In this document: positions 1-64,000 of the stretch, piece after piece
Layout: every line of letters begins with the position of its first letter
Numbering within the stretch: position 1 is the first letter of the stretch
DNA from: a virus
Direction: 5' to 3' (one strand)
IMG/VR virus record: IMGVR_UViG_3300036466_000585
Location: 8,275-72,274 of that record
Length of the DNA stretch: 64,000 nucleotides
Translations under genes and position numbers: made by a program
Notes under the pieces: model-generated
The model's input: only the letters and a program-made list of their open reading frames with translations
Told to the model about the DNA's origin: nothing
Database searches by the model: none

Positions 1-624
1 CCTGGCGACCAGCAGGAAGCGCTTGCGTGACTGCGCCAGGCCGCCTATCTCGCCGCAGTCGTGCGTGGTTTCCGCGACGTGGTAGCCGTAGTGCTCGAGC
101 ATGGCCACGATGCGATCGAGCAGCGGCCTCCCCCTGGTGGCGATCCTCGGCACGTTCTCGAAGATGATCAGCTCCGGCGGGTCGTCGGCGAACGCTTCCA
201 AGGTCAGCCACATGCCGCGAAGTGTCAGGCGGTTGAGCGCCTGGTACCGGGGCGTGGTGCTGCGCGACTGCGACAGCAGGCCGCTGAAGCCCTTACAAGG
301 CGCGCTCAGGAAGACGATGTTCGGCGCCTCGCCGCCGGCTGCCGCCTGAATGTCGGCGGGCGTGGCCTCTCGCCAGCCAGCGGGAGGCTCCACGCCGTGG
401 AAAGTGCGGTACTGGTCGCGATCGAACATGTCGAGCACGGTGCCCGGGGCGCCGGCCAGGCGCTGGAAGTCGGCGATGGCGGCGGCATCGACGTCGACGC
501 CGCCGATGCAGCGGAAGCGCGCCTCCATGTTGCCGACGCGCGCGTGCCCGCGGTTGAAGCCCTTGGCGCCGCCGCCCAGCCCGCAGAACAGGTGGAAGTG
601 CCGAATCTCGCGCTGCTCAATCAT
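1..624 (-). CDS. C5 cytosine DNA methyltransferase (runs off the left window edge)
   Basis: Manual translation from ATG at 624 (absent from ORF track): HLFCGLGGG (motif I), SAPCKGFS (motif IV, catalytic PC), FENVP (VI), QSRKR (VIII). Confidence 0.92.
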   Translation of the reverse strand, partial: MIEQREIRHFHLFCGLGGGAKGFNRGHARVGNMEARFRCIGGVDVDAAAIADFQRLAGAPGTVLDMFDRDQYRTFHGVEPPAGWREATPADIQAAAGGEAPNIVFLSAPCKGFSGLLSQSRSTTPRYQALNRLTLRGMWLTLEAFADDPPELIIFENVPRIATRGRPLLDRIVAMLEHYGYHVAETTHDCGEIGGLAQSRKRFLLVAR

Positions 625-820
625 GCGTGCCGCCCTCCAGGTTGGCCTTGATCCACTCCAGTTCGCCGGCGTGGCCGGCGTCCTGAAGCACGACGCGCCC
701 CTCGGGGTCGCGGATGATGCGGTGATGGCCGCCGCTCCCGCGGCGCGGGATGCGCTCGACCTGGTAGCCGTGCCGCGCCCACTTGGCGTTCGGTGAATCG
801 GGGTGCGGCTGGCCGGTCAT
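617..820 (-). CDS. hypothetical protein, 67 aa
   Basis: Overlaps the methyltransferase start at one end and the upstream stop (ATGA) at the other. Confidence 0.6.
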   Translation of the reverse strand: MTGQPHPDSPNAKWARHGYQVERIPRRGSGGHHRIIRDPEGRVVLQDAGHAGELEWIKANLEGGTHD

Positions 821-909
821 GACAGCCAGGCCTCGAGCTGCTGGGCGGCGAGGGCATTGGCTTGGGCGGCCTGGTGCCAGGCCTCAAAAACGGTGTCGAT
901 GTCGTGCAT
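817..909 (-). CDS. small hypothetical peptide, 30 aa (MHDIDTVFEAWHQ...)
   Basis: AGGAG RBS; stop overlaps next ATG. Confidence 0.5.
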   Translation of the reverse strand: MHDIDTVFEAWHQAAQANALAAQQLEAWLS

Positions 910-928
910 GTCGGTCTCCTCGAGCATG

Positions 929-955
929 AAAAAGGCCACCTCGGTGGGGTGGCCT
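929..955 (-). terminator. rho-independent terminator
   Basis: Minus strand: AGGCCACC stem / GGTGGCCT followed by T-run. Confidence 0.7.
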
Positions 956-956
956 A

Positions 957-1136
957 TCAGAAGTGGTTGAGCCGCCTGGCGCGTCGTCGCGCGCGGCGCT
1001 TGGCGGCGTGCCGCTGGTGAGCCTTCACGCTGCCGTACTTGGGCTTACGGGGCGCCTCGTGGCGAGGTATCGGGATGCCGGCCCATGTCCGGGCCTTGGT
1101 GCCGAGCATGGCGGCGATGCTGGTCAGTAGATTCAA
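957..1136 (-). CDS. small basic hypothetical protein, 59 aa
   Basis: TTG start overlapping upstream TGA; Arg-rich C-terminus (AAKRRARRRARRLNHF); ends just before the terminator. Confidence 0.45.
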   Translation of the reverse strand: MNLLTSIAAMLGTKARTWAGIPIPRHEAPRKPKYGSVKAHQRHAAKRRARRRARRLNHF

Positions 1137-1852
1137 GCCACAAACCTCCCGCCCGGCACCACGCGAATCCGGGGCTTGGCCCTGGCTTCCATCCAGCCCT
1201 TGGTATACGCGACCGGGCCAGCGTGGATATTCATGATGACCCCTGCCGCCTCCACGTTGTCCGTGATGGGCATGACGACGATCTTCCGGTTGGGTCGCTC
1301 TCCCTCAGGCGTCTCGCAGCGCAGCTCCACGCCCTCCCAGCCATCTCGCTCCATCCCCGCCATTGCCGAGAAAGAGTCGCTGAACAGGCCGACGTAGTGG
1401 CTGTTGATGCAGAAACTTGGCGAGCTGTGCGGATCCATCGCCGCCTCATCAGGGAAGGCTCCAGCAATGTCCGGCGGGTCGCCTTTGATCAGCCGGGCCT
1501 TGCCAGCAGTCAGGCAGGCATCCAGCTCGCTCTCACCGGCGGGCCGCCCCTTCCTGCTGCCGATAAGGGCTAGCCCTGAATCGGTGAGAAGGAATCGCCC
1601 ATCCGGGCGTGCAACCGACGCCTCGACAAGGCTTTGCTCGGGCTGAAAGGTGACACGGGCGGTGCCGGCCATCTTCCCGCCAGGGTCGCGCGCGATGATG
1701 GCCACGTGCCCGTTTGTAGCGGCCAGCAGCACGCCGCCCTTGGCGGCCGGAATGACCTGCATACCGGCCAGGCCCTCTCTCACGCCATCCCGGTCAGCGA
1801 AACGCATGACCGGCTCCAGGAAGCATGCGCTGAACTCGGCGATTGTTTTCAT
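1133..1852 (-). CDS. beta-sliding-clamp-like protein (truncated clamp fold)
   Basis: DGVREGLAGM...LLAATNGHVAII resembles the DnaN middle-domain R..L.GV...VATDGHRL; later GDPPDI and INSHYV resemble G.FPDY and FN..YL. Confidence 0.5.
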   Translation of the reverse strand: MKTIAEFSACFLEPVMRFADRDGVREGLAGMQVIPAAKGGVLLAATNGHVAIIARDPGGKMAGTARVTFQPEQSLVEASVARPDGRFLLTDSGLALIGSRKGRPAGESELDACLTAGKARLIKGDPPDIAGAFPDEAAMDPHSSPSFCINSHYVGLFSDSFSAMAGMERDGWEGVELRCETPEGERPNRKIVVMPITDNVEAAGVIMNIHAGPVAYTKGWMEARAKPRIRVVPGGRFVA

Positions 1853-2139
1853 GCCGCCTCCTTGTCGTCATCGGGCTTGGCGGCCTTGCCGCAGAAAGGG
1901 CAGAAGTTGGCGGTCACGAAGGTGTCGATCTTCTGGCGCTTGAGGCCGTCACCGTTCTTCTTCGGAACCCAGGCCTCGCCCTGGTAGCTGATCATGAACG
2001 GCGACATAAGCTGGTTGCCGGCCATGGCGAAGCCGTATCCCTTGAGCTTGGCGTCGAAGTCCTTGAATCCTTCAGGAAGCTTCGCCTTGACGTGCTCGGC
2101 CAGCTTCTCGGCGACCTTCGTTTGGCAATCGCACTGCAT
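1849..2139 (-). CDS. small zinc-binding hypothetical protein
   Basis: GGAGG RBS; N-terminal CDC and C-terminal FCPFCG; ATGA coupling to next gene. Confidence 0.65.
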   Translation of the reverse strand: MQCDCQTKVAEKLAEHVKAKLPEGFKDFDAKLKGYGFAMAGNQLMSPFMISYQGEAWVPKKNGDGLKRQKIDTFVTANFCPFCGKAAKPDDDKEAA

Positions 2140-2213
2140 GGTGTCCTCCAGAAACAGGAAGCCCCGCGGCATGGCGGGGCAGGGTAGTTGAGCCCCGCGG
2201 GCGCGGGGAACGG

Positions 2214-3305
2214 TCAGGCTGCCTTGGCTTGATCGCCGTCGAGGGGGACGATCCGGCTCAGGTCGTCCTCCATGCTGCCGTCGGCGGGGCGGAAGCGCCC
2301 CAGGTCTTCCCAGGTGAACTTGCCCGCCTCGATAGGGTTGCTGGTGTACCCGCAAGCACCGGGGCGATGGTAGGCGCCATGCCCCTTGTGCCAAATCATG
2401 TAGAGAGGCTCGTCGGCCGGAAACAGGATGCCTTTCAGGGTTTCGGCTCGCCGGAAGTCCATCGCCTTGACGGCCCTCGCCAGCTCCTGCTCGAGACGTC
2501 TGCGCCGCCGGCCGTCGTTGCGCTTGCGGCGGAGGTCGCCGGGGTTCTCCAGGTAGATGGCGCCGCTGTGCACGTTGATCACGTCGTACTTGCCGGTCAC
2601 CACCCACCACATGTTGTTGAGGTTGTAATAGGCGGTGCCGACCACCATCCGGTCGTCGTATCCGATGGCGTAGACGCGCGCGCCATGGGTGATGGTGCCG
2701 CCGTCGGCGGATTTGGCATTGCACGCCATGTTGATGCGGGCATGGCCCAGCTCTGCGACATAGTGGCCGCTGGAGCGATTGGCTTGCTCGACCCATTCCA
2801 GGGCGGTGAGCGCGCCTGGCCCGCGCTTAGCATGACGCCCATCGCGCAGCTTGTCGTTGAACCCATACCCGGCGAAGACGTTGCACAGGTAGGCGCGCAG
2901 TCGGCGGCGGGTGCGCTCCATCTCCAGCCAAAGCAGATAGGGCATCCGCTTTTCTTTATCGAAGTCGTAGCGCCCGCCGTTGGGATTCTCGACGTTGGCG
3001 ACGTCCTGCCACATCTCGAACTTGATGCAGCGGCCGGTGACTTCGAGCCGACCCTGCAGGTCGCCCTTTCGGCAGTAGCGGTAACCCTCGGCGAAGCGCC
3101 GGCCGTACCGCTCGACCATGTCCTCCGGCACCTCCGTCTGCCAGCCAATCCGGCGAAGCTGCTGGGCGATGCGCAGGAAGGCATCCTTCTTGAACTGGCG
3201 CTCCCATGCCTGCCACTGAAGCGGACCTTGGCGTTTCGGGTCCTCCCAGACGTTCAGACTGGCATCGCCGAAGCTCACGGTGCCGTTTCGATCAATCGTT
3301 GGCAT
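2214..3305 (-). CDS. phage hypothetical protein, 363 aa
   Basis: AAGGAGG RBS, normal composition, in operon orientation. Confidence 0.75.
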   Translation of the reverse strand: MPTIDRNGTVSFGDASLNVWEDPKRQGPLQWQAWERQFKKDAFLRIAQQLRRIGWQTEVPEDMVERYGRRFAEGYRYCRKGDLQGRLEVTGRCIKFEMWQDVANVENPNGGRYDFDKEKRMPYLLWLEMERTRRRLRAYLCNVFAGYGFNDKLRDGRHAKRGPGALTALEWVEQANRSSGHYVAELGHARINMACNAKSADGGTITHGARVYAIGYDDRMVVGTAYYNLNNMWWVVTGKYDVINVHSGAIYLENPGDLRRKRNDGRRRRRLEQELARAVKAMDFRRAETLKGILFPADEPLYMIWHKGHGAYHRPGACGYTSNPIEAGKFTWEDLGRFRPADGSMEDDLSRIVPLDGDQAKAA

Positions 3306-3329
3306 GCTGCCTCCTTGTAGCTGCCCGGG

Positions 3330-3881
3330 TCAGCCCCCGGCGATATTCGGGAACCGGGCGAAGGGGATCTCGTCGTTGAAGTCGTCGAAGCCGCCGCCAC
3401 CGCCTTGCGGGGCCTGGCTGGGCGGCGGGGCGCCGTAACCGGGCGGCTGGCTCTGTGGCGGCCGGCGCTGCTGCTGGCCGCCCTGGCCATAACCGCCTTG
3501 TGGCTGGCCGCCGTAGCCGCCGGCCGACTGCCCCTGCTGGTCGCCGCGCGAGTCGAGCATCTGCATGTCGTTGGCGACGATTTCCGTGCTGTAGCGGTCC
3601 TGGCCGTCCTGCCCCTGCCACTTGCGGGTCTGAAGCCGCCCCTCGATGTAGACCTTGGAGCCCTTGCGCAGGTACTGCTGGGCGATCTCGGCCAACTTGT
3701 TGAACAGCACGACGCTATGCCATTCGGTGCGCTCCTGGCGCTGGCTGCTCTGGCGGTCCATCCAGCTGTCGGTGGTGGCCAGCCTCAGGTTGGCGACCGG
3801 GTTGCCGGACGGCATGTAGCGCGTCTCCGGATCCTGCCCCAGGTGGCCGATGAGGATGACCTTGTTCACTCCGCGTGCCAT
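3330..3881 (-). CDS. ssb: single-stranded DNA-binding protein
   Basis: [19 protein letters not shown]...TEWH...[16 protein letters not shown]; Gly/Gln linker; acidic DDFNDEIPF. Confidence 0.97.
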
Positions 3882-3926
3882 GGCGGCTCCTTGTAGGCGG
3901 GCGGCCGCGTGGGCCGCCCTGGTGGG

Positions 3927-4940
3927 TTACTGCGCGCTGGTCTTCAGTTCGGCCAGGCGCGCCTTGTAGGCCTCGTTGACCACGCCGTGGTCGGACTCCG
4001 GCACGTGGCGAGCCAGGTCGATGGCCTCGGCCATCTCGTCCCGGGTGGTGGCCTTCTTGATCTGCTCGCAGACGTAGGCGCAGGTGATCTCGCCGCCGGG
4101 GCCGGCGCCTTCCGGCGGCGTGTCGTCGGCCTTGGGCTCGGCCGTGGTCTCGTAGACCTCCCGGGCCTGGCGTTGCTGCTGGGCCTTCTGGCGGCGCTGG
4201 GCCAGCTTGTCGCCGACCCGTCCGGCGGTACCGGCGCGCTGCTGCTGGCCGCCGTTGGCGGGCGCCTGCTGGGCGGGCTGCCCGGCCTCGGGGGTGATAT
4301 CGCGCTCCTCCTCGGCCATGCGGATGCCCTTCAGCTCCGGGGTGAAGGTGTCGCGCAGCGCGAAGCCGCGGGCGCGCATTTGCAGCATGCGCTTGGGGTA
4401 CTGCTGCCAGGGTCCTTGCTTGCCCAGCAGCCCGGCGTCCTTGGCATCGGCCATGCTGAAGGTGTAGTGGGCGACGTTGCCGTTCGGCCGGCGGCGCACC
4501 GTGCAATTGGCGACCATCTGGGCGCCTTCGCCCTCTATCCACTCCTGAAAGTCGGCCTCGGACCAGGCTGGTGCCGCGCGGCAGATGGCCAGCATCATGT
4601 CGCCCCAGATGGTGGGCCGGCCGTTGATCACCGCGATGTTCTGGATGGCTTGCAGCGGGCTGGTGATACCCAGCTCGACGCCGGTCTGCCAGGCGATCAT
4701 CACGTTGCCGGGCTTGCCCTTGTAGTCCTTCGGCGCCAGGTCGCTCTGGGCGATCATGTCGGACATGCGCCACACGTCATCGAAGGTGCGCGGCGTCATG
4801 GCCTTCATGAACTGGTTGCGCACCTCGTTGCTCGCCAGCTCGACGTCGCTGGAGGATTCGGCCGAGGCCGGAGCGTGGAACTCCGGCTCCTGCAGGTTCT
4901 GATGCTGGACGGCTTCGGCGGTCTGGGTGTCGGTGGTCAT
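3927..4940 (-). CDS. recT: RecT-family single-strand annealing protein
   Basis: SDLAPKDYKGKPGNV...GVELGI..LQAIQNIAVINGRPTIWGD...WQQYPKRMLQMRAR; lies between exonuclease and ssb. Confidence 0.8.
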   Translation of the reverse strand: MTTDTQTAEAVQHQNLQEPEFHAPASAESSSDVELASNEVRNQFMKAMTPRTFDDVWRMSDMIAQSDLAPKDYKGKPGNVMIAWQTGVELGITSPLQAIQNIAVINGRPTIWGDMMLAICRAAPAWSEADFQEWIEGEGAQMVANCTVRRRPNGNVAHYTFSMADAKDAGLLGKQGPWQQYPKRMLQMRARGFALRDTFTPELKGIRMAEEERDITPEAGQPAQQAPANGGQQQRAGTAGRVGDKLAQRRQKAQQQRQAREVYETTAEPKADDTPPEGAGPGGEITCAYVCEQIKKATTRDEMAEAIDLARHVPESDHGVVNEAYKARLAELKTSAQ

Positions 4941-5230
4941 GATTCGCTCCTTTTGACGTATCCACGGATGAGGGCTTCGCGTTCGAACTCCTCATCGGGC
5001 GTGCGCATGGCGTAGAGGGGGCTGCCGAGCTGGCGGTGGGTGAGCTGGGCCACATGGCCCAGCATCTCGTCCCAGGCGAGACGGTCGACGCGGCGGTCGC
5101 CTTCGATCACGTCGAAGTGCCCGTCGCTGTACTGCTGGATGATGAAGGTCCGCGCAAGCTCGCGGGGCGGCAGGCGAGGCGGCTCGGCAGGTGCCGGCCG
5201 CCGCTTGGGGATGACGGTGACCTCGCCCAT
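4937..5230 (-). CDS. hypothetical protein
   Basis: GGAGG RBS, tightly packed between neighbours. Confidence 0.6.
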   Translation of the reverse strand: MGEVTVIPKRRPAPAEPPRLPPRELARTFIIQQYSDGHFDVIEGDRRVDRLAWDEMLGHVAQLTHRQLGSPLYAMRTPDEEFEREALIRGYVKRSES

Positions 5231-5231
5231 G

Positions 5232-6323
5232 TCAGGCCGCCTCCTCGGTCTCGTGTTCGCTCTGGGCAGCCAGCTGGTCCTTCTCGGCCTTGTTCATCTT
5301 CCCGTAGCGGATATCGACGTACTCGCTCTCGCCGACCTCGACGGTGTAGGCCTTGCGCTTCACCACCTTGCGGCGCATCACCTGGTCGTCGCCGAAGGTG
5401 GCCACCGCGGCGTCGCCCATGGCCTTGAGGATGCGGGCGCGGGCCACCTTGGCGGTGGTCTCCAGGGCCTTGATCTCCTCCTTGGCCTGCTGCTCGACCT
5501 TGCGCCAGTGCTCGAGCTCGGCCAGGTCGACCATGCTGCCATCGGTGCCCGGGTACAGGCGCTTGAGCAGCTCGATGGCCTTGGGGTGCTCGACGTCGAT
5601 GTCCGGAAGCTCGCCGCGCTGAATGGTGGCCCACAGCTCGCCCTCCAGGGCGATCAGGTCATCGATCAGGTCGTCATCGCGCAGGATGGGGTACCAGCGG
5701 GTCTCCCAGCCGGCGATGGTCACCACCAGGAAGCCCCACTCGTAGCCGGTGACGGCCAGCTGGTGTTGCACCTGAATGAAGTAGTCCTCCGGCACCTCGC
5801 CTGTGGTGCACAGCCCCCCGGTGGTATGCACGTTGTCCGGCTTGCCCCAGCCCTTGGCGAACTCGACGTTCTTGAGCTCGGCCACGCCCGGGCCCTTCAC
5901 GGTCTGGCCCATGACCAGCTCGAGCCAGGCCGACTGGGCATCGGTGACGCCGACGATGCGGCGGTCGATGTTGGCCATCATGAAGGGGTGCTCGGGGTGG
6001 GCCAGCATGCAGTTGAAGTTCTGGACGTTGAGCCCCGTGAACTCGGCGAAGCGGGCAGCGGTCACCGGCTCCATGACGTGGCCCATGGCCATCTTCTGGC
6101 GGCGCCGGTAGTTGGCGTCGGCGTCGTCGCTGGAAAGGCCCAGCTTGCGCTCGGCGATCTCGAAGGGAGTGCGGTGCTCGCTGGCTCCGACGGCGGCCGC
6201 GGCCTCGCTGGCCCCGATGCCCAGGCCGCGCAGCGACAGCCACACCTCCTCGGGCATATCCAGGGTGGCGACGCGATGATTGGTGGTCAGCTCGTGCTTG
6301 GCTTGTTCAATGGTCATGCGCAT
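5232..6323 (-). CDS. YqaJ / lambda-exonuclease-family recombination nuclease
   Basis: WLSLRGLGIGASEAAA, MGHVMEP, ANIDR, ELKN, YFIQVQHQLAVTG; start set at ATG 6323 (GAGG RBS). Confidence 0.9.
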   Translation of the reverse strand: MRMTIEQAKHELTTNHRVATLDMPEEVWLSLRGLGIGASEAAAAVGASEHRTPFEIAERKLGLSSDDADANYRRRQKMAMGHVMEPVTAARFAEFTGLNVQNFNCMLAHPEHPFMMANIDRRIVGVTDAQSAWLELVMGQTVKGPGVAELKNVEFAKGWGKPDNVHTTGGLCTTGEVPEDYFIQVQHQLAVTGYEWGFLVVTIAGWETRWYPILRDDDLIDDLIALEGELWATIQRGELPDIDVEHPKAIELLKRLYPGTDGSMVDLAELEHWRKVEQQAKEEIKALETTAKVARARILKAMGDAAVATFGDDQVMRRKVVKRKAYTVEVGESEYVDIRYGKMNKAEKDQLAAQSEHETEEAA

Positions 6324-6406
6324 GGTGCTATCCTCGTTCGGGTGATGCGATATAGGTTGTCGGTCACTGCAACGGGCCCCGTCAGGTGCGAACTGGCGGG
6401 GCCTTT

Positions 6407-6724
6407 TCATGCGAATTGAGAGGCGCGCCTGCAGCGCTCTCGGTCGGCGAAGTTCCAGTAGCCGTCCTTGCAGTTGCGCTTCCCCTTGGTGCGGCTGCGG
6501 CCGTTCGAGCAGAACACCTTCTGGTAAGTGGTCTTCACGTGAAGGCGGCGGCAAGTAGGGCAGCGGATGGTGGCGCCGACTTGGGCGCGCCGGGCGTCGG
6601 CGTAGAGCGCGCGCATGCGGTCGCGATCCGACTCGATGCGCTCGTCTTCCAGCTCTCGAAGATCATCCTCGGCGCCACCGTCGGACATGTCGTCCAGGGC
6701 ATCGGCTTCACTGCATGTATTCAT
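6407..6724 (-). CDS. Cys-rich hypothetical protein
   Basis: AGGAG RBS; CPTC...FCS...CKD. Confidence 0.6.
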   Translation of the reverse strand: MNTCSEADALDDMSDGGAEDDLRELEDERIESDRDRMRALYADARRAQVGATIRCPTCRRLHVKTTYQKVFCSNGRSRTKGKRNCKDGYWNFADRERCRRASQFA

Positions 6725-7164
6725 GACGTCTCCTGTGTTTGTTCGCCGCGAGCCTTGGCCAGGGCGGTGCGAGCCTGGTCCTGTGCCGGGCCGCTGTTTC
6801 CACATACGCTGCGCTCCACAGCTGCGAGCAGAGTTTCCAGTGCCTCGTACAGCTCCTCGCCTGCCTTGCGCTTCATGCCGCGGGCCTCGGAAATACGGCG
6901 CTGCTCGGCCGCCAAGTCGTCAACATCACCCTCTCGGAACATCTGCCGGCAGAGGTTGTTGAAGTGCTTGTGCGTCGGTATCCATGGTCTGTCCTCGCCG
7001 CTGAATGACAGCCGAGCGACCTCTCGCGCATCCAGGTCCCTGGTCCGGGCCATGACTTTGCCGTCGTTGAACAGCTGAAAGCGCACGCCTTCTTTGTGGT
7101 ACTCCGGGTAAACCGGGGTGGGCTGATCGTTCATGTCAGGTCCTCTGAGGCTCGGGATTGTCAT
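6721..7164 (-). CDS. hypothetical protein (alternative start 7134)
   Basis: ATGA coupling at both ends; C-terminal ELYEALE...ARTALAKARG motif common in phage early proteins. Confidence 0.6.
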   Translation of the reverse strand: MTIPSLRGPDMNDQPTPVYPEYHKEGVRFQLFNDGKVMARTRDLDAREVARLSFSGEDRPWIPTHKHFNNLCRQMFREGDVDDLAAEQRRISEARGMKRKAGEELYEALETLLAAVERSVCGNSGPAQDQARTALAKARGEQTQETS

Positions 7165-7439
7165 GCCAGGGCGCGGGCTTCAAGGGAATCGAGGTGGGCA
7201 TCGATGCGTGCCTCGTCTCGGCGTGATTGGAGCGTGGCTTCGTGCTGATCCAGGATGGCGAGGTCGTCGGCGTCGGTGATCTTGGCCAGCAGCCAGTTGG
7301 CCTTGTAGCCGCGCCGGTCGTAGACCTCGTATTCGATTTCCGGCCCGCTGGGCGGCTCGAAGAAGCTGCCCGAATCGGCGGGGGTGTAGCTGATGACATC
7401 CACTAGGCAGGGGATGCCGGCGATGCGGGTCTTCATCAT
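7161..7439 (-). CDS. phage hypothetical protein
   Basis: TRIAGIPC...EYEVYDRRGYKANWL; coupled to neighbours. Confidence 0.65.
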   Translation of the reverse strand: MMKTRIAGIPCLVDVISYTPADSGSFFEPPSGPEIEYEVYDRRGYKANWLLAKITDADDLAILDQHEATLQSRRDEARIDAHLDSLEARALA

Positions 7440-7657
7440 GAGCCGTGACCCTCCCGGCCCTGGCGTTCGCGATGCCAGTCGATAACCGCCCGCAGGCTGC
7501 CGCGGGCAGCGCTGGCGGCGTCCAGGCTATCGATCCGCGTGGCGTCCTCGCTGGCGGCGAGCAGTCGGCCCAGTCCGACGGATAGTTCGGGGCCAAGGTT
7601 CGGGTCGTGGACGGCTTCACGCAGGGCGCTCAACAGCTCGATGTCGTCGATTTCCAT
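7436..7657 (-). CDS. hypothetical protein
   Basis: GGAGG RBS; ATGA coupling. Confidence 0.6.
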   Translation of the reverse strand: MEIDDIELLSALREAVHDPNLGPELSVGLGRLLAASEDATRIDSLDAASAARGSLRAVIDWHRERQGREGHGS

Positions 7658-7667
7658 GCAACCTCCG

Positions 7668-7754
7668 TCAGCGGGTCAGAAAGGCGAGCACCACGGCGGA
7701 GACGATCAGCGCCATGGCGATGCTCAGTCCGTGATTGACGATCAATTCGGTCAC
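7668..7754 (-). CDS. 28-aa single-TM peptide (MTELIVNHGLSIAMALIVSAVVLAFLTR)
   Basis: GTG overlaps upstream TAG; hydrophobic stretch; fills the operon gap. Confidence 0.45.
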   Translation of the reverse strand: MTELIVNHGLSIAMALIVSAVVLAFLTR

Positions 7755-7969
7755 TACGCGCTCCACAGTTGGAGCAGCGGGGCAGACTGCCCGGCGTAGC
7801 GGTTATGGAAGTCGGCCCAGCGCCTGGCGTTGGCCTTGTCTTGAGCGCTGAGGATATTGCGCGGGTTGAACGGCCGACTGGCGATAATGGGGTGCTCGGG
7901 GCCGGTGATAATCACGCCGCGCGCTCGTTGCTGGGCAACGTGTTCGATGAAAACCGGGCTGCGTTTCAT
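7754..7969 (-). CDS. hypothetical protein
   Basis: GAGG RBS; coupled. Confidence 0.55.
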   Translation of the reverse strand: MKRSPVFIEHVAQQRARGVIITGPEHPIIASRPFNPRNILSAQDKANARRWADFHNRYAGQSAPLLQLWSA

Positions 7970-8064
7970 GGCTGCACCTCGTCACCGCAAAAGCGTGTGA
8001 TAACGGCCGGATCGATGTGGGTGGCCAGCGCTCTGGCCACGGCTGCCGCTGGGTTCATTGCCAT
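7966..8064 (-). CDS. 32-aa peptide (MAMNPAAAVAS...)
   Basis: Strong AAGGAGGT RBS; stop overlaps next ATG. Confidence 0.45.
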   Translation of the reverse strand: MAMNPAAAVARALATHIDPAVITRFCGDEVQP

Positions 8065-8212
8065 ACCTCCTTGAGCTCACGCTTGAGCTGCATGTCGCGC
8101 AGCTTTTGGTCAATGAGTCGTCGGCAGGCGTAGCGGGAGGCGCCGCGCTGGTCGTTCAGCATGCGGCGTTCGTTTTTTGTGATCGGCGTCATACCAGGCT
8201 CCGTGTATCCGT

Positions 8213-8236
8213 AAAAAAGCCCGCGCGGTGGCGGGC
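8213..8236 (-). terminator. rho-independent terminator
   Basis: Minus strand GCCCGC-loop-GCGGGC-TTTTTT. Confidence 0.75.
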
Positions 8237-8441
8237 AATACGCAGGGAACTGAAGTGCCGGTTACAGCGTTCGGCGCACTTTTCGCAGGCTTGGTTATCG
8301 CCCTGTGCTGAAACATCGGTGAGAGCCCTCACTGCCAGGGCGTTTCAGCAAAGACTCTCACCGGTGCCGCCTGTATTCCGGCCCAGGCGCGGGCTCGATC
8401 CTGCTCGCGGTCATGGCGCGCCGTATCAACCTCGACTGTGC

Positions 8442-8681
8442 TCATGACTGCTCTCCCCGTGCTTCATGCCACTGTCGTTTTGTGCAAACCACCCAGGCGT
8501 GAGAAAGCCCGACGTGGTGATCGCGCTTGATGTAATTCTTGCGCCACCACCGATTTTTCGAACCGATGTATCGGGCAACGCTGACATGATCTCCGTCCCA
8601 TTGGGGTATATTGGCGGCACACCATTTGATGAACGCTCTTGCCTTATCGGATGGAGCGGGGTTATGGCAATACCTGGTCAC
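8442..8681 (-). CDS. hypothetical protein
   Basis: GTG start after AGAAGG; operon orientation. Confidence 0.4.
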   Translation of the reverse strand: MTRYCHNPAPSDKARAFIKWCAANIPQWDGDHVSVARYIGSKNRWWRKNYIKRDHHVGLSHAWVVCTKRQWHEARGEQS

Positions 8682-8922
8682 ATGCCTTCTCCACTCGACG
8701 CCGTGCCGACAACAGCGCGTCGACAGCATCGATAATCGGATTGATCTGTTCCGCTGCTAGGCCTTTGAGATGCCGAGGCGCGGCGCTCTTTGCGTACCGA
8801 AGCGCTGATTCGCACATGATCCAGTCGCCTGCGTAGGCGAAATGAAGCGCTGTAGATAGGCTTCGATGCGTCTGCGAATTGGGCTCGTACAGACCGACGA
8901 GCGATGAGATTTCGGCGATCAT
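8662..8922 (-). CDS. hypothetical protein
   Basis: ATGA coupling with upstream gene. Confidence 0.5.
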   Translation of the reverse strand: MIAEISSLVGLYEPNSQTHRSLSTALHFAYAGDWIMCESALRYAKSAAPRHLKGLAAEQINPIIDAVDALLSARRRVEKACDQVLP

Positions 8923-9137
8923 GTGGGGCGCTCCAGTGAGGCTAGGAGGGCGTCGGCATGCTCGATGGCCTCACTTGTTACATCGGCGACACGGTGTCGC
9001 CCGTCGTCGAAGTATCCGCTGGCAAGCAGTCCTTGCATCGCCGCCATGGCGAATCGCTCGCGCTTGGATAAACCATTGAAATCCTCGTCTTCGTGAAGAC
9101 CTGGCACCGGCATCGCCGGCCTATCTGCATTTTTCAT
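8919..9137 (-). CDS. small phage early protein (GLSKRE.FAMAAMQGL family)
   Basis: PAMP...GLSKRERFAMAAMQGLLA...AIEHADALLASL motif; GGAG RBS. Confidence 0.75.
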   Translation of the reverse strand: MKNADRPAMPVPGLHEDEDFNGLSKRERFAMAAMQGLLASGYFDDGRHRVADVTSEAIEHADALLASLERPT

Positions 9138-9163
9138 CTAACACGCTCCGTCATTGAGTGAAT

Positions 9164-9221
9164 TGCGCCAAGGCGGGATTCGAACCCGCAACCAGCGGCT
9201 TATGAGGCCGATGCTCTAACG
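9164..9221 (-). tRNA. 5'-truncated tRNA remnant, anticodon CAT (Met/Ile2)
   Basis: Minus strand GTTAGAGCA-TCGGC-CTCATAA-GCCGC-TGGTT-GCGGG-TTCGAAT-CCCGC-CTTGGCGCA; 5' acceptor strand and 5' D-stem absent; no CCA. Confidence 0.7.
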
Positions 9222-9233
9222 CAGGGGTAGGGG

Positions 9234-9448
9234 GATGCGGTGGCCGGTACTGATCTCCGGCCTGGACTTTCACCGCAGGGGCGGGGCGCGATCCCCGCAT
9301 TGTGTCGTCAGGCATTCATCCCAACCCGAGCGTACCGAGCTACCGGCATGCCCAGTTTTGGGCGGCTGCATCAAAGGCTTTCGTCCTGCCGTTTGCACGG
9401 CTTTTCCAGACGCACCTGCTGCGCATCAGCCTGCGCATTCACCGCATC
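9234..9448 (-). ncRNA. putative structured RNA with tRNA-like outer shell
   Basis: Perfect 9-bp closing stem (9234-9242/9440-9448), 6-bp arm TGCGCA-GGCTGA-TGCGCA and 5-bp arm GCCGG-AGATCAGTA-CCGGC. Confidence 0.5.
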
Positions 9449-9871
9449 GGGAAGGGCTCGAGCGCGGACCCTAGCCGTCTGCCGGGGCTACCCGCAGCAT
9501 TGCCGGTTAAATGCCGGGTGCTTCTAGGCGTCAGCCGTCGCCGACCCTGCTTGCAGGCCGAACCCTTCCCGATGGCCCCTGTTGCCAGGGGCCGGGCGTT
9601 ACTGAAGCCGTCGGTCGCCGATGATTGCGCGACCGCGACTCATGCCCGGTATTCTCAGCCCCGGGCGGGGCGCCAAGTGCCACTGTCGCAGCTGCCGCGT
9701 CTTGCTGGTGACACGTCGTGGAGTCGCTTTCCTCCGCGCTTGCCGGCGCTCGCCAGGGTCTACGGCATCCCACCGCGATTATCCTGACGACCCGCTAGGG
9801 TCGACGTGCCCGCCTGTCCGGCATGAGGCCGGATGGCGCCCCCTTACCAAGCCAGGGGGAGGCGTGACCAG

Positions 9872-9883
9872 TTGTTAAAGAGC
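9872..9883 (-). promoter_or_regulatory. boxA antitermination element (nutL-like)
   Basis: Minus strand GCTCTTTAACAA matches the NusB/S10 boxA consensus, near the start of the leftward operon. Confidence 0.8.
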
Positions 9884-9896
9884 CGTGGCGGCCGCG

Positions 9897-10205
9897 TCAG
9901 ATGACGACGGCCGGGATGTCGTCAAGACGCTTCGTCAGGCGCCGAGGCGCGTTGCGACGAAGGCTGTCTGGATGCCCGTCGCACATGGCGACGATGAGCA
10001 GCAGGCACAGCGGCTTGATGAATCCACGGCTGATGGAGAGGGCGACGAGGTGGGCAGTGTTACGTGCTCCTTCACGCTCGCAAGCGATCTGGAGATGGCG
10101 ACGAACCGTTGCCAGTGCGCAGCACAGGGTGTCGGCGACTTCCTGAGCGGTGTTGCCGCGTGCCAGGAGCTCGACTATCTGTGTTTGACGCTTGGTCAGG
10201 CTCAT
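9897..10205 (-). CDS. LuxR-type HTH regulator
   Basis: LTKRQTQIVELLARGNTAQEVADTLCCALATVRRHL...ARNTAHLV. Confidence 0.85.
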   Translation of the reverse strand: MSLTKRQTQIVELLARGNTAQEVADTLCCALATVRRHLQIACEREGARNTAHLVALSISRGFIKPLCLLLIVAMCDGHPDSLRRNAPRRLTKRLDDIPAVVI

Positions 10206-10221
10206 CTCGTCCGCCTCAACA

Positions 10222-10280
10222 ATCAACCGATGCGTTGATAGTAGGAGTCGAGGCGGAACCAGTCAACTATAGAATTGACT
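10222..10280. promoter_or_regulatory. candidate PL/operator region
   Basis: AT-rich; inverted repeats ATCAAC-N6-GTTGAT (10222-10239) and AGTCAA-N8-TTGACT (10261-10280). Confidence 0.35.
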
Positions 10281-10633
10281 TTCTACCGGGCGGGACGCCT
10301 AATTTTGGCGTAAAGAGTTGAATCTACAGTAGAAAAAAATTTCCCTGCACGCTCCTCCCTGAGTCGGTCGAAGGCGGTGTCCAAGCGGCGGAGGGCGTCG
10401 CGTGTCATCGTCCCTGACGCTGGTAAAGGCTGGTTGTTGCGGTTCTCCATTGGTACCCCACGGCATAGCTGTGCTGGCGGGTCTTTCCTGCCCGCTGAGC
10501 ACGGTGACTTGGTTGCGATGGCCCTCCCGGAGGGAAATTCCATTATATCGCCGGCTAACTGACTTTTGGGAAAGTCCGCAGTTGATTTCGGAGATTCAGG
10601 GGAATTCGGCCCAACAAGGACGGAGGCGGCGAG

Positions 10634-11692
10634 TTATCGCAAGACAAGGGAGGCGAGGTAATCGTAGGCAGCCCTGGCAGCACGAAAGTCGGCAGCCTGG
10701 CCGCCGCGGTCGGGGTGAGAGAGTCGGGCGGCGCGCCGGAAGGCAGCCTTGAGGGAGGCAAAGGGTAGCGGCCAGCTGTCGCGCGCAAGGCCAAGCGTGG
10801 CGAGCGCCCAGGAGAGGCTGTTCTCGGGGAGTTCGATCAAGGTGTCGAGTGGCGGTCTCGAGCCAGCATGATGATACTCGGGCGGGTGATCGTCGTTCAT
10901 GAAGGCATCGAAGTCGTCGTCGACCTCCTCGTCATAAGGCAGGAAGTCGGCGGGCGGCGCCACATGATAGGTGCGCCCGGTCGGGCGGTGCTCGACCTGC
11001 CCCGTCACCTCCAGCGTGTCCCGAGGCAGGGCGGCGATGTCGACCAAGTGAAGGCGCCAGGCCGGATGCAGGAAGCCGGCTGACGGCTGGAAGGGCAGGG
11101 CATCGACCAGGACGCGGCGGGGCGTGCGGCGAATGACGCGATGCAGGGTGTCGCGACCGTACCAGTCGCGGGCGTATAGCAGGGTCACGGTCGTCGGCTG
11201 GCAGCGCTCCGAGGCGGGACGAGCCGCCCTGGCAGTGAGGCGCTGGCGTGTGAGGTATCGCTGCAGGAAGGAGGTCGGGCGCCTGATCACATCGCCGCGG
11301 ACCACCGCCTGCAGGGGTGGGGCGTCGTCGTCGCGAAGCGCGAGTGGCGGCTGGCCGATGAGGTAGCTGGTCGGGCTGGCCCACACTGCCCATTGCCTGC
11401 CATGCGTGGACAGGAAGGGGCGAGCGTCTCCGGACAGCTCAGCCAGGTTGGCGTTGATGTGGTGATCAGGGCTGAAGCGCAGGCGTTTGGCCATGCCGAG
11501 CATGACGGCGGTGGCCAGCATGTCGGCCTGGTGGGCGGCATAGCCTGAAGTCAGCGGGGCTCGGCTCACGTCAGGGCTGGGCGCGATGTCCCACAGGCAC
11601 CACAGCCAGCCGCCGCGGCGCTCGGCCCAGGTTACCAGGTCGTGAGACCCCGCCCCGGGCAGGGCGACGACAGACAGATAGTGCTCCTTCAT
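10634..11692 (-). CDS. protein with C-terminal DnaJ (J) domain
   Basis: ALATLGL...LKAAFRRAARLSHPDRGGQAADFRAARAAYDYL (HPD motif); 8 nt downstream of repressor. Confidence 0.8.
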   Translation of the reverse strand: MKEHYLSVVALPGAGSHDLVTWAERRGGWLWCLWDIAPSPDVSRAPLTSGYAAHQADMLATAVMLGMAKRLRFSPDHHINANLAELSGDARPFLSTHGRQWAVWASPTSYLIGQPPLALRDDDAPPLQAVVRGDVIRRPTSFLQRYLTRQRLTARAARPASERCQPTTVTLLYARDWYGRDTLHRVIRRTPRRVLVDALPFQPSAGFLHPAWRLHLVDIAALPRDTLEVTGQVEHRPTGRTYHVAPPADFLPYDEEVDDDFDAFMNDDHPPEYHHAGSRPPLDTLIELPENSLSWALATLGLARDSWPLPFASLKAAFRRAARLSHPDRGGQAADFRAARAAYDYLASLVLR

Positions 11693-11700
11693 GGCAGTGG

Positions 11701-12207
11701 TTAGCCGTTGGCTTCCGTGCCGCCGTCAGTGCGCGACTGCCATTCGCGCTTCTTCTGAGACACCTCGAGCAACAGCTCGCCGCGCGCCTCGCTTTCCGTT
11801 CTGCCGGCTAGCAACAGGTCATGCGCCCGCCGCATTACCCACAAGAACTGCTCCATGGAGCCGTTGGGAAGGAGCTCGGATACCACCAGCTCGGTGACGT
11901 CGTAGGCGGTGCCGAGCAGCTGATCCGCCGGCCCAAAGCTGCCTTCTCCGCTCGAGACGCCGGTTCGCCCCGATAGCCAGGCCAGCGACACGCCGTAAAG
12001 GTCTGCCAGTCGTCGCAAGGTCTCGCGCTCCGGCTTCGACTTGCCCTTGGCCCACTTAGATACCGCCGCCGTGCCGGCGCCGGAGTCTTGAGCGATGACC
12101 TTCTGCATGCCGTAGACCTTCTCCCGGCGATGATGCTTGAGGGCGGACTCCAGGATCCGTTCCCAGACAAGGCGCTTCTCTTCTTCTTCCGAGGCAGGTC
12201 TCGGCAT
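11701..12207 (-). CDS. CI-like XRE-family repressor (no S24 peptidase domain seen)
   Basis: QKVIAQDSGAGTAAVSKWAKGKSKPERETLRRLADLYGVSLAWL; GGAGG RBS; divergent from cro-like genes. Confidence 0.8.
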   Translation of the reverse strand: MPRPASEEEEKRLVWERILESALKHHRREKVYGMQKVIAQDSGAGTAAVSKWAKGKSKPERETLRRLADLYGVSLAWLSGRTGVSSGEGSFGPADQLLGTAYDVTELVVSELLPNGSMEQFLWVMRRAHDLLLAGRTESEARGELLLEVSQKKREWQSRTDGGTEANG

Positions 12208-12254
12208 TGGCTTGTTCCTCCGCCATGCCAGCGATGGGTGGGTGATGAACGTCG

Positions 12255-12372
12255 AATCAACAATCGTTTGGTTGATTATAGGCGCCATTCCCGCCTTGCC
12301 AATTCATCGGAAACAACCATTTTTTTGCAGAATCAAATCTACGTGGCATACTCTCTACCATAATGTTGATTC
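12255..12372. promoter_or_regulatory. divergent PR/PRM-type control region
   Basis: AT-rich gap between cI and cro; AATCAAC-N9-GTTGATT; CATAAT -10-like hexamer near 12359. Confidence 0.45.
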
Positions 12373-12388
12373 TTCTGGTGGAAGGCCC

Positions 12389-12634
12389 GTGACGCAGAAC
12401 GCTAGCAAGGCAGAGATGCCGACCCTCCGAGAGCTCATCCGTGATTGCGGCGGCCCCACGGCCGTAGCGCGGGAGCTCGGCTGCTCGACGCAGAACGTTC
12501 ACAAGATGATTCAGCGCGGCCATCTGCCGTACTCCGAGCTTCGCGAGAGGTCTCGTGCCGATGTGCTGGCCGGGATGCAGCGGGAGGGAGGGCTTACGGC
12601 CGACCAGATTCGCCGAATTGGGTTCGGCATCTGA
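12389..12634 (+). CDS. Cro-like HTH protein 1 (alternative start 12416)
   Basis: LRELIRDCGGPTAVARELGCSTQNVHKM...G.LP. Confidence 0.75.
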   Translation: MTQNASKAEMPTLRELIRDCGGPTAVARELGCSTQNVHKMIQRGHLPYSELRERSRADVLAGMQREGGLTADQIRRIGFGI

Positions 12635-12648
12635 CAGGAGGTACGGCA

Positions 12649-12894
12649 ATGGTGGTTTCCAGTGTGTCAGAGCTGATCGACGTAGTGGGTAATGGTCGCC
12701 TGGCAGCGGCTTGCGACGTCCATCACGCCACTCCATGGCATTGGCGTACCAAGGGGCTTCCCGCGCAGCCCAAGCGCCGAGCCCAGCATTATCGCCGAGT
12801 GCTCGCCGATCTGGCGGGCATCAGCACGTCGGAACTCTCTCGGCTGGAAGCCGGGGAGGCGGTTGAGGTTTCCGATGTGCAAAACGCCGGGTAA
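12649..12894 (+). CDS. Cro-like HTH protein 2
   Basis: AGGAGG RBS; ELIDVVGNGRLAAACDVHHATPWHWRTKGLP. Confidence 0.65.
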   Translation: MVVSSVSELIDVVGNGRLAAACDVHHATPWHWRTKGLPAQPKRRAQHYRRVLADLAGISTSELSRLEAGEAVEVSDVQNAG

Positions 12895-12968
12895 TCCCCG
12901 GACACAACAACGCCCCGATCGGCTGCCACCGCGGGGCGTTGCTGCACACCTAGTTTGTGAGGTCCAGT

Positions 12969-13784
12969 ATGAATGAAAAGGCATCAAGCGTCCAGTTGAC
13001 TCCGTTCACGTTCGATGAACGTCAAGTCCGTGTGATTCAAGGCGAAGACGGCGAGCCGCGCTTCGCTGCCAAGGATGTGGCCGAGGCCCTTGGCTACGTC
13101 TGGAAGGGGCAGTCCGGCTCCCTTGGGCACGTTCCCGAGGAATGGAAAGGGGTCTGTTCCGTTCAGACCCCCTCCGGACGCCAGCAGATGGCTGCCCTGA
13201 CCGAGCAAGGCCTGTACTTCTTCGTCGCCCGTAGCGACAAGCCCAAGGCGCTACCCTTCCAGAAATGGCTGGCCGGCGAGGTGCTGCCCGCCATTCGCCA
13301 GACCGGCGGCTACCAGCTGCCCGCTACCCAGCCCGACCAGGCGCGCCTTACCGGCGAGCTGGCCCTGCTGGAGTGTTTCTGCACCCTGAACAACCCGGCG
13401 CCGTCGAGCCGTGTCGTGCTGCTGGAGAAAATCGGCAGCGCTCACGGGCTGAATACCGCCTGGCTGCCCGGCTATGTCGAAGACGCCCCCGAGAGCGGGC
13501 AGGGATCCCTGGACACCGATAGCGCCACCGCCCTGCTGGCCGAGTTTGGTGTGCGCATCACCACGCCGGTGTTCAACCAGCGCCTGGCCAGCATGGGTCT
13601 GCTCAAGCGTCGCAGCCGCAAGGCGCGCAGCGGCAGCAAGTCCTACTGGTGCGTGACCGACAAGGGCCAGGCCTACGGCAAGAACATCACCGCCCCGCAG
13701 TCGCCCCGCGAAACCCAGCCCCACTGGTACCGCGACCGCTTCCTCGACCTGCTGGCCCTGGTCGGCATGGAAGGTGCGGCATGA
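12969..13784 (+). CDS. BRO-N domain antirepressor-like protein
   Basis: FTFDERQVRVI..DGEPRFAAKDVAEALGY...LTEQGLY...SDKPKALPFQKWLAGEVLPAIRQTGGY; C-terminal SATALL...FNQRL...TQPHWY. Confidence 0.88.
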   Translation: MNEKASSVQLTPFTFDERQVRVIQGEDGEPRFAAKDVAEALGYVWKGQSGSLGHVPEEWKGVCSVQTPSGRQQMAALTEQGLYFFVARSDKPKALPFQKWLAGEVLPAIRQTGGYQLPATQPDQARLTGELALLECFCTLNNPAPSSRVVLLEKIGSAHGLNTAWLPGYVEDAPESGQGSLDTDSATALLAEFGVRITTPVFNQRLASMGLLKRRSRKARSGSKSYWCVTDKGQAYGKNITAPQSPRETQPHWYRDRFLDLLALVGMEGAA

Positions 13785-14683
13785 GCATCCGTCGTGCGCC
13801 ACGCCCGCAGAGCAATTTCTACATGCTCGACAAGCGGATAAGTGAGGATCGACGCCTGACGTGGGCTGCCCGCGGCCTGCTGGTGTTTCTGCTGGGCAAG
13901 CCCGACCACTGGGAGGTCAGCGTTAAGCACCTGATCAAGGAGACCGCAGATAGCGCCAAGCCATCGCGTCGGGATGCGGTCTACGGCCTGCTGCGTGAGC
14001 TCGAAGACGCGGGCTATCTGGAGCGCAGCCAGGGCCGCGGCCAGGGTGGCTCCTTCGGCAGTGCCGACTATGTCGTGCACGAGTCACCGTGTACGGAAAA
14101 TCCGGACACGGATGAGCCGCAACCGGATTCGCCGGATACGGCTCAACCGGATACGGCTCAACCGGATACGGCTCAACCGGATACGGCTCAACCGGATACG
14201 GCCAACCCGACACAAGTAAGTACTGAGGGGTTAGAGAGTATTGAGGGGTCAGGAAGTATTGACTCCCAGCAACAGGATGGCGAGCCCGATGCCGCACCTG
14301 CTGCTGATGCCGATAAGCCTGGCATCGCCCCGCTGGACGCTGCCTTCGAGACCTTCTGGCAAGCCGGCATGCGCAAGGCCAACCGCAAGGCGGCTCGCAA
14401 GGCCTTCGAGGCGGCTGCCAAGGCGGCTGACAGGCCTGTGGCGGAGTTCGCCCAGTTCCTGTCCGACGACATCGCCCGCCGCATCGCTGCCGAACAGCTC
14501 GGCTTCGATCGCATGCACCCCACGACCTACCTGAACGGCGAGCGCTGGGAAGACGACATGCCACCCCCGCCTGCCCAGACCAATGCCAAGCCCGGGCGAG
14601 CCGGTTTCGCCCAGCCCAAGCCTGCCGGCAGCTACCGCCCGGCCGATAACGACATGCCCCAGTGGGCCACGGAGGGATCATGA
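13781..14683 (+). CDS. replication initiator (lambda O analogue)
   Basis: NFYMLDKRISEDRRLTWAARGLLVFLLGKPDHW N-terminal HTH; internal repeats; C-terminal FETFW...HPTTYLNGERWED. Confidence 0.85.
   Translation: MSIRRAPRPQSNFYMLDKRISEDRRLTWAARGLLVFLLGKPDHWEVSVKHLIKETADSAKPSRRDAVYGLLRELEDAGYLERSQGRGQGGSFGSADYVVHESPCTENPDTDEPQPDSPDTAQPDTAQPDTAQPDTAQPDTANPTQVSTEGLESIEGSGSIDSQQQDGEPDAAPAADADKPGIAPLDAAFETFWQAGMRKANRKAARKAFEAAAKAADRPVAEFAQFLSDDIARRIAAEQLGFDRMHPTTYLNGERWEDDMPPPPAQTNAKPGRAGFAQPKPAGSYRPADNDMPQWATEGS
14132..14203 (+). repeat. 15-bp tandem repeat (iterons; probable replication origin)
   Basis: CCGGATACGGCTCAA x4 perfect plus a partial 5th; followed by 3 AGTA(C/T)TGA boxes at about 14219-14262. 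Confidence 0.8.
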
Positions 14684-15501
14684 GCCAGCACCTGACTACC
14701 ACCCCGGAAGTTCGCGGCCACCTGGCCAGCCTGATGGCCGGCAAGGCCAAGACGGCCGACAAGGCGTGCCGGATCCACGGCGACTACGCGGCGACCCTGA
14801 TGCCCAACGGCAAGTGGAGCGAGTGCCCGCAGTGCCTGGACGAGGACCTTCGAGCGCAGAGCCAGGCCGCCATCCGCGAGCAACGTTCGACGTCCGTGGA
14901 GCAGCGCCGCGCCAAGATGCGCGAAGGCGCCATGATCCCCAAGCGTTTCCGCAACCGCACCCTGGACGGCTACCAGACCGAGGACAGCCGCGACAAGGCC
15001 CGCGTGAAGGCCATCTGCCAGGCCTACGTCGATCGCTTCGACGACCGCTTGGCACAAGGTGGCGGCCTGGTGTTCGTCGGCGGCGTGGGTACCGGCAAGT
15101 CGCACCTCGCCTATGCCATTGGCAATGCCCTGCTGGATCGCGAGCACACCGTGCTGGGCATCGACGTCTACGAGCTCATCGACCTGGTGAAGGAGAAGGT
15201 CTACCGCGACGGCGGCATGTCCGAGCGTCAGGCCGTGCGCACCCTGGTGGACGGCCTCGACTTGCTGATCCTCGACGAGGTGGGCGCCCAGCTGGGTACC
15301 GACTGGGAGATGGTCATGCTCTTCAAGGTGATTAACGAGCGCTACAAGGAGGAGCTGCCGACCATCCTGATCTCCAACCTGGACAAGCCCGAGCTCGAGG
15401 GCTACCTGGGGCCCCGGGTCATGAGCCGCACCGAGGAGGGTGGCGGCACCACCCTGGTGCTCGACTGGGAAGACTACCGCAGCCGCGGCAAGGGGGCGTG
15501 A
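14680..15501 (+). CDS. DnaC/IstB-like ATPase (helicase loader)
   Basis: C..HG...CPQC, IPKRF, Walker A GGVGTGKSHLA, Walker B LLILDEVG, PTILISN. Confidence 0.92.
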   Translation: MSQHLTTTPEVRGHLASLMAGKAKTADKACRIHGDYAATLMPNGKWSECPQCLDEDLRAQSQAAIREQRSTSVEQRRAKMREGAMIPKRFRNRTLDGYQTEDSRDKARVKAICQAYVDRFDDRLAQGGGLVFVGGVGTGKSHLAYAIGNALLDREHTVLGIDVYELIDLVKEKVYRDGGMSERQAVRTLVDGLDLLILDEVGAQLGTDWEMVMLFKVINERYKEELPTILISNLDKPELEGYLGPRVMSRTEEGGGTTLVLDWEDYRSRGKGA

Positions 15502-16010
15502 CCATGACGCGATACGAGCGCGAGGCCCTGGCCGTCATCCGCGACGAGCACCGGCAGACGCGGCGCCCCGTCACGGAACGGATCATCCGCATTGGCTGCA
15601 ATGCCACGAGTCAAGCCGACGCGCGCGCCGTGAATCGCGCCCTGGGCCGCCTTCGTGACAAGGGACTGGTGGGCATGGCCTCAGGCGGCTGGCTGCCGAC
15701 GGCTCACGGCATGACTGCCGACCTGGAGGCCGTCGAGCGGGCTGAGGAGGCCAAGCCCGATCCCGCCCCGGAGAGCGTGGGCGTGGATCTCGCCAAAGGG
15801 CCCGACACCACTGCTGTCGCCACCATCGTTCGCCAGGAGCCGGCCGCGATGCCAGCCGAGCTCGTCAACCGTTGCGCTGCCATGCATCAGGCCCTGTGGA
15901 AGCATGCCACCGCGGCGTATGAGCGAGGGGATGCAGGGGCGGCCGGGGACCTCCTCTGGCTGGCGGAGACCGGCAAGCAACTGCTGGTCGCAGGAGGCGT
16001 CGAGGCATGA
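15498..16010 (+). CDS. hypothetical protein (winged-helix-like N-terminus)
   Basis: VNRALGRLRDKGLV; coupled to neighbours. Confidence 0.6.
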   Translation: MTMTRYEREALAVIRDEHRQTRRPVTERIIRIGCNATSQADARAVNRALGRLRDKGLVGMASGGWLPTAHGMTADLEAVERAEEAKPDPAPESVGVDLAKGPDTTAVATIVRQEPAAMPAELVNRCAAMHQALWKHATAAYERGDAGAAGDLLWLAETGKQLLVAGGVEA

Positions 16011-16465
16011 CCCGCACCGCTTCCGCCAACCAGGTCGAGTACGTGATCCAGCACCCGGGGCAGCTGGCCCCGGTCATGAGCCAGGCCATGGAGATGGCCG
16101 GCCGCGGCCTCAAGGGCGGCCCGGTGCGCGTGATCCTGACCCGCATCGAGGAGAAGCGCACCGACAGCCAGAACAAGAAGCTGTGGCCGATGCTGAACGA
16201 CCTCTCCGAGCAGGTCACCTGGTACGGCTACAAGCTCACGCCGGCAGAGTGGAAGGACTTCTCTACGGCGGCCCTGAAGCGCCATCGCATGGTGCCCGGC
16301 ATCGACGGGGGCATCGTCATGGTGGGGCTCAGCACCAGTCGCATGAGCAAGCGCGTGTTCTGCGACCTGATCGAGTGCATGTACGCCTTCGGTACCGAGC
16401 AGGGCGTCCAGTGGAGCGAGCCCGCGCTGGCCCTCTACGAGGAGTACAAGGAGGCCCGCCAATGA
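16007..16465 (+). CDS. ninB: NinB/Orf family recombination protein
   Basis: RTDSQNKKLWPMLNDLSEQVTWYG.KL...EWK...STSRMSK..F.DLIE...AFG..QGVQWS. Confidence 0.88.
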   Translation: MTRTASANQVEYVIQHPGQLAPVMSQAMEMAGRGLKGGPVRVILTRIEEKRTDSQNKKLWPMLNDLSEQVTWYGYKLTPAEWKDFSTAALKRHRMVPGIDGGIVMVGLSTSRMSKRVFCDLIECMYAFGTEQGVQWSEPALALYEEYKEARQ

Positions 16466-16809
16466 TCGCCAAGAGCAAGGCCTGGCGCAGCGAGCGCTAT
16501 CTGGCATGGGTGCGCAGCCTGCCGTGTTGCATGACCGGCGAGGAGGGCTGTGAGGCTCACCACGTCATCGGGCTGGGGTGGGGCCTGTCCGGCTGGGGCC
16601 TCAAGGCGCCCGACTCGTTCGTGATGCCCCTGACCCCGTGGGCGCATCGCATGGTGCACCAGCGCGCCGAGTGGCAGCCCTGGCAGGTGGAGTGGCTACA
16701 GCAGACCATCCGCGCCGGCCTGACCCACTTCGCCAACGACCCCGACATCCGCGAGCAGCTGACGCACGCGCTCGCCTTCATCGACGCCAGGGAGGGCGCT
16801 ACGGCATGA
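16462..16809 (+). CDS. DUF968-like His/Cys protein
   Basis: WRSERYLAWVRSLPCC..G...EAHHVIG...KAPDSFVMPL...H. Confidence 0.75.
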   Translation: MIAKSKAWRSERYLAWVRSLPCCMTGEEGCEAHHVIGLGWGLSGWGLKAPDSFVMPLTPWAHRMVHQRAEWQPWQVEWLQQTIRAGLTHFANDPDIREQLTHALAFIDAREGATA

Positions 16810-17276
16810 ACATCATCGGTATCGACCCCGGCAAGTCCGGCGGCATCGCCTCCATCAACGCCACCGGCCAGGCCTCCGGCGACGTGATGCCCATCATCGG
16901 CAAGGAGATCGATGGGCACGAGCTGGCCCGGATCCTCACCGCGACCGCCCCTGACCTGGTGATCATCGAGAAGGTCGGCGCCATGCCCAAGCAGGGCGTG
17001 ACGTCGACGTTCACCTTCGGGGCCGGCTATGGGCGCCTGCTGGGCGTGTGCGAGGCCCTGGGCATCCCGTATCGCCTGGTGACCCCGCAGGCCTGGAAGA
17101 AGCGCGTGCTCGCCGGTACCACCAAGGACAAGGAAGCCGCCATCGCGTTCGTGAAGCGGGCCTTCCCCATGGTCGACCTCACGCCGGGCAAGAAGCGGGT
17201 GCCCCATGACGGTATCGCCGACGCCGTGTGCCTGGCCGAGTACGGCCGCCAGCTCATGGCCAAGGGGGCGGCGTGA
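16806..17276 (+). CDS. RuvC-like Holliday junction resolvase
   Basis: IIGIDPG, IIEKV, TPQAWKK, DGIADA. Confidence 0.85.
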   Translation: MNIIGIDPGKSGGIASINATGQASGDVMPIIGKEIDGHELARILTATAPDLVIIEKVGAMPKQGVTSTFTFGAGYGRLLGVCEALGIPYRLVTPQAWKKRVLAGTTKDKEAAIAFVKRAFPMVDLTPGKKRVPHDGIADAVCLAEYGRQLMAKGAA

Positions 17277-17470
17277 AGGCGGGTCTCGAGTGGCAGAAGG
17301 TCAGCAACTACTGCATCCGGGCCGGGCAGTACCGCATCGCCAAGGTGGTGTTGTCCGGCGAGGAGTGGTTCGAGCTGCATGCCGGGGATGAACGCCTGGG
17401 CATGTGGCGCGGGAATGCGGCCGCCGCGAAACGGGCCGCGAAGGCGCACAGCAACGGCACATCGAGCTGA
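17273..17470 (+). CDS. hypothetical protein
   Basis: GTGA overlap with resolvase stop. Confidence 0.5.
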   Translation: MKAGLEWQKVSNYCIRAGQYRIAKVVLSGEEWFELHAGDERLGMWRGNAAAAKRAAKAHSNGTSS

Positions 17471-17482
17471 CACGGGGGTGGC

Positions 17483-18157
17483 ATGGAGCAGGTCGAAGCG
17501 GCAGCCAATGCGGTAGTGGGACGAAAGCGCCGGGGTGGGCGTGGTGTCCCGTCTCGCCAGGAGCAGGTATTGCTGGCGTGCAAGGTGGGGGAGCGGCTGC
17601 GCGAAGCTCGTGAGATGCAGGGGTATTCGCAGGTCAAGGCCGCCCAGCTTCTGGGCTATGCCAACTCCACCAAGCTGGCCAAGATCGAGGGTGGTCGCGA
17701 CAGCTCGCAGATACCGCTGTGGGTAGTGAAGCGGGCTGCCCTGCTGTACGACGTGTCTATCGACTACCTGCTGGGCAACACGGAGAACATGGAGGTCGAC
17801 GAGCGGCGCTGCCACGCCGCCCGGGACACCATCATCCTGATGCGCGAGGAGTGGGAGCGGCACCGCTGGCGAGACATGTTGGTCACCCGCGAGGTGCAGG
17901 AGCGCGTCGAGGCCGTGGAGGAGTTGGCCATGCTCATGGCGCAGCAGCTTCAGGAAGCCCAAGACGCCCTGTCCCGCGTCGAGGAGCTGAACCCGCGTCG
18001 CTGGGAGAACGTGAAGGGCGGGGCCCGGCTGCAATCCGCCGTCGAGCGCGCTGCCGCCACCGGACGTACCGCCGAGTCGAAGCTGAAGCGCCTGCATCGC
18101 GAGGCCCGGGCCGCTGCCGGGGGTGTGCAACCCGAACTGGAGCTGGTGTACACCTGA
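17483..18157 (+). CDS. XRE-HTH regulator with coiled-coil C-terminus (candidate late activator)
   Basis: VGERLREAREMQGYSQVKAAQLLG...LAKIEGG...YDVSIDYLLG; TGATG coupling to terminase small subunit. Confidence 0.8.
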   Translation: MEQVEAAANAVVGRKRRGGRGVPSRQEQVLLACKVGERLREAREMQGYSQVKAAQLLGYANSTKLAKIEGGRDSSQIPLWVVKRAALLYDVSIDYLLGNTENMEVDERRCHAARDTIILMREEWERHRWRDMLVTREVQERVEAVEELAMLMAQQLQEAQDALSRVEELNPRRWENVKGGARLQSAVERAAATGRTAESKLKRLHREARAAAGGVQPELELVYT

Positions 18158-19158
18158 TGGCGAAGTTGACGGAGCAGCAGTGGCAGAAGGCGAGAGAAAC
18201 CTGGGAGGCGGATTCCCGCGACGGGTATGCCTGGCTGATTCGGGAACTGGGGCTCGACGTGTCGGGCCCTGCCGTGCGCAAGCGCGCCCTCAAGGAGGAG
18301 TGGAGCAAGGGCGGCGGCAAGGCGAAACCGGGCGGGAAACCGAAAACCCAGAAACCCAAGGCGAAAACCGGAAACCGGAAACCACGGCAGAAACCGGAAA
18401 CCCCCGTCGAGGAGCTGGAGGAGCTGCCGCCGGAGCTTGCAGACAAGGCGGAACCGCTGGAGGAGGCCGATTCCATCCCGTTCGATGAGGGGGAGGAGGG
18501 GCAGGGCGCACCACTTCACGGCTTGACCCTAACGCGCGTGACCACGATTTCGCTCGAGGACGACTTCGGCGACAGTCCGCTTCACGACATCTACGAGACC
18601 GACGCCCCGGGGCGCACCAAGTACCGCCGGCAGTACGCCCGGCTGGCCTACAAGCATGCCCTGCTGGGCGCGACGCCCGCCCACGTCGCCAGCCTGCTGG
18701 AGGTGACCGAGCAGACCGTCTACGACTGGATGAGCGCCCATTCCGAGTTCCGCGCCGCCATGGAGCAGGGGCGCATGGACGCCGACGCCAACGTGGCGCG
18801 CTCGCTGTACAAGAAGGCCACCGGCTACACGCATCAGGCGGTGAAGGTGTTCCAGTACCAGGGGCAGCCGGTCGTCGTGCCCTATACCGAGATCGTCCCG
18901 CCGGATACCGAGGCCGCGAAGTTCTGGCTCAAGAATCGCCAGCCCGAGATGTGGAAGGACAAGGTGGAGGTCGAGGAGAAGCCCAGCATCGCCCTGGTGG
19001 ATCGCGAGGCACGCCGGGAGCGCATCGAGGCCGCGCTGGAGAAGGCCGCGCAGGTCGAGCGCGAGATGCGCGACCGGGCCAACCGCCTGGGGCTGATCAT
19101 CGACGGCAGCACGGGCGAGGTCGACGATGGCGGCATAGGCGGGGTGGGCGATGGCTAG
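18157..19158 (+). CDS. terminase small subunit
   Basis: LLGAT...VTEQTVYDW...EF...DANVARSLYKKATGY...PPDTEAAKFWLKNRQPEMWKDK; precedes large subunit. Confidence 0.85.
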   Translation: MAKLTEQQWQKARETWEADSRDGYAWLIRELGLDVSGPAVRKRALKEEWSKGGGKAKPGGKPKTQKPKAKTGNRKPRQKPETPVEELEELPPELADKAEPLEEADSIPFDEGEEGQGAPLHGLTLTRVTTISLEDDFGDSPLHDIYETDAPGRTKYRRQYARLAYKHALLGATPAHVASLLEVTEQTVYDWMSAHSEFRAAMEQGRMDADANVARSLYKKATGYTHQAVKVFQYQGQPVVVPYTEIVPPDTEAAKFWLKNRQPEMWKDKVEVEEKPSIALVDREARRERIEAALEKAAQVEREMRDRANRLGLIIDGSTGEVDDGGIGGVGDG

Positions 19159-20674
19159 GAAGCGCACCCTGCTGCACGAGGATCCGCGCTGGGAGGAGTT
19201 CAGCGACGACTTCGCCGGCGACCTGGTGGGCTTCGCCATCGATGTCGTCGAGCTGCCGCCCACGCCTCAGCAGATCACGCTCTACAACAGCGTGGCGCCG
19301 TCGCGTTCCATGGTCTCGGTGGCGTCCGGCCACGGCACGGGCAAGACGACCGCATTGGCCACCATCGTGCTGTGGCACATGCTCTGCTATCCGCAGTCGA
19401 TCACCCTGCTGACCGCCAACGACATGGCGCAGCTCAAGGCCACGCTGTGGAAAGAGATTGGCATGGCCGTCGAGCGCATCCGCAAGGGGCCCTACGGCTG
19501 GATCGCCGACCATATCGAGATCCTGGCCAACGGCCAGATGCGCATCATCGGCTTTCCCGACACCTGGTTCGTCGAGTCCAAGACCGCCAACGAGAAGACC
19601 GCCAACAAGATGGCGGGGCGTCACGGCGAGTGGCTGATGATCATCGGTGACGAGGCGTCGACGCTCCCCGACGCGGTACTGACCACGCTGCGCGGCGCCC
19701 TGACCGAAGAACACAACCGCATGCTGCTGACCTCGCAGCCGACCCGCAACTCGGGGTTCTTCTACCGGACGCATCACGACCTGAGCAAGCTCAACGGCGG
19801 CGACTGGACGCCGCTGGTGTTCTCCTCGCTGGAGTCGCCGCTGGTCAGTGACCAGGCCCTCAAGGAGCTGTGGGACAGCTACGACGAGGACGAGCGGCGT
19901 GTGCGCCTGCTGGGCCAGTTCCCGCAGGAATCGGGCAAGCACATGATGAACCTGCCCGTGGCGGAGTCCATGTATCGCCGGGGCCGCATCATCGGCGACG
20001 ACGAGCCCTATGGCTGGGTGGTGCTGTCCGATATCGCCAGCGGCGAAGGCTTGCGCGACAAGTCGGCTATCGTCGTGGCTCGGATCATCGGTTATGGCGA
20101 ACGCGGCCCCGATGCGCGCCGCGTGGAGATTGTGACCGTGCCGGTGGTGACCAACAACGTGCGCGCCAACGTCTTCGCCGGCGCCGTAGCCGAGCAGGGC
20201 GACCCCTATGACGGCGTGACCTATGCCGTCGACTCCGGCGGGCTGGGCATCAACGTCTGCCAGGACCTGGAGGACATGGGCAAGCCGCTTCATCGCATCA
20301 ACTGGGGAAACCCGTGCTTCCAGAACAAGAACAAGGAGCGCTACCTTAACCTTCGCGCTCAGGCCATGCACCAGGCCGCGCGCGCCGCCAAGGAGGGGAG
20401 GCTGTCGATCCTGACCGGCGAGTACCGCAACGCCATGCTGTCGCAGTCGAGCCGCATCCCCAAGACCTTCACTGACAAGGGGCGCATCCGCGTGCCGCCC
20501 AAGCACAGCAAGGAGTGGGAGGGCATGGCGTCTCCCGACCTATGGGACGCCGTGTGCTTCGCCTTCATCGAGGGGCTGGTCTACACCGCCAGCCAGGAAG
20601 GGCCGGGCGAGGGCCGCACTCTGGGTGAATCACTGGAGAGTGAGGTCGAAGCGCTCTTTGGTGACGTGGTGTAA
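19151..20674 (+). CDS. terminase large subunit (P1 PacB-like)
   Basis: PTPQQ, VSVASGHGTGKT, IIGDEAS, LTSQPTRNSGFFY, nuclease SDIASG..RD, SPDLWDA. Confidence 0.92.
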   Translation: MARKRTLLHEDPRWEEFSDDFAGDLVGFAIDVVELPPTPQQITLYNSVAPSRSMVSVASGHGTGKTTALATIVLWHMLCYPQSITLLTANDMAQLKATLWKEIGMAVERIRKGPYGWIADHIEILANGQMRIIGFPDTWFVESKTANEKTANKMAGRHGEWLMIIGDEASTLPDAVLTTLRGALTEEHNRMLLTSQPTRNSGFFYRTHHDLSKLNGGDWTPLVFSSLESPLVSDQALKELWDSYDEDERRVRLLGQFPQESGKHMMNLPVAESMYRRGRIIGDDEPYGWVVLSDIASGEGLRDKSAIVVARIIGYGERGPDARRVEIVTVPVVTNNVRANVFAGAVAEQGDPYDGVTYAVDSGGLGINVCQDLEDMGKPLHRINWGNPCFQNKNKERYLNLRAQAMHQAARAAKEGRLSILTGEYRNAMLSQSSRIPKTFTDKGRIRVPPKHSKEWEGMASPDLWDAVCFAFIEGLVYTASQEGPGEGRTLGESLESEVEALFGDVV

Positions 20675-20714
20675 ACTGATCGCTCTCATCATCGCAACGC
20701 CACGGAGCCATGGA

Positions 20715-21167
20715 ATGACCCGAGTCCGCCACGCCATCGCCACTACCCTGGGCGCCGCCGCCCTGTTCGCCAGCACGGTCCACGCCGAGCCACTGGTGAC
20801 CCGCGACCAGGTGCGTGAAATCACGACCATGATGTACAACGCCTACCAGTATGGCGGGGCGGCGGAGATGTACCGGGCGGAGAGTCAGTGCTGGGAAGAC
20901 CTGACGGCTGCCACGGGCGATGCCGAGGTGATCGCGGCGGCTTGCGGCATTGCCAACGTGGCGGCAGCCACGATCGAGGCCGGGTATGCGCAACAGCAGG
21001 GCCGCCTACCGGTGCTTGAGTATCGCGCCGATGCCGCCATTACCCGCATCGAGGAGCGCATGGCTGAGAATCAATTCAGTCAGGCATCCATTGAGCGCAT
21101 GAAGTCCGAAACCCTGAACCCGCACTTGGGCAGCGTGCTGGCCGCACTGTCCCTGGCCGGAATGTGA
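20715..21167 (+). CDS. exported protein (signal peptide)
   Basis: MTRVRHAIATTLGAAALFASTVHA|EP signal peptide; two Cys. Confidence 0.7.
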   Translation: MTRVRHAIATTLGAAALFASTVHAEPLVTRDQVREITTMMYNAYQYGGAAEMYRAESQCWEDLTAATGDAEVIAAACGIANVAAATIEAGYAQQQGRLPVLEYRADAAITRIEERMAENQFSQASIERMKSETLNPHLGSVLAALSLAGM

Positions 21168-21178
21168 GGAGAAGTCCT

Positions 21179-21484
21179 ATGGAAGTGACGATCAAACTCG
21201 AGAGCATGCTGTTTCCCTATCGCGAGGCTATTGTTGAGTCTGCGTCGCGCGTATTGCCTGCCGGAAGCACATTGAGCGCCGAGGCGCTCGACAACGATGA
21301 CATGGGCGCCGGCCAAGGGGTGAGCATCCAAGTCATCGAGCGTGAGGATGAGCTGGATTACAGTCTTCGCGAAAAGCTGCTGGGCGCAATCAAGGAGCGC
21401 GCGGAGCTCGAGGTCTTTCGGGAGTGGTACAGGAGCTTCCCGTTGCGCGGCAGTGCGTCTCCATTTTCCATTTCATCCCAATAG
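21179..21484 (+). CDS. hypothetical protein
   Basis: GAGGAG RBS. Confidence 0.55.
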   Translation: MEVTIKLESMLFPYREAIVESASRVLPAGSTLSAEALDNDDMGAGQGVSIQVIEREDELDYSLREKLLGAIKERAELEVFREWYRSFPLRGSASPFSISSQ

Positions 21485-21500
21485 ATAGCGGGGGCTAAGC

Positions 21501-22175
21501 ATGCAGTGGTGGAAGTTCGCTTGCCCTCGATGCGAGGCTGGAGTTCTGGGTTACACCATCCGCGAACCAAAGGAGGGTGATGATCGTGAAGACGTCTGGA
21601 ACCATAACACTTTCCTGATTCATGGTGATGGTGCCGCGACAAAGGAATACGATATTGTCGCCTGCGCATCGTGCGGCGCTCAGCGCGTAGAGGTTGGCGA
21701 GCTATCCATGCGGCATGTTGAGCGTTGCGATGCCGAGCAGTCGCGGCAGCTGACAGAAAGAGTGGAAAAGTCCAATAGCGGAGAAGCGCTCGACCCTTTT
21801 CCGTCCAGCCATCAATTACATGGCTTCTGGGAGCTTTCCGAGCGTGAGCGCGAGGGACCAGTTTGGGCGCTAGGGTTCCAATCCCCCAACAGGCAGCCGG
21901 CCCGGAATGGATCTATAATCATGATTAGTAACATGAAAAAAATTGCTAGTAACGTGTACTTGGTGAGGACTCAGGCTGGGTTCAGAAAAGCTGTTCAGGA
22001 TTGCTTTTCTGATACATTTGAGGACTTGCCGTGGATGATGAGAAGTAGAATGGACGGGAACCCTGATAGTTATCCAGCCGTCGTGTCTCTAACGCTAGGC
22101 TACAAAGGAGATGTGTTCATTCAGTGCTCCAGCGTTCATGTTGAGGTAATGAAAGAGGCGTTAAGTAATGCTTAA
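21501..22175 (+). CDS. zinc-ribbon hypothetical protein (possibly two fused genes)
   Basis: CPRC and CASC; composition changes near 21910 with an internal MKKIASNVYLVRTQAGF. Confidence 0.5.
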   Translation: MQWWKFACPRCEAGVLGYTIREPKEGDDREDVWNHNTFLIHGDGAATKEYDIVACASCGAQRVEVGELSMRHVERCDAEQSRQLTERVEKSNSGEALDPFPSSHQLHGFWELSEREREGPVWALGFQSPNRQPARNGSIIMISNMKKIASNVYLVRTQAGFRKAVQDCFSDTFEDLPWMMRSRMDGNPDSYPAVVSLTLGYKGDVFIQCSSVHVEVMKEALSNA

Positions 22176-22410
22176 TGTAGCGCAGACAATAGCGCAGACA
22201 AAGAAGGCGCCGCCGGCGGTTATGTTCTACCCGGCTTGGGTGACGGGGGCGGATGTCGTCATGTCTACAGCGGGCCATTCCTCGCGCGAGGAGGCATTGA
22301 CTGCAGCCAAGGCTGATCCTCGTTGCGGAGAGGGGGTGACTCCCATTGCTATGCCGGGCCCTGGAGGAGGGGTGGTGGTGTTGGATAAAGCGGGTAGGGT
22401 AAAGGCATAA
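22168..22410 (+). CDS. hypothetical protein
   Basis: GAGG RBS; overlaps upstream stop. Confidence 0.5.
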   Translation: MLNVAQTIAQTKKAPPAVMFYPAWVTGADVVMSTAGHSSREEALTAAKADPRCGEGVTPIAMPGPGGGVVVLDKAGRVKA

Positions 22411-22476
22411 GGATAGCGTTAAGCTAGTTGACGAAAAAGGCTTTGGAGTCTTCGTCCTTAAAGCACAGGAGTATCC

Positions 22477-22842
22477 ATGGAAAGTCCCAATATATACCGA
22501 GACATGCTGAATAAAAGAGATGTGCAGGGATTAGCGAAGCGCTGCGGACTGAAGTCTTTTTTAATGGAAAGAGGCGACGCGCCCTTTGTTAGAGTTGAGT
22601 CGGGTCATGGGTCAGGCCCTCGGGGGAGCTATTACCATTACGCGCTTCTTTCTACCGACGGAAAGCTTGTAGCGCTAGGTGAGGAACAGGGTAATTATGC
22701 GGGCGGTGAGTATGCTTTCGCTCCCGGCGCTGAACCAAGAGGTTTTGCTTTCCCCCGTAGGATTGACCTTGCGGCGATAGAAGAGCTCCCCTCTGAGCTG
22801 TCTGGCTTTCTGAAGAGTATCGGGGCAACCAAGGGGCTTTAA
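22477..22842 (+). CDS. hypothetical protein, lower GC
   Basis: AGGAG RBS; upstream TTGACG-N17-TTAAAG sigma70-like element. Confidence 0.6.
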   Translation: MESPNIYRDMLNKRDVQGLAKRCGLKSFLMERGDAPFVRVESGHGSGPRGSYYHYALLSTDGKLVALGEEQGNYAGGEYAFAPGAEPRGFAFPRRIDLAAIEELPSELSGFLKSIGATKGL

Positions 22843-22847
22843 TACCA

Positions 22848-22888
22848 GGAAAACCCCGCACCAACCCCTGACATCCCTACCGCATCAT
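22848..22888 (+). promoter_or_regulatory. putative late promoter LP1
   Basis: GGAAAA-N29-CATCAT upstream of protease. Confidence 0.7.
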
Positions 22889-22895
22889 GCCCCTT

Positions 22896-23747
22896 GTGGA
22901 AACAACCGTGAGGGGCATGACCATGCAGCAACCTCCGCTGATCAAGTACAACCTGAAGGATCGTGGCCGCCAGCATCGCGGCGTGGAGCGTCACTTCGAC
23001 ATTCCGGCCATCGTGGCCAGCATCAACGGCCCGGCCACTCAGGAGCGCGTGCAGACGCGCGGCATGCTGGGCTACTTCGGCCACTGGCCGCGCGTGCGCT
23101 TCGGCATGGAGCCCGCCGAGGGAGGTGTGGCCGACGGCAAGGCGCACGCCATCGAGCCCGCCGTGGTCACCACCCACCTGAAGGCCTACGACGACGGCAC
23201 CATCGAGCACCAGACCGAGTTCCTCGATACCGCCACCGGCCAGCTGGCGTCGCGCATGTACGCCAACCGGGTGGGCGGCTTCTCGACCGCCATCGATCCG
23301 CGCAAGCCCGAGCTCTACGGCTTCGATTGGGTCAACGACCCGAACTACTCGACCAACCGCGGCTATGACCTGGTGCTGGACAGCGTGACCAGCGGCGAGA
23401 TGACCTTCGACGACGTGCTGTCCGCCGAGCATGCCGAGCAGGTCGACGCCATGAACCGGCTGTTCGAGATGATGGAGGCCAACCTGCGCCTGGCCATGGA
23501 TTCGGCGACCCGCTTCGAGCACGAGAACAGCGAGCTTCTCGACCTGCTGAGCAAGCGCGAGGAGCAGGCCAGCCAGGCCGCCCTGGTCACCGACAGCGCG
23601 GCCGCTGCCGACACCGCTCGCCAGCTGGACCGCGACCGCCGCTTCTTCATGGACTCCGCGCTGCCGCGCTTTCAGGATCCCGAGACCCGGGAGGAGCACG
23701 ACCGCGACTACCTGCGCCTGAAGCGTCGGATGTTCTTCCATGTTTGA
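22896..23747 (+). CDS. prohead-processing protease (P1 Pro-like); start 22896 or 22917
   Basis: GMLGYFGHWPR, DDGTIEHQTEFLDT..G, GGFSTA, GFDWVNDPNY resemble recalled P1 Pro motifs. Confidence 0.75.
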   Translation: METTVRGMTMQQPPLIKYNLKDRGRQHRGVERHFDIPAIVASINGPATQERVQTRGMLGYFGHWPRVRFGMEPAEGGVADGKAHAIEPAVVTTHLKAYDDGTIEHQTEFLDTATGQLASRMYANRVGGFSTAIDPRKPELYGFDWVNDPNYSTNRGYDLVLDSVTSGEMTFDDVLSAEHAEQVDAMNRLFEMMEANLRLAMDSATRFEHENSELLDLLSKREEQASQAALVTDSAAAADTARQLDRDRRFFMDSALPRFQDPETREEHDRDYLRLKRRMFFHV

Positions 23748-24465
23748 GCCCGTCAAGGTCGGTCTCGGCGAGTTCCTGCAGGACTTCTACGCCGAAGTGG
23801 TGCCCACCACCAAGCCCCTGCAGGAGTTCGTCGAGCGCGGCTTCCCGTACTGCGCGGCCTGGGCGCCGGCGCGCATGGTCGACAAGGCCGAGGAGATGCT
23901 GTCGCAGTGGCAGCGCAACGACACGCACCAGGCCGCGACCCGGCCGCCCAGCCTGCCGGTGATCCTGGTCGCCGTGGCCAAGGACTGGACGCCGACCGAG
24001 CGCAGCTTCACCACGCAGATCGCCGACCCGGTGGACATCACCTTCCCCGACGACCCCAAGCAACGCTACTTCCGGGTGCGCACTGTGGCCGGCGAGGTCC
24101 GCGCCCAGCTGGCGTTCTTCGCCAGCGACGAGCCCACGGCCAAGAGCCTGGCCGCCCAGTTCCTGCTGTACCTGGATTCGCCCAGCCGTCGCCGCTTCCT
24201 GGCCCGCTACCCGTTCGCCGGGCTCGAGCACGAGTACCCGGCTCAGGTGGAGGCCCCGGACAACCCGGCGATGAACGTCGAGACCGGCAACAAGAACCTG
24301 TCCGTGCTGGCCGTCGACCTGGTGCTCAAGGTCACGGTGCCGCTGTTCATGGCGCCCAAGGCCGGCGAGCCCAACGACGGCAAGGGCGTTCCCGGTACCG
24401 ACGACCCGGCCGGCTATCCGCTGGTGTCCGAGGTCGATCCCGAGGAGAGAGAGGTCGCCCCATGA
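23740..24465 (+). CDS. tail completion/terminator protein (P1 gp24-like)
   Basis: LPVILVA...QLAFFASDE...LAVDLVLKVTVPLF pattern; recalled similarity. Confidence 0.5.
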   Translation: MFEPVKVGLGEFLQDFYAEVVPTTKPLQEFVERGFPYCAAWAPARMVDKAEEMLSQWQRNDTHQAATRPPSLPVILVAVAKDWTPTERSFTTQIADPVDITFPDDPKQRYFRVRTVAGEVRAQLAFFASDEPTAKSLAAQFLLYLDSPSRRRFLARYPFAGLEHEYPAQVEAPDNPAMNVETGNKNLSVLAVDLVLKVTVPLFMAPKAGEPNDGKGVPGTDDPAGYPLVSEVDPEEREVAP

Positions 24466-24947
24466 TCCAGCTGCAGGCCAATATCAGCGGCTTCGCCGGC
24501 AGGCCCGCCACGGTGCTGGGCGCCCTCGACGAGGAGACCGGCATCCTGGTGGTGGCCGCCGTGACCGACATCATGCCTCGCCGCGACGGCTGCGTGGTGA
24601 TCGACACCAACACGCGGGCCGACCGCGATTCGCTGTTCGAGTACGGCGACCTGAAGGAGGCCATCACCGCCTATTACGACCTCAAGGGCACGGTGGCCGC
24701 CGACGGCCGTAGCGCCTGCCTGCGCTTCATGGAGCGCGCCATGCGCGCCGACCCGGCCGGCGGCATCGAGATGGACGGCGTGGACACGACGGGCCCCATC
24801 TACCGCATCTCGCCGGACGCCGGCAATGCACAGGTGGGCGCCCTGGCGCTGTGCCGCTACGCCAAGCACTACGGCGCGGTGGCCGACACCCTGGCCATGG
24901 CCGATGAGCTCTCCCGGCTGCTGGCCGGGCAGGCGGTGACCATATGA
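24462..24947 (+). CDS. hypothetical morphogenesis protein
   Basis: GAGG RBS, ATGA coupling on both sides. Confidence 0.65.
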   Translation: MIQLQANISGFAGRPATVLGALDEETGILVVAAVTDIMPRRDGCVVIDTNTRADRDSLFEYGDLKEAITAYYDLKGTVAADGRSACLRFMERAMRADPAGGIEMDGVDTTGPIYRISPDAGNAQVGALALCRYAKHYGAVADTLAMADELSRLLAGQAVTI

Positions 24948-25282
24948 GCGTCGACCGCAAGAGCCAGGCCGCGCGGGTGTTCTATCGCCTGGTGCGCGAC
25001 TTCTCGCAGTCGGTGAAGCCCTGGGAGCAGGCCATCTATCACGACGTGGCCCCGGACGAGCGCTGGGACATCACGCTCACCGCGCGCAAGGTCTACGGCG
25101 ACGCCGGCGAGTTCCTGGCCATCATGGCCGCCGCCGGCATGGAGACCGTCGACCAGCCCCTGGAGCAACAGCGCCTGGTGCTGCCCAGCGCCGACCGGCT
25201 GCGCGCCTTCAAGCGCCGTGCCGGCTTCGAGTCGCGTGCCGACTACCGCGACCGCGACGGACCGACGTGGAGGACTGATTGA
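24944..25282 (+). CDS. baseplate protein, LysM-like (P1 gp26-like)
   Basis: DVAPDERWDITLTARKVYG...IMAAAG...LVLP. Confidence 0.6.
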   Translation: MSVDRKSQAARVFYRLVRDFSQSVKPWEQAIYHDVAPDERWDITLTARKVYGDAGEFLAIMAAAGMETVDQPLEQQRLVLPSADRLRAFKRRAGFESRADYRDRDGPTWRTD

Positions 25283-26334
25283 TGGCCGGTGATCCGAGGG
25301 CGATATCCAGGCTCAGCGGCAGCGCCGCCGAGGCGCGCGCGCGCGCGAGCGAGGACAGGCAGCAGCGCCAGGCGGCGCCCAACATCCTCAACCCCAACGA
25401 GGTGCGCGGCGACTACGACGCCAGCCGCATGCTGATGACCACCCTGGGCGGCGAGGTGCGCCCCGTCACCGCCGACGACCTGGCCATGTTCCGCCACAAC
25501 GCGCGCACGGCCGGCCAGCGCTTCAAGGGGGGTATCACCGCGCGCCAGGTCATCGACCTGTCGCTGTCCGTCGATCGCGACCGCGCCCGGCGGCAGATCA
25601 CCATGGCGGTACCGTCGGCGGCCCGTGGCGTGCGCAGCAGCAACCGCCAGGTGTCCGCCCTGGAAGTGCGCTTCATCACCAATGCCGGCCCGGACAGCGA
25701 CGTCAGTCGCCACCACGTCACGGTGGAGTTCACCGGCTACCAGACGGCCATCGCCTCCGGAGCGGAGAGCGTGAAGCGTGCGGCCGCCCGCCTGCGCAAG
25801 GAGGGCATTCGCTTCGACTGCGACTGTGGGCGCCACCGCTACTGGTACCGCTACATCGCCACTATCGGCCGCTACAACGCCGGCCGTCCCGAGACCGGCT
25901 ACCCCAAGATCCGCAACCCCAAGCTCAACGGCGTGGCGTGCAAGCACGTGCTGCGCGTCATGTCGGAGATCGAGGGCGGCAGCGCCGTGCAGGCTTTCCT
26001 GGCCCGCGCCATCGAGAAGGGGCGGCAGACCGAGGACGGCAGCGGCCACATTCGTCAGCGGCAGAAGGAGGCCGAGAAGCTGGCCGACAAGCAGGCCAAA
26101 CGCCCACGGGGCGGGCCTTCCAATACCGGTGACCGCGACTTCGACCGCGCCCGGCGTGCCCTGCGTCGGCAGAGCCGGGCCACCACCACCAAGCCCAAGC
26201 GCACGGCCAATGGCAGCAAGCGAATGCAGGCCCTGGGCGCTTCACCGGCCGCCCGTGACAAGCTGATCGCCACCGCCCGCGAGCTGGGCCTGACGCCCGA
26301 GCAGGCCATCGCCATTCTTCAGGGAGGCAAGTAA
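25282..26334 (+). CDS. SWIM zinc-finger morphogenesis protein (P1 gp25-like)
   Basis: FDCDCGRHRYWYRYIAT...PKIRNPKLNGVACKHV. Confidence 0.75.
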   Translation: MAGDPRAISRLSGSAAEARARASEDRQQRQAAPNILNPNEVRGDYDASRMLMTTLGGEVRPVTADDLAMFRHNARTAGQRFKGGITARQVIDLSLSVDRDRARRQITMAVPSAARGVRSSNRQVSALEVRFITNAGPDSDVSRHHVTVEFTGYQTAIASGAESVKRAAARLRKEGIRFDCDCGRHRYWYRYIATIGRYNAGRPETGYPKIRNPKLNGVACKHVLRVMSEIEGGSAVQAFLARAIEKGRQTEDGSGHIRQRQKEAEKLADKQAKRPRGGPSNTGDRDFDRARRALRRQSRATTTKPKRTANGSKRMQALGASPAARDKLIATARELGLTPEQAIAILQGGK

Positions 26335-26862
26335 ATGCTCAACAACGTGCCGACCGGCATCAACGCCATGGCCCGCAACGTCATCATCAACCACCCCAAC
26401 GCCTACAACTGCGAGGTCTACCGGCGCCGCGTTGGTCGCACCAGCGCCGATGAGGTCGGCGGCGCGCCCACGCTTGGCGGCATGGCGGTCATGAGCTCCG
26501 AGGACGAGGACGATATCCGCTGGGAGCTGGTCGGCCTGGGCTTCGCGCTGCCGGCCGAGCAGTTCCAGCCGTCGCCGATGATGGACCGTCGCGACGCCAA
26601 CAACGGCTATGCCGACGAGCTGCGCTTCCTGATCGAGCCCGAGGAGATGGTCGGCGACCCCGGCGGCTTCGAGGTGCTGAAGCGCGACGTCATCTACCTG
26701 CTGCTGGGGGAGGGCGAGAACGCGCCCAAGGTGGCCTACGAGATCGTCGAGGTCGAGGCCGTGGTCAACGTGCCGCCCTTCGTGCCGCGCTACGTGGTCA
26801 ACCGCCGCGACGACCTGGACATCATCGACCCCTCCGCCCCCGAGGACGACACCATTGCCTGA
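26335..26862 (+). CDS. putative head-tail connector protein
   Basis: GGAGG RBS; structural operon context. Confidence 0.5.
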   Translation: MLNNVPTGINAMARNVIINHPNAYNCEVYRRRVGRTSADEVGGAPTLGGMAVMSSEDEDDIRWELVGLGFALPAEQFQPSPMMDRRDANNGYADELRFLIEPEEMVGDPGGFEVLKRDVIYLLLGEGENAPKVAYEIVEVEAVVNVPPFVPRYVVNRRDDLDIIDPSAPEDDTIA

Positions 26863-26886
26863 CTTCAGCTGCTGCTGTCGATCGTT

Positions 26887-26909
26887 GCCGGCCTAGCGCC
26901 GGCTTTTTT
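26887..26909 (+). terminator. rho-independent terminator
   Basis: GCCGGC-CTAGC-GCCGGC-TTTTTT. Confidence 0.8.
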
Positions 26910-26922
26910 GTGCCGCAAACCC

Positions 26923-26963
26923 GGAAAAACGCCCGAAACCGGCCGTCGCGGCACCTTCAGACT
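26923..26963 (+). promoter_or_regulatory. putative late promoter LP2
   Basis: GGAAAA-N29-CAGACT directly after a terminator, upstream of capsid gene. Confidence 0.7.
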
Positions 26964-27022
26964 CGAACCATCCGGCCACCTGGTCGGCCTTGCACTTCCC
27001 TGTGAGCAAAGGAGAGAGGGCT

Positions 27023-28699
27023 ATGCCTCAGCACTACTACAGCCGCGAGACCGCCGAGGTCGCCGAGTTCATCGACAGCCTGAAGCAGGAGTCGGTCAAG
27101 GGCGGCGTCTTCGATTCGGCCGCCGCTGACGACTTCCTGGCGAATGCCATCAACCAGGCCACCGGCGTCAAGGTGCCGGAGAAACTGCAGGTCGCCCTCG
27201 ACGAGGCCGACGACAAGACCGCCAGCATGGTGACCCGCGCCATTCTGGACGGCGTGGCTGTCTACGAGCAGGCCCACGGCACGTCCTGCCCGGCCGACGT
27301 AATGCAGCAGGCGATGCACCTGGCCTACGCCACCACCAACGACGCCCGCCGCAAGATGGGCATGCAGCTCGACTCCGCGACCAGCGAGGGCCACGACGCG
27401 CACTCGCTCCAGCCCAACCGGGCGGTGGTCGCCATCCTGGCCACCCTGACCGAGGCTATCCCGTTCGCCCACTACCTGCCGGCGGACATCAACTCGAACG
27501 AGGCCAAGCTGGCCATCATGACTCACCAGGCCGGCCGCAACTACGGCAGCTACTCCGTGGGCGACATCATGGACGGCGGCAACAGCGGCGACGCCTACAT
27601 CACCTCCGGCCGCGAGCACAAGTGCACTATCGTGACCGACGTCGACGGCCCGACCGGCGACATTACCGGAAAGATCACCGCCGTGCAGGCCACGCCGGAG
27701 ACCTGCGACCCGGGCGCCGCCACCGTCAAGCTGCTGCGCGGTCGCTCCCTGGTCTACCTCGACGGCATGATCGTCGCCAAGGAGGTCAACGCCACCGGTA
27801 CCGGCGCCTCCACCGTCAGCGGTCAGGCCGAGATCGGCGGCACTACCCACCAGATCGGCGGCACCATCAACCCGGATAACGGCGACATCGCGCTGACCGC
27901 CAACCCGCCGCTGCCCGAGTCCGCGCATGTGCTGGTGGAGGCCTTCGTCGACTACGAGCGGGCCCCGGAGCTGACTCCGGAGATCATCACCGCCGTCGAC
28001 ACCTTCCAGCTGTTCGCTAAGCCGTGGCGCGTGACCACTCACCAGACCATCGACAGCCGCACGCAGATGGCCAACGAGCTGGGTCTGGATCCGTACAGCG
28101 AGGGCGTGCTCGGCATCCAGTCGCAGTTCGCCAACGAGCGCCACTACGAGGTGCTGCGCAAGGCTCGCCGCCTGGCGTCCCGCAACCAGGAGAGCTTCGA
28201 CTTCGCCTGGGCGACGCAGGGCGACTACAAGTCACGCTCCGACGTGTGGCGCGACTTCAACGCCGTCGTGGGCGCCGTCAGCCAGCGCATGGCGCTGACC
28301 ACCATGAACCACGGCGTCACCCACCTCTACGTGGGCGAGAACGTCGCCGCCCAGATGCAGGGCCTGCCCGCCGATATCTGGGAGCCCTCCGGTGTCGTCG
28401 AGCGCCCCGGCATCTTCCGCCTGGGCCGCCTGTTCGGCCGCTACGACGTCTACTACAGCCCCAAGGTGGTGCTCGAGAGCGGTGGCAGCGCCGAAGTGCT
28501 GTGCGTGGGCCGCGCCACCGACGTGACCCGCAACCCGTTCGTGCTGGGCGATGCCGTGCCGCCGACCGTGATCCCGCTGGCCACCAACGCCGACCTGAAA
28601 AGCGGCGCCGGCTTCTACGCGCGCAACTTCACCAGCGTGAACCCGCACCAGCCCAGCTCCACCGGCTGTGCGCTGATCAACGTCACCAACCTGTTCTAA
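27023..28699 (+). CDS. major capsid protein (P1 gp23-like)
   Basis: 558 aa, strong AGGAGAG RBS, highly biased codons, own promoter, precedes sheath. Confidence 0.75.
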   Translation: MPQHYYSRETAEVAEFIDSLKQESVKGGVFDSAAADDFLANAINQATGVKVPEKLQVALDEADDKTASMVTRAILDGVAVYEQAHGTSCPADVMQQAMHLAYATTNDARRKMGMQLDSATSEGHDAHSLQPNRAVVAILATLTEAIPFAHYLPADINSNEAKLAIMTHQAGRNYGSYSVGDIMDGGNSGDAYITSGREHKCTIVTDVDGPTGDITGKITAVQATPETCDPGAATVKLLRGRSLVYLDGMIVAKEVNATGTGASTVSGQAEIGGTTHQIGGTINPDNGDIALTANPPLPESAHVLVEAFVDYERAPELTPEIITAVDTFQLFAKPWRVTTHQTIDSRTQMANELGLDPYSEGVLGIQSQFANERHYEVLRKARRLASRNQESFDFAWATQGDYKSRSDVWRDFNAVVGAVSQRMALTTMNHGVTHLYVGENVAAQMQGLPADIWEPSGVVERPGIFRLGRLFGRYDVYYSPKVVLESGGSAEVLCVGRATDVTRNPFVLGDAVPPTVIPLATNADLKSGAGFYARNFTSVNPHQPSSTGCALINVTNLF

Positions 28700-28711
28700 G
28701 GGGAGTAGCAC

Positions 28712-29260
28712 ATGACTCGACTGGTGATTGGGCGCCCCGTGGTGGGCAAGACCGGCGCCAATGAAGCGGCCAAGCAGGCGTTCAGCGGGGAGAAGTTCCC
28801 CCTGACCGTGCGGGTCGTCAACAAGATGACCGTCGTCCTCAGTCTGCCCGAGGCCGGCATCAAGCTCCGCCCACTGGCCAGTGGCGTGGCCACCTTCCGC
28901 GACTTCGACCGCCTCCAGCGCGCGGTGTCGAGCCTCGAGCAGATTGCGCGCCTCAACAATGCCAAGGCGCTGGTCGAGCTCGTGGCCGGCGAGACCGCAG
29001 GCGAAGCCGACCAGGAAAGCGGTGGCGAGACCACTGGCGAGGGAGGTGGCCAGGCCTCGAGCGAAAGCGAAGCCGACGGCAATCAGTCCGGCGACCCGGC
29101 GGTTACCGTGATTCAGGACGACGACGAGGCCTTCATCGTCGAGGTGCAGGGCGTTCGCTTCGAGCCGCTGCGCAACCAGGTGTGGGAAGACGGCACGCTG
29201 ACCGCCGGTGGGCTCAAGGCCTTCGAGGAAGCCAAGGCCGCCGCCGAGTCCGCAGAGTAA
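28712..29260 (+). CDS. hypothetical virion protein
   Basis: GGGAG RBS; acidic Gly-rich linker. Confidence 0.65.
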   Translation: MTRLVIGRPVVGKTGANEAAKQAFSGEKFPLTVRVVNKMTVVLSLPEAGIKLRPLASGVATFRDFDRLQRAVSSLEQIARLNNAKALVELVAGETAGEADQESGGETTGEGGGQASSESEADGNQSGDPAVTVIQDDDEAFIVEVQGVRFEPLRNQVWEDGTLTAGGLKAFEEAKAAAESAE

Positions 29261-29274
29261 GGGGGTAGCAACCG

Positions 29275-30927
29275 ATGAGCGTGTCATTCGTTCGACAGCT
29301 CGGGGCCGAATCGGGGGTTCAGCTGAACCCCCTGGTCGACAACTCCGAGATCCCGACGACCGGGATGCAAGACCAGGTGTTCGCTATCGCCATGCGCGCC
29401 ACGCGCGGGCGTATCGATCGCGCCTTCAAGGTCAACCGCAGCGACGTCCGCCAGCGCCTGGGGCACGGCGAGCCGATGCGCGACAACGAGCTCAACGAGG
29501 CCTATGTCCACGTCCGCGAGGCGCTGGACAGCGGCGCCTACGAGGCCGTGGTGGCGCGCCTGCATTCCGATGCCGCCGTGCTGAGCTGGATCGTTGCCAC
29601 CGAGGTGCTGGACGACGTGTCCAGCGAGCCCACCGGTGAAATCGCGTTCACCGTCTCCGAGACTGAGCCGGCGACCGACTTCCTGTTCGCCGTGAAGCAT
29701 CTGGAGTGCTTCAACGATGGCGTCATGGTCGAGTTCCGCGCCGACGAGAAGCGCGAGGGCGGGGTCAACGTCGCCAACGACGTCATTACCCTGCGCCTAC
29801 TGGAGCCCAACGGCGAGAAGCTGATCGAGATCACCGGCTCCCTGGATCGCGACGCCAAGGACGACAACGGCAACAGCTTCTACCTGCCGACCGTCATCGA
29901 GGCGCGCACCGACCGCCTGGAGGTGATCACCGGGGCTACGACCACCATCGCGCCGGAATCCGACGCCTACGGCTACGACGGCCTGTACCGCGAGAAGTGG
30001 TCGACCTCCGCGGTCATGAGCTACTTCGACGAGGGCGGTACCGCCTACACCGTCGATGACTACGTGCGTGCTCGCGAGCAGCTGTACGGCACCCAGCACG
30101 GCTATGCCTACATCGCCTCCGGCGGGAGCGAGGCCCCGGGGCTGATCGCCGAGCTGGCGAGCCTGGCCTTCGACACCAACCGCCAGCTGCGCATCGACGT
30201 TCCCGGCGGACTGGACGTGGAGGGCGCCATCGCCTTCGTGGAGCAGATGAACCTGGGCGGCCAACCCGAGGCCCACCTGCTGCATGCCTTCTGGGCGCCG
30301 CTGAAGTCCATGGACCCGACCGGCATCAACGGCAAGCGCCACTTCGGTACCGCCACGCTCAACATCGCCATGGCGTGCGGGCGCAATGCGCGGATCAACG
30401 CCAAGGGCTTCGCGCCCAAGCACTACCCGGTGGCCGGGCGCGAATGGCCTATCAGCCGTCAGGGCATCGTGCAGACCTACAGCCCCAACAACCAGGAGCT
30501 CAACGCCCTGGCCCGGGCGAAGATCAACCCGGTGATCTTCGAGAACTACTCCGGGGGCGGGCGTTATGTGTTCCGCGACTCGCTGACCAGCGCCATGGTC
30601 GACTCCAGCCTGAAGAAGCTGATCGCCGTCGCCGACATGTCGACTTCCATCGACGACGCCGTGACTCGCTTCGGCAAGGACATCCTGCAGCTGCCGATGA
30701 CGGTCGCCATCAAGAAGATGCGCGACTTCCTGACCACGCATTTCGAGGCGGCTCAGGCATCTGGCTGGCTGGTGCCGTCCGACGACCCGGCGATGAATGG
30801 CGCGGCCTGGCGCTTTGAGGTGCAGCCCAACGAGCAGCGGCCCTATGAGCTGATGGATGTCCGTTACTGGCTGCGCTACGACGGCACCACTCGCCAGATC
30901 CACGTGACCCAGACGCTGAGCCGCTAA
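29275..30927 (+). CDS. contractile tail sheath protein (P1 gp22-like)
   Basis: RQLGAESGVQLNP...RGR; LARAKINPV; YWLRYDGTTRQI. Confidence 0.8.
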   Translation: MSVSFVRQLGAESGVQLNPLVDNSEIPTTGMQDQVFAIAMRATRGRIDRAFKVNRSDVRQRLGHGEPMRDNELNEAYVHVREALDSGAYEAVVARLHSDAAVLSWIVATEVLDDVSSEPTGEIAFTVSETEPATDFLFAVKHLECFNDGVMVEFRADEKREGGVNVANDVITLRLLEPNGEKLIEITGSLDRDAKDDNGNSFYLPTVIEARTDRLEVITGATTTIAPESDAYGYDGLYREKWSTSAVMSYFDEGGTAYTVDDYVRAREQLYGTQHGYAYIASGGSEAPGLIAELASLAFDTNRQLRIDVPGGLDVEGAIAFVEQMNLGGQPEAHLLHAFWAPLKSMDPTGINGKRHFGTATLNIAMACGRNARINAKGFAPKHYPVAGREWPISRQGIVQTYSPNNQELNALARAKINPVIFENYSGGGRYVFRDSLTSAMVDSSLKKLIAVADMSTSIDDAVTRFGKDILQLPMTVAIKKMRDFLTTHFEAAQASGWLVPSDDPAMNGAAWRFEVQPNEQRPYELMDVRYWLRYDGTTRQIHVTQTLSR

Positions 30928-30936
30928 GGAGAAACC

Positions 30937-31650
30937 ATGAGTGAACTGCAGAACGTGCTCCGCGGGCTGATGTACCCCGCGAAGCGTGAGCCCAAACCCG
31001 CTGCCGATCCCGAGGGCACGCCCCGGCGCTTCCTGGTGCTCGACGACGCGGGCGAGCCGGTGCTCGACTCCGCCGGCGAATATGAGCACATGAGCCTGCG
31101 CATGGATGCCGTCGCCGTCATCCAGCAGTGGATCGAGGAAGACGACCTGGACGATGGCGAGAGCAGCGCCGACCGGCTGCTGGCGATGATGGTCGGCATC
31201 GCCGACGACAACCAGGACGGCGAGCTCGACGAGGACGAGAACGAGGTGGTCGACGTCGCCCGTGAGGCGGCCTGGGATTACCTGTCCGCCGTGGGGATCG
31301 AGGACGAGGATATCGGCCTGCTGCTGGACGACTGGGACGACGAGGCCGCCGAGCGCATCCGCGACGCCGTGGCGGCCGCGCTGCCCGACGGGGATGCCGC
31401 CTTCGACGCCATCGACGACTTCACCTTCGACGAGGCCGACCAGGAGCCGGTGTTCGACGCCGCCTATCGGAAGCGAACCGTGGTTCGAAACGGCAAGAAG
31501 AAGCGCGTCAACAAGCGCGTGGCCGGCAACGTGCGGCTGTCCGGCAAGCAGAAGCTGGCCATCCGCAAGGCGCGCAAGAAGGCTCATAACCCGCGGGCCA
31601 AGGCGCGTCGCCTGAAGTCCATGAAAGTGCGCCGCCGCATGGGCATGTAA
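30937..31650 (+). CDS. prohead core/scaffold-like protein
   Basis: Very acidic body, very basic tail VVRNGKKK...RLSGKQKLAIRKARKKAH...RLKSMKVRRRMG. Confidence 0.6.
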   Translation: MSELQNVLRGLMYPAKREPKPAADPEGTPRRFLVLDDAGEPVLDSAGEYEHMSLRMDAVAVIQQWIEEDDLDDGESSADRLLAMMVGIADDNQDGELDEDENEVVDVAREAAWDYLSAVGIEDEDIGLLLDDWDDEAAERIRDAVAAALPDGDAAFDAIDDFTFDEADQEPVFDAAYRKRTVVRNGKKKRVNKRVAGNVRLSGKQKLAIRKARKKAHNPRAKARRLKSMKVRRRMGM

Positions 31651-31672
31651 TCCGACGACGGGTGGGGTGCTT

Positions 31673-31695
31673 GGCGGCCAGTGGCCGCCTTTTTT
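31673..31695 (+). terminator. rho-independent terminator
   Basis: GGCGGCCAGTGGCCGCC-TTTTTT. Confidence 0.75.
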
Positions 31696-31711
31696 CTGAC
31701 GGGAGCCTGAT

Positions 31712-32473
31712 ATGACGCTGCCATTTACCGGCCTGGGGCCGTTGTGGGACGGCATCAATCCCAGCCTGATCGCCTCGATCTACGAGGTGGATCACAAGGG
31801 CGAGCCGCTCGACGAGAGCGCGCGCGTCCGCTGTCTGTTCGTCGACGACGCCAACCTGGAGGCGACCTTCAACTGGCAATCGCCGTTCGATGGCGCCGGC
31901 CCCGAGGCGAGGGCGCCGACGCTGGCCGCCATGCTGCAAAGCGGGGCCATTCAGCCCATTGCCGAGCGACTGGGCGAGGGCGCGGGGAGCGCCACCAAAG
32001 AGGTCAGCGAGACCGCGCGCGGGCGCACGGGCATCACCAAGCTCAACAGCACGCAAGTGTTCAGCGGTATGCCGCCCATCCGCCTGCAGACCACGCTCAT
32101 GCTGCGCGCCTGGCGCGACCCCGGCGCTGAGGTCGAGGAGCCGCTAGACCAGCTCATGCGCTGGGTGTTGCCCCAGTACCTGGCTCCTGAGGGAACGCTG
32201 CTGACCGCAGCGCTGGACTGGTACCAGCAGGGCGAGCGCGACGTGAACGGCTTCGTCGAGGCGGCCATGCCGTCGGCAGCGCCTTCCCTGCTGGCCATCC
32301 GCTACAAGGGTCGCACCTATGCCCCGATGGTCGTCGAGAGTATCGGCGTGCCGCTCAATTCCCCCTCCGACAAGTTCGGTCGATTCATCCAACTCCAGCT
32401 GCCGGTGACGTTCAGCACGCTGACCGCCATTGATCGCCACGACTGGGATGCCATGAAAGGAGAGTCCCGATGA
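31712..32473 (+). CDS. baseplate tube-initiator protein (P1 PmgG-like)
   Basis: NSTQVFSGMPP...AWRDP..EV...L; recalled similarity. Confidence 0.55.
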   Translation: MTLPFTGLGPLWDGINPSLIASIYEVDHKGEPLDESARVRCLFVDDANLEATFNWQSPFDGAGPEARAPTLAAMLQSGAIQPIAERLGEGAGSATKEVSETARGRTGITKLNSTQVFSGMPPIRLQTTLMLRAWRDPGAEVEEPLDQLMRWVLPQYLAPEGTLLTAALDWYQQGERDVNGFVEAAMPSAAPSLLAIRYKGRTYAPMVVESIGVPLNSPSDKFGRFIQLQLPVTFSTLTAIDRHDWDAMKGESR

Positions 32474-33228
32474 TCCACTTCCCGGTGCTGCGCACCCGCC
32501 GACTGACGGTGCGCATGAAGGAGCTGGCGATGATCGACGCCATCGCCCTGGCGGCGATACCGCCGCACCTCAACGAGGAGGCCACCACTGCCTTTCTGCG
32601 CGCCGCCGTCGATGATGTGCAAGGGGTGGAGAGCCCCGAGGACTGGACGGTGCAGGAGCGCACCATGGCCGTCTGCCACTACATGGCGTCCACGCTCGAC
32701 GATGGCCCGGACTTCAGCCTGGCCGACGGCAAGGCCAGCTTCTCCGACTACCTGCTGGGTGAGCAGGACTACCCGGGGGAGTGCGTCGAGGTCGGCACCC
32801 TCGAAGGCGACCGCTGGGAGGCGCGCCACCTAACTGGGGCCCTGGCCGGCGCCATCGAGCGCCTGCAGGGTGAGCTGCCCGGGGTGTCCGGGCATGCCCA
32901 CTGGCGTATCGGCCGCATGGCGGCCCAGCTGATCCCCAACGGCGATGCCGTACCGTCTTCCGGCGACGTCGATGCCGCGCTGATCGAGCGCATGCGGGTC
33001 ATCGCCAACTACCCGGAGAGCGCCTTCGTCCAGCTGATGGACGCTTTCGAGCGCGCCCGGGCAGAGCTTGATCACCTGTTCCTGGTGGATACGGACGAGC
33101 ACGGCTTGATGGCCCTGCCAAGGGAGGGCAGCGCGGCTGAAAAGCCGCCTGCGCGATTTCCAGTTGGCACCTGCATCACCGACCTCGCGCTCTACCTGGG
33201 CGGAAAACCAGCGGCTGCTGGCCCATAG
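32470..33228 (+). CDS. tail/baseplate assembly chaperone (P1 PmgB-like)
   Basis: IDAIAL..IPP...EEATTAFL...PEDWTVQER. Confidence 0.55.
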   Translation: MIHFPVLRTRRLTVRMKELAMIDAIALAAIPPHLNEEATTAFLRAAVDDVQGVESPEDWTVQERTMAVCHYMASTLDDGPDFSLADGKASFSDYLLGEQDYPGECVEVGTLEGDRWEARHLTGALAGAIERLQGELPGVSGHAHWRIGRMAAQLIPNGDAVPSSGDVDAALIERMRVIANYPESAFVQLMDAFERARAELDHLFLVDTDEHGLMALPREGSAAEKPPARFPVGTCITDLALYLGGKPAAAGP

Positions 33229-33442
33229 CCTCGCCCTATATTCGTCGACATCGCTGCCCGATGCGCTACGCATGACGCACAGCGAGGCCGAGGCCTTCTT
33301 CGAGGGCAAGGCCTACGCCGATTGGCGCAAGGGCAAAGAGCAGGAACTGAAGCTGCAGGCGGCCGTGAATGACCGGCTCAACGGGGTGATTCGCGCCTGT
33401 GGCGCCATCGTGAAGACAGTGGCATCGCTAGGGCGCCGGTGA
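33164..33442 (+). CDS. small overlapping ORF (possible frameshift extension of upstream chaperone)
   Basis: +1 frame overlap of 65 nt; LALYSSTSLPDALRMTHSEAEAFF; no good RBS. Confidence 0.45.
   Translation: MAPASPTSRSTWAENQRLLAHSLALYSSTSLPDALRMTHSEAEAFFEGKAYADWRKGKEQELKLQAAVNDRLNGVIRACGAIVKTVASLGRR
33202..33242 (+). promoter_or_regulatory. putative late promoter LP3 (lysis cassette)
   Basis: GGAAAA-N29-TATATT. Confidence 0.6.
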
Positions 33443-33486
33443 TAGGCGCCGCAAAGGTGCCGGCCATGCGCAATGAGGAGGGCGAT

Positions 33487-33843
33487 GTGGCAGAACCAAC
33501 GACCAGCGCAGCGGCGGCAACGGCGACAGCGACCGGTATCGGGCTGGCGGCCCTGCTGCCCTGGATCAACGCCAACGCCCTGATGGGAGCCGCCCTGGGG
33601 GCCGGGCTGGTGGCCTACACCAAGACCGACCTTCGGGCCTGGCAGCGTATCGGCGCGCTGCTGTTCTCCGCCCTGTGCGGCTACCTGATGACGCCCGAGA
33701 TCGTCGCCCAGACCCCGGTCACCCATGACGGGGCCGGCGGCTTCATCGGCGCCATTGTGATCGTCCCGCTGTCGCTGAAACTCATCCAGCACGTCGAAAG
33801 GTTCGACCTGGCGACGTGGCTCGACCGCCGCAAAGGCAAGTGA
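33487..33843 (+). CDS. putative holin 1
   Basis: GAGGAG RBS + GTG; MAEPTTS...; 3-4 hydrophobic segments; basic C-terminus. Confidence 0.75.
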   Translation: MAEPTTSAAAATATATGIGLAALLPWINANALMGAALGAGLVAYTKTDLRAWQRIGALLFSALCGYLMTPEIVAQTPVTHDGAGGFIGAIVIVPLSLKLIQHVERFDLATWLDRRKGK

Positions 33844-33852
33844 GGCGAGGCA

Positions 33853-34161
33853 ATGGCTGAGACGAGCGTTATCCAGAGCATCGCACCCGTCGTGGCGGCG
33901 TTCAGTTACTTCATCGCGGCCGTGCGGCTGGCCACTTTCCGGCGTGGCAGCCGCCGCTACAAGCGCCACCTGTCGCTATTCGCCAGCGCCCTCATCGGCA
34001 CCCTGCTGTGTGCCGGGCTCGAGGTCGTATTCCTCGAGCCGGAGGTGAGCGTCTTCCAGAGCGCGCTGGCCCTGCTGTTCTGTGTCCTGACGCTACGCGC
34101 GCGGGGCAATGTCGCCACCCTGATGAGGATGCCCCATGACGGATCTACTCAAGCGCGGTAG
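33853..34161 (+). CDS. putative holin 2 (DUF754-like)
   Basis: RLATFRRGSRRYKR..SLFA...RARGNVA; 3 TM segments. Confidence 0.75.
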   Translation: MAETSVIQSIAPVVAAFSYFIAAVRLATFRRGSRRYKRHLSLFASALIGTLLCAGLEVVFLEPEVSVFQSALALLFCVLTLRARGNVATLMRMPHDGSTQAR

Positions 34162-34936
34162 CCGCAGCGATGCGGTGCGCCACCTGCAACGCGAACTTGG
34201 CTTCGCTGGCGATGATGTCGACGGCATCTACGGGGCTATGACCGAGCGCGCCGTGCGGCGCTTCCAGAAGTCGAGAGGCCTGGTCGCCGACGGCATCGCC
34301 GGCCCGAAGACGTTCGAGGCGCTGTCCGGCGAGGACACGGCGCGCCGCCTTGGCCAGGGCGATATCGAGCGCGTCGCCGCGAGACTGGGAGTCGAGGCGG
34401 CGGCCGTTATGGCGGTCAATGAGGTCGAGTCCAGGGGTAGCGGCTTCCTCGACGATGGTCGTCCGGTGATCCTTTTCGAGCGTCACGTTATGCGGCGCAA
34501 TCTGCGCGACATCGGGCGCGACGCCGACCTGCTGGCACGCCACCTGCCGGAAGTCGTCAACAGCACGCCTGGCGGCTATGACGGCGGCGCTGACGAGCAC
34601 CGTCGCCTGCACCTGGCGCGCCAGATCGATGAGGGCTGCGCCATCTGCGCGGCGTCCTGGGGTCTGTTCCAGATCATGGGGCATCACTACGCCAGGCTGG
34701 GATTTGACACGCCGCAGGAGATGGAGGCGGCAGCCGGCGACAGCGAGGGGGCCCAGCTGGAGATGTTCGCCGCGTTCATCGAGTCCGATCCGCGTCTGCA
34801 CCAGGCGCTTCGAGCGCACGACTGGGAGGCGTTCGCGCGGATCTACAACGGCCCGGCCTATGCCAAGCATGACTACCACGGCCGCATGGCGGCGGCATTC
34901 GACAACCACAGCGAGGCGCTGAAGGAGGCGGCATGA
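34136..34936 (+). CDS. endolysin: PG-binding domain + N-acetylmuramidase (DUF3380-like)
   Basis: LQ..LG...DGIYG..TE.AVRRFQ...GLVADGIAGPKT; AVNEVESRG, ILFERH, SWGLFQIMG, FARIYNGPAY. Confidence 0.92.
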   Translation: MTDLLKRGSRSDAVRHLQRELGFAGDDVDGIYGAMTERAVRRFQKSRGLVADGIAGPKTFEALSGEDTARRLGQGDIERVAARLGVEAAAVMAVNEVESRGSGFLDDGRPVILFERHVMRRNLRDIGRDADLLARHLPEVVNSTPGGYDGGADEHRRLHLARQIDEGCAICAASWGLFQIMGHHYARLGFDTPQEMEAAAGDSEGAQLEMFAAFIESDPRLHQALRAHDWEAFARIYNGPAYAKHDYHGRMAAAFDNHSEALKEAA

Positions 34937-35382
34937 ACCTGATCACCAATATCGTCGGTACCGTGGCAAAGCCCGTGTTCGACATCATCGACAAGGCGGT
35001 CACCGACAAGGACCAGGCTGCCCGGCTCAAGGCCGATTTGCAGCGTCGCCTGATCGACCAGCAAGATGCCGGCCTGAAGGCGCAGATGCAGATCATCCTC
35101 GCCGAGGCGACGGGCGAGAGCTGGGCGCAGCGCAACTGGCGCCCGGTGTTGATGCTGGTCATCGTCGCGATCATCGCCAACAACTACCTGCTTGCGCCTT
35201 ACCTGGGGGCCATGTTTGGCGTCGGGCTCCAGCTCGAGCTGCCCGAGCACATGTGGAACCTGATGACGCTGGGCGTCGGCGGCTACATCGCCGGCCGGTC
35301 GGGGGAGAAGATTGCCGGCACGCTCAAGCGGGGCAGCGATTCAGGGGGTGGCAACCTGATGGGCAGCATCGACACACGGTAG
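34933..35382 (+). CDS. 3TM holin-like protein (GTA holin type)
   Basis: IILAEA..ESWAQRNWRP...W.L..LGVGGYIAGRSGEK. Confidence 0.75.
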   Translation: MNLITNIVGTVAKPVFDIIDKAVTDKDQAARLKADLQRRLIDQQDAGLKAQMQIILAEATGESWAQRNWRPVLMLVIVAIIANNYLLAPYLGAMFGVGLQLELPEHMWNLMTLGVGGYIAGRSGEKIAGTLKRGSDSGGGNLMGSIDTR

Positions 35383-35395
35383 CGGTAGTCGACCA

Positions 35396-35436
35396 GGAAA
35401 ACCGAGACCCTTGCAGCCTTGGGGCGGCGATACGCT
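35396..35436 (+). promoter_or_regulatory. putative late promoter LP4
   Basis: GGAAAA-N29-TACGCT upstream of tail tube gene. Confidence 0.7.
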
Positions 35437-35507
35437 GGCACCCCAAGGCCATGCTGCGCCATGGCTGCGTCGCCTCCGACTCACGCTGACCCAACGGGAA
35501 TAACGCC

Positions 35508-36008
35508 ATGACCGTATCTACCGCCAACTACCTCAAGGGTTTTTACGACCAGACGAAGGCCATGGGCCAAAAGGTCGTGAACTCCGACTTCACCTTCGAG
35601 ATCGAGGGGTTCGAGCAGACCTACCTACTGGCCCGGCAGTGCCCGTGGCCGACGGTTGCCACGCAAGGCGAAATCGAGGTGCCGACCCCGCTGGGCGCCG
35701 CGGCGTTTGAGCCGCAGCAGATCCGCACCAACCACCAGGGGCAGGTGACCCTGATGGAAGTGACGGCCGGCACCATTGACCAGATGCTGGTCGACATCAT
35801 CGCCAACGGTGGCACCTTCAACGCCAAGATCTACGAGGGCACGCCCGAGCGTTACCTGCGCTACAAGCGCATCACCGATGCCTTCGTCCAGATCGACGAT
35901 CCGGACCGCGACTGGGAGAACCGCAGCCAGGTTCTCACCTTCAGCGGCACCATGTTCTTCCACTACTTCGGCGAGATCGTGGAAGGCAACAGCACGGATT
36001 ACCGCTGA
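35508..36008 (+). CDS. tail tube protein (P1 BplB-like)
   Basis: 166 aa; YLKGFY...GQKVVNSDFTFEIEG.E...LLAR...P. Confidence 0.7.
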   Translation: MTVSTANYLKGFYDQTKAMGQKVVNSDFTFEIEGFEQTYLLARQCPWPTVATQGEIEVPTPLGAAAFEPQQIRTNHQGQVTLMEVTAGTIDQMLVDIIANGGTFNAKIYEGTPERYLRYKRITDAFVQIDDPDRDWENRSQVLTFSGTMFFHYFGEIVEGNSTDYR

Positions 36009-36385
36009 TGGCCACCCTGGCGAGCCTGGCGACCCGGTTTGCCGAGCACGAGCGCGGCGCCGCCAACATCCTGCCGCCCGAGTCCGTCACGGCCCTGGCC
36101 GTGGCGGCGGTGTCGTTCTACGCCGGCTTCGCCGAGCTCACGCACCTGACCGACGGCGCCGATATCGATGAGAACCTGGAGGTCACGGTGTCCGAGTGGG
36201 CGGAGATTCGCCCGCTGTTCGTGCTCTACGTCGAGCGCGAGAACGCGCTGCAGCTGGAGGCGACCGGCATCCTCAGTGCCGGCGGCGGCTTCGGGCGGTC
36301 CAGCTCCGAGGTCGGCGGCGAGATTGCCCAGATGGAAGCCGAGCTGCCGCGTCGCGTCTTCTATCACCCGGTCATCACGATCTAG
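36008..36385 (+). CDS. putative neck/adaptor protein
   Basis: TGATG coupling; structural context. Confidence 0.5.
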   Translation: MATLASLATRFAEHERGAANILPPESVTALAVAAVSFYAGFAELTHLTDGADIDENLEVTVSEWAEIRPLFVLYVERENALQLEATGILSAGGGFGRSSSEVGGEIAQMEAELPRRVFYHPVITI

Positions 36386-36395
36386 GGGGTAGGGC

Positions 36396-37295
36396 ATGGA
36401 GCTGTATTTCGGCGAGAACGGCGACCAGCGCATCCGCGGCGACTTCATCCGCCGGGCGGTGCTGCGCTCCGACCTGGTGCCGATACCGCTCACCCTGGAA
36501 GCCGAGATCCGCGTCGGTACCGAGACCGCCCAGCACTTCGAGGTCGGGCGCTCGATCACCACCTATGACGGCGACGCGCTGGAGATCATCAAGTCCGAGC
36601 ACGTCCAGCAGGCGCGCATGCAGGGCGACGACCTGTCCGGCTATGTGAGGCTGATCGCCACCCTGAAGCCAGTGACGCCTGTGGCGTTCATCAAGCCCCG
36701 GGCGGTGATCAAGCACGGCGCCACCCTGGCCGAGGTCTACCGCGCGTGCGGGGCCACGCTGCGCGGCATCGAGGGCGACTTCGCGGTACCGCGCTTCGTC
36801 TGCCTGGCCGGCGAGGCCCACACCTATCACATCGCTCGCGCCCTGCAGGAGGCGGGCGGCGTCGTCAGGTGGCGAAACGGCCGCCTGGCGTTCATCCCGC
36901 TGGGATCGCTGTTCGACCAGGAGCCGGTGGACACCATCGTCGACTCCGCCTCCGATGACGTGGAGTCCGGCTTTCTTGAGCGCCACGACATCCCGTGGTT
37001 CTACAGCCTGAATGCCGATGGCGAATTCGTGTATGGCAATCGCGGCAAGCCGCGTGCGGCGCGCTTCCAGCCCGGCGCCAACGCGATGACGCTGCGCAAT
37101 ATGACGGGCTGCCTGGTGCTGACCAAGGTCACGCGCCTGAAGTACACACAGAGGATCGCCGCCGGCGACCTGATTGAGGTCGTGGGCGGGGAGCCGCTGG
37201 TGGCCATGACGGTCGCCAACCTGTTCGCGCCCGGGGCCGATGGCGACGCCCCGGAGCAATTCACCCGCGTATGGCTGGGGAGGTGGGAGCGGTGA
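36396..37295 (+). CDS. baseplate hub protein (P1 gp6-like)
   Basis: About 300 aa, directly upstream of the spike gene. Confidence 0.55.
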   Translation: MELYFGENGDQRIRGDFIRRAVLRSDLVPIPLTLEAEIRVGTETAQHFEVGRSITTYDGDALEIIKSEHVQQARMQGDDLSGYVRLIATLKPVTPVAFIKPRAVIKHGATLAEVYRACGATLRGIEGDFAVPRFVCLAGEAHTYHIARALQEAGGVVRWRNGRLAFIPLGSLFDQEPVDTIVDSASDDVESGFLERHDIPWFYSLNADGEFVYGNRGKPRAARFQPGANAMTLRNMTGCLVLTKVTRLKYTQRIAAGDLIEVVGGEPLVAMTVANLFAPGADGDAPEQFTRVWLGRWER

Positions 37296-37762
37296 GTGCG
37301 ACCGGAGGCGGCCTGCTGGCCGGGAAGTGGCCGGCGGTGATCACGGCCTACGACGGAGACACTCGCACCTGCGAGGTCAGCATCCCGGGCATCACCGACG
37401 GTGCCGAGGGCGGGCTGATCGCCGAGATCGAGTATCCCATCGGCGACAAGTCGCGCCACGAGACCATGACCGAGATCGAGGTGCTGGCCGGCGACAAGGT
37501 GTGGGTGGAGTTCATACAAGGTGATCCGCGCCACCCGCTGATCACCGGCTGGCGAAACCCGACGACCGGCAACTCCATCGGCTGGCGGCGTTGGCACAAG
37601 GAGAACATGCAGCTGCTCACCGATGCCGAGATGCGCCTGCAGTCCGGCGGTCTGGTGCACGTCAGCGCCAAGGACAGCATCACGCTGCAGGTGGGCAGCT
37701 CAACCATCACTCTGACGCCAGATGACATCACGCAGCTGGCGAGCATGATCAACCTGAACTGA
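37292..37762 (+). CDS. baseplate central spike (gp5/gpV OB-fold)
   Basis: GKWPAVI...V.IPG...GDKVWVEFIQGDPRHPLITG; beta-rich C-terminus. Confidence 0.8.
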   Translation: MSATGGGLLAGKWPAVITAYDGDTRTCEVSIPGITDGAEGGLIAEIEYPIGDKSRHETMTEIEVLAGDKVWVEFIQGDPRHPLITGWRNPTTGNSIGWRRWHKENMQLLTDAEMRLQSGGLVHVSAKDSITLQVGSSTITLTPDDITQLASMINLN

Positions 37763-37775
37763 CAAGGAGGCCGCC

Positions 37776-38255
37776 ATGGCTGCCAATCTCCTTTTCTCCT
37801 TCGATGACCTGACCCGCAAGGACAAGGCCGTCAAGGAGATCGAAAAGCACTTCAAGCGCGCCGGCGCCAACCCGGTGAGCGTCGACGTCGACTCCCGCGT
37901 CAAGCGCACCAGCGGCGTCAGCTACCGCGAAATCAGCCTGACCTTCTCCGACAGCCAGGTGGTCAAGCTGCGCATCAAGCGCCCGGGTGACATCTTTCAG
38001 GTCATGCTCAACCGAAAGGTCATGCCGATGGCCAACCAGGACGATCACACCAAGGCCATCGGCGAGATCGTGCAGGCCATGGACCGGGGCCGGACGGCCT
38101 TTCAGAAGCGTCTGGCCAAGGCCAAGGTGAAGCTGCCCAAGCGCATGAAGACGGCGGCCCCGCGCATGGAGAAGCGACTCGAGGAGAAGCGCGACGCCCT
38201 CAGGGAAGCCGTGGAAGACGCTCGCCAGCAGCTCGCCGAGCTCACGGCGGCCTAA
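37776..38255 (+). CDS. Hdf-like (DarA-fragment homologue) head protein
   Basis: KRTSGV...LTFSDSQ...GDIFQVMLN.K..P...FQKRLAKAK; pattern shared with DarA N-terminus. Confidence 0.65.
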   Translation: MAANLLFSFDDLTRKDKAVKEIEKHFKRAGANPVSVDVDSRVKRTSGVSYREISLTFSDSQVVKLRIKRPGDIFQVMLNRKVMPMANQDDHTKAIGEIVQAMDRGRTAFQKRLAKAKVKLPKRMKTAAPRMEKRLEEKRDALREAVEDARQQLAELTAA

Positions 38256-38264
38256 GGAGGCTCC

Positions 38265-38555
38265 ATGCCAGCGGTCACGAGGCAGGGCGACAGCTGCACC
38301 GGTCACGGGTCATTCCCGCCGCGCAACAGCACGAGCGGCAGCCCCGACGTCATGGTCAACGGCATCCCGGCCCACCGCGTGGGCGATGGCTGGGCCACGC
38401 ACTGCAACGACGTGCCGGTCTGCCACGGTGGCGCTTTGGCAGCCGGGTCGGGCAGCGTCAACGTCAACGGCAAGCCCCTGGGGCGAATCGGCGACCCCGT
38501 GGATTGCGGTTCCGCCGTGGCGGCCGGCTCCGGCGACGTGTTTGCCGGCGGCTAG
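38265..38555 (+). CDS. PAAR-domain spike tip protein
   Basis: PAVTRQGD.C.GH, VNGIPAHRVGD, VNGKPLGRIGD..DCGS. Confidence 0.93.
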   Translation: MPAVTRQGDSCTGHGSFPPRNSTSGSPDVMVNGIPAHRVGDGWATHCNDVPVCHGGALAAGSGSVNVNGKPLGRIGDPVDCGSAVAAGSGDVFAGG

Positions 38556-38581
38556 GCCCGCTACAGAGCCCGGCGCGGCCA

Positions 38582-38622
38582 GGAAAAGCCGACCCGGCCC
38601 ACCCCTCCCCCTCCCATAGCAT
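38582..38622 (+). promoter_or_regulatory. putative late promoter LP5
   Basis: GGAAAA-N29-TAGCAT upstream of darA-like gene. Confidence 0.7.
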
Positions 38623-38675
38623 GGCCCCATGACGCGCCCGACGTGGCGCCATCCCGCAACCATAGGGGCTATGCC

Positions 38676-41600
38676 ATGACTGGAACCTCACCGCCCGTTC
38701 TGTGGAACGACAGTAGCGCCATGCCGGTGGGCATGTCGCTGGATCAACTGCTGTACCGCATCCGGCGCTCCGACGCCGACGACGGCCTGATCTTCGACAG
38801 CGTGACGCTCGACGACATTCTGGAGGAGGCCGAGGCCGTCTTCGAGCTGGATGCTCTGGTCGCCACCCAATCCAGCCTGGGACGCAAGGTGCGCAGCCTG
38901 GAGCGCGTCATGTCGGCCGGCGGTGGCGAGCTGGAGGTCGTGGCCTCTCAGGTGTCCAGCCCCTTCAAGCGCCAGGGCGTGGTCAACGTCGCCGCCATCT
39001 TCGAGCTGAGCGACGGCCAGACCGTGACCGTCATGTTCCACAACCCCGACGCCGGTACCGCGAAGTCGCTGAAGCCCACCGACGAGCTCATCAGCTGGAA
39101 GTGGCTGCTCAACAAGAAGGACATCACCATCGTGGTGGCCCCGGAGCGCGGCAGCGACCTGCCGATTCGCCAGGTGGCGAAGCGCATCATGAAACTGGCC
39201 GAGAAGAACTCCAAGACCTTCGCGCGCATGAACCAGAAGCGTGCCGAGCGGCTGGAGTACATCGAAGGCCTGAAGGGCGAGATCGGCGAGCTGGAAACCG
39301 AGCTCGACGGCCTGACCCGACAGATCGAGATTGCCCGGATTGAGGCCGAGGACAAGGCGCTGAACACGCCCAAGCCGCTGACCAAGCAGGAAGGCCTCGA
39401 CATGCTGGACGAGCTGCGCCCCTGGCTGTCTCGCCAGCAGTACCGGGCCATGGCCGACGTCATCCGCAAAGGCGAGGAGTCCGAGGCCTACATCGACCGC
39501 GCGCAGGTGCTGGCCAACATCATCGACGGCATGGCCAAGACCTATGAGCAGGACGGCAAGGAAATGGGCGAGACCACCGCCTACCTGCACTACTTTCGCG
39601 GCGGCGGCGACTGGTACATCACCGAGAAGGACGCCAAGGGCGACGGTACCGAGCAGGCCTTCGGTTGGGCCGACCCTGGATTGGGTCATGGCGAGCTCGG
39701 CTACATCGGCGTCGATGAGCTGACCGATGCCGGCGTGGAGCTCGACCTGTACTTCGAGCCCAAGCCGCTGAGCCAGGCGGTGAGTGAAGGCGAGGAAGGC
39801 AGCTCGGAGCAGGAGGCCGGGGGCTTCCCGGATGCCGCCGATGCGCCCGGTGCCCTTCCTCAAGATCCGCAGACCGCTGGCGACTTCGCGCGCATCATCG
39901 CGGCCGGCGATGAGGCCAAGGAGCGCTACCAGGATCAGCTCGACAGCTTCTTCCAGGGTCGCGTCATCGAGGTTCGCAACGCCCTTCGTGAGCTGGGCTG
40001 GGGCGGCGAAAGCTACGGCGACCTGTCGAAGGGCGACGTCGCGCTAGTGGTCAACACCGAAAGCGTCGGCGCCGGCGGCAACGTGGTGGGTATGAACTAC
40101 ACGCTCTCTGGGGTTGCTGGCTTCTTCATGAGCGATTCTCTGGACCTGACCCCTGAGGAGCTGGCGGAGCGTATCGACCTGGGGGTCACGAGTCGCGACA
40201 ACAACGCCGCGGCCCGCCGCGAAGCGGCCGAGGCCACCATCGCCGGCTGGAAGGCGTCGCTCGCCGCCGGCGAGGCGCCGAGCCAGGTCGATGCCGAGGC
40301 GTGGGCGGCCTTCCAGAAGGCTTACCCGATTCAGGCGGCGGCCGTTAAGAACACGCTCTCCGAGCAGATTGGCTGGGAGCGCTTCGTGGAGCTGACCGAG
40401 GGCGAGCCGCCCGCCGAGCCCACCGGAAAGGACACGCCGACCGGCGTCAACGAAGACGGCGAGCTCGAGCCCGAAGGCGCCGAGAACGTGGTCAAGACCG
40501 CCAAGGGCTCCGAGGTGCAGACCGGCTTTACCGTGGTCGAGGCCGATGAGCTGATCGCCTCCCATGACATCAATGGTGACCCCAATCCCGCCTTCCCGAC
40601 CGAGCTCCAGCCCCGCGACCGCGGGCGCGATGCGTCCATCGCCTGGGTCAAGAAGACCGCCCGCCAGCTGGATCCGGACAGCCTGGGGCGCACGCGCCGC
40701 GCCGACACCGGGGCGCCCATCGTCGGCCCGGATCGCGTCGTGGAGTCCGGCAACGGCCGCACCATGGCCATTCAGGAGGCGTACCGCAGCGGCAACGCCG
40801 ACGAGTACCGCGACTGGCTGATCGAGGAGGCGCACCACTACAACCTGGATGCCGGCCGCGTGCGCGCCATGAAGGCGCCCGTGCTCGTGCGCGTGCGCAC
40901 GTCCGCGCTCGATCGCCGGGAGTTCGCCGTCGAGGCCAACCAGGACGACAAGCTGAGCATGACCGGTACCGAGAAGGCCAGGGCCGACGCCGACCGCCTG
41001 GACGAGGGGCTGGTCGCCAAGCTGGCCGATGACGGCAACCTGCTGGCCGCGTCCAACCGCGACTTCATCAACGGCTTCCTGCAGTCCCTGGGCGACACCG
41101 AGGCCGCCCAGTACATGACCAGCGACGGCAACCCCACCGGGGCGCTGATCGCGCGCATTCAGGCCGCCATCTTCGCCAAGGCCTACAACGACGAGCGCCT
41201 GCTGGAAATGACCGCCGACGCCAGCAAGCCGGAAGTGGCCAACGTGGTCAACGCCCTCAACGTGGCCGCGCCGGAGTTCATTCGCGCGCAGGCCGCCGAC
41301 CAGGCCGGTACCGACGCGCTGACCAACCAGCTGGTGGATAGCGTCGAGGTCTCGCTGAACGAGCAGGCGGTGCAGGCCATCATCGACGCCACCAACCTGG
41401 TGCGCCGCGCCAAGGCGGACGGGTCGAGCGTCGAGGAGATGGTCAACCAGATGGGGCTGTTCGGCGACATTCCGCCGGCCACCTCCGCCATGGCCCTGTT
41501 CATCAACCAGAACAATCGCAGTGCCAAGCGCCTGGGGCTGGCCTTCAAGGCCATGGCCGAGTTCGTGCGCCAGGAAGCCGAGCGCGGCCAGACCGTGGAC

Positions 41601-42869
41601 ATGTTCGGCGAGGGCCAGCAGGCCACCCTCGAGCAGATCATCGATGCCGCCAACCGGGAGCTGGAGAAAGAGTACGGCGAGGGCAGCTACGCCATCGAGT
41701 CGCTGGACATGTTCAGCGCGCCTCCGGCCGAAGCTCCCGCCGGTGACGGCCAGCCGAACGAGGACGATATCGAGCAGGCCCGCCAGGCCACCGATACCGA
41801 GCCGACCGAGGCGGAGAAGGAGAGCGGCGAGTACGCCAAGGGCGAGGTCGAGATCCACGGCCTGACGGTAGCCATCGAGAACCCCAAGGGCAGCGAGCGT
41901 TCGGGCACCACGCAGGAAGGCGAGGCGTGGTCGGTCTCGATCGCTCACGATTACGGCTACATCAAGGGCACCAAGGGCGCCGACGGTGATGAGGTCGACG
42001 TGTTCATCGGCCCCGACCTGGAGAGCGAGCGCGTGTTCGTCATCAACCAGGTCGGCAAGGACGGCGAGCTGGACGAGCACAAGGTGATGCTGGGCTTCGC
42101 CACCAGAGAGGACGCCGAGCAGGGCTACCTGTCCAGCTACCGCGCCGGCTGGGACGGGCTGGGCAGCACGCAGGAGATGAGCGTCGACGAGCTCAAGGCC
42201 TGGCTGCCGAGCGCCGCGGAGGGCAAGCCCGCGGCCGCCGAGGATCCTGCCGAGGAGGCGCCCGTCGCCGACCCGCTGGAGCAGGCCCGGGCCGTCACCC
42301 AGCGCGACGAGTTCGCCTCGCTGACCCGCGACTTCACGCGCTCGCTGGCCACCATCAAGGGCATCGATGCCGGCACCATGCCGGGCATGGAGCGCTCGCT
42401 GTTCGTCAACTCGATCACCGGCAAGATCAAGACCCGCGCCAAGCGCGACCCGCTGATGGCCGGCGCGCTGCTGGCCTGGCTGGCCGAGCAGCAGAAGGAC
42501 TGGGACAAGCCGGCCGTCACCGCGCGAAATGCCGTGTGGAAGGCTGCCGACGACTGGGAGGCATACCGCCCCCTGTTCAACCGTGACGCCGCGCCCAGCG
42601 GCGGCCAAGAGGCCGGCGAAGGCGAGGGCGGCGCAACCCCCGAGCCCGCCGCGCCGGAAAGCGAGGAGGAGGCCATGCGCCGCAACGACCGCCAGTTCCT
42701 GCAATCCGTGATCGACGGCACGGTGCCCGACATGCTGTCCCCCGACCTGGCCGACCGGATCCTGGCCGTCATGGAGCGCCAGTCCGGCGACGCCGAGATG
42801 GAAGACCTGATCGAACGCGCGGGCGCCGCCTATGAGCGCGCCATGCTGTCCGCCACCGAAGACCTGTAA
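38676..42869 (+). CDS. darA: DarA-like polyvalent internal head protein (DarA-N, DUF2958-like, DarA-C-like, DdrB-like ParB, inorganic pyrophosphatase-like domains)
   Basis: FELSDGQTVTVMFHNPD...WLLNKKDIT.VVAPE; YLHYF..GDWYITE...ELGY; ELQPRDR...GAPIVG..RVVESGNGR; IENPKGS.RSG...YGYIKGTKGADGD.VDVFIGP...DEHKVMLGF. Confidence 0.8.
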   Translation: MTGTSPPVLWNDSSAMPVGMSLDQLLYRIRRSDADDGLIFDSVTLDDILEEAEAVFELDALVATQSSLGRKVRSLERVMSAGGGELEVVASQVSSPFKRQGVVNVAAIFELSDGQTVTVMFHNPDAGTAKSLKPTDELISWKWLLNKKDITIVVAPERGSDLPIRQVAKRIMKLAEKNSKTFARMNQKRAERLEYIEGLKGEIGELETELDGLTRQIEIARIEAEDKALNTPKPLTKQEGLDMLDELRPWLSRQQYRAMADVIRKGEESEAYIDRAQVLANIIDGMAKTYEQDGKEMGETTAYLHYFRGGGDWYITEKDAKGDGTEQAFGWADPGLGHGELGYIGVDELTDAGVELDLYFEPKPLSQAVSEGEEGSSEQEAGGFPDAADAPGALPQDPQTAGDFARIIAAGDEAKERYQDQLDSFFQGRVIEVRNALRELGWGGESYGDLSKGDVALVVNTESVGAGGNVVGMNYTLSGVAGFFMSDSLDLTPEELAERIDLGVTSRDNNAAARREAAEATIAGWKASLAAGEAPSQVDAEAWAAFQKAYPIQAAAVKNTLSEQIGWERFVELTEGEPPAEPTGKDTPTGVNEDGELEPEGAENVVKTAKGSEVQTGFTVVEADELIASHDINGDPNPAFPTELQPRDRGRDASIAWVKKTARQLDPDSLGRTRRADTGAPIVGPDRVVESGNGRTMAIQEAYRSGNADEYRDWLIEEAHHYNLDAGRVRAMKAPVLVRVRTSALDRREFAVEANQDDKLSMTGTEKARADADRLDEGLVAKLADDGNLLAASNRDFINGFLQSLGDTEAAQYMTSDGNPTGALIARIQAAIFAKAYNDERLLEMTADASKPEVANVVNALNVAAPEFIRAQAADQAGTDALTNQLVDSVEVSLNEQAVQAIIDATNLVRRAKADGSSVEEMVNQMGLFGDIPPATSAMALFINQNNRSAKRLGLAFKAMAEFVRQEAERGQTVDMFGEGQQATLEQIIDAANRELEKEYGEGSYAIESLDMFSAPPAEAPAGDGQPNEDDIEQARQATDTEPTEAEKESGEYAKGEVEIHGLTVAIENPKGSERSGTTQEGEAWSVSIAHDYGYIKGTKGADGDEVDVFIGPDLESERVFVINQVGKDGELDEHKVMLGFATREDAEQGYLSSYRAGWDGLGSTQEMSVDELKAWLPSAAEGKPAAAEDPAEEAPVADPLEQARAVTQRDEFASLTRDFTRSLATIKGIDAGTMPGMERSLFVNSITGKIKTRAKRDPLMAGALLAWLAEQQKDWDKPAVTARNAVWKAADDWEAYRPLFNRDAAPSGGQEAGEGEGGATPEPAAPESEEEAMRRNDRQFLQSVIDGTVPDMLSPDLADRILAVMERQSGDAEMEDLIERAGAAYERAMLSATEDL

Positions 42870-42881
42870 GGAGACCCAAGG

Positions 42882-45800
42882 ATGAAGCCTATCTACGACG
42901 ATGCCTCTGCCGGTGGCGGCGCTCAGGCGATGATGGCCCGGCTCAAGCTGGTGTCCGAGCTGGGCCGCGTGCGCAAGGAGCTTATCGCCCTGCCGCAAGG
43001 CATCGCCGCCATGGCGCAGCGCCTGACGCTGGTCAAACGGGCCAACGAGATTCGCACCGAGCTCAAGGCGGCCACCCTGGCCGCCGACCCGAGCAAGGCG
43101 ATGAAGGCCGAGCGCGACCCGCCCGAGCCCGTCGAGACGCCGCGACAGCCCACGGCAGGGCTGTACAGCCACGACGAGAAGCGCACCAAGGGGCAGCGCC
43201 AGAAGGCCAACAACGCCGCCGTTGAGCTGCTGGCCCGCATCCAGTCCGGCGAGACCTCCCGCGAGGAGCTGACCGACGAGGATCGCGCCGTGCTGGCCGG
43301 CTACTCCGGTAACGGCGGCGCCCTGGTCGGCGCCGACGGCAAGAAGGGGTCGGCCTACGAGTATTACACGCCCAAGCCGATTGCCGAGGGCATCTGGGAC
43401 GCCCTGGGCGCGATGGGCTTCAGCGGTGGCAAGATTCTCGACCCGGCGGCCGGTACCGGCGTGTTCGGCGCCACGGCGCCGCGCCATGCCGCCGTGGATG
43501 CCGTGGAGCTCGACGAGACGTCGGGCACCATCAACGCCCTGGTCAATGCCGGCCCCGGCTACACGGCCACGGTGTCGCCCTTCGAGGCCGTGGCGGCGGC
43601 CACCCCCGACGAGAGCTATGACGCCGTGGTGACCAACGTGCCGTTCGGCACCGTGGCCGACCGTGGTGGCAATCAGAACCTGGACCCCAAGTACCAGAAG
43701 GAGACCCTGGAGGCCTACTTCATCCTGCGCTCCCTGGACAAGCTGAAGCCCGGCGGCCTGGCCGCCTTCGTGGTGCCGCCGCGCTGCGTGTCGGGCCGGG
43801 GCGGTGCCGAGGTCAAGCTACGCCAGCGGGCCAGCCTGAAGGCCGAGTTCCTGGGCGCCTACCGGTTGCCCAACAGCGTGTTCGGCGCCGCCGACGCGGA
43901 CACCATCACCGACGTCATCTTCTTTCGCAAGTACGGCCGCGACGCCGCCGAAAAGATCGAGGAGCTACACGAGCAGGCGCCCGAGACCCTGGCCGAGGCC
44001 AAGGTCATGTGGGGCGAGTTCGTCGAGGGGCGCTACTTCAAGGGCGAGGGCCGGCGCTTCGTGCTCGGCGAGTTCGTGCCCAAGGACCCCGAGAAGTTCC
44101 GCGACGTCGATCGCGTCAAGAACCCGGCCAGCGTCCCCGAGGTGGCCAAGCTGATTCGCCGCCTGCCGGGCAGCCGCGTCGACTGGACGCTGCTGGAGGC
44201 CGCCGAGACCCAGCCCATCATCTACCACGAGGGCGACACCCTGACCCAGGCCGGCCAGACCCTGCAGCTGCAGGACGGCCAGTGGGTGCCGCTGGAGGCC
44301 GGCAGCCGCGACGTGCGCGGCGCCGAACTGCTGGGGCAGTTCAAGGACGCCTACACCGCCTTCGACGCCGGCATGGGCTATGACGATGCGCTGACCCTGC
44401 GCCAGTACATGCGCGATACCTCCCAGAGCCTGGACATGCCGGCCTGGCTGGCGTCGGCGCTGGCCACCCTGGACAAGCTGCCCGACGACGATGCCCGCGC
44501 CCGCGCGTGGACGCCCGGCCTGGTGGGCCTGGCCGTGTCTCAGGTGCTGGACGAGAGCGGGCGGGGCAGCGGTACCGACTTCTTGTCCGGCTACGCCAAG
44601 CTCTCCGAGGCAATGAAGCGCCAGGCGGCCGCCGCGCGGCGGGTCAAGGGCGTGGACGGCGAGCTGCGTCGCGGCCTGGGCGAGCTGGCCGCCCACTACC
44701 AGCGAAAGGCCGGCTTCAGCGCGCTGTGGCGTGGCGACGTGCAGGAGGCGCCCGCCGTGCAGGTGAGTGCCGAGCACGGCTTCGAGGGCCTGCTGTACGA
44801 GAATCAGTCGAGCTGGGTCAGCCTGGAGCAGGCGCGCACCGTGCTGGGCGACGGCTTCGACCCGTTCGCCAACGACGACTGGTGCGTGTCCGCCGACGGC
44901 AGCCAGGTGAGCCGTGCCGACGACTACTACGTGGGCAGCTACGGCGAGTTCGTGAAGCGCATCGACGCCGAGATGGCGGCGGCACCCAACGACAAGGTGC
45001 GCGCCAAGCTGATGCGCCAGAAGGCGGTTGCCGCCGAGCGCATCGACCGCGTGGACGTGTCGCGTATCAGCTTCAACCTGTTCAGCCCCTACGTCACCCT
45101 CGAGGAGAAAGCCGAGTTCCTGCGTCGCTTCGTGCACCCCGGGGCGGTGGTCACCTTCGACGACAAGACCAGCGAGCCGCGCATCGAGTTCGACATCCCG
45201 GGCAGTCAGCTGACTGACCGCGAGAAGCTGATCCGCCGCATCGGCGCCTACCTGAAGAACGGCACCATCACCCTGGGCGGCACCAAGCTGGACATGGGGG
45301 ACGCCGAGGGCATCCGCGAGCTGCGCGCCTTGGTCAACAAGGCCAACGAGCAGTTCAACGGCTGGGCGCGGGGCAACGCCAACGTGGTGTCGAGGCTGGA
45401 GAGTCAGGCCAACGACCCGGAGAAGCTGCGCTTCGCCCAGCCCGAGGACGAGAGCCCGCTGGCCATCCCGGGCATGAATCCCGAGCTCGAACTGCACGGC
45501 TACCAGAACGCCTACGTGCGCTCCCGCGCGCGCGACTTCTCCGGCATCAACGGCTTCGACGTGGGGCTGGGCAAGACCTTCACCGCTTTGGCGGTGGCCC
45601 AGTACGTGCAGTCCATCGGCGCCAAGAAGAAGACCGTCTTCGTGGTGCCCAACTCCGTGCTGTCGAACTGGCAGAAGGAGAGCGCCAAGGCCTACGCCAG
45701 CACCGATGACTGCCTCTACGTGGGGCTGCGCGACGGCCGCGTGGATTCGTCGGCCTACGACGAAGACCTCAACCGCATCATGGAGAACCGCCACAGCAAG

Positions 45801-48800
45801 ATCTTCATGACCATGGAGGCCTTCGAGCGGATCCGGCTGCGCGACGACACCATCACCGGCTACGAGTCCTACATGCGCAGCGCCGACCAGTCCTTCGCCG
45901 AGAGCGAGGACCGCAAGGCCGACGAACGCGCCAAGGGCAAGGCGGCGACCATCGTCGACGTGCTGGGCAAGAAGGACGGCGCCGCCCCCTTCCTGGAAGA
46001 CATGGGCATCGACTCGCTGGTGATCGACGAGGCCCACGTGTTCAAGAACTCGGCAACCACCGTCGACTTCAAGGGCGGCAAGTACCTGTCGCAGTCGCCG
46101 GCGTCCAAGCGCGGCCTCGACGCGCAGGCCAAGGCCTGGGCCATCCGCGGCGGCAGCGGCGCCCGGGGCGATGGCGTCATGCTGCTGACCGCCACGCCCA
46201 TCACCAACAGCCCGCTGGAGATCTACTCCATGATGGCCCTGGCCGTGGGCCACGACCGCGTGAACGACATGTTCATCGGCACATCGGGCGCCGACGGCTT
46301 CATGAACACCGTGTGCCAGATCGAGAACGAGGACGACGAGTCCATCGACGGCGAGAGCCGGGCCATCAACGTGTTCAAGGGGCTCAACAACGTCGAGATG
46401 CTGCGCGGCGCCATGCGCCAGGTGGCTACCATCAAGAACGCCGATGACGTCGGCAGCCAGATCAAGGTGCCGGACGCCCCGGAGCGGGCCAGCAGCATCC
46501 AGCTGCCGGAGGCGACCGTGGTGCGGCTGGAGGAGTACAAGCAGGCCTATCGCTATGCCGCCGACGCCATGGCGGAGCGAGGCGAGAACCGCGGCGACGC
46601 GGCATCCTTCGAGCGCATCGCCGGCAAGTTCGGCGAGCCCATGGAGCTCATCGGCCACCCCTTCAACCTGATCAACAAGATGACCATGCTCATCGCCGAC
46701 CCCGACCTCGATGCCCGGGTGTCGCGCTATGTGATCAACGACGGCGAGGAGGAGCAGGCCCGCGCCCTGGTGGAGCAGTGGAACGCCAAGCCGCCCACCG
46801 AGCAGCGCACCCGCCCCGGGCCCAATGCCACGGCAGAGGAGGCGGTCAGCGTGAAGACCATCCGCGACGCCAATCGCGAGGTGGTCGGCCGCCAGTACAA
46901 GATGCCGGTCAAGGCCTGGGTCGAGAACGGCGCCGTCGTGCTCGACACCGTAAGCTCGGACACGCAGGACCGCTTCGAGGCCATGGCCGACAAGGCCGGC
47001 GTCGAGCTCGACGTCTCGGTACCGCCCAAGCTGGCCGCCATGCTCGAGAACTTCCAGACCGAGGCGGCGACCCCGCGCGGCGTGGATGCCGAGGGCAACC
47101 GCATCCCGCACGCCAAGCAGATCATCTTCTGTGACCTGCTGGGACTTCACAACAAGATCCGCCGGCTGCTGACTCGCCGGGCCGGCGTGCCGGCATCGGC
47201 CATCGCCGTCGTCACCGGGCAGCGCAACAACAGCCCGGAGGAGATCATGGAGGTGCAGGACGGCTTCAACGCCCCGGGCGAGGCCAACAAGTACCGCGTG
47301 ATCATCGCCAACGAGAAGGCGGAAGTCGGCATCAACCTGCAGAAGGGCACTCAGGCCATCCACCACCTGACCATCGGCTGGACGCCGGACAGCCTGACCC
47401 AGCGCAACGGTCGCGGCGTGCGCCAGGGCAACAAGACCGAGCAGGTCACGGTCTACCACTACGACGCCGACGGCACCTTCGACACCGCCAAGCGCTCCCT
47501 GGTCAACAGCAAGGCGGACTGGATTGGCGCCATGATGAAGCCCGACGGCGGCGACAGCCTGGCCATCAGCGGCGGCATGAGCCGCGAGCAGATGGAGGCG
47601 CTGATCGATGTCGTGGGCGATGCCGATGCCGTGACCCGCATTCAGGAGGCGATGGCCGCCAAGGAGGCCGAGCGCCGGGCCACGACCAACCGCGAGCGTC
47701 AGCGCATCAACCTGGACACCATCGACAAGCAGAACCAGTTCCTGGCCGACAACGAGCAGGCCAGCGACTGGGTGGCGCGCAAGATGGGTCAACTGCTGAG
47801 CGCCATGGGGCAGACCGAGAAGGTCCGCAAGCGGCTGTCGCGCCCCAAGATGAGCGAGTCGGCCCGCGCCAAGAACGAGGGCCTGCTGGCCGAGCTGGAG
47901 GTCAAGGAGCGCGGCCTGCAACGCCAGATCGAGGAGGCGGCGACCTTCCATCGGGCCAGCTACAACTACCAGACCCGCCAGAACGAGCGCAGCGGCGACG
48001 CCCCGCTGAGCCCGCGCGAGGTGGTGACCACCTTCCTGGATCGCGCCAAGCGCGGCGAGAATCGCGCGTCCGACCTGGTGGAGGCCTTGCGCCGGGGGCG
48101 GCTGGGCTTCGGGGCCGTCGATATCGATGTCGACCACGAGTCGGAGCTGGTCAACGAGTGGGAGTCCGAGGTCGACATGGCGCGCCAGATGCGCCGTCAG
48201 GCGGTGGAGAGCTACCAGCGCCAGGCCAAGGAGGCCGGCGGCCTGCCCGATGGCGTGGCCGAGGCCTTCGAGGCCGGCAACGGCGTGCTGGTGGGCGACC
48301 AGCCGGTGATCGCCGAATGCTTCGTGCTGGCCGACGGCGAGCTGTTCGTGGTCGGTCGCGGCGGCCTGTCCGACTTCCGTCCCGGGGCCACGGCCGTGGT
48401 GAACGGTCGCGAGCGTCGCGCCCTGCTGTATGCCCTGGTGCCGGTGGGCGAGATCGTCTACCCGGGATCCGCCAAGTACGAGGAGTGCCTGACCCGGGCC
48501 GCGGCCATCGAGGACGCGGCGGAGCGCGCCGGCGAAACGCTCAACACCTACTCCACGGCCTGCCCGGCGGTGGCCACGCGCCGCGAGACCGACGTATCGG
48601 CCGCCTACTCGAGCTATACCTATTCGCTGCCGGCCCCGCACTTCCCGCTGGCGGTACGCGCCGAGGAAGTGCCGGCGGGGTCCGAGGTGCTGGCCAGGAT
48701 CGTGGAGGAGCAGAAGGCCGTCATCAAGCGCTGGGAGGGGTCCGACTTCGTGGTCGGCAACGACGTCGAGGTGGTTCGCGACCGCCCGGCCAAGGCGGAG

Positions 48801-49328
48801 GCGCTGCGCGACTACGCCATTGCCCACGGCCTCAAGCTCAAGGCGTCCGACCTGCCCGGCGAGCTCTATCGGCTGCGCCAACTGATTCGCGAGGGACTGG
48901 ACGAGGAGGCCTTCGCCGCGACCCTGGTCGGCGAAGATGGCGACGAGATTGGCCGCAACGTCGAGGCCTTCATGGAGGCCCACGCCCCGTGGTTCGACTT
49001 CGACGGCGAGGGCCATTCATACTTGCCGCACCACCTGCAGCGCCGGGCCATGGTCGCCATCGCCGAGAAGCTGCCCGACGACACCGGCGGCGCGCCGGCA
49101 GATGAGCCCGCGCCCGCGGGAAGCGACGACGGCGACCCCGACGAGATGGTGCTGATCGAAGGCGATACCCGCGCCTGGAAGGATCGCATCAAGGAGTACG
49201 GCACCCGGCATGGCAGCTACCGGCGCTGGGTGCGCAAGGAGACGGCATGGCGCGTGCGCCGCCAGGCCTGGAATGCGCTGATCGCCGACCATCCGCGCGC
49301 CGCCCAAGAACTCAACCTGAGAGGCTGA
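42882..49328 (+). CDS. darB: DarB-like N6-adenine methyltransferase / SF2 (SNF2-like) helicase fusion
   Basis: YSGNGG, YEYYTP, LDPAAGTG, NVPF; DVGLGKT, IDEAH, LTATP, GINLQ, QRNGRGVRQGN. Confidence 0.9.
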   Translation: MKPIYDDASAGGGAQAMMARLKLVSELGRVRKELIALPQGIAAMAQRLTLVKRANEIRTELKAATLAADPSKAMKAERDPPEPVETPRQPTAGLYSHDEKRTKGQRQKANNAAVELLARIQSGETSREELTDEDRAVLAGYSGNGGALVGADGKKGSAYEYYTPKPIAEGIWDALGAMGFSGGKILDPAAGTGVFGATAPRHAAVDAVELDETSGTINALVNAGPGYTATVSPFEAVAAATPDESYDAVVTNVPFGTVADRGGNQNLDPKYQKETLEAYFILRSLDKLKPGGLAAFVVPPRCVSGRGGAEVKLRQRASLKAEFLGAYRLPNSVFGAADADTITDVIFFRKYGRDAAEKIEELHEQAPETLAEAKVMWGEFVEGRYFKGEGRRFVLGEFVPKDPEKFRDVDRVKNPASVPEVAKLIRRLPGSRVDWTLLEAAETQPIIYHEGDTLTQAGQTLQLQDGQWVPLEAGSRDVRGAELLGQFKDAYTAFDAGMGYDDALTLRQYMRDTSQSLDMPAWLASALATLDKLPDDDARARAWTPGLVGLAVSQVLDESGRGSGTDFLSGYAKLSEAMKRQAAAARRVKGVDGELRRGLGELAAHYQRKAGFSALWRGDVQEAPAVQVSAEHGFEGLLYENQSSWVSLEQARTVLGDGFDPFANDDWCVSADGSQVSRADDYYVGSYGEFVKRIDAEMAAAPNDKVRAKLMRQKAVAAERIDRVDVSRISFNLFSPYVTLEEKAEFLRRFVHPGAVVTFDDKTSEPRIEFDIPGSQLTDREKLIRRIGAYLKNGTITLGGTKLDMGDAEGIRELRALVNKANEQFNGWARGNANVVSRLESQANDPEKLRFAQPEDESPLAIPGMNPELELHGYQNAYVRSRARDFSGINGFDVGLGKTFTALAVAQYVQSIGAKKKTVFVVPNSVLSNWQKESAKAYASTDDCLYVGLRDGRVDSSAYDEDLNRIMENRHSKIFMTMEAFERIRLRDDTITGYESYMRSADQSFAESEDRKADERAKGKAATIVDVLGKKDGAAPFLEDMGIDSLVIDEAHVFKNSATTVDFKGGKYLSQSPASKRGLDAQAKAWAIRGGSGARGDGVMLLTATPITNSPLEIYSMMALAVGHDRVNDMFIGTSGADGFMNTVCQIENEDDESIDGESRAINVFKGLNNVEMLRGAMRQVATIKNADDVGSQIKVPDAPERASSIQLPEATVVRLEEYKQAYRYAADAMAERGENRGDAASFERIAGKFGEPMELIGHPFNLINKMTMLIADPDLDARVSRYVINDGEEEQARALVEQWNAKPPTEQRTRPGPNATAEEAVSVKTIRDANREVVGRQYKMPVKAWVENGAVVLDTVSSDTQDRFEAMADKAGVELDVSVPPKLAAMLENFQTEAATPRGVDAEGNRIPHAKQIIFCDLLGLHNKIRRLLTRRAGVPASAIAVVTGQRNNSPEEIMEVQDGFNAPGEANKYRVIIANEKAEVGINLQKGTQAIHHLTIGWTPDSLTQRNGRGVRQGNKTEQVTVYHYDADGTFDTAKRSLVNSKADWIGAMMKPDGGDSLAISGGMSREQMEALIDVVGDADAVTRIQEAMAAKEAERRATTNRERQRINLDTIDKQNQFLADNEQASDWVARKMGQLLSAMGQTEKVRKRLSRPKMSESARAKNEGLLAELEVKERGLQRQIEEAATFHRASYNYQTRQNERSGDAPLSPREVVTTFLDRAKRGENRASDLVEALRRGRLGFGAVDIDVDHESELVNEWESEVDMARQMRRQAVESYQRQAKEAGGLPDGVAEAFEAGNGVLVGDQPVIAECFVLADGELFVVGRGGLSDFRPGATAVVNGRERRALLYALVPVGEIVYPGSAKYEECLTRAAAIEDAAERAGETLNTYSTACPAVATRRETDVSAAYSSYTYSLPAPHFPLAVRAEEVPAGSEVLARIVEEQKAVIKRWEGSDFVVGNDVEVVRDRPAKAEALRDYAIAHGLKLKASDLPGELYRLRQLIREGLDEEAFAATLVGEDGDEIGRNVEAFMEAHAPWFDFDGEGHSYLPHHLQRRAMVAIAEKLPDDTGGAPADEPAPAGSDDGDPDEMVLIEGDTRAWKDRIKEYGTRHGSYRRWVRKETAWRVRRQAWNALIADHPRAAQELNLRG

Positions 49329-49329
49329 C

Positions 49330-49749
49330 ATGGCATTCACGGAACACCTGTTCGACGAGGACGAGATCAAGGCGCTGGCCCGGCAGCGGGCCGCCGCCCT
49401 CAAGGAGAATCGCGGCTTCTCAGACTTCCCCGGCTTCGCGCTGGGGGTGATCGAGCGCCGTCTGGCCAAGGATCCGCTTCGGTACCGGGACTATGGGCCC
49501 TACTGGTGGTCGCTCAAGGCGCTGCTGATCGACGGCGGCCGGGAGCTGGGCGAGCGCGACGACCCGATGGTGCGTGCCGCTTACCAGGGTGGGACGCCGG
49601 CCGAGACCATCGTCATGGCCGACGAGTTCCGCACCCGCTACCTGGCCACGCAGGCGGTGGGCACCAACCAGTTCATCCTGGATGGTGAGACCGGCGCCAC
49701 CTACACCCTGGAAGACGAGGACATGGAATCCCGCCTCGCCGGCGCCTAA
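49330..49749 (+). CDS. Ulx-like protein
   Basis: RLAKDPLRYRDYGPYWWSLKALL; immediately after darB as in P1 (recalled). Confidence 0.65.
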   Translation: MAFTEHLFDEDEIKALARQRAAALKENRGFSDFPGFALGVIERRLAKDPLRYRDYGPYWWSLKALLIDGGRELGERDDPMVRAAYQGGTPAETIVMADEFRTRYLATQAVGTNQFILDGETGATYTLEDEDMESRLAGA

Positions 49750-49752
49750 GCC

Positions 49753-49793
49753 GGAAAACGCCCCGCTGATCCTGCCCTGGTATGGCCCACCAT
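49753..49793 (+). promoter_or_regulatory. putative late promoter LP6 (leaderless portal mRNA)
   Basis: GGAAAA-N29-CACCAT-N6-ATG. Confidence 0.7.
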
Positions 49794-49799
49794 CGGGCC

Positions 49800-51341
49800 A
49801 TGCCTAAATCATCTTCCACTGGGCATCGGCGAGGGCTTCTCTCACGACTCGGCATTGGTGCCAAGAAGTGGGAGAGCGAGCACCTCCCCGAGAGCCACGA
49901 AATATCGCCGTCCGACACCATGCTCTATGGTGCCGGCACGACCACGGTCGCGAGCCTGCTGGCGTCGGGGTCGCGCCAGGCGCGCACGCGACAGGCCATC
50001 TACGACAAGTGGGCGCAGATGGAGGCCGACCCCATCGTTTCGTCCGCCATCAAGCTGCTGGTGACCTCCGCCCTGGGCGGGCACGAGACGTCGGGCGATA
50101 TCGTCTTCATCGAGAAGCGCCCGGCCGCTGAGCAGAACGAGCAGCTGGGCAAGATCGTGGAGGAGATTCGCGAGGACCTGTCCGGCATCCTCAACCGGTC
50201 CGCCTACCCCATGGCCTATCTGGGTAGCGTGTTCGGCGACAGCTACGCCCGCATCTACACGGACAAGCGCGGCGTCGTCGACCTCTACGTGGACGAGCTG
50301 GTCAGGCCGCCCCTGGTGCAGCCGTTCGACCGCGGCAGCCGCACCGTGGGCTATGCCATCTACACCGGCGAGCGCAACTTCCAGCGCCTGGACACCACGC
50401 AGATGGCGCGCCTCAAGATGCCGCGCAGCCAGTGGGTGCCGCAACACGGCGTGTTCGAGAAGTCGCTGAAGCTGGCCCTGAGCACCGATGACGTCAACGA
50501 CCTGCCGTTGATGCCCGCCATGGCTGGCGGCTCGCTGATCTATCCCGCCGAGGAGCCCTACGACAAGCTGACGGCCAGTCTGCTGGGCCTGGTCGGCCAG
50601 CGCTGGATGGACTCGATCGACGAGCAGATGCTGACCGTGAACCTCAACGACATGTCGCAGGACATGCAGAAGAAGTTCATGGGCTCCATCAAGGACATGC
50701 TGACGCGCTCCAAGGAGATCGCCGAGGAGGCGGTGAAGGGCGGCCGGCCCATCATGGAGCGCGTGCGCCACGTCATCCCGGTGTTCGGTGACAAGCAGCT
50801 GACCCGCATGGAGGGTGGCGGCCAAAGCGGTCGCTCGGACCGCATCAGCATCGAGGACGTCATGCTGCACGCCCGCCTGCTAGCCGGGGCCATCGGCGTC
50901 GACCTGTCGATGATTGGCTTCGCTGACCAGATGAGTGGCGGCCTGGGGGAGGGCGGCTTCTTCCGCACGTCCGCGCAGGCGGCCGAGAGCGCGCGCGTGA
51001 TCCGCGTGGCCCTGGCTGAGGCCTTCAACCACATCATCGACATGCACACCCTGAAGCGCTACGGCACGGTCTTCCCGGCCAGTGAGCGGCCGTGGAAGAT
51101 CAACTTCTACGGCTCCATCTCCGCGCTCGAGGCCGAGCGTCAGCGCACCCTCAACGACGGCATGAGTGTCGGCATCGGGCTGACGCAGGCCATCGGCGCC
51201 ATGCGCGACATGGGCGCCAACAAACGGATCATGGAGGCCTTCCTGACCGACACCATGCAGCTGGACGAGGAGCAGGCCAAGCTCTATGCCGAGCTGGCCG
51301 AGATGGGCAAGGATCAAGGCGGCGGCCAGGGGTGGCCATGA
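49800..51341 (+). CDS. portal protein (P1 Prt-like)
   Basis: R..IY.....MEADPIVSSAI.L.V..ALG; FGDSYARIY; GGLGEGGFFRTS. Confidence 0.8.
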   Translation: MPKSSSTGHRRGLLSRLGIGAKKWESEHLPESHEISPSDTMLYGAGTTTVASLLASGSRQARTRQAIYDKWAQMEADPIVSSAIKLLVTSALGGHETSGDIVFIEKRPAAEQNEQLGKIVEEIREDLSGILNRSAYPMAYLGSVFGDSYARIYTDKRGVVDLYVDELVRPPLVQPFDRGSRTVGYAIYTGERNFQRLDTTQMARLKMPRSQWVPQHGVFEKSLKLALSTDDVNDLPLMPAMAGGSLIYPAEEPYDKLTASLLGLVGQRWMDSIDEQMLTVNLNDMSQDMQKKFMGSIKDMLTRSKEIAEEAVKGGRPIMERVRHVIPVFGDKQLTRMEGGGQSGRSDRISIEDVMLHARLLAGAIGVDLSMIGFADQMSGGLGEGGFFRTSAQAAESARVIRVALAEAFNHIIDMHTLKRYGTVFPASERPWKINFYGSISALEAERQRTLNDGMSVGIGLTQAIGAMRDMGANKRIMEAFLTDTMQLDEEQAKLYAELAEMGKDQGGGQGWP

Positions 51342-52237
51342 GCCTGTTCGACAAGATCTCGGCGGCCGGGGCCAGCGGCAACGTTCTCGGCCAGGCCGAC
51401 GGCGCGATACGCAGCGGGGCCGGCAGCATCGGCGAGCAAGTCGGCAGCCTAGCCGGCGGCGGCAAGCTGGCCAGTGCCGTCAGCCAGGCGGGCGCCACCA
51501 TGGGCGGGCAGGCCGTCAGTCGGGCGATGAACAGCCATATCCCGCCCGGCATGCGCGGAGCCATCAACTCGGGCGCCGAGGCGGCCAGCCAGATCGCCGG
51601 CGGCGATGTCGAGGGCGGCATCCTCACCGCGCTGGAATCCGGCCTGGCCGGCGACGCGCTGGGCAACCTGCTGGGCGGTCAAGCCAGCCAGGGCCGCTAC
51701 TGGAGCGGGGCCAACATGCTGTACGGCGGCATCACGCCGTCCGAGGCCAAGCGCATTTATCAGGAAGCCATCGACACCGGTCGCGCCAAGAAGAACCTGT
51801 TCCTCCTCAAGGCGCAGAGCGCGCTGGCCGGTGACTTCTCGCACGAGTTCAACCTGTTCTGCACCGACATTGAGCGCGGACCCAGCGAGGTCTCGGGCGG
51901 CAAGGTGCGGGCCGGCAGCGCCCAGCTCGACACCCTGACTCAGGCCGAACCTGTGGTGCTGCGCATCACCACCATGGATGATCGTGCCGGGACGCTGAAG
52001 CGGTGGTTCGAGGCCCATATCGCAGCCGTTGCCGCGCAGGACGGCTCCTTCGGCGTGCCGGCCGACTACGCCATCGTCTTCACCATCCAGCACGCCTTCG
52101 TGGGAGAGGCTGACGCCTTTACCGGCCGCGTGCTGTGCCGCGCCCAGTCCTACGAGGTTGGGCTGTCGCGCCGAGAGGACGCCATGGAGGAGCTGCAGAT
52201 GACCTTCACCCAGCTCGACACCTTCATGAGTCCCTAG
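51338..52237 (+). CDS. tube-fold baseplate protein with Gly-rich N-terminus (P1 Tub-like)
   Basis: ITTMDD..G....WF......V...DGSFGVPADY; ATGA coupling to portal. Confidence 0.6.
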   Translation: MSLFDKISAAGASGNVLGQADGAIRSGAGSIGEQVGSLAGGGKLASAVSQAGATMGGQAVSRAMNSHIPPGMRGAINSGAEAASQIAGGDVEGGILTALESGLAGDALGNLLGGQASQGRYWSGANMLYGGITPSEAKRIYQEAIDTGRAKKNLFLLKAQSALAGDFSHEFNLFCTDIERGPSEVSGGKVRAGSAQLDTLTQAEPVVLRITTMDDRAGTLKRWFEAHIAAVAAQDGSFGVPADYAIVFTIQHAFVGEADAFTGRVLCRAQSYEVGLSRREDAMEELQMTFTQLDTFMSP

Positions 52238-52239
52238 CC

Positions 52240-55200
52240 ATGGCATTAAACCACGACAATCAGGGCTTTCTGGTCGGCGAGCGGCTGGATGCCGACGACA
52301 TCACCGGTCGCCTCGACTCCATTCGCGATGAGATACGGTCATTGCGTCACGACCTTGCGGGAAGCGTGGTCAGCGCGCCGCCGGCGCCACCCAAGACATC
52401 GGCAGACGAAGGCGTCAGCGGAAGTCGTGCGGCCCCCGACCCGCAGCGCAGCCGGTCATCCCGGCCTAGCGCCGAAGCAGGTCGCGACGAGGTGGTCATT
52501 CGCATTGATCGCCCGGCCGTAGCAGCCACGCCGCCGGAAAGGCGGGCGCCTGGACGCTTCGTTTATAGCTCGGCGGGGGAAGCAAAAGCCGACGAATCGA
52601 GAGAGGAAGCTTCGTCCGCCGCTGTCGCCATGCCCATCCGTGAGCGCGACGCCAGCGACCGCTATGCCTCCCGTGGCGTGGCGGCTTCGCCTGTCCGCGA
52701 CCTTTCCGGGTCCCGGCCAAGGGTCGGAGGGGGGCGCGGCCCTGACGGCCGTTTCGTCTCGGGCGGCGGCGACCCATCGGCAGGCGATGACGAGGCCGGG
52801 CTGCTGTCGCGCTCCATCGATGGGCTAAGTGATCGACTGAGTGGTGCCGTACAGGAGATGGGGGCCGGTACCGAGGATGCCGACCCTGCCGTCAAAGCGT
52901 TCAACGAGGTTGCCCAGCCGCTGCAACGCGGCTTCAGCAAGATCCTTGGGGATGGCGATAGCCGCAAGCAGGAGCGCTGGTACCGCCGATTCTGGATGAT
53001 GATGCGCGGCTCTCGCCGCGAGGATCGCGCGGCCGACAAGCAACAGCGCCGCATCCTGAAGAACATCGAGCGCAAGCCGACCGGTGGTGACAACGGCTCA
53101 ATGCTGTGGCGTGGTCTCATGCTGCTGCTGGCTCCCATCACCGGCATGCTGTCGCTGCTGGGCGGCCTGCCGATGGCGCTGGCCGGAGCGGTGATCACCG
53201 GCCTAAAGGCGCTGTTGACCGCCATGGGGCTCGGCCGCGTGGCGAGACGCATGACCGTGCCCAGCAGCGGCCGCTCCACGCCCCGTCGTGGTGGCGGAGG
53301 GTCGGCCGGAAGGGCTGCCGCCAGGGGCGGGGCGTCCGGAACGCCAGCCGCTCGACCGTCGGGCCAAGGCGGCACCACGTCACGCCCCGGGGCATCGACG
53401 ACTCAAGGCGGCAGTCGATTTGGCCGCCTGCTGAAAGGCGGGGCGCGTCGCATCCCGGGTATTGGTGCGCTGCTGGGCCTGGGGTTCATGGCCAGCGACA
53501 TCGCCGCCAGCGAAGGCAGCAACGCCAGCCGGGCCGAGAAAGACGTCACGACCGGGCGCGCCATCGGTGGCGGCCTGGGCGGCATCGGCGGCATGGCCGG
53601 CGGCGCCGCTGCGGGCGCGGCCATCGGCTCCGTGGTGCCGGGCATCGGCACCGCCATCGGAGGCATCATCGGCGCCGCGGCGGGCGGCTTCTTCGGCGGC
53701 AGTGCCGGCGAGGTCGTCGGCGAGAAGGTCGGCGGTTGGGTCACCGACCTTCGTAAGTCCAACCTGGTGCAGAGCCTCTCCCAGCGCTGGGAGTACGCCA
53801 CCACCTTCATGTCGAGCCTGTGGGAGCAGACCAGCGAAGGCGTGTCGGCGCGCTGGGAGTCGGCCACCGCCACCTTCAGCAGCCTGTGGGCGTCTGCCAC
53901 GCAGGGCCTGTCCGACCGCTGGGAGGCGCTGTCGACCAGCATCGCCGAGCGCTGGACGGCCGTCACCGACGAGATGAAAGGGCTGTGGGACAGTGCCGTC
54001 AGCCTGGCCGCCGAGGGCTGGGGGGCGCTGACCGACATGGCGGAAGGCGCCAACGCCTGGATCGCAGAGAAGACCGGCGTCGACGTGGCGGAAACCGCCC
54101 GCGAGACTGGGCAATGGGTCTCTGACCGCGCCATCGAGACGTCCGAGTGGGTCTCCGAGCGCGCGGGCAGTGCGGCCGACTGGGCGGGCGAGCGCGCTGA
54201 CGCCGCCGCTGCCTGGACGGCCGACAGGGCTGAGGCGGCCGCCGGCTGGCTGGGCAACAAGCTGTCATCCGGGGCGAGCTGGCTGGGCGAGAAGACCGGT
54301 ATCTCGTCGGCCGTGGGCATGGTGCGCAACGCTCATAACGAGGCGGCTGCCGTGCCTGCCCTGACGCAGGCCATGGCCGAGGCCGGCATCACCGACCCCA
54401 ACGAGCAGGCGGCCTTCATGGGGCAGATGCACCACGAGTCCAGCGGCTTTCGCACCATGGAGGAGAGCTTCAACTACCGCAGCGCCGACCGGATCATGGA
54501 GGTCAGCGCCACGGCTCGAAACCAGGGCCGCGAAGCGGTCGAGGCGGCCATGGCACAGGGTCCGGAGGCGGTCGCCGAGCTCATGTATGGCGGGCGCATG
54601 GGCAACACAGAGGCTGGTGACGGCTACCGTTATCGCGGGCGTGGCTTCACCCAGCTGACCGGGCGCGACAACTACACGGCGGCCAGCGAAGCGCTGGGCG
54701 TCGACCTGGTGAACAACCCCGACCTGGCCGCCGACCCCGAGGTGGCGGCGCGCATCGCCACCTGGTACTGGCAGAGCCGTGACGGACTATCTGAGGCAGC
54801 CAGACAGGGCGATACCCGAGAAGTCACCCGGCTGATCAACGGCGGCACCAACGGCCTGGCCGACCGCCAGGCGGCAACGGACGAATACCTGGCCGCCGCC
54901 CGTTCCGGCGAGTTCGCCGTCTCGCCATCGGCCGGCGGCGCGTCCTCCATCGCCGGAGTGGTTGCACCGTCGCCCGGTGAGTCCGTGAGCGCGACGGTTG
55001 CGGGCGCAGCAAGGGCTGACCGCCTGGCGGCGCTCGGCCTGGCCTCCACTCGCCAACCGGTGGGGGCCTCTCCACAGCCGGCCGTCACCATACCCGCCCC
55101 CCGGGCTCCAGCCCTGGCCGAGGCGCCGAGCGTCAGCGCGCCGATGTCGTCACCGCAGGGGCAAGGAGGCGATCGCCAGCCCTCTCGCGGGCCAGAGGAC

Positions 55201-55269
55201 GTCAGCCGCGACGTGCCGGATCGTCGCATCGCCCATATCGTCACCGGCGCCTACAGCGGTATGGGATAG
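52240..55269 (+). CDS. tape measure protein with C-terminal GH19 lysozyme-like domain
   Basis: TM segment, Gly-zipper, 11-residue Trp periodicity; HHESSGF, YGGRMGN, DGYRYRGRG..QLTGRDNY, TRLINGGTNGL. Confidence 0.85.
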   Translation: MALNHDNQGFLVGERLDADDITGRLDSIRDEIRSLRHDLAGSVVSAPPAPPKTSADEGVSGSRAAPDPQRSRSSRPSAEAGRDEVVIRIDRPAVAATPPERRAPGRFVYSSAGEAKADESREEASSAAVAMPIRERDASDRYASRGVAASPVRDLSGSRPRVGGGRGPDGRFVSGGGDPSAGDDEAGLLSRSIDGLSDRLSGAVQEMGAGTEDADPAVKAFNEVAQPLQRGFSKILGDGDSRKQERWYRRFWMMMRGSRREDRAADKQQRRILKNIERKPTGGDNGSMLWRGLMLLLAPITGMLSLLGGLPMALAGAVITGLKALLTAMGLGRVARRMTVPSSGRSTPRRGGGGSAGRAAARGGASGTPAARPSGQGGTTSRPGASTTQGGSRFGRLLKGGARRIPGIGALLGLGFMASDIAASEGSNASRAEKDVTTGRAIGGGLGGIGGMAGGAAAGAAIGSVVPGIGTAIGGIIGAAAGGFFGGSAGEVVGEKVGGWVTDLRKSNLVQSLSQRWEYATTFMSSLWEQTSEGVSARWESATATFSSLWASATQGLSDRWEALSTSIAERWTAVTDEMKGLWDSAVSLAAEGWGALTDMAEGANAWIAEKTGVDVAETARETGQWVSDRAIETSEWVSERAGSAADWAGERADAAAAWTADRAEAAAGWLGNKLSSGASWLGEKTGISSAVGMVRNAHNEAAAVPALTQAMAEAGITDPNEQAAFMGQMHHESSGFRTMEESFNYRSADRIMEVSATARNQGREAVEAAMAQGPEAVAELMYGGRMGNTEAGDGYRYRGRGFTQLTGRDNYTAASEALGVDLVNNPDLAADPEVAARIATWYWQSRDGLSEAARQGDTREVTRLINGGTNGLADRQAATDEYLAAARSGEFAVSPSAGGASSIAGVVAPSPGESVSATVAGAARADRLAALGLASTRQPVGASPQPAVTIPAPRAPALAEAPSVSAPMSSPQGQGGDRQPSRGPEDVSRDVPDRRIAHIVTGAYSGMG

Positions 55270-55271
55270 CC

Positions 55272-55312
55272 GGAAAAGCAGCCCCCTGCCTGCGTCGGCG
55301 TCGCCGTAGCAT
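55272..55312 (+). promoter_or_regulatory. putative late promoter LP7 (leaderless)
   Basis: GGAAAA-N29-TAGCAT-N6-ATG. Confidence 0.7.
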
Positions 55313-55318
55313 GGCGCC

Positions 55319-55624
55319 ATGAAGACGATAACCGGTGATGACATTCAGGCGATGGTGCGCCACTGGCTGGAAACGCCAGTCAACGGCTACCTGGGATCCG
55401 GCTACGGCGCCGACACCAAGAGCCTGCTGCAGCGTGCGCAGTCGGATGAGGAGCAGGCAGACCGCTATCTGCGCAAGCTGAAGCGGGACGTCAGTGTGCT
55501 CGAGGTTCTGCCCAATAGCGCGGTGTCCCTGTACGGCACGCCCGAAGGGGTCGACCGGCTGCGTCTGACCCTGGACGTTGCCGGGCGTTCCTACGACCTC
55601 AACGATATCGAGGGCTCCCGGTAA
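55319..55624 (+). CDS. baseplate wedge protein, gp25/W-like (P1 PmgA-like)
   Basis: VRHWLETPVNGYLGSGYG; 101 aa upstream of J-like gene. Confidence 0.7.
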   Translation: MKTITGDDIQAMVRHWLETPVNGYLGSGYGADTKSLLQRAQSDEEQADRYLRKLKRDVSVLEVLPNSAVSLYGTPEGVDRLRLTLDVAGRSYDLNDIEGSR

Positions 55625-57123
55625 TGCTCACCCGTGAAGACTTCCAGCAGGCCATCGAAGACAGCGTTGCGCGCTACCCGGCGGTCGGCGCCCTTCATCG
55701 CGCGCGCGATCCTCGCATTCTCCAGCACCTGGACGCGATGGCCACGATGCTGGCCATGTACTCGCAGCAGCTGGAAGTAGCACAGGCCGAGCCCTTCGAG
55801 AAGGTGCGAGACGCTACGGTGCTGGCCGATGCCTCCATGCGCGGCCTGGTGCCCAAGTCACAGCCCGCGCGCGTAAGCGTGCGCCTGCACAACGCCGGCA
55901 CCACCGCCTTCTCTGCCAGCCCGGGGCGTCCGCTAATCGACTCCAGCGGTCGACCGTTTCGCGTCGAAACGCCCATCGATGCTGGCCCCGGCGACACGGT
56001 GACCTTCGAGGCCGTGCAGCTGCATGAGAAGGCGCGCACGCACACCGTGCAGGAGAGTCGAGCCTTCTATGCCGTGGAGCTCGACATGGCTGATGACGAC
56101 TCCTGGCTGTGCGGGCTTCACGTGACCGACGCTGACGGCGCCTACACCCATCGCGAGCGCTACACCAACACCCTGGCAGATGAGCGCGTCTATCACGTCG
56201 AGGCTGATGAGCGTCAGCGCGTCTACGTGCGCTTCGGGCAGGACGGCGTGGTCGGCGTTCAGCCCAGTGAAGGGGCTGAGCTGACGTTGACCACGTACTA
56301 CTCTCTGGGGCGAATCGACGACTTCGCCCCCGGTTCGCCCATGGCCTTCGAGACCATGCAGGGGCCGGCCGAAGCGCAGCTCGAGATGAGCCTTCACGAG
56401 GTGCTGTCCAGCGGGGAGAACCCGCCCTCCATGCGCGCGCTTCGCGAGCTGGCCAAGTACCCCAGCGTCTACAACCACAACGCAGTTTTTCTCGGAGAGT
56501 TCGACTTCCTGGTGCGTCGCCACTTCCCGTCCCTGCAGTTCCTATCGGTCTGGAATGAGGGCGTGGAGGAGCGCTACCGCGGCATGAGTGTGGACAACAT
56601 CAATGCGCTGTTCGTGGCCTGCCTCTCGGCCGCCGGCGGCGAGCCCGTCCTGAGCCAGGCGCCCGGAGAGACGCTAGAGCCTGTCGAGCTGTCCGAGGAG
56701 GATCTGACCGCCACCCATCGCGCCATCCGAGACAAGATCCATGCCGCCGATGACAGCTATCGGATCCGCTTCTATTCCGCCATCCGGGCGCCGCTGCCGG
56801 TCAGCATCGCCGCTACGGTGGCCACCAGCTACGACGAAGGTGTGGTCAAGGACCAGGTTCGCCAGGTCATGCTCGAAGAGTTCGGCGAACAGGCCGACCA
56901 ATCCCGACGCGGCAACGCCACGCCGCTCTATCAGCAGGTCTACCAGGTGCTTCGTCAGCGCGTTCCGGCCCTGAGCGTGGGGCGTGCCGACTTGCGCGTC
57001 ACCATTGGCGACGACACCGGCGACAGCCGTCCTGAACTGTGGCGCTACGTCTCGCCGGAGAGCCTGGAGGTCAACGTCTCCGCAGGCAACGTCAATGTGC
57101 CGTTCTGGGGGTCAGGGTTTTGA
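55624..57123 (+). CDS. baseplate wedge protein, J-like (P1 BplA-like)
   Basis: VRFGQDG..G..P, AVFLGEFDFLVR; position after W-like gene. Confidence 0.75.
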   Translation: MLTREDFQQAIEDSVARYPAVGALHRARDPRILQHLDAMATMLAMYSQQLEVAQAEPFEKVRDATVLADASMRGLVPKSQPARVSVRLHNAGTTAFSASPGRPLIDSSGRPFRVETPIDAGPGDTVTFEAVQLHEKARTHTVQESRAFYAVELDMADDDSWLCGLHVTDADGAYTHRERYTNTLADERVYHVEADERQRVYVRFGQDGVVGVQPSEGAELTLTTYYSLGRIDDFAPGSPMAFETMQGPAEAQLEMSLHEVLSSGENPPSMRALRELAKYPSVYNHNAVFLGEFDFLVRRHFPSLQFLSVWNEGVEERYRGMSVDNINALFVACLSAAGGEPVLSQAPGETLEPVELSEEDLTATHRAIRDKIHAADDSYRIRFYSAIRAPLPVSIAATVATSYDEGVVKDQVRQVMLEEFGEQADQSRRGNATPLYQQVYQVLRQRVPALSVGRADLRVTIGDDTGDSRPELWRYVSPESLEVNVSAGNVNVPFWGSGF

Positions 57124-58580
57124 GCATCAGTGACGAGTTCGACTTCCCGGGGGCGCGTCTCCCCGACATAGCGCCGCTGCGCGAGAGCTTCGCGAACGGG
57201 CAGATCGAGGAGGAGCTGAAGGCGCTGTTCGGCGAGCTGTTCGAGGGCGTCGCCCACGACACCTTTGACGCCAGCGTACTGGGCACGCCGCATCTGGGGA
57301 GCTTCGAGCTGGTCCGTCGCACGGTGAACCATGATGGCCTGGTGTTGCTCAAGGGTGAGCGTGAGGAGGCGGCTACCCGTTACCTGTACCGGGCCTGGAA
57401 GTCCGGCGACGTGCAGAAGCGCGGGTTGCACTTCCTGCGCACCTACCTGCAGCTGCTGTTCCCGGGGCAAACCGAGGTCAAGCAGCTGTGGCACTACAAA
57501 AGTGCCGCCTACGGCCAGGGGTTCGTGCTCAACGAACCTCGCAATCCCTACTGGTTCCACTTCCTGGGCTCGCCCGGACTGAAGCTGGATGGCAGCTGGA
57601 AGGTGGGGCGCCCCCTCGCCCTGGATGCCGACGAGCCACCGTATTACAAGCCGGCAACGGATGATCTCTTCCTGACCTCACGTGTCGAGATACTGCTCGG
57701 CCTTGAGGAACTGTCCCGCTATTCCGAGGGGGGGCGGGCGGCAACGTCCGGGCTGATCGACATCATTCGATCCGTGATCCCCGCCCGCCTGGTACCGCTG
57801 TTCAAGTTCTGGTTGCGTTACGTGATCGGTGTCGATATCAGCGCACGCAGCCATTTGCTGATGGAGAAGCGATCGACGGCTCGCTACCCGTGGTGCGGTC
57901 GCGTCCTGACCGAGGAGCCGGCGCACAAGTGGTCGCTGGGTATCGACGGCGAGATGGTCAAGCTGCCCCAGCCTTTCGGCACCTTCCGACTAGGGGAGAA
58001 GCGGGGCGGCAAGAGCGTCTGGCGGCTGCGCAACTGCCGCATCGACAGCGAGGTCGCCGTGGCCAAGTCGCCGGCCGAGGCGTCGGCTTATCGGCTTCCG
58101 GCCCTGGGCGAGACCGGCCGCAAGCTGGACGGCGGGTGGCGGCTTTCCGGTCGCCAGCTGGACGCCATGAGCTGGAAGCGCGCAGAGAAGGGCGTCGATC
58201 TTCCCCAGTCTGTCGAGGCCTCCGCCACTCACCACGAGCATATCCGCATCGACTACCCGGAAACGCCGCGCAAGCTGGGAAGCGCGTGGCGTCTCAACGG
58301 CACCTGGCGCCTGGGTGATGGTCGGCGTCTTGCCCATGCCTGGGCGGGGCAGACGCTCAACGGCTTTCGTATTTCGCGACAGGGCGTGGTCGCCGAGTCA
58401 GTGGCATCCCTTCATGTCGCGGCCGTCTGTGGCGCGTCTCCGGTACGGCTCCCGAGGCGGAAAACGGAGGCCGAGGGCGGTGATGGGGTAGAGCACACTT
58501 GGAGCCTGCCGCTGAACGGCCAGTGGAAGCTGGGCGGCCTGTCGCCACCCGAATTCGAGCTAACCATTACCCGCGTGTGA
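57120..58580 (+). CDS. baseplate/tail-fibre attachment protein (I-like)
   Basis: TTG overlapping upstream TGA; KRGLHFLRTYLQLL; repeated L(D/N)GxW(K/R). Confidence 0.65.
   Translation: MSISDEFDFPGARLPDIAPLRESFANGQIEEELKALFGELFEGVAHDTFDASVLGTPHLGSFELVRRTVNHDGLVLLKGEREEAATRYLYRAWKSGDVQKRGLHFLRTYLQLLFPGQTEVKQLWHYKSAAYGQGFVLNEPRNPYWFHFLGSPGLKLDGSWKVGRPLALDADEPPYYKPATDDLFLTSRVEILLGLEELSRYSEGGRAATSGLIDIIRSVIPARLVPLFKFWLRYVIGVDISARSHLLMEKRSTARYPWCGRVLTEEPAHKWSLGIDGEMVKLPQPFGTFRLGEKRGGKSVWRLRNCRIDSEVAVAKSPAEASAYRLPALGETGRKLDGGWRLSGRQLDAMSWKRAEKGVDLPQSVEASATHHEHIRIDYPETPRKLGSAWRLNGTWRLGDGRRLAHAWAGQTLNGFRISRQGVVAESVASLHVAAVCGASPVRLPRRKTEAEGGDGVEHTWSLPLNGQWKLGGLSPPEFELTITRV
58459..58499 (+). promoter_or_regulatory. 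putative late promoter LP8 (tail-fibre operon)
   Basis: GGAAAA-N29-CACACT inside the 3' end of the upstream gene, 90 nt before the next start. Confidence 0.55.
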
Positions 58581-58588
58581 GGTGAAGC

Positions 58589-58969
58589 ATGGCTGAGGCC
58601 ATCACAGTCAACGCCTACCGCCGCCGCCTGGCGAGCGCAATGGCGGGCGGGCCGCCCATCGCTGAAGCCGCCTACATGGCTTTCGGTGACGGCGGCCACA
58701 ACACCGACCTGACGGCGATCACGCCGTCCCGAGAGCAGGAAGCGCTGAATCACGAAGTGCTCCGAAAGCCCCTGATCGAGGTCTCGCAAGAAGACTCCTT
58801 CTCGATCACCGGTCGTGGCCTGATCGAGGCCTCCGAGCTTGTCGGCATCTCGATATCGGAAGCCGCCCTGGTCGACGCCAACGGCGAGATCATCGGCATC
58901 AAGAACTTCGCGCCCAAGGTGAAAGAGTCCGATGAGCGCTACGAGGTCAGCATCAAGCTGAGATTCTAA
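58589..58969 (+). CDS. tail-collar / fibre-base protein
   Basis: YMAFGDGG...LNHEVLRK...ISEAALVDANG...F.PK.K. Confidence 0.7.
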   Translation: MAEAITVNAYRRRLASAMAGGPPIAEAAYMAFGDGGHNTDLTAITPSREQEALNHEVLRKPLIEVSQEDSFSITGRGLIEASELVGISISEAALVDANGEIIGIKNFAPKVKESDERYEVSIKLRF

Positions 58970-58978
58970 GGAGCAGCC

Positions 58979-61678
58979 ATGTCATTGCCCAACGAGAAGA
59001 TCACGCCGATCCCCAACGACGAGCCGGATGCGGTGCCGTCACTGTGGAATCTGCGCTACGAAGAGATCGATGCCAATTTCGGCAGCCTGGACCAGCGCCA
59101 GACGACCACCGAGCAGACGCTGACCCAAGCCAAGGGCGACAAGGCGTCGCTGCCGGCTCGCCTGGACGGCATCGAGCAGGACATCGAGGGGATTCGCGGC
59201 GAAGACCCGATCGTCATGAGCGAGAAAATCGACGTCCTGGTGGAGCACGGCGCGCAGCAGATTTTCACCGAGCACCGTGACCGCGTTGCATCGACAGCGA
59301 TTACCAGTGCCGTCGCGGGCGACGACTCGATGGACGTGGAGAGCACCGCAGACCTGGTGGTCGGTCAGCATTACTTGATCGCCAGCGATGGCAGCTCGCA
59401 GATCGTCCGGATTCGTGAGGTGCTGTCCAGCACCCGTGTGACGCTCGAGGAGACGCTTCCCTCGAATGTGCCAGCTGGCGCCGTGCTCAGCCGCATCTCT
59501 GGCAGCGAGTACGTCACCGCAGACCTGGATAGCGCCCTGGTAGGCTACGGTGGAATGATCTTCGTCGTCGGTACCGCAACTCGCGTTCGCGCCTGGATTG
59601 GCGGGAGCTGGGAGGATCTGGTCGAGCGCCGCGGCGGCTGGGAGGTTCCCGTCGGCGTCCGGCGCTTCCGGGTGACAGGTGCTGTTGATCGCTTTGCTCT
59701 CATCTCGGCACTGCCCATCAGCGCACTTCGCCGGCCGGGCAACGTGAGCCCCTCCGACGGGCAGCCGGGTCTTACCACGCAACCCACCCTGACAGGCGCC
59801 GATTACTACGCCCTCTACGCCGTTCCGCAGAAGCATCGCAAGTTCCGCGTGTACGACCAGAACGGCGCAATGATCTACGAGGCAACGGAGACGCCCTCCA
59901 GTGGCGTGCCTGCCGTCAGCCACACCGTGACGTCCGGCACCCTGTCGATCGAGTCGGGCTATACCTGGAACTACCAAGACGTCAACGAGCTCGACGAGGA
60001 GGGTGCCTGGTCGGAGCGCACCTCGTTCACCACCGCTAGCGTCTATATCGCGGCACCCTCGATCATCGCGCCCACCGACGGCGAGACCGAGGTGCAGGAA
60101 ACGCCGACGATCGAGACCAGCGCCTTTGCGGTCGAGCCCGGTACCGAGAGCGACACGCACACCCGCTCCGCCTACCGCGTGCGCGATGCTGACGGCAACG
60201 TGCTGTGGTCGACCCAGACATCCAGCTACCTGACCTCGATTCAGGTGCCTGCCGGCATCATGGAGGAGGGGGGCAAGACCTACGTCATCGACGCTCAGCA
60301 CGAGGGCGAGCTGTATGGCTGGTCTGCCTGGTCGGCCGCGGTGACGGTCACCACCGCCCAGCGCTTCGCCGCTGACGTCGGCGAGGCCGGCACGCAAGGC
60401 TTTGGCGTCGGCATCTACCCCGACACCCTGCCAACCGGCTTTACCGCACTGTCTGGCCATGATGACCCGGCCAGCGATAACTACGGCAACTACCAGTACA
60501 GCGATGGCTCGGTGCTGTGCTTCATCCCCGCCTTTTACTACCGGTTCGGGCATGCTGACTCGCCTCGCTTTGCCGACTATGGCGCCAATGCGCTCGATAT
60601 CGTGGGCATGGGCGCCTTTGCCGACCAGGACGCCGCAGCACTAGAAGGTTATGCCCTGCATCGGGCCTTCATCGATGGCGGGGCCATCAAGCAGGGCTTC
60701 TTCGTCGACAAGTACCTGAACTCGAAGTCTGCTGGCAACGATGCCGGGGTTTCTGTGAAGGGTGGCGTGCCGATCTCGCTCACCACGTCGACTGCCTACA
60801 CTCGGTCAGATGGCATGACCGGCTGTACCGGCATCCTGGCCGATGCTGTCACGCTGTCGCGGGCGCGGGGCGCCGGCTTCAACTGTGCCAGCGTGTTCAT
60901 GTACTCGGCCCTGGCGCTGCTGTCCATGGCTCACGGCCAATCCGCGACGTCCACCACTTACTGCGCGTGGTATGACGGCACCGGCACCACCAACTATCCG
61001 AAGGGCTGCAACAGCTCGCTGGCAGACGTTGACGACGCGGGCGTCACCTTCGAGTCGGCCGGCGACAGTGGCACTGCCGACAAGCCCAAGGCCGGCAGCG
61101 GCACCCCGTTCGCCAAGACAACTCATAACGGGCAGGCGTGCGGGGTGGCTGACGTCAACGGCTCCATGTGGCAGACCGCGCTAGGCATCACCACGCCGGG
61201 GTCGTCGGGCACCTCGACGACCAACGTCGCCAATGGTGACTGCTACGTTCTCAAGGAGAGCGTGGCGCTGGCCGACCTTACCGCCGGCTTTGGTGGGGCG
61301 ACCGACGCCTGGGGAGATGCCACGGCGCTGGGGGTCAACTACGACGCGCAGGCCGGTATCCTGCCCTGGGGATCAACGACGGGCGCGGCCTATTTCGGAA
61401 ATGGCGCCAACCAGGTGTTCAACAGCGATCCTGACGGTCAGGGGTGGCTTCGCACCGCTTGCGGCATTCCGACAACCACCGATGCGCTCAGCGCCGAAGG
61501 GTCCAACCTGTTCGGCCAGGACTACTGCTACCAGTACAACCGCGAGAACCTGTTCGTGCTCTGCGCCGGCTCTTGGGGCAACGCTTCCGGTGCCGGCGTG
61601 TTCAATCGCCACTGGAACTACAGCCGGTCGGGCTCGATCTACCACAGCGGGTTCCGCGCGGCGGCCTATGGATCGTGA
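58979..61678 (+). CDS. tail fibre / receptor-binding protein, DGR target (two FN3/Ig-like repeats, C-terminal C-type-lectin fold)
   Basis: LHRAFIDGG...GFFVDKY, TTHNG..CGVADVNGSMW, GSW.N...AGVF...GFRAA; last 40 codons are the VR. Confidence 0.9.
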   Translation: MSLPNEKITPIPNDEPDAVPSLWNLRYEEIDANFGSLDQRQTTTEQTLTQAKGDKASLPARLDGIEQDIEGIRGEDPIVMSEKIDVLVEHGAQQIFTEHRDRVASTAITSAVAGDDSMDVESTADLVVGQHYLIASDGSSQIVRIREVLSSTRVTLEETLPSNVPAGAVLSRISGSEYVTADLDSALVGYGGMIFVVGTATRVRAWIGGSWEDLVERRGGWEVPVGVRRFRVTGAVDRFALISALPISALRRPGNVSPSDGQPGLTTQPTLTGADYYALYAVPQKHRKFRVYDQNGAMIYEATETPSSGVPAVSHTVTSGTLSIESGYTWNYQDVNELDEEGAWSERTSFTTASVYIAAPSIIAPTDGETEVQETPTIETSAFAVEPGTESDTHTRSAYRVRDADGNVLWSTQTSSYLTSIQVPAGIMEEGGKTYVIDAQHEGELYGWSAWSAAVTVTTAQRFAADVGEAGTQGFGVGIYPDTLPTGFTALSGHDDPASDNYGNYQYSDGSVLCFIPAFYYRFGHADSPRFADYGANALDIVGMGAFADQDAAALEGYALHRAFIDGGAIKQGFFVDKYLNSKSAGNDAGVSVKGGVPISLTTSTAYTRSDGMTGCTGILADAVTLSRARGAGFNCASVFMYSALALLSMAHGQSATSTTYCAWYDGTGTTNYPKGCNSSLADVDDAGVTFESAGDSGTADKPKAGSGTPFAKTTHNGQACGVADVNGSMWQTALGITTPGSSGTSTTNVANGDCYVLKESVALADLTAGFGGATDAWGDATALGVNYDAQAGILPWGSTTGAAYFGNGANQVFNSDPDGQGWLRTACGIPTTTDALSAEGSNLFGQDYCYQYNRENLFVLCAGSWGNASGAGVFNRHWNYSRSGSIYHSGFRAAAYGS
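61550..61670 (+). repeat. DGR variable repeat (VR)
   Basis: 121-bp ungapped copy of 62161-62281 with 14 substitutions, all at TR adenines. Confidence 0.97.
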
Positions 61679-61683
61679 CCTGT

Positions 61684-61705
61684 GGGCGGCGCGGTAGCGT
61701 CGCCC
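61684..61705 (+). promoter_or_regulatory. DGR target-recognition hairpin/cruciform
   Basis: GGGCGGCGC-GGTA-GCGTCGCCC, 13 nt after VR end. Confidence 0.75.
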
Positions 61706-61715
61706 CTTCCTGATT

Positions 61716-62138
61716 ATGGCCAGTTCATCGCACCCAGCAGCCCAGATATTTCACAAATGCCGGGAGCTGATAAAGCTCCTCAATATTCATTTAAATCATT
61801 TTCCTCGGCATGAGAAATATGCCTTGTGCCAAGAGATAAGGAGTGCTGCATATGATGTGTACCAGCTACTGGTAGAGCACCAGAAAAAGCATCACAACAA
61901 GACGACGCTAAAAAGGTTGGATATCCGGCATGAGCAACTAAGGATGCTGGTTAATCTGGCCTTTGAGCTCGGCTATTACGAGTACAAGGACAATAAGAGG
62001 ATTCAGGGAGAGCGAAGCGCTCGAAGCGAATCCGAGCGCCGCTACGCGGCCGTCTCAGTTCTTATCAATGAGCTGGGGGCCATGATCGGCGGACGAATAC
62101 GCAGCGCCAGGGAGAGAGGCCTGGCGGCAGGCGAATAG
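61716..62138 (+). CDS. avd: DGR accessory variability determinant
   Basis: HFPRHEKYALCQEIR...LKRLDI..EQLRMLV.LA.ELGY...INELGAMIGG; between VR and TR. Confidence 0.9.
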   Translation: MASSSHPAAQIFHKCRELIKLLNIHLNHFPRHEKYALCQEIRSAAYDVYQLLVEHQKKHHNKTTLKRLDIRHEQLRMLVNLAFELGYYEYKDNKRIQGERSARSESERRYAAVSVLINELGAMIGGRIRSARERGLAAGE

Positions 62139-62160
62139 GGTGACGGCTTGAAGTGCACAG

Positions 62161-62281
62161 ATGTTCGTGATCTGCGCCGGCAATTGGGGCAACGCTTCCG
62201 GTGCCGGCGTGTTCAATCGCAACTGGAACAACAACCGGTCGAACTCGAACAACAACAACGGGTTCCGCGCGGCGGACTATG
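62161..62281 (+). ncRNA. DGR template repeat (TR)
   Basis: 12 AAY codons and 28 adenines; between avd and RT. Confidence 0.97.
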
Positions 62282-62394
62282 TTTTCATCCTGACATTCCG
62301 TGAAGGAAATACTGGAGACATAGGGAGCTTGTCATCCTGCCATCTTGGCGAAATATGCGGGCCAAGGTGTTCTAGTACGAAATGGAAAGTCCAC

Positions 62395-63420
62395 ATGCCC
62401 AAACGTCATGCCAATTTATATGAAGAGTGCTTCACCATCGAAGCGCTCTTTGAAGCCTATTATCGCGCCAGAACGGGAAAGCGCGAGAAGTATTCGGTGA
62501 TGGAGTTCGAGAGGGAGCTGGGGGCAAACATCGTTCAGCTCAAGGCGGAGCTTGACGCCTACGACCCGAGCGACCGCGACCCCAGCTACCAGCCACAGCC
62601 CTACCGGCGCTTCATGGTGACCGAGCCCAAGCCGCGGGAGATTGCTGCCCCGGCCTTTCGGGATGTTGTGGTTCAGCACGCCATCTACGCCGTCATCTAC
62701 CCGCTGTTCGACAAGACCTTCATCCACGACTCGTATGGCTGCCGGGTAGGCAAGGGTACGCATCGAGCCAACGACCAGGCGCAGCGCTTCTTGAGGCAAT
62801 GCCCGGACGGCAGCTACACGCTGCAGCTGGATATTCGGCGCTTCTACTACCGGATCAGGCGCGACATCCTACAGCGCCTCCTGGAGCGGAAAATCAAAGA
62901 CCGCCGGCTTGTCGCATTGATCATGATGTTCGCAGAGAGCGACAGCCGTTTCGGCGTGCCCATCGGCAACCTGCTGTCACAGTTGCTCGCACTGATCTAC
63001 CTCAACCCGCTGGACCACTACGTGAAGCGAGTGCTCAAGATCAAGCGGTACGTGCGCTATGTCGATGACTTCATCCTTTTCGGGCTCAGCCGGGAGAGGG
63101 CGTACCAGTGTCGTCGCGCGATCGAGCAGTTCCTTCGCAGCACCCTGGGACTGGAGCTGTCCCGCTGGACGGTGGCGCCTGCGTCGCGCGGCGTCAACTT
63201 TGTTGGCTTTCGCACCTGGCGTCGCACGCGCTACGTGCGAAAGCATAGCCTGTATCGCTTCTCCAAGAGCCTGAAACGCGGCGATGTGGCCAGCCTGACC
63301 AGCATCATGGGCAATGCGCTGAGGACGGCCACATTCGCCCATCTATGCCGACGGATCGCCAGTGAGCGCCCCGAACTCATTCCACGCCTACCCCTGTATC
63401 GAGAGGTGAAGGATGCCTAA
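62395..63420 (+). CDS. DGR reverse transcriptase
   Basis: EPKPREIAAPAFRDVVVQHA, DSYGCRVGKGTH, LDIRRFY, GVPIGNLLSQ, YVRYVDDF, GVNFVGF; 341 aa, no maturase/endonuclease. Confidence 0.95.
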   Translation: MPKRHANLYEECFTIEALFEAYYRARTGKREKYSVMEFERELGANIVQLKAELDAYDPSDRDPSYQPQPYRRFMVTEPKPREIAAPAFRDVVVQHAIYAVIYPLFDKTFIHDSYGCRVGKGTHRANDQAQRFLRQCPDGSYTLQLDIRRFYYRIRRDILQRLLERKIKDRRLVALIMMFAESDSRFGVPIGNLLSQLLALIYLNPLDHYVKRVLKIKRYVRYVDDFILFGLSRERAYQCRRAIEQFLRSTLGLELSRWTVAPASRGVNFVGFRTWRRTRYVRKHSLYRFSKSLKRGDVASLTSIMGNALRTATFAHLCRRIASERPELIPRLPLYREVKDA

Positions 63421-64000
63421 GCTATTCAAGTACCAGCGCCACGTCGAGACTGGCCCCAACGGGGCGGTGATCGACTTCCGCAACACCACTGACGAGGATG
63501 CGCCTCGAGCCACGCTGCTCAGCGAGATCGACGGTTGGCGCTATGTCAGCGTCCCCGATGGGGCTGTGATGCCCGACCAGCCGGCGGAGATCAGCTGGCA
63601 GGAAGTGGCAGATCCCGCCCCCGATCTTGTCGAGCAGCTGAAGCGCGCACGGCCTGTCGCCATCGCCAAGGATGTGGTTCGGAAGCGGATCGAGCTCGAG
63701 GTCGGCGATGTTCACGACCTGGTGGCCGACTGCATGCGCCTGTGTGAGTTCTCCCTGGCCCTGAGTCTGCGTGTCAGCAACGAGGTGCTGACCGGTCAGG
63801 CGATGGAGGCATCTGTTCGCGACGCCTACACGCAGCGCGTCCAGACCGTGCTGGCCGCCATCGACTCCGGGGAGGTGGTGATGCGCTCCGACCTCGAGGA
63901 TCCCACCAGCATGATGACGCGCCTAATGGCGCGATACACCAAGATCAACGATCTGCTGGCCGAGACCTACAAGCCGGCCGTTGAGGAGTTGCTGCCGTAG
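63413..64000 (+). CDS. hypothetical protein (possible tail-fibre assembly factor)
   Basis: GAGGTG RBS; overlaps RT stop; complete at window edge. Confidence 0.65.
   Translation: MPKLFKYQRHVETGPNGAVIDFRNTTDEDAPRATLLSEIDGWRYVSVPDGAVMPDQPAEISWQEVADPAPDLVEQLKRARPVAIAKDVVRKRIELEVGDVHDLVADCMRLCEFSLALSLRVSNEVLTGQAMEASVRDAYTQRVQTVLAAIDSGEVVMRSDLEDPTSMMTRLMARYTKINDLLAETYKPAVEELLP

What the first reader, a model, noticed from the sequence alone, without database searches (positions are those of the whole stretch)
22848..58499. Eight-copy bipartite late-promoter code: GGAAAA-N29-YANNNT
Seen: GGAAAA at 22848, 26923, 33202, 35396, 38582, 49753, 55272 and 58459 is followed after exactly 29 nt by CATCAT, CAGACT, TATATT, TACGCT, TAGCAT, CACCAT, TAGCAT and CACACT. 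All have Y-A-n-n-n-T, keeping the key A and T of a sigma70 -10 box. The spacers are unrelated and there is no -35. Six sites are in intergenic gaps heading late blocks (protease, capsid, tube, darA, portal, baseplate). Two lie in the 3' ends of genes just ahead of the lysis cassette and the tail-fibre/DGR block. Known: P1 uses multiple activator-dependent late promoters with a different element centred near -22. Inference: an activator site at about -47 to -42 defines a late regulon that I do not recognise as described.
Basis: partly seen in the sequence, partly recalled or inferred. Interest (0 to 1): 0.85.

Follow-up and report, generated by a model that had tools for sequence, protein, structure and literature searches.

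The report
Conserved GGAAAA-box late promoters, P1-like prophage
A family of P1-like prophages switches on its virion and lysis genes from about eight promoters that share a GGAAAA box exactly 28-29 bases upstream of a -10 element, a late-gene code that differs from that of phage P1 and is probably read by a previously uncharacterised phage regulator.

Summary
GGAAAA-N29-YANNNT occurs 8 times, all on the + strand (0.16 expected). In the whole 72-kb provirus, 8 of 11 +-strand GGAAAA carry the hexamer at exactly N29.

The window holds a P1-like structural and lysis module joined to a lambdoid early region. The sites head the late operons at places largely syntenic with P1's late promoters.

The same box and spacing recur at homologous positions in relatives sharing 45-80% protein identity, while the spacers diverge. 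In many copies an ATG lies 6-7 nt after the hexamer, which implies leaderless mRNAs.

The host genomes show no enrichment outside the prophage. P1's -22 box, Lpa, Mor/C and sigma factors are all absent.

The only conserved non-structural gene is a 224-aa XRE-HTH/coiled-coil protein (17483-18157), directly upstream of terS, where lpa sits in P1. Its C-terminal tail resembles a beta-clamp-binding motif. I infer it is the activator, but this is not shown.

Verdict: a new variant of activator-dependent phage late promoters that lack a -35 element.

The parts
22848..22888 (+). Late promoter 1: GGAAAA box, N29, CATCAT. It heads the protease/scaffold-like block that starts at 22887. Predicted TSS about 22895.
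   Evidence: The site is intergenic, directly after ORF 22477-22842.
26923..26963 (+). Late promoter 2: GGAAAA, N29, CAGACT. It heads the 569-aa gene at 26990, which is MCP-like in Rb1's annotation. Predicted TSS about 26970.
   Evidence: GGAAAA upstream of the homologue in 7 of 7 genomes. An intrinsic terminator lies just upstream.
26887..26909 (+). Intrinsic terminator (GC stem plus T6) that closes the preceding operon immediately before promoter 2.
31673..31695 (+). Intrinsic terminator after the sheath operon (29275-31650).
33202..33242 (+). Late promoter 3: GGAAAA, N29, TATATT. The box lies in the last 26 nt of the PmgB-like gene. It heads a small conserved ORF (33272-33442) and the holin/endolysin cassette. 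Predicted TSS about 33249.
35396..35436 (+). Late promoter 4: GGAAAA, N29, TACGCT. It heads the tail-tube operon (35508). Predicted TSS about 35443.
   Evidence: 7 of 7 genomes.
38582..38622 (+). Late promoter 5: GGAAAA, N29, TAGCAT. It heads the DarA/DarB-like giant genes. An ATG at 38629, 6 nt after the hexamer, opens a 16-codon ORF whose TGA overlaps the probable main start ATG at 38676.
49753..49793 (+). Late promoter 6: GGAAAA, N29, CACCAT. The portal ATG at 49800 lies 6 nt after the hexamer, so the mRNA is predicted to be leaderless.
55272..55312 (+). Late promoter 7: GGAAAA, N29, TAGCAT. The ATG of the PmgA-position gene at 55319 lies 6 nt after the hexamer (predicted leaderless). It heads the baseplate operon.
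   Evidence: 7 of 7 genomes show GGAAAA-N29-nAnnnT-N6/7-ATG.
58459..58499 (+). Late promoter 8: GGAAAA, N29, CACACT, inside the 3' end of 57039-58580. It heads the tail-fibre/DGR block (58589 onward). Predicted TSS about 58506.
17483..18157 (+). Candidate late activator: a 224-aa XRE-type HTH (residues about 30-100), two long helices, and a C-terminal tail ...QPELELVYT. Its stop overlaps the terS start.
18154..20674 (+). terS (18154-19158) and terL (19151-20674). With the HTH gene they form the first block conserved in all relatives. No GGAAAA promoter lies ahead of them.

Best explanation
The eight sites are the late promoters of an integrated P1-like myophage.

Host sigma-70 RNA polymerase uses the nAnnnT hexamer as a -10 element. 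There is no -35 element. In its place sits a box with core GGAAAA (usually CGGAAAAC, followed by a T-free stretch) at -47 to -42, held 28-29 bp from the -10.

I propose that the box is bound by a phage activator that recruits or positions the polymerase. This would switch on protease/capsid, sheath, lysis, tube, Dar, portal, baseplate and tail-fibre operons together. At three of the eight promoters transcription would begin at the A of an ATG, giving leaderless mRNAs.

The most likely activator is the 224-aa XRE-HTH/coiled-coil protein encoded at 17483-18157. It lies at the end of the early operon, directly upstream of terS, the position that lpa holds in P1.

What is shown: the motif, its statistics, its placement, its conservation, and the geometry relative to the ATG.

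What is inferred: promoter activity (about 0.85), dependence on a phage activator (about 0.7), and the identity of the activator (about 0.5).
For: Statistics in this record.
- 8 hits against 0.16 expected.
- 8 of 11 +-strand GGAAAA have the hexamer at exactly N29, and other spacers give 0-1.

Placement.
- All sites run the same way as the late genes and sit at operon heads.
- Terminators lie at 26887 and 31673.
- No canonical sigma-70 promoter lies at any of the eight sites.
- Positions parallel the annotated P1 promoters LPpro (portal), LPdar, LPs (tail fibre), LPsit (tube) and LPlyz.

Conservation.
- 39 portal-anchored loci, which include near-identical copies, were pooled. Spacer 29 gives 48 (+) against 4 (-), and spacer 28 gives 24 against 6. 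Other spacers give 0-13.
- Five whole relatives give late-strand/other-strand counts of 8/0, 7/0, 10/1, 7/0 and 5/2. The reversed-pattern control gives 0-1.
- The isolated Xanthomonas phage Rb1 gives 6/0 at N29.
- Across seven genomes, the box is present upstream of the homologous gene as follows: PmgA-position gene 7 of 7, MCP 7 of 7, tube 7 of 7, Dar 7 of 7, and portal 6 of 7 (Rb1 has GGAACA). Spacers are unrelated.

The hexamer behaves as a -10. Among 109 non-redundant sites, an ATG lies 6 nt (21 sites) or 7 nt (7 sites) after it. Every other offset from 0 to 9 has 0-4.

Phage-specific. In the Ectothiorhodospira mobilis genome, 8 of 13 hits lie in the 36-kb prophage (control 3). In Halomonas salipaludis, 7 of 31 lie in the prophage (control 19).

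Activator candidate.
- The HTH gene, terS and terL are the only non-late genes conserved in 5 of 5 relatives.
- Pfam HTH_31 scores 29.7 bits against a cut-off of 27.
- The recognition helix LGYANSxKLxKIE is nearly invariant across 29 homologues of 29-85% identity.
- The fold matches XRE regulators, including R-M controller proteins.
- No Lpa, Mor or sigma-70 region 2 is found in this record or in G001-G004 and Rb1.
- The distant Acinetobacter phage ABMM1 has a different recognition helix and a different box at the same geometry. GGAAC[CT]-N28-nAnnAT occurs 13 times at N28 on +, against 0-3 at other spacers and 0 on -. Shuffles give a mean of 0.9 and a maximum of 4.
Against: No RNA or binding data exist. 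No RNA run was listed, which is not evidence either way.

XRE-HTH proteins usually bind inverted repeats as dimers. This box is asymmetric. The only hints of a second half-site are W at +14/+15 and T-depletion at +9 to +11.

All 72 IMG/VR loci with an HTH homologue of about 25% identity or more that could be judged sit beside the same P1-like module. Co-occurrence of protein and motif may therefore reflect shared ancestry only.

The ABMM1 covariation is a single contrast.

The record is estimated to be 82% complete, so a gene could be missing. However, the 100%-complete G003 and the complete Rb1 also lack other known activator families.

The HTH protein could instead be a repressor or a packaging or replication accessory.

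No promoter of this type precedes terS/terL, so these would have to be expressed from the early operon.
Confidence: 0.55

Rival explanations
1. These are real late promoters, but the box is read by a different factor. This could be an unrecognised small phage protein, one encoded in a missing part of the record, or a host protein modified after induction. The HTH protein at 17483-18157 would then do something else, such as repression, packaging or replication.
For: Nothing links the HTH protein to the box except position, conservation and one covariation contrast. The box is asymmetric, which is unusual for XRE dimers. The record is 82% complete.
Against: No other non-late gene is conserved in 5 of 5 relatives. 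Lpa, Mor and sigma-70 region 2 are absent from this record, four relatives and Rb1. The motif is not enriched in the host genomes outside the prophage, which argues against a host regulon.
Confidence: 0.22
2. No activator is involved. The A-tract at -45 to -42 acts as a proximal UP-element-like contact for the alpha-CTD of RNA polymerase at promoters that lack a -35. Late timing would come from something else, such as template copy number or relief of repression.
For: The position of the A4 run matches the proximal UP subsite, about -46 to -38 (recalled from the literature, not from a call). The promoters have a -10 only.
Against: The two G and the preceding C are as conserved as the A run. 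The flanks are C-rich and T-free rather than A/T-rich. ABMM1 uses GGAAC[CT], which is not an A-tract, at the same distance. The host genomes show no excess of the pattern.
Confidence: 0.1
3. The sites are not promoters. The repeated box-plus-hexamer would be some other DNA or RNA signal at gene-block boundaries, such as a recombination or module-exchange site or an RNA processing site.
For: The sites lie at module boundaries, and the phage family is mosaic.
Against: The second element has the A2/T6 signature of a -10. An ATG lies 6-7 nt after it in 28 of 109 sites. All sites face the direction of the genes. Terminators precede some of them. P1 has mapped late promoters at the syntenic places.
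Confidence: 0.04

Closest known systems
Phage P1 late promoters (LPpro, LPdar, LPs, LPsit, LPlyz, LPmat, LPpac), activated by Lpa with host SspA
   Same: Several activator-dependent promoters that have a TANNNT -10 and no -35 head syntenic late operons: portal, dar, tail fibre, tube and lysis. In P1 the activator gene sits directly upstream of the terminase genes. The virion genes are homologous.
   Different: P1's element is AAGTGACTn, annotated as the '-22 region', 4 nt from the -10. Here the box is GGAAAA, 28-29 nt from the -10. No P1-type box is present, and there is no Lpa homologue. No late promoter precedes terS. The role of SspA is untested.
Phage Mu late and middle promoters, activated by C and Mor with the beta sliding clamp (PMC12867686; abstract and sections 8 and 11 read)
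   Same: The promoters depend on sigma-70 and have a -10 but no evident -35. The small phage activator carries a clamp-binding motif at its C-terminus (Mu C: QPDLF). The candidate here ends QPELELVYT, and most relatives end QLDLVF.
   Different: The candidate is an XRE-HTH protein with no Mor domain. Mu has 4 late promoters, according to the paper. The Mu C site is dyad-symmetric (recalled). Clamp binding here rests only on motif likeness and a weak complex prediction.
P2/186/P4 late promoters, activated by the Ogr/B/Delta zinc-finger proteins
   Same: Several late operons lack a good -35 and are activated from an upstream site (recalled).
   Different: The recalled site is a dyad centred near -55 and bound by a zinc-finger protein. 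No zinc-finger activator is conserved here. Rb1 has a small zinc-finger ORF between the HTH gene and terS, but this window does not.
Controller (C) proteins of restriction-modification systems and other XRE-HTH activators
   Same: These give the best structural matches to the HTH domain (C.AhdI 1y7y, C.BclI 2b5a, E about 4e-3). They are XRE proteins that can activate from sites overlapping the -35 region (recalled).
   Different: They are about 70-100 aa and bind palindromic C-boxes. The candidate has an extra helical part of about 120 aa, a C-terminal tail and an asymmetric box.
Leaderless phage mRNAs, such as lambda cI from PRM
   Same: The start codon lies at the predicted +1.
   Different: Here the arrangement recurs at late structural operons (portal, PmgA-position gene, Dar) and is conserved across relatives. 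The lambda example is recalled, not taken from a call.

Membership tests
P1-type (Lpa-dependent) late promoter | A 9-bp '-22' box (AAGTGACTn) placed 4 nt upstream of a TANNNT -10 | tested here: not met
   One search gives the seven annotated P1 promoters. One search found 2 matches with up to 2 mismatches in the window against 2.0 expected, and none at the eight sites.
P1-type (Lpa-dependent) late promoter | An Lpa-family activator is encoded by the phage | tested here: not met
   tblastn best E = 2. hhalign probability is 0.2%. phrog_1704 has no hit in G000 or in G001-G004 and Rb1.
P1-type (Lpa-dependent) late promoter | A -10 of TANNNT type without a -35, at the heads of late operons | tested here: met
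Mor/C-dependent promoters (Mu) | The activator carries a Mor domain (PF08765) | tested here: not met
Mor/C-dependent promoters (Mu) | The activator carries a clamp-binding motif (consensus QL[SD]LF, PMC12867686 section 8) and needs the clamp | tested here: inconclusive
   30 of 51 homologues match [QE][LM][DESA][LMV].[FYL] in their last 14 residues, and one has QLSLF. The complex prediction with host DnaN gave weak support: 0.47 against a best control of 0.00. Dependence on the clamp cannot be tested here.
Canonical sigma-70 promoter | A -35 TTGACA-like hexamer 16-18 nt upstream of the -10 | tested here: not met
   No information in the spacer columns. The consensus scan found none at the sites.
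ECF/alternative-sigma promoter | A phage-encoded sigma factor, and a -35/-10 pair at a spacing of about 16-17 | tested here: not met
   No Sigma70_r2 was found. No conserved element lies 16-17 nt after the box.
XRE-family HTH regulator (candidate activator) | A five-helix HTH_3/HTH_31 domain | tested here: met
   HTH_31 scores 29.7 bits, above the cut-off of 27. AF2 pLDDT is 83.9. Foldseek matches C.AhdI, SinR and 434 repressor. The PDB profile search hits ImmR at 2e-8.
Leaderless mRNA | The transcript 5' end lies at the A of the start codon | not testable with these tools
   Only the geometry is shown: an ATG lies 6-7 nt after the hexamer in 28 of 109 sites. No RNA run was listed.

The most novel reading that the evidence does not exclude
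The XRE-HTH protein is a new family of late-gene activator that tethers itself to the host beta sliding clamp through its C-terminal QLDLVF/QPELELVY tail. GGAAAA-box promoters would then fire only on replicating phage DNA. This would be a third, independently evolved case of clamp-coupled late transcription, after T4 gp45/gp33/gp55 and Mu C. It would be combined with leaderless late mRNAs and spread across prophages of Beta- and Gammaproteobacteria.
Probability: 0.25. Interest if true: 0.85.

Novelty: new variant of a known kind. Interest (0 to 1): 0.62.

Why it matters
The motif gives a simple sequence rule (GGAAAA, 28-29 nt, nAnnnT) for predicting late operons and transcription starts in a widespread but unstudied group of P1-like prophages. 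Their hosts include Ectothiorhodospira, Halomonas, Xanthomonas, Burkholderiaceae, Nitrosomonas and others.

It shows that homologous virion modules can keep the positions of their promoters while exchanging the promoter code and the activator.

It nominates a new activator family. If the clamp-like tail is functional, this would support the recent suggestion, made from phage Mu, that coupling late transcription to replication through the sliding clamp is common.

It also supplies conserved candidates for leaderless translation of structural genes in Proteobacteria.

Tried and rejected
Chance was rejected.

P1-type late promoters and Lpa were rejected. Mor/C-family activators and a phage sigma factor were rejected.

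An ECF-like -35/-10 pair inside the 29-nt spacer was rejected, because no column there is conserved.

A host regulon was rejected, because the pattern is at control level outside the prophages.

Megablast of 22000-46000 against isolated phages gave only short endolysin hits, so relatives were found by protein search instead.

The five ORFs at 20625-22842 were considered as activator candidates. They have no PHROG or Pfam family and are not conserved in relatives, so they were set aside.

I looked for HTH homologues in unrelated phage backgrounds as an independent test of the link between protein and motif. The test could not be made: all homologues of about 25% identity or more lie beside the same P1-like terS/terL/protease/MCP module. 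Eight weak, HTH-domain-only hits (L138-L145) were not informative.

A GGAAAA about 300 nt inside the HTH gene of 13 relatives comes from conserved W-E-K codons. It cannot be told apart from a coding coincidence.

The Foldseek search of the HTH model gave only generic XRE domains and nothing for the helical part.

Supplements of PMC12867686, including its CBM alignment of the Mor/C family, could not be seen.

For one search I dropped 8 of the 53 hits. They lie outside the late module: G000 71162; G001 74390; G003 80255, 81147, 85239 and 93759; G004 57401 and 59518.

For one search, redundant sites were removed by spacer identity of 60% or more (164 reduced to 109). Some chance hits remain in that set.

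Full report
**1. The observation**

All eight are on the + strand. Dinucleotide-preserving shuffles give 0.16 on average (largest 2), and none of 100 reaches 8.

The window is bases 8275-72274 of a single 72,274-bp provirus record of 66% G+C. In that record GGAAAA is rare: 11 copies on + and 4 on -. Eight of the 11 +-strand copies have the hexamer after exactly 29 nt. Every other spacer from 10 to 49 gives 0 or 1, and the - strand gives 0 at 29.

Allowing one mismatch in the box adds only scattered intragenic hits.

**2. What surrounds the sites**

PHROG scans show a mosaic temperate phage.
- The early region is lambdoid-like. It holds RecE/RecT/SSB on the - strand, a repressor, Ant, a DnaC-like loader, NinB and a RuvC-like resolvase.
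- Next come terS and terL.
- From 22887 onward there is a P1-like late region. It holds PmgG- and PmgB-like proteins, sheath, tube, Hdf- and Ulx-like proteins, two giant Dar-like genes, portal, a tape-measure/lysin protein, baseplate, tail fibres and a DGR.
- By portal protein identity, the closest isolated phages are Xanthomonas phage Rb1 (63%), Acinetobacter phage ABMM1 (33%), then D6 and P1 (25-27%).

Six boxes are intergenic and two lie in the 3' ends of genes. All eight precede the first gene of a block: protease-like, 569-aa capsid-like, lysis, tube, Dar, portal, baseplate and tail fibre.

Strong + strand terminators lie at 26887 (immediately before promoter 2) and at 31673.

A sigma-70 consensus scan found no -35/-10 pair in 17001-37000. 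It found one, inside a gene, in 37001-57000.

In P1's own annotation, late promoters stand upstream of the portal (LPpro), the lyd-dar block (LPdar), the tail fibres (LPs), the tube block (LPsit) and lyz (LPlyz). The places are therefore largely syntenic.

The P1 element itself is different. It is AAGTGACTn, placed four bases before the -10. Nothing like it is enriched in the window.

**3. Conservation**

Portal homologues brought in 16 bacterial genome loci and 23 IMG/VR loci. The bacterial loci come from Ectothiorhodospira mobilis at 99% identity, Halomonas salipaludis at 89%, and Burkholderiaceae, Azonexus, Pusillimonas, Nitrosomonas, Methylobacter and others.
- Upstream of the portal gene, the box, the distance and a TAnnnT-like hexamer recur, while the intervening bases differ.
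- Pooled over these 39 loci, some of which are near-identical, the spacer histogram on the gene strand peaks at 29 (48) and 28 (24). Other spacers give 0-13, and the opposite strand is flat.
- Five whole relatives carry 8, 7, 10, 7 and 5 copies on the late strand against 0, 0, 1, 0 and 2 on the other. The reversed control pattern gives 0-1.
- Rb1 carries 6 at N29.

Homologous promoters were compared in seven genomes whose proteins are 45-80% identical.
- The PmgA-position gene has GGAAAA-N29-nAnnnT-N6/7-ATG in 7 of 7.
- The capsid-like, tube and Dar genes have the box in 7 of 7.
- The portal gene has it in 6 of 7; Rb1 has GGAACA at the same distance.
- The tail-fibre gene has it in 6 of the 6 genomes that have a homologue.
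- The protease-like gene has it in only 3-4 of 7.
- The first base of the hexamer can be T, C, G or A. A at position 2 and T at position 6 are kept.

The flanks add little information:
- C before the box in 34 of 45 sites;
- almost no T at +9 to +11 (0 of 45 each; 4, 6 and 4 of 109 in the larger set);
- W at +14/+15.

**4. The hexamer behaves as a -10**

Among 109 non-redundant sites, an ATG begins 6 nt after the hexamer in 21 and 7 nt after it in 7. Every other offset from 0 to 9 has 0-4. That is the distance at which sigma-70 polymerase starts.

The start codons of the portal gene (49800) and the 55319 gene would therefore be the first bases of their mRNAs.

At the Dar promoter, the ATG at 38629 opens a 16-codon ORF whose stop overlaps the probable main start at 38676.

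This geometry was not part of the pattern searched for, so it is independent support for promoter function and implies leaderless mRNAs. Direct RNA evidence could not be obtained, because no RNA run was listed.

**5. Phage-specific, not a host regulon**

In the E. mobilis genome, 8 of the 13 exact matches lie in the 36-kb prophage, all on one strand. The control pattern gives 3.

In H. salipaludis, 7 of 31 lie in the prophage, and the control gives 19.

**6. Who reads the box**

Several known readers are absent.
- No Lpa: tblastn best E = 2 and hhalign 0.2%, with no phrog_1704 hit.
- No Mor domain.
- No sigma-70 region 2.
- These searches covered this record, four relatives (one estimated 100% complete) and Rb1.

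A comparison of all ORFs with five relatives shows that the early genes are not shared. The conserved part begins with ORF 17483-18157, followed by terS, terL and the late genes.

A third-position G+C plot shows that 17483-18157 is a separate 224-aa gene whose stop overlaps the true terS start at 18154.

The protein has the following features.
- An XRE-type HTH: HTH_31 scores 29.7 bits against a cut-off of 27.
- Two long helices, at residues 107-169 and 180-211; AF2 mean pLDDT is 83.9.
- A disordered tail.
- Foldseek matches only the HTH domain, best to R-M controller proteins, SinR and 434 repressor.
- Its 51 database homologues carry only generic names.
- The recognition helix is nearly invariant over 29-85% identity. 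This fits an invariant box.
- Rb1 has the same order, resolvase-HTH-(zinc-finger ORF)-terS-terL, and its HTH protein is a clear family member (E = 4e-50).

The gene thus occupies the position that lpa has in P1, directly before pacA/pacB. It is the only conserved candidate expressed before the late promoters. I take it as the most likely activator, at about 0.5.

Weaknesses of this assignment:
- The box is asymmetric, while XRE dimers usually bind palindromes.
- Every homologue I could place sits beside the same module, so co-occurrence is not independent evidence.

**7. A contrast that helps**

Acinetobacter phage ABMM1 is much more distant and has 37% G+C. It has no excess of GGAAAA-N29.

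Its late genes are instead preceded by GGAAC[CT]-N28-nAnnAT. This pattern occurs 13 times at spacer 28 on the gene strand, against 0-3 at other spacers and 0 on the other strand. Shuffles give a mean of 0.9 and a maximum of 4.

At the same place (resolvase-HTH), ABMM1 encodes an HTH protein that aligns with this family only over the HTH domain (hhalign 92.5%) and has a different recognition helix.

So the geometry is older than the box, and the box differs where the helix differs. This is one contrast only.

**8. The tail**

Most family members end in QLDLVF. The close relatives of this window's protein end in QPEL[ED]LVY, and one member has QLSLF. Overall, 30 of 51 match a loose pattern in their last 14 residues.

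Rb1's protein ends QLTMFNIPDTK, and ABMM1's ends QIGLFTE.

The bacterial clamp-binding consensus is QL[SD]LF. Phage Mu's late activator C carries QPDLF at its C-terminus and needs the beta clamp to activate late promoters that lack a -35 (PMC12867686; abstract and sections 8 and 11 read; found).

A complex prediction was run between the E. mobilis DnaN (L064) and residues 150-224 of the protein.
- Verdict: weak support.
- Score 0.47, against 0.00 for the best of 3 controls.
- The mark was reached by 58 of 80 solved complexes and 2 of 110 mismatched pairs.
- At 0.60 or under, it was reached by only 7 of those 80 and by both of the mismatches that passed.
- The runs agree in at least 66% of their contacts, and the partner's pLDDT is at least 52.
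- Because clamp-peptide complexes are solved, the pass may reflect likeness only.

I therefore keep clamp coupling as the most novel reading, at about 0.25, and not as the main claim.

**9. Comparison and novelty**

Functionally this is the known kind of system seen in P1 (Lpa), Mu (C/Mor) and P2 (Ogr): several late promoters that lack a -35 and are switched on together by a phage factor.

It is not a member of any of those families, because the defining box or protein was tested and not found.

Searches of the held literature found no description of the motif: 'Xanthomonas phage Rb1' (0 papers); GGAAAA + late promoter + phage (0 papers); P1-like/prophage/late promoter/Lpa/motif (7 papers listed, none on this). 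The ABMM1 search listed 19 papers, which I did not read. Subscription journals are not covered.

I rate it a new variant of a known kind.

**10. Limits**

Nothing here is experimental.

Noticed in passing
L065/L066 (Acinetobacter phage ABMM1, OQ471969.1), e.g. 2680, 9502, 28444, 30708, 38492, 40316, 62785, 69059, 73769: This distant P1-like phage has its own late-promoter code, GGAAC[CT]-N28-nAnnAT. It occurs 13 times on the gene strand, usually 27-34 nt before a start codon. One copy lies upstream of its own resolvase-HTH genes (59517).
   Followed up: partly
window 38629-38679: A 16-codon ORF starts 6 nt after the -10 of the Dar promoter. Its TGA overlaps the probable ATG (38676) of the 1408-aa gene. 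It may be a leaderless upstream ORF coupled to the main gene.
   Followed up: partly
window 33272-33442: A small ORF of about 56 aa lies between promoter 3 and the holin. It is conserved in 5 of 5 relatives (as part of ORF 33164-33442) and has no assigned function.
   Followed up: no
window 20625-22842: Five ORFs in a lower-G+C stretch (61%) lie between terL and the first late promoter. They have no PHROG or Pfam family and are mostly absent from relatives, so they are probably cargo.
   Followed up: partly
window 14095-14160: Tandem 15-nt repeats (CGGATACGGCTCAAC-like) encode PDTAQ repeats inside ORF 13649-14683 of the early region.
   Followed up: no
window 58979-63420: A DGR cassette (Avd 61716-62138, reverse transcriptase 62161-63420) lies directly after the 899-aa tail-fibre gene. 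Relatives also carry the RT (4 of 5).
   Followed up: no
L090, L093-L095, L099, L100, L108-L110, L115, L128, L133, L134, about 300 nt into the HTH gene: A GGAAAA-N28/29-nAnnnT match lies inside the HTH gene of 13 relatives. It arises from conserved W-E-K codons. It could be a terS promoter or a coding coincidence. This window has no such site.
   Followed up: partly
L062 1811-2041 (Xanthomonas phage Rb1): Rb1 has a 76-aa Cys-rich ORF, annotated as a TFIIE-alpha-like finger, between the HTH gene and terS. It is absent from this window.
   Followed up: no
window 38265-38555 and 37776-38255: A PAAR-motif protein and an Hdf-like protein are encoded just before the Dar promoter.
   Followed up: no
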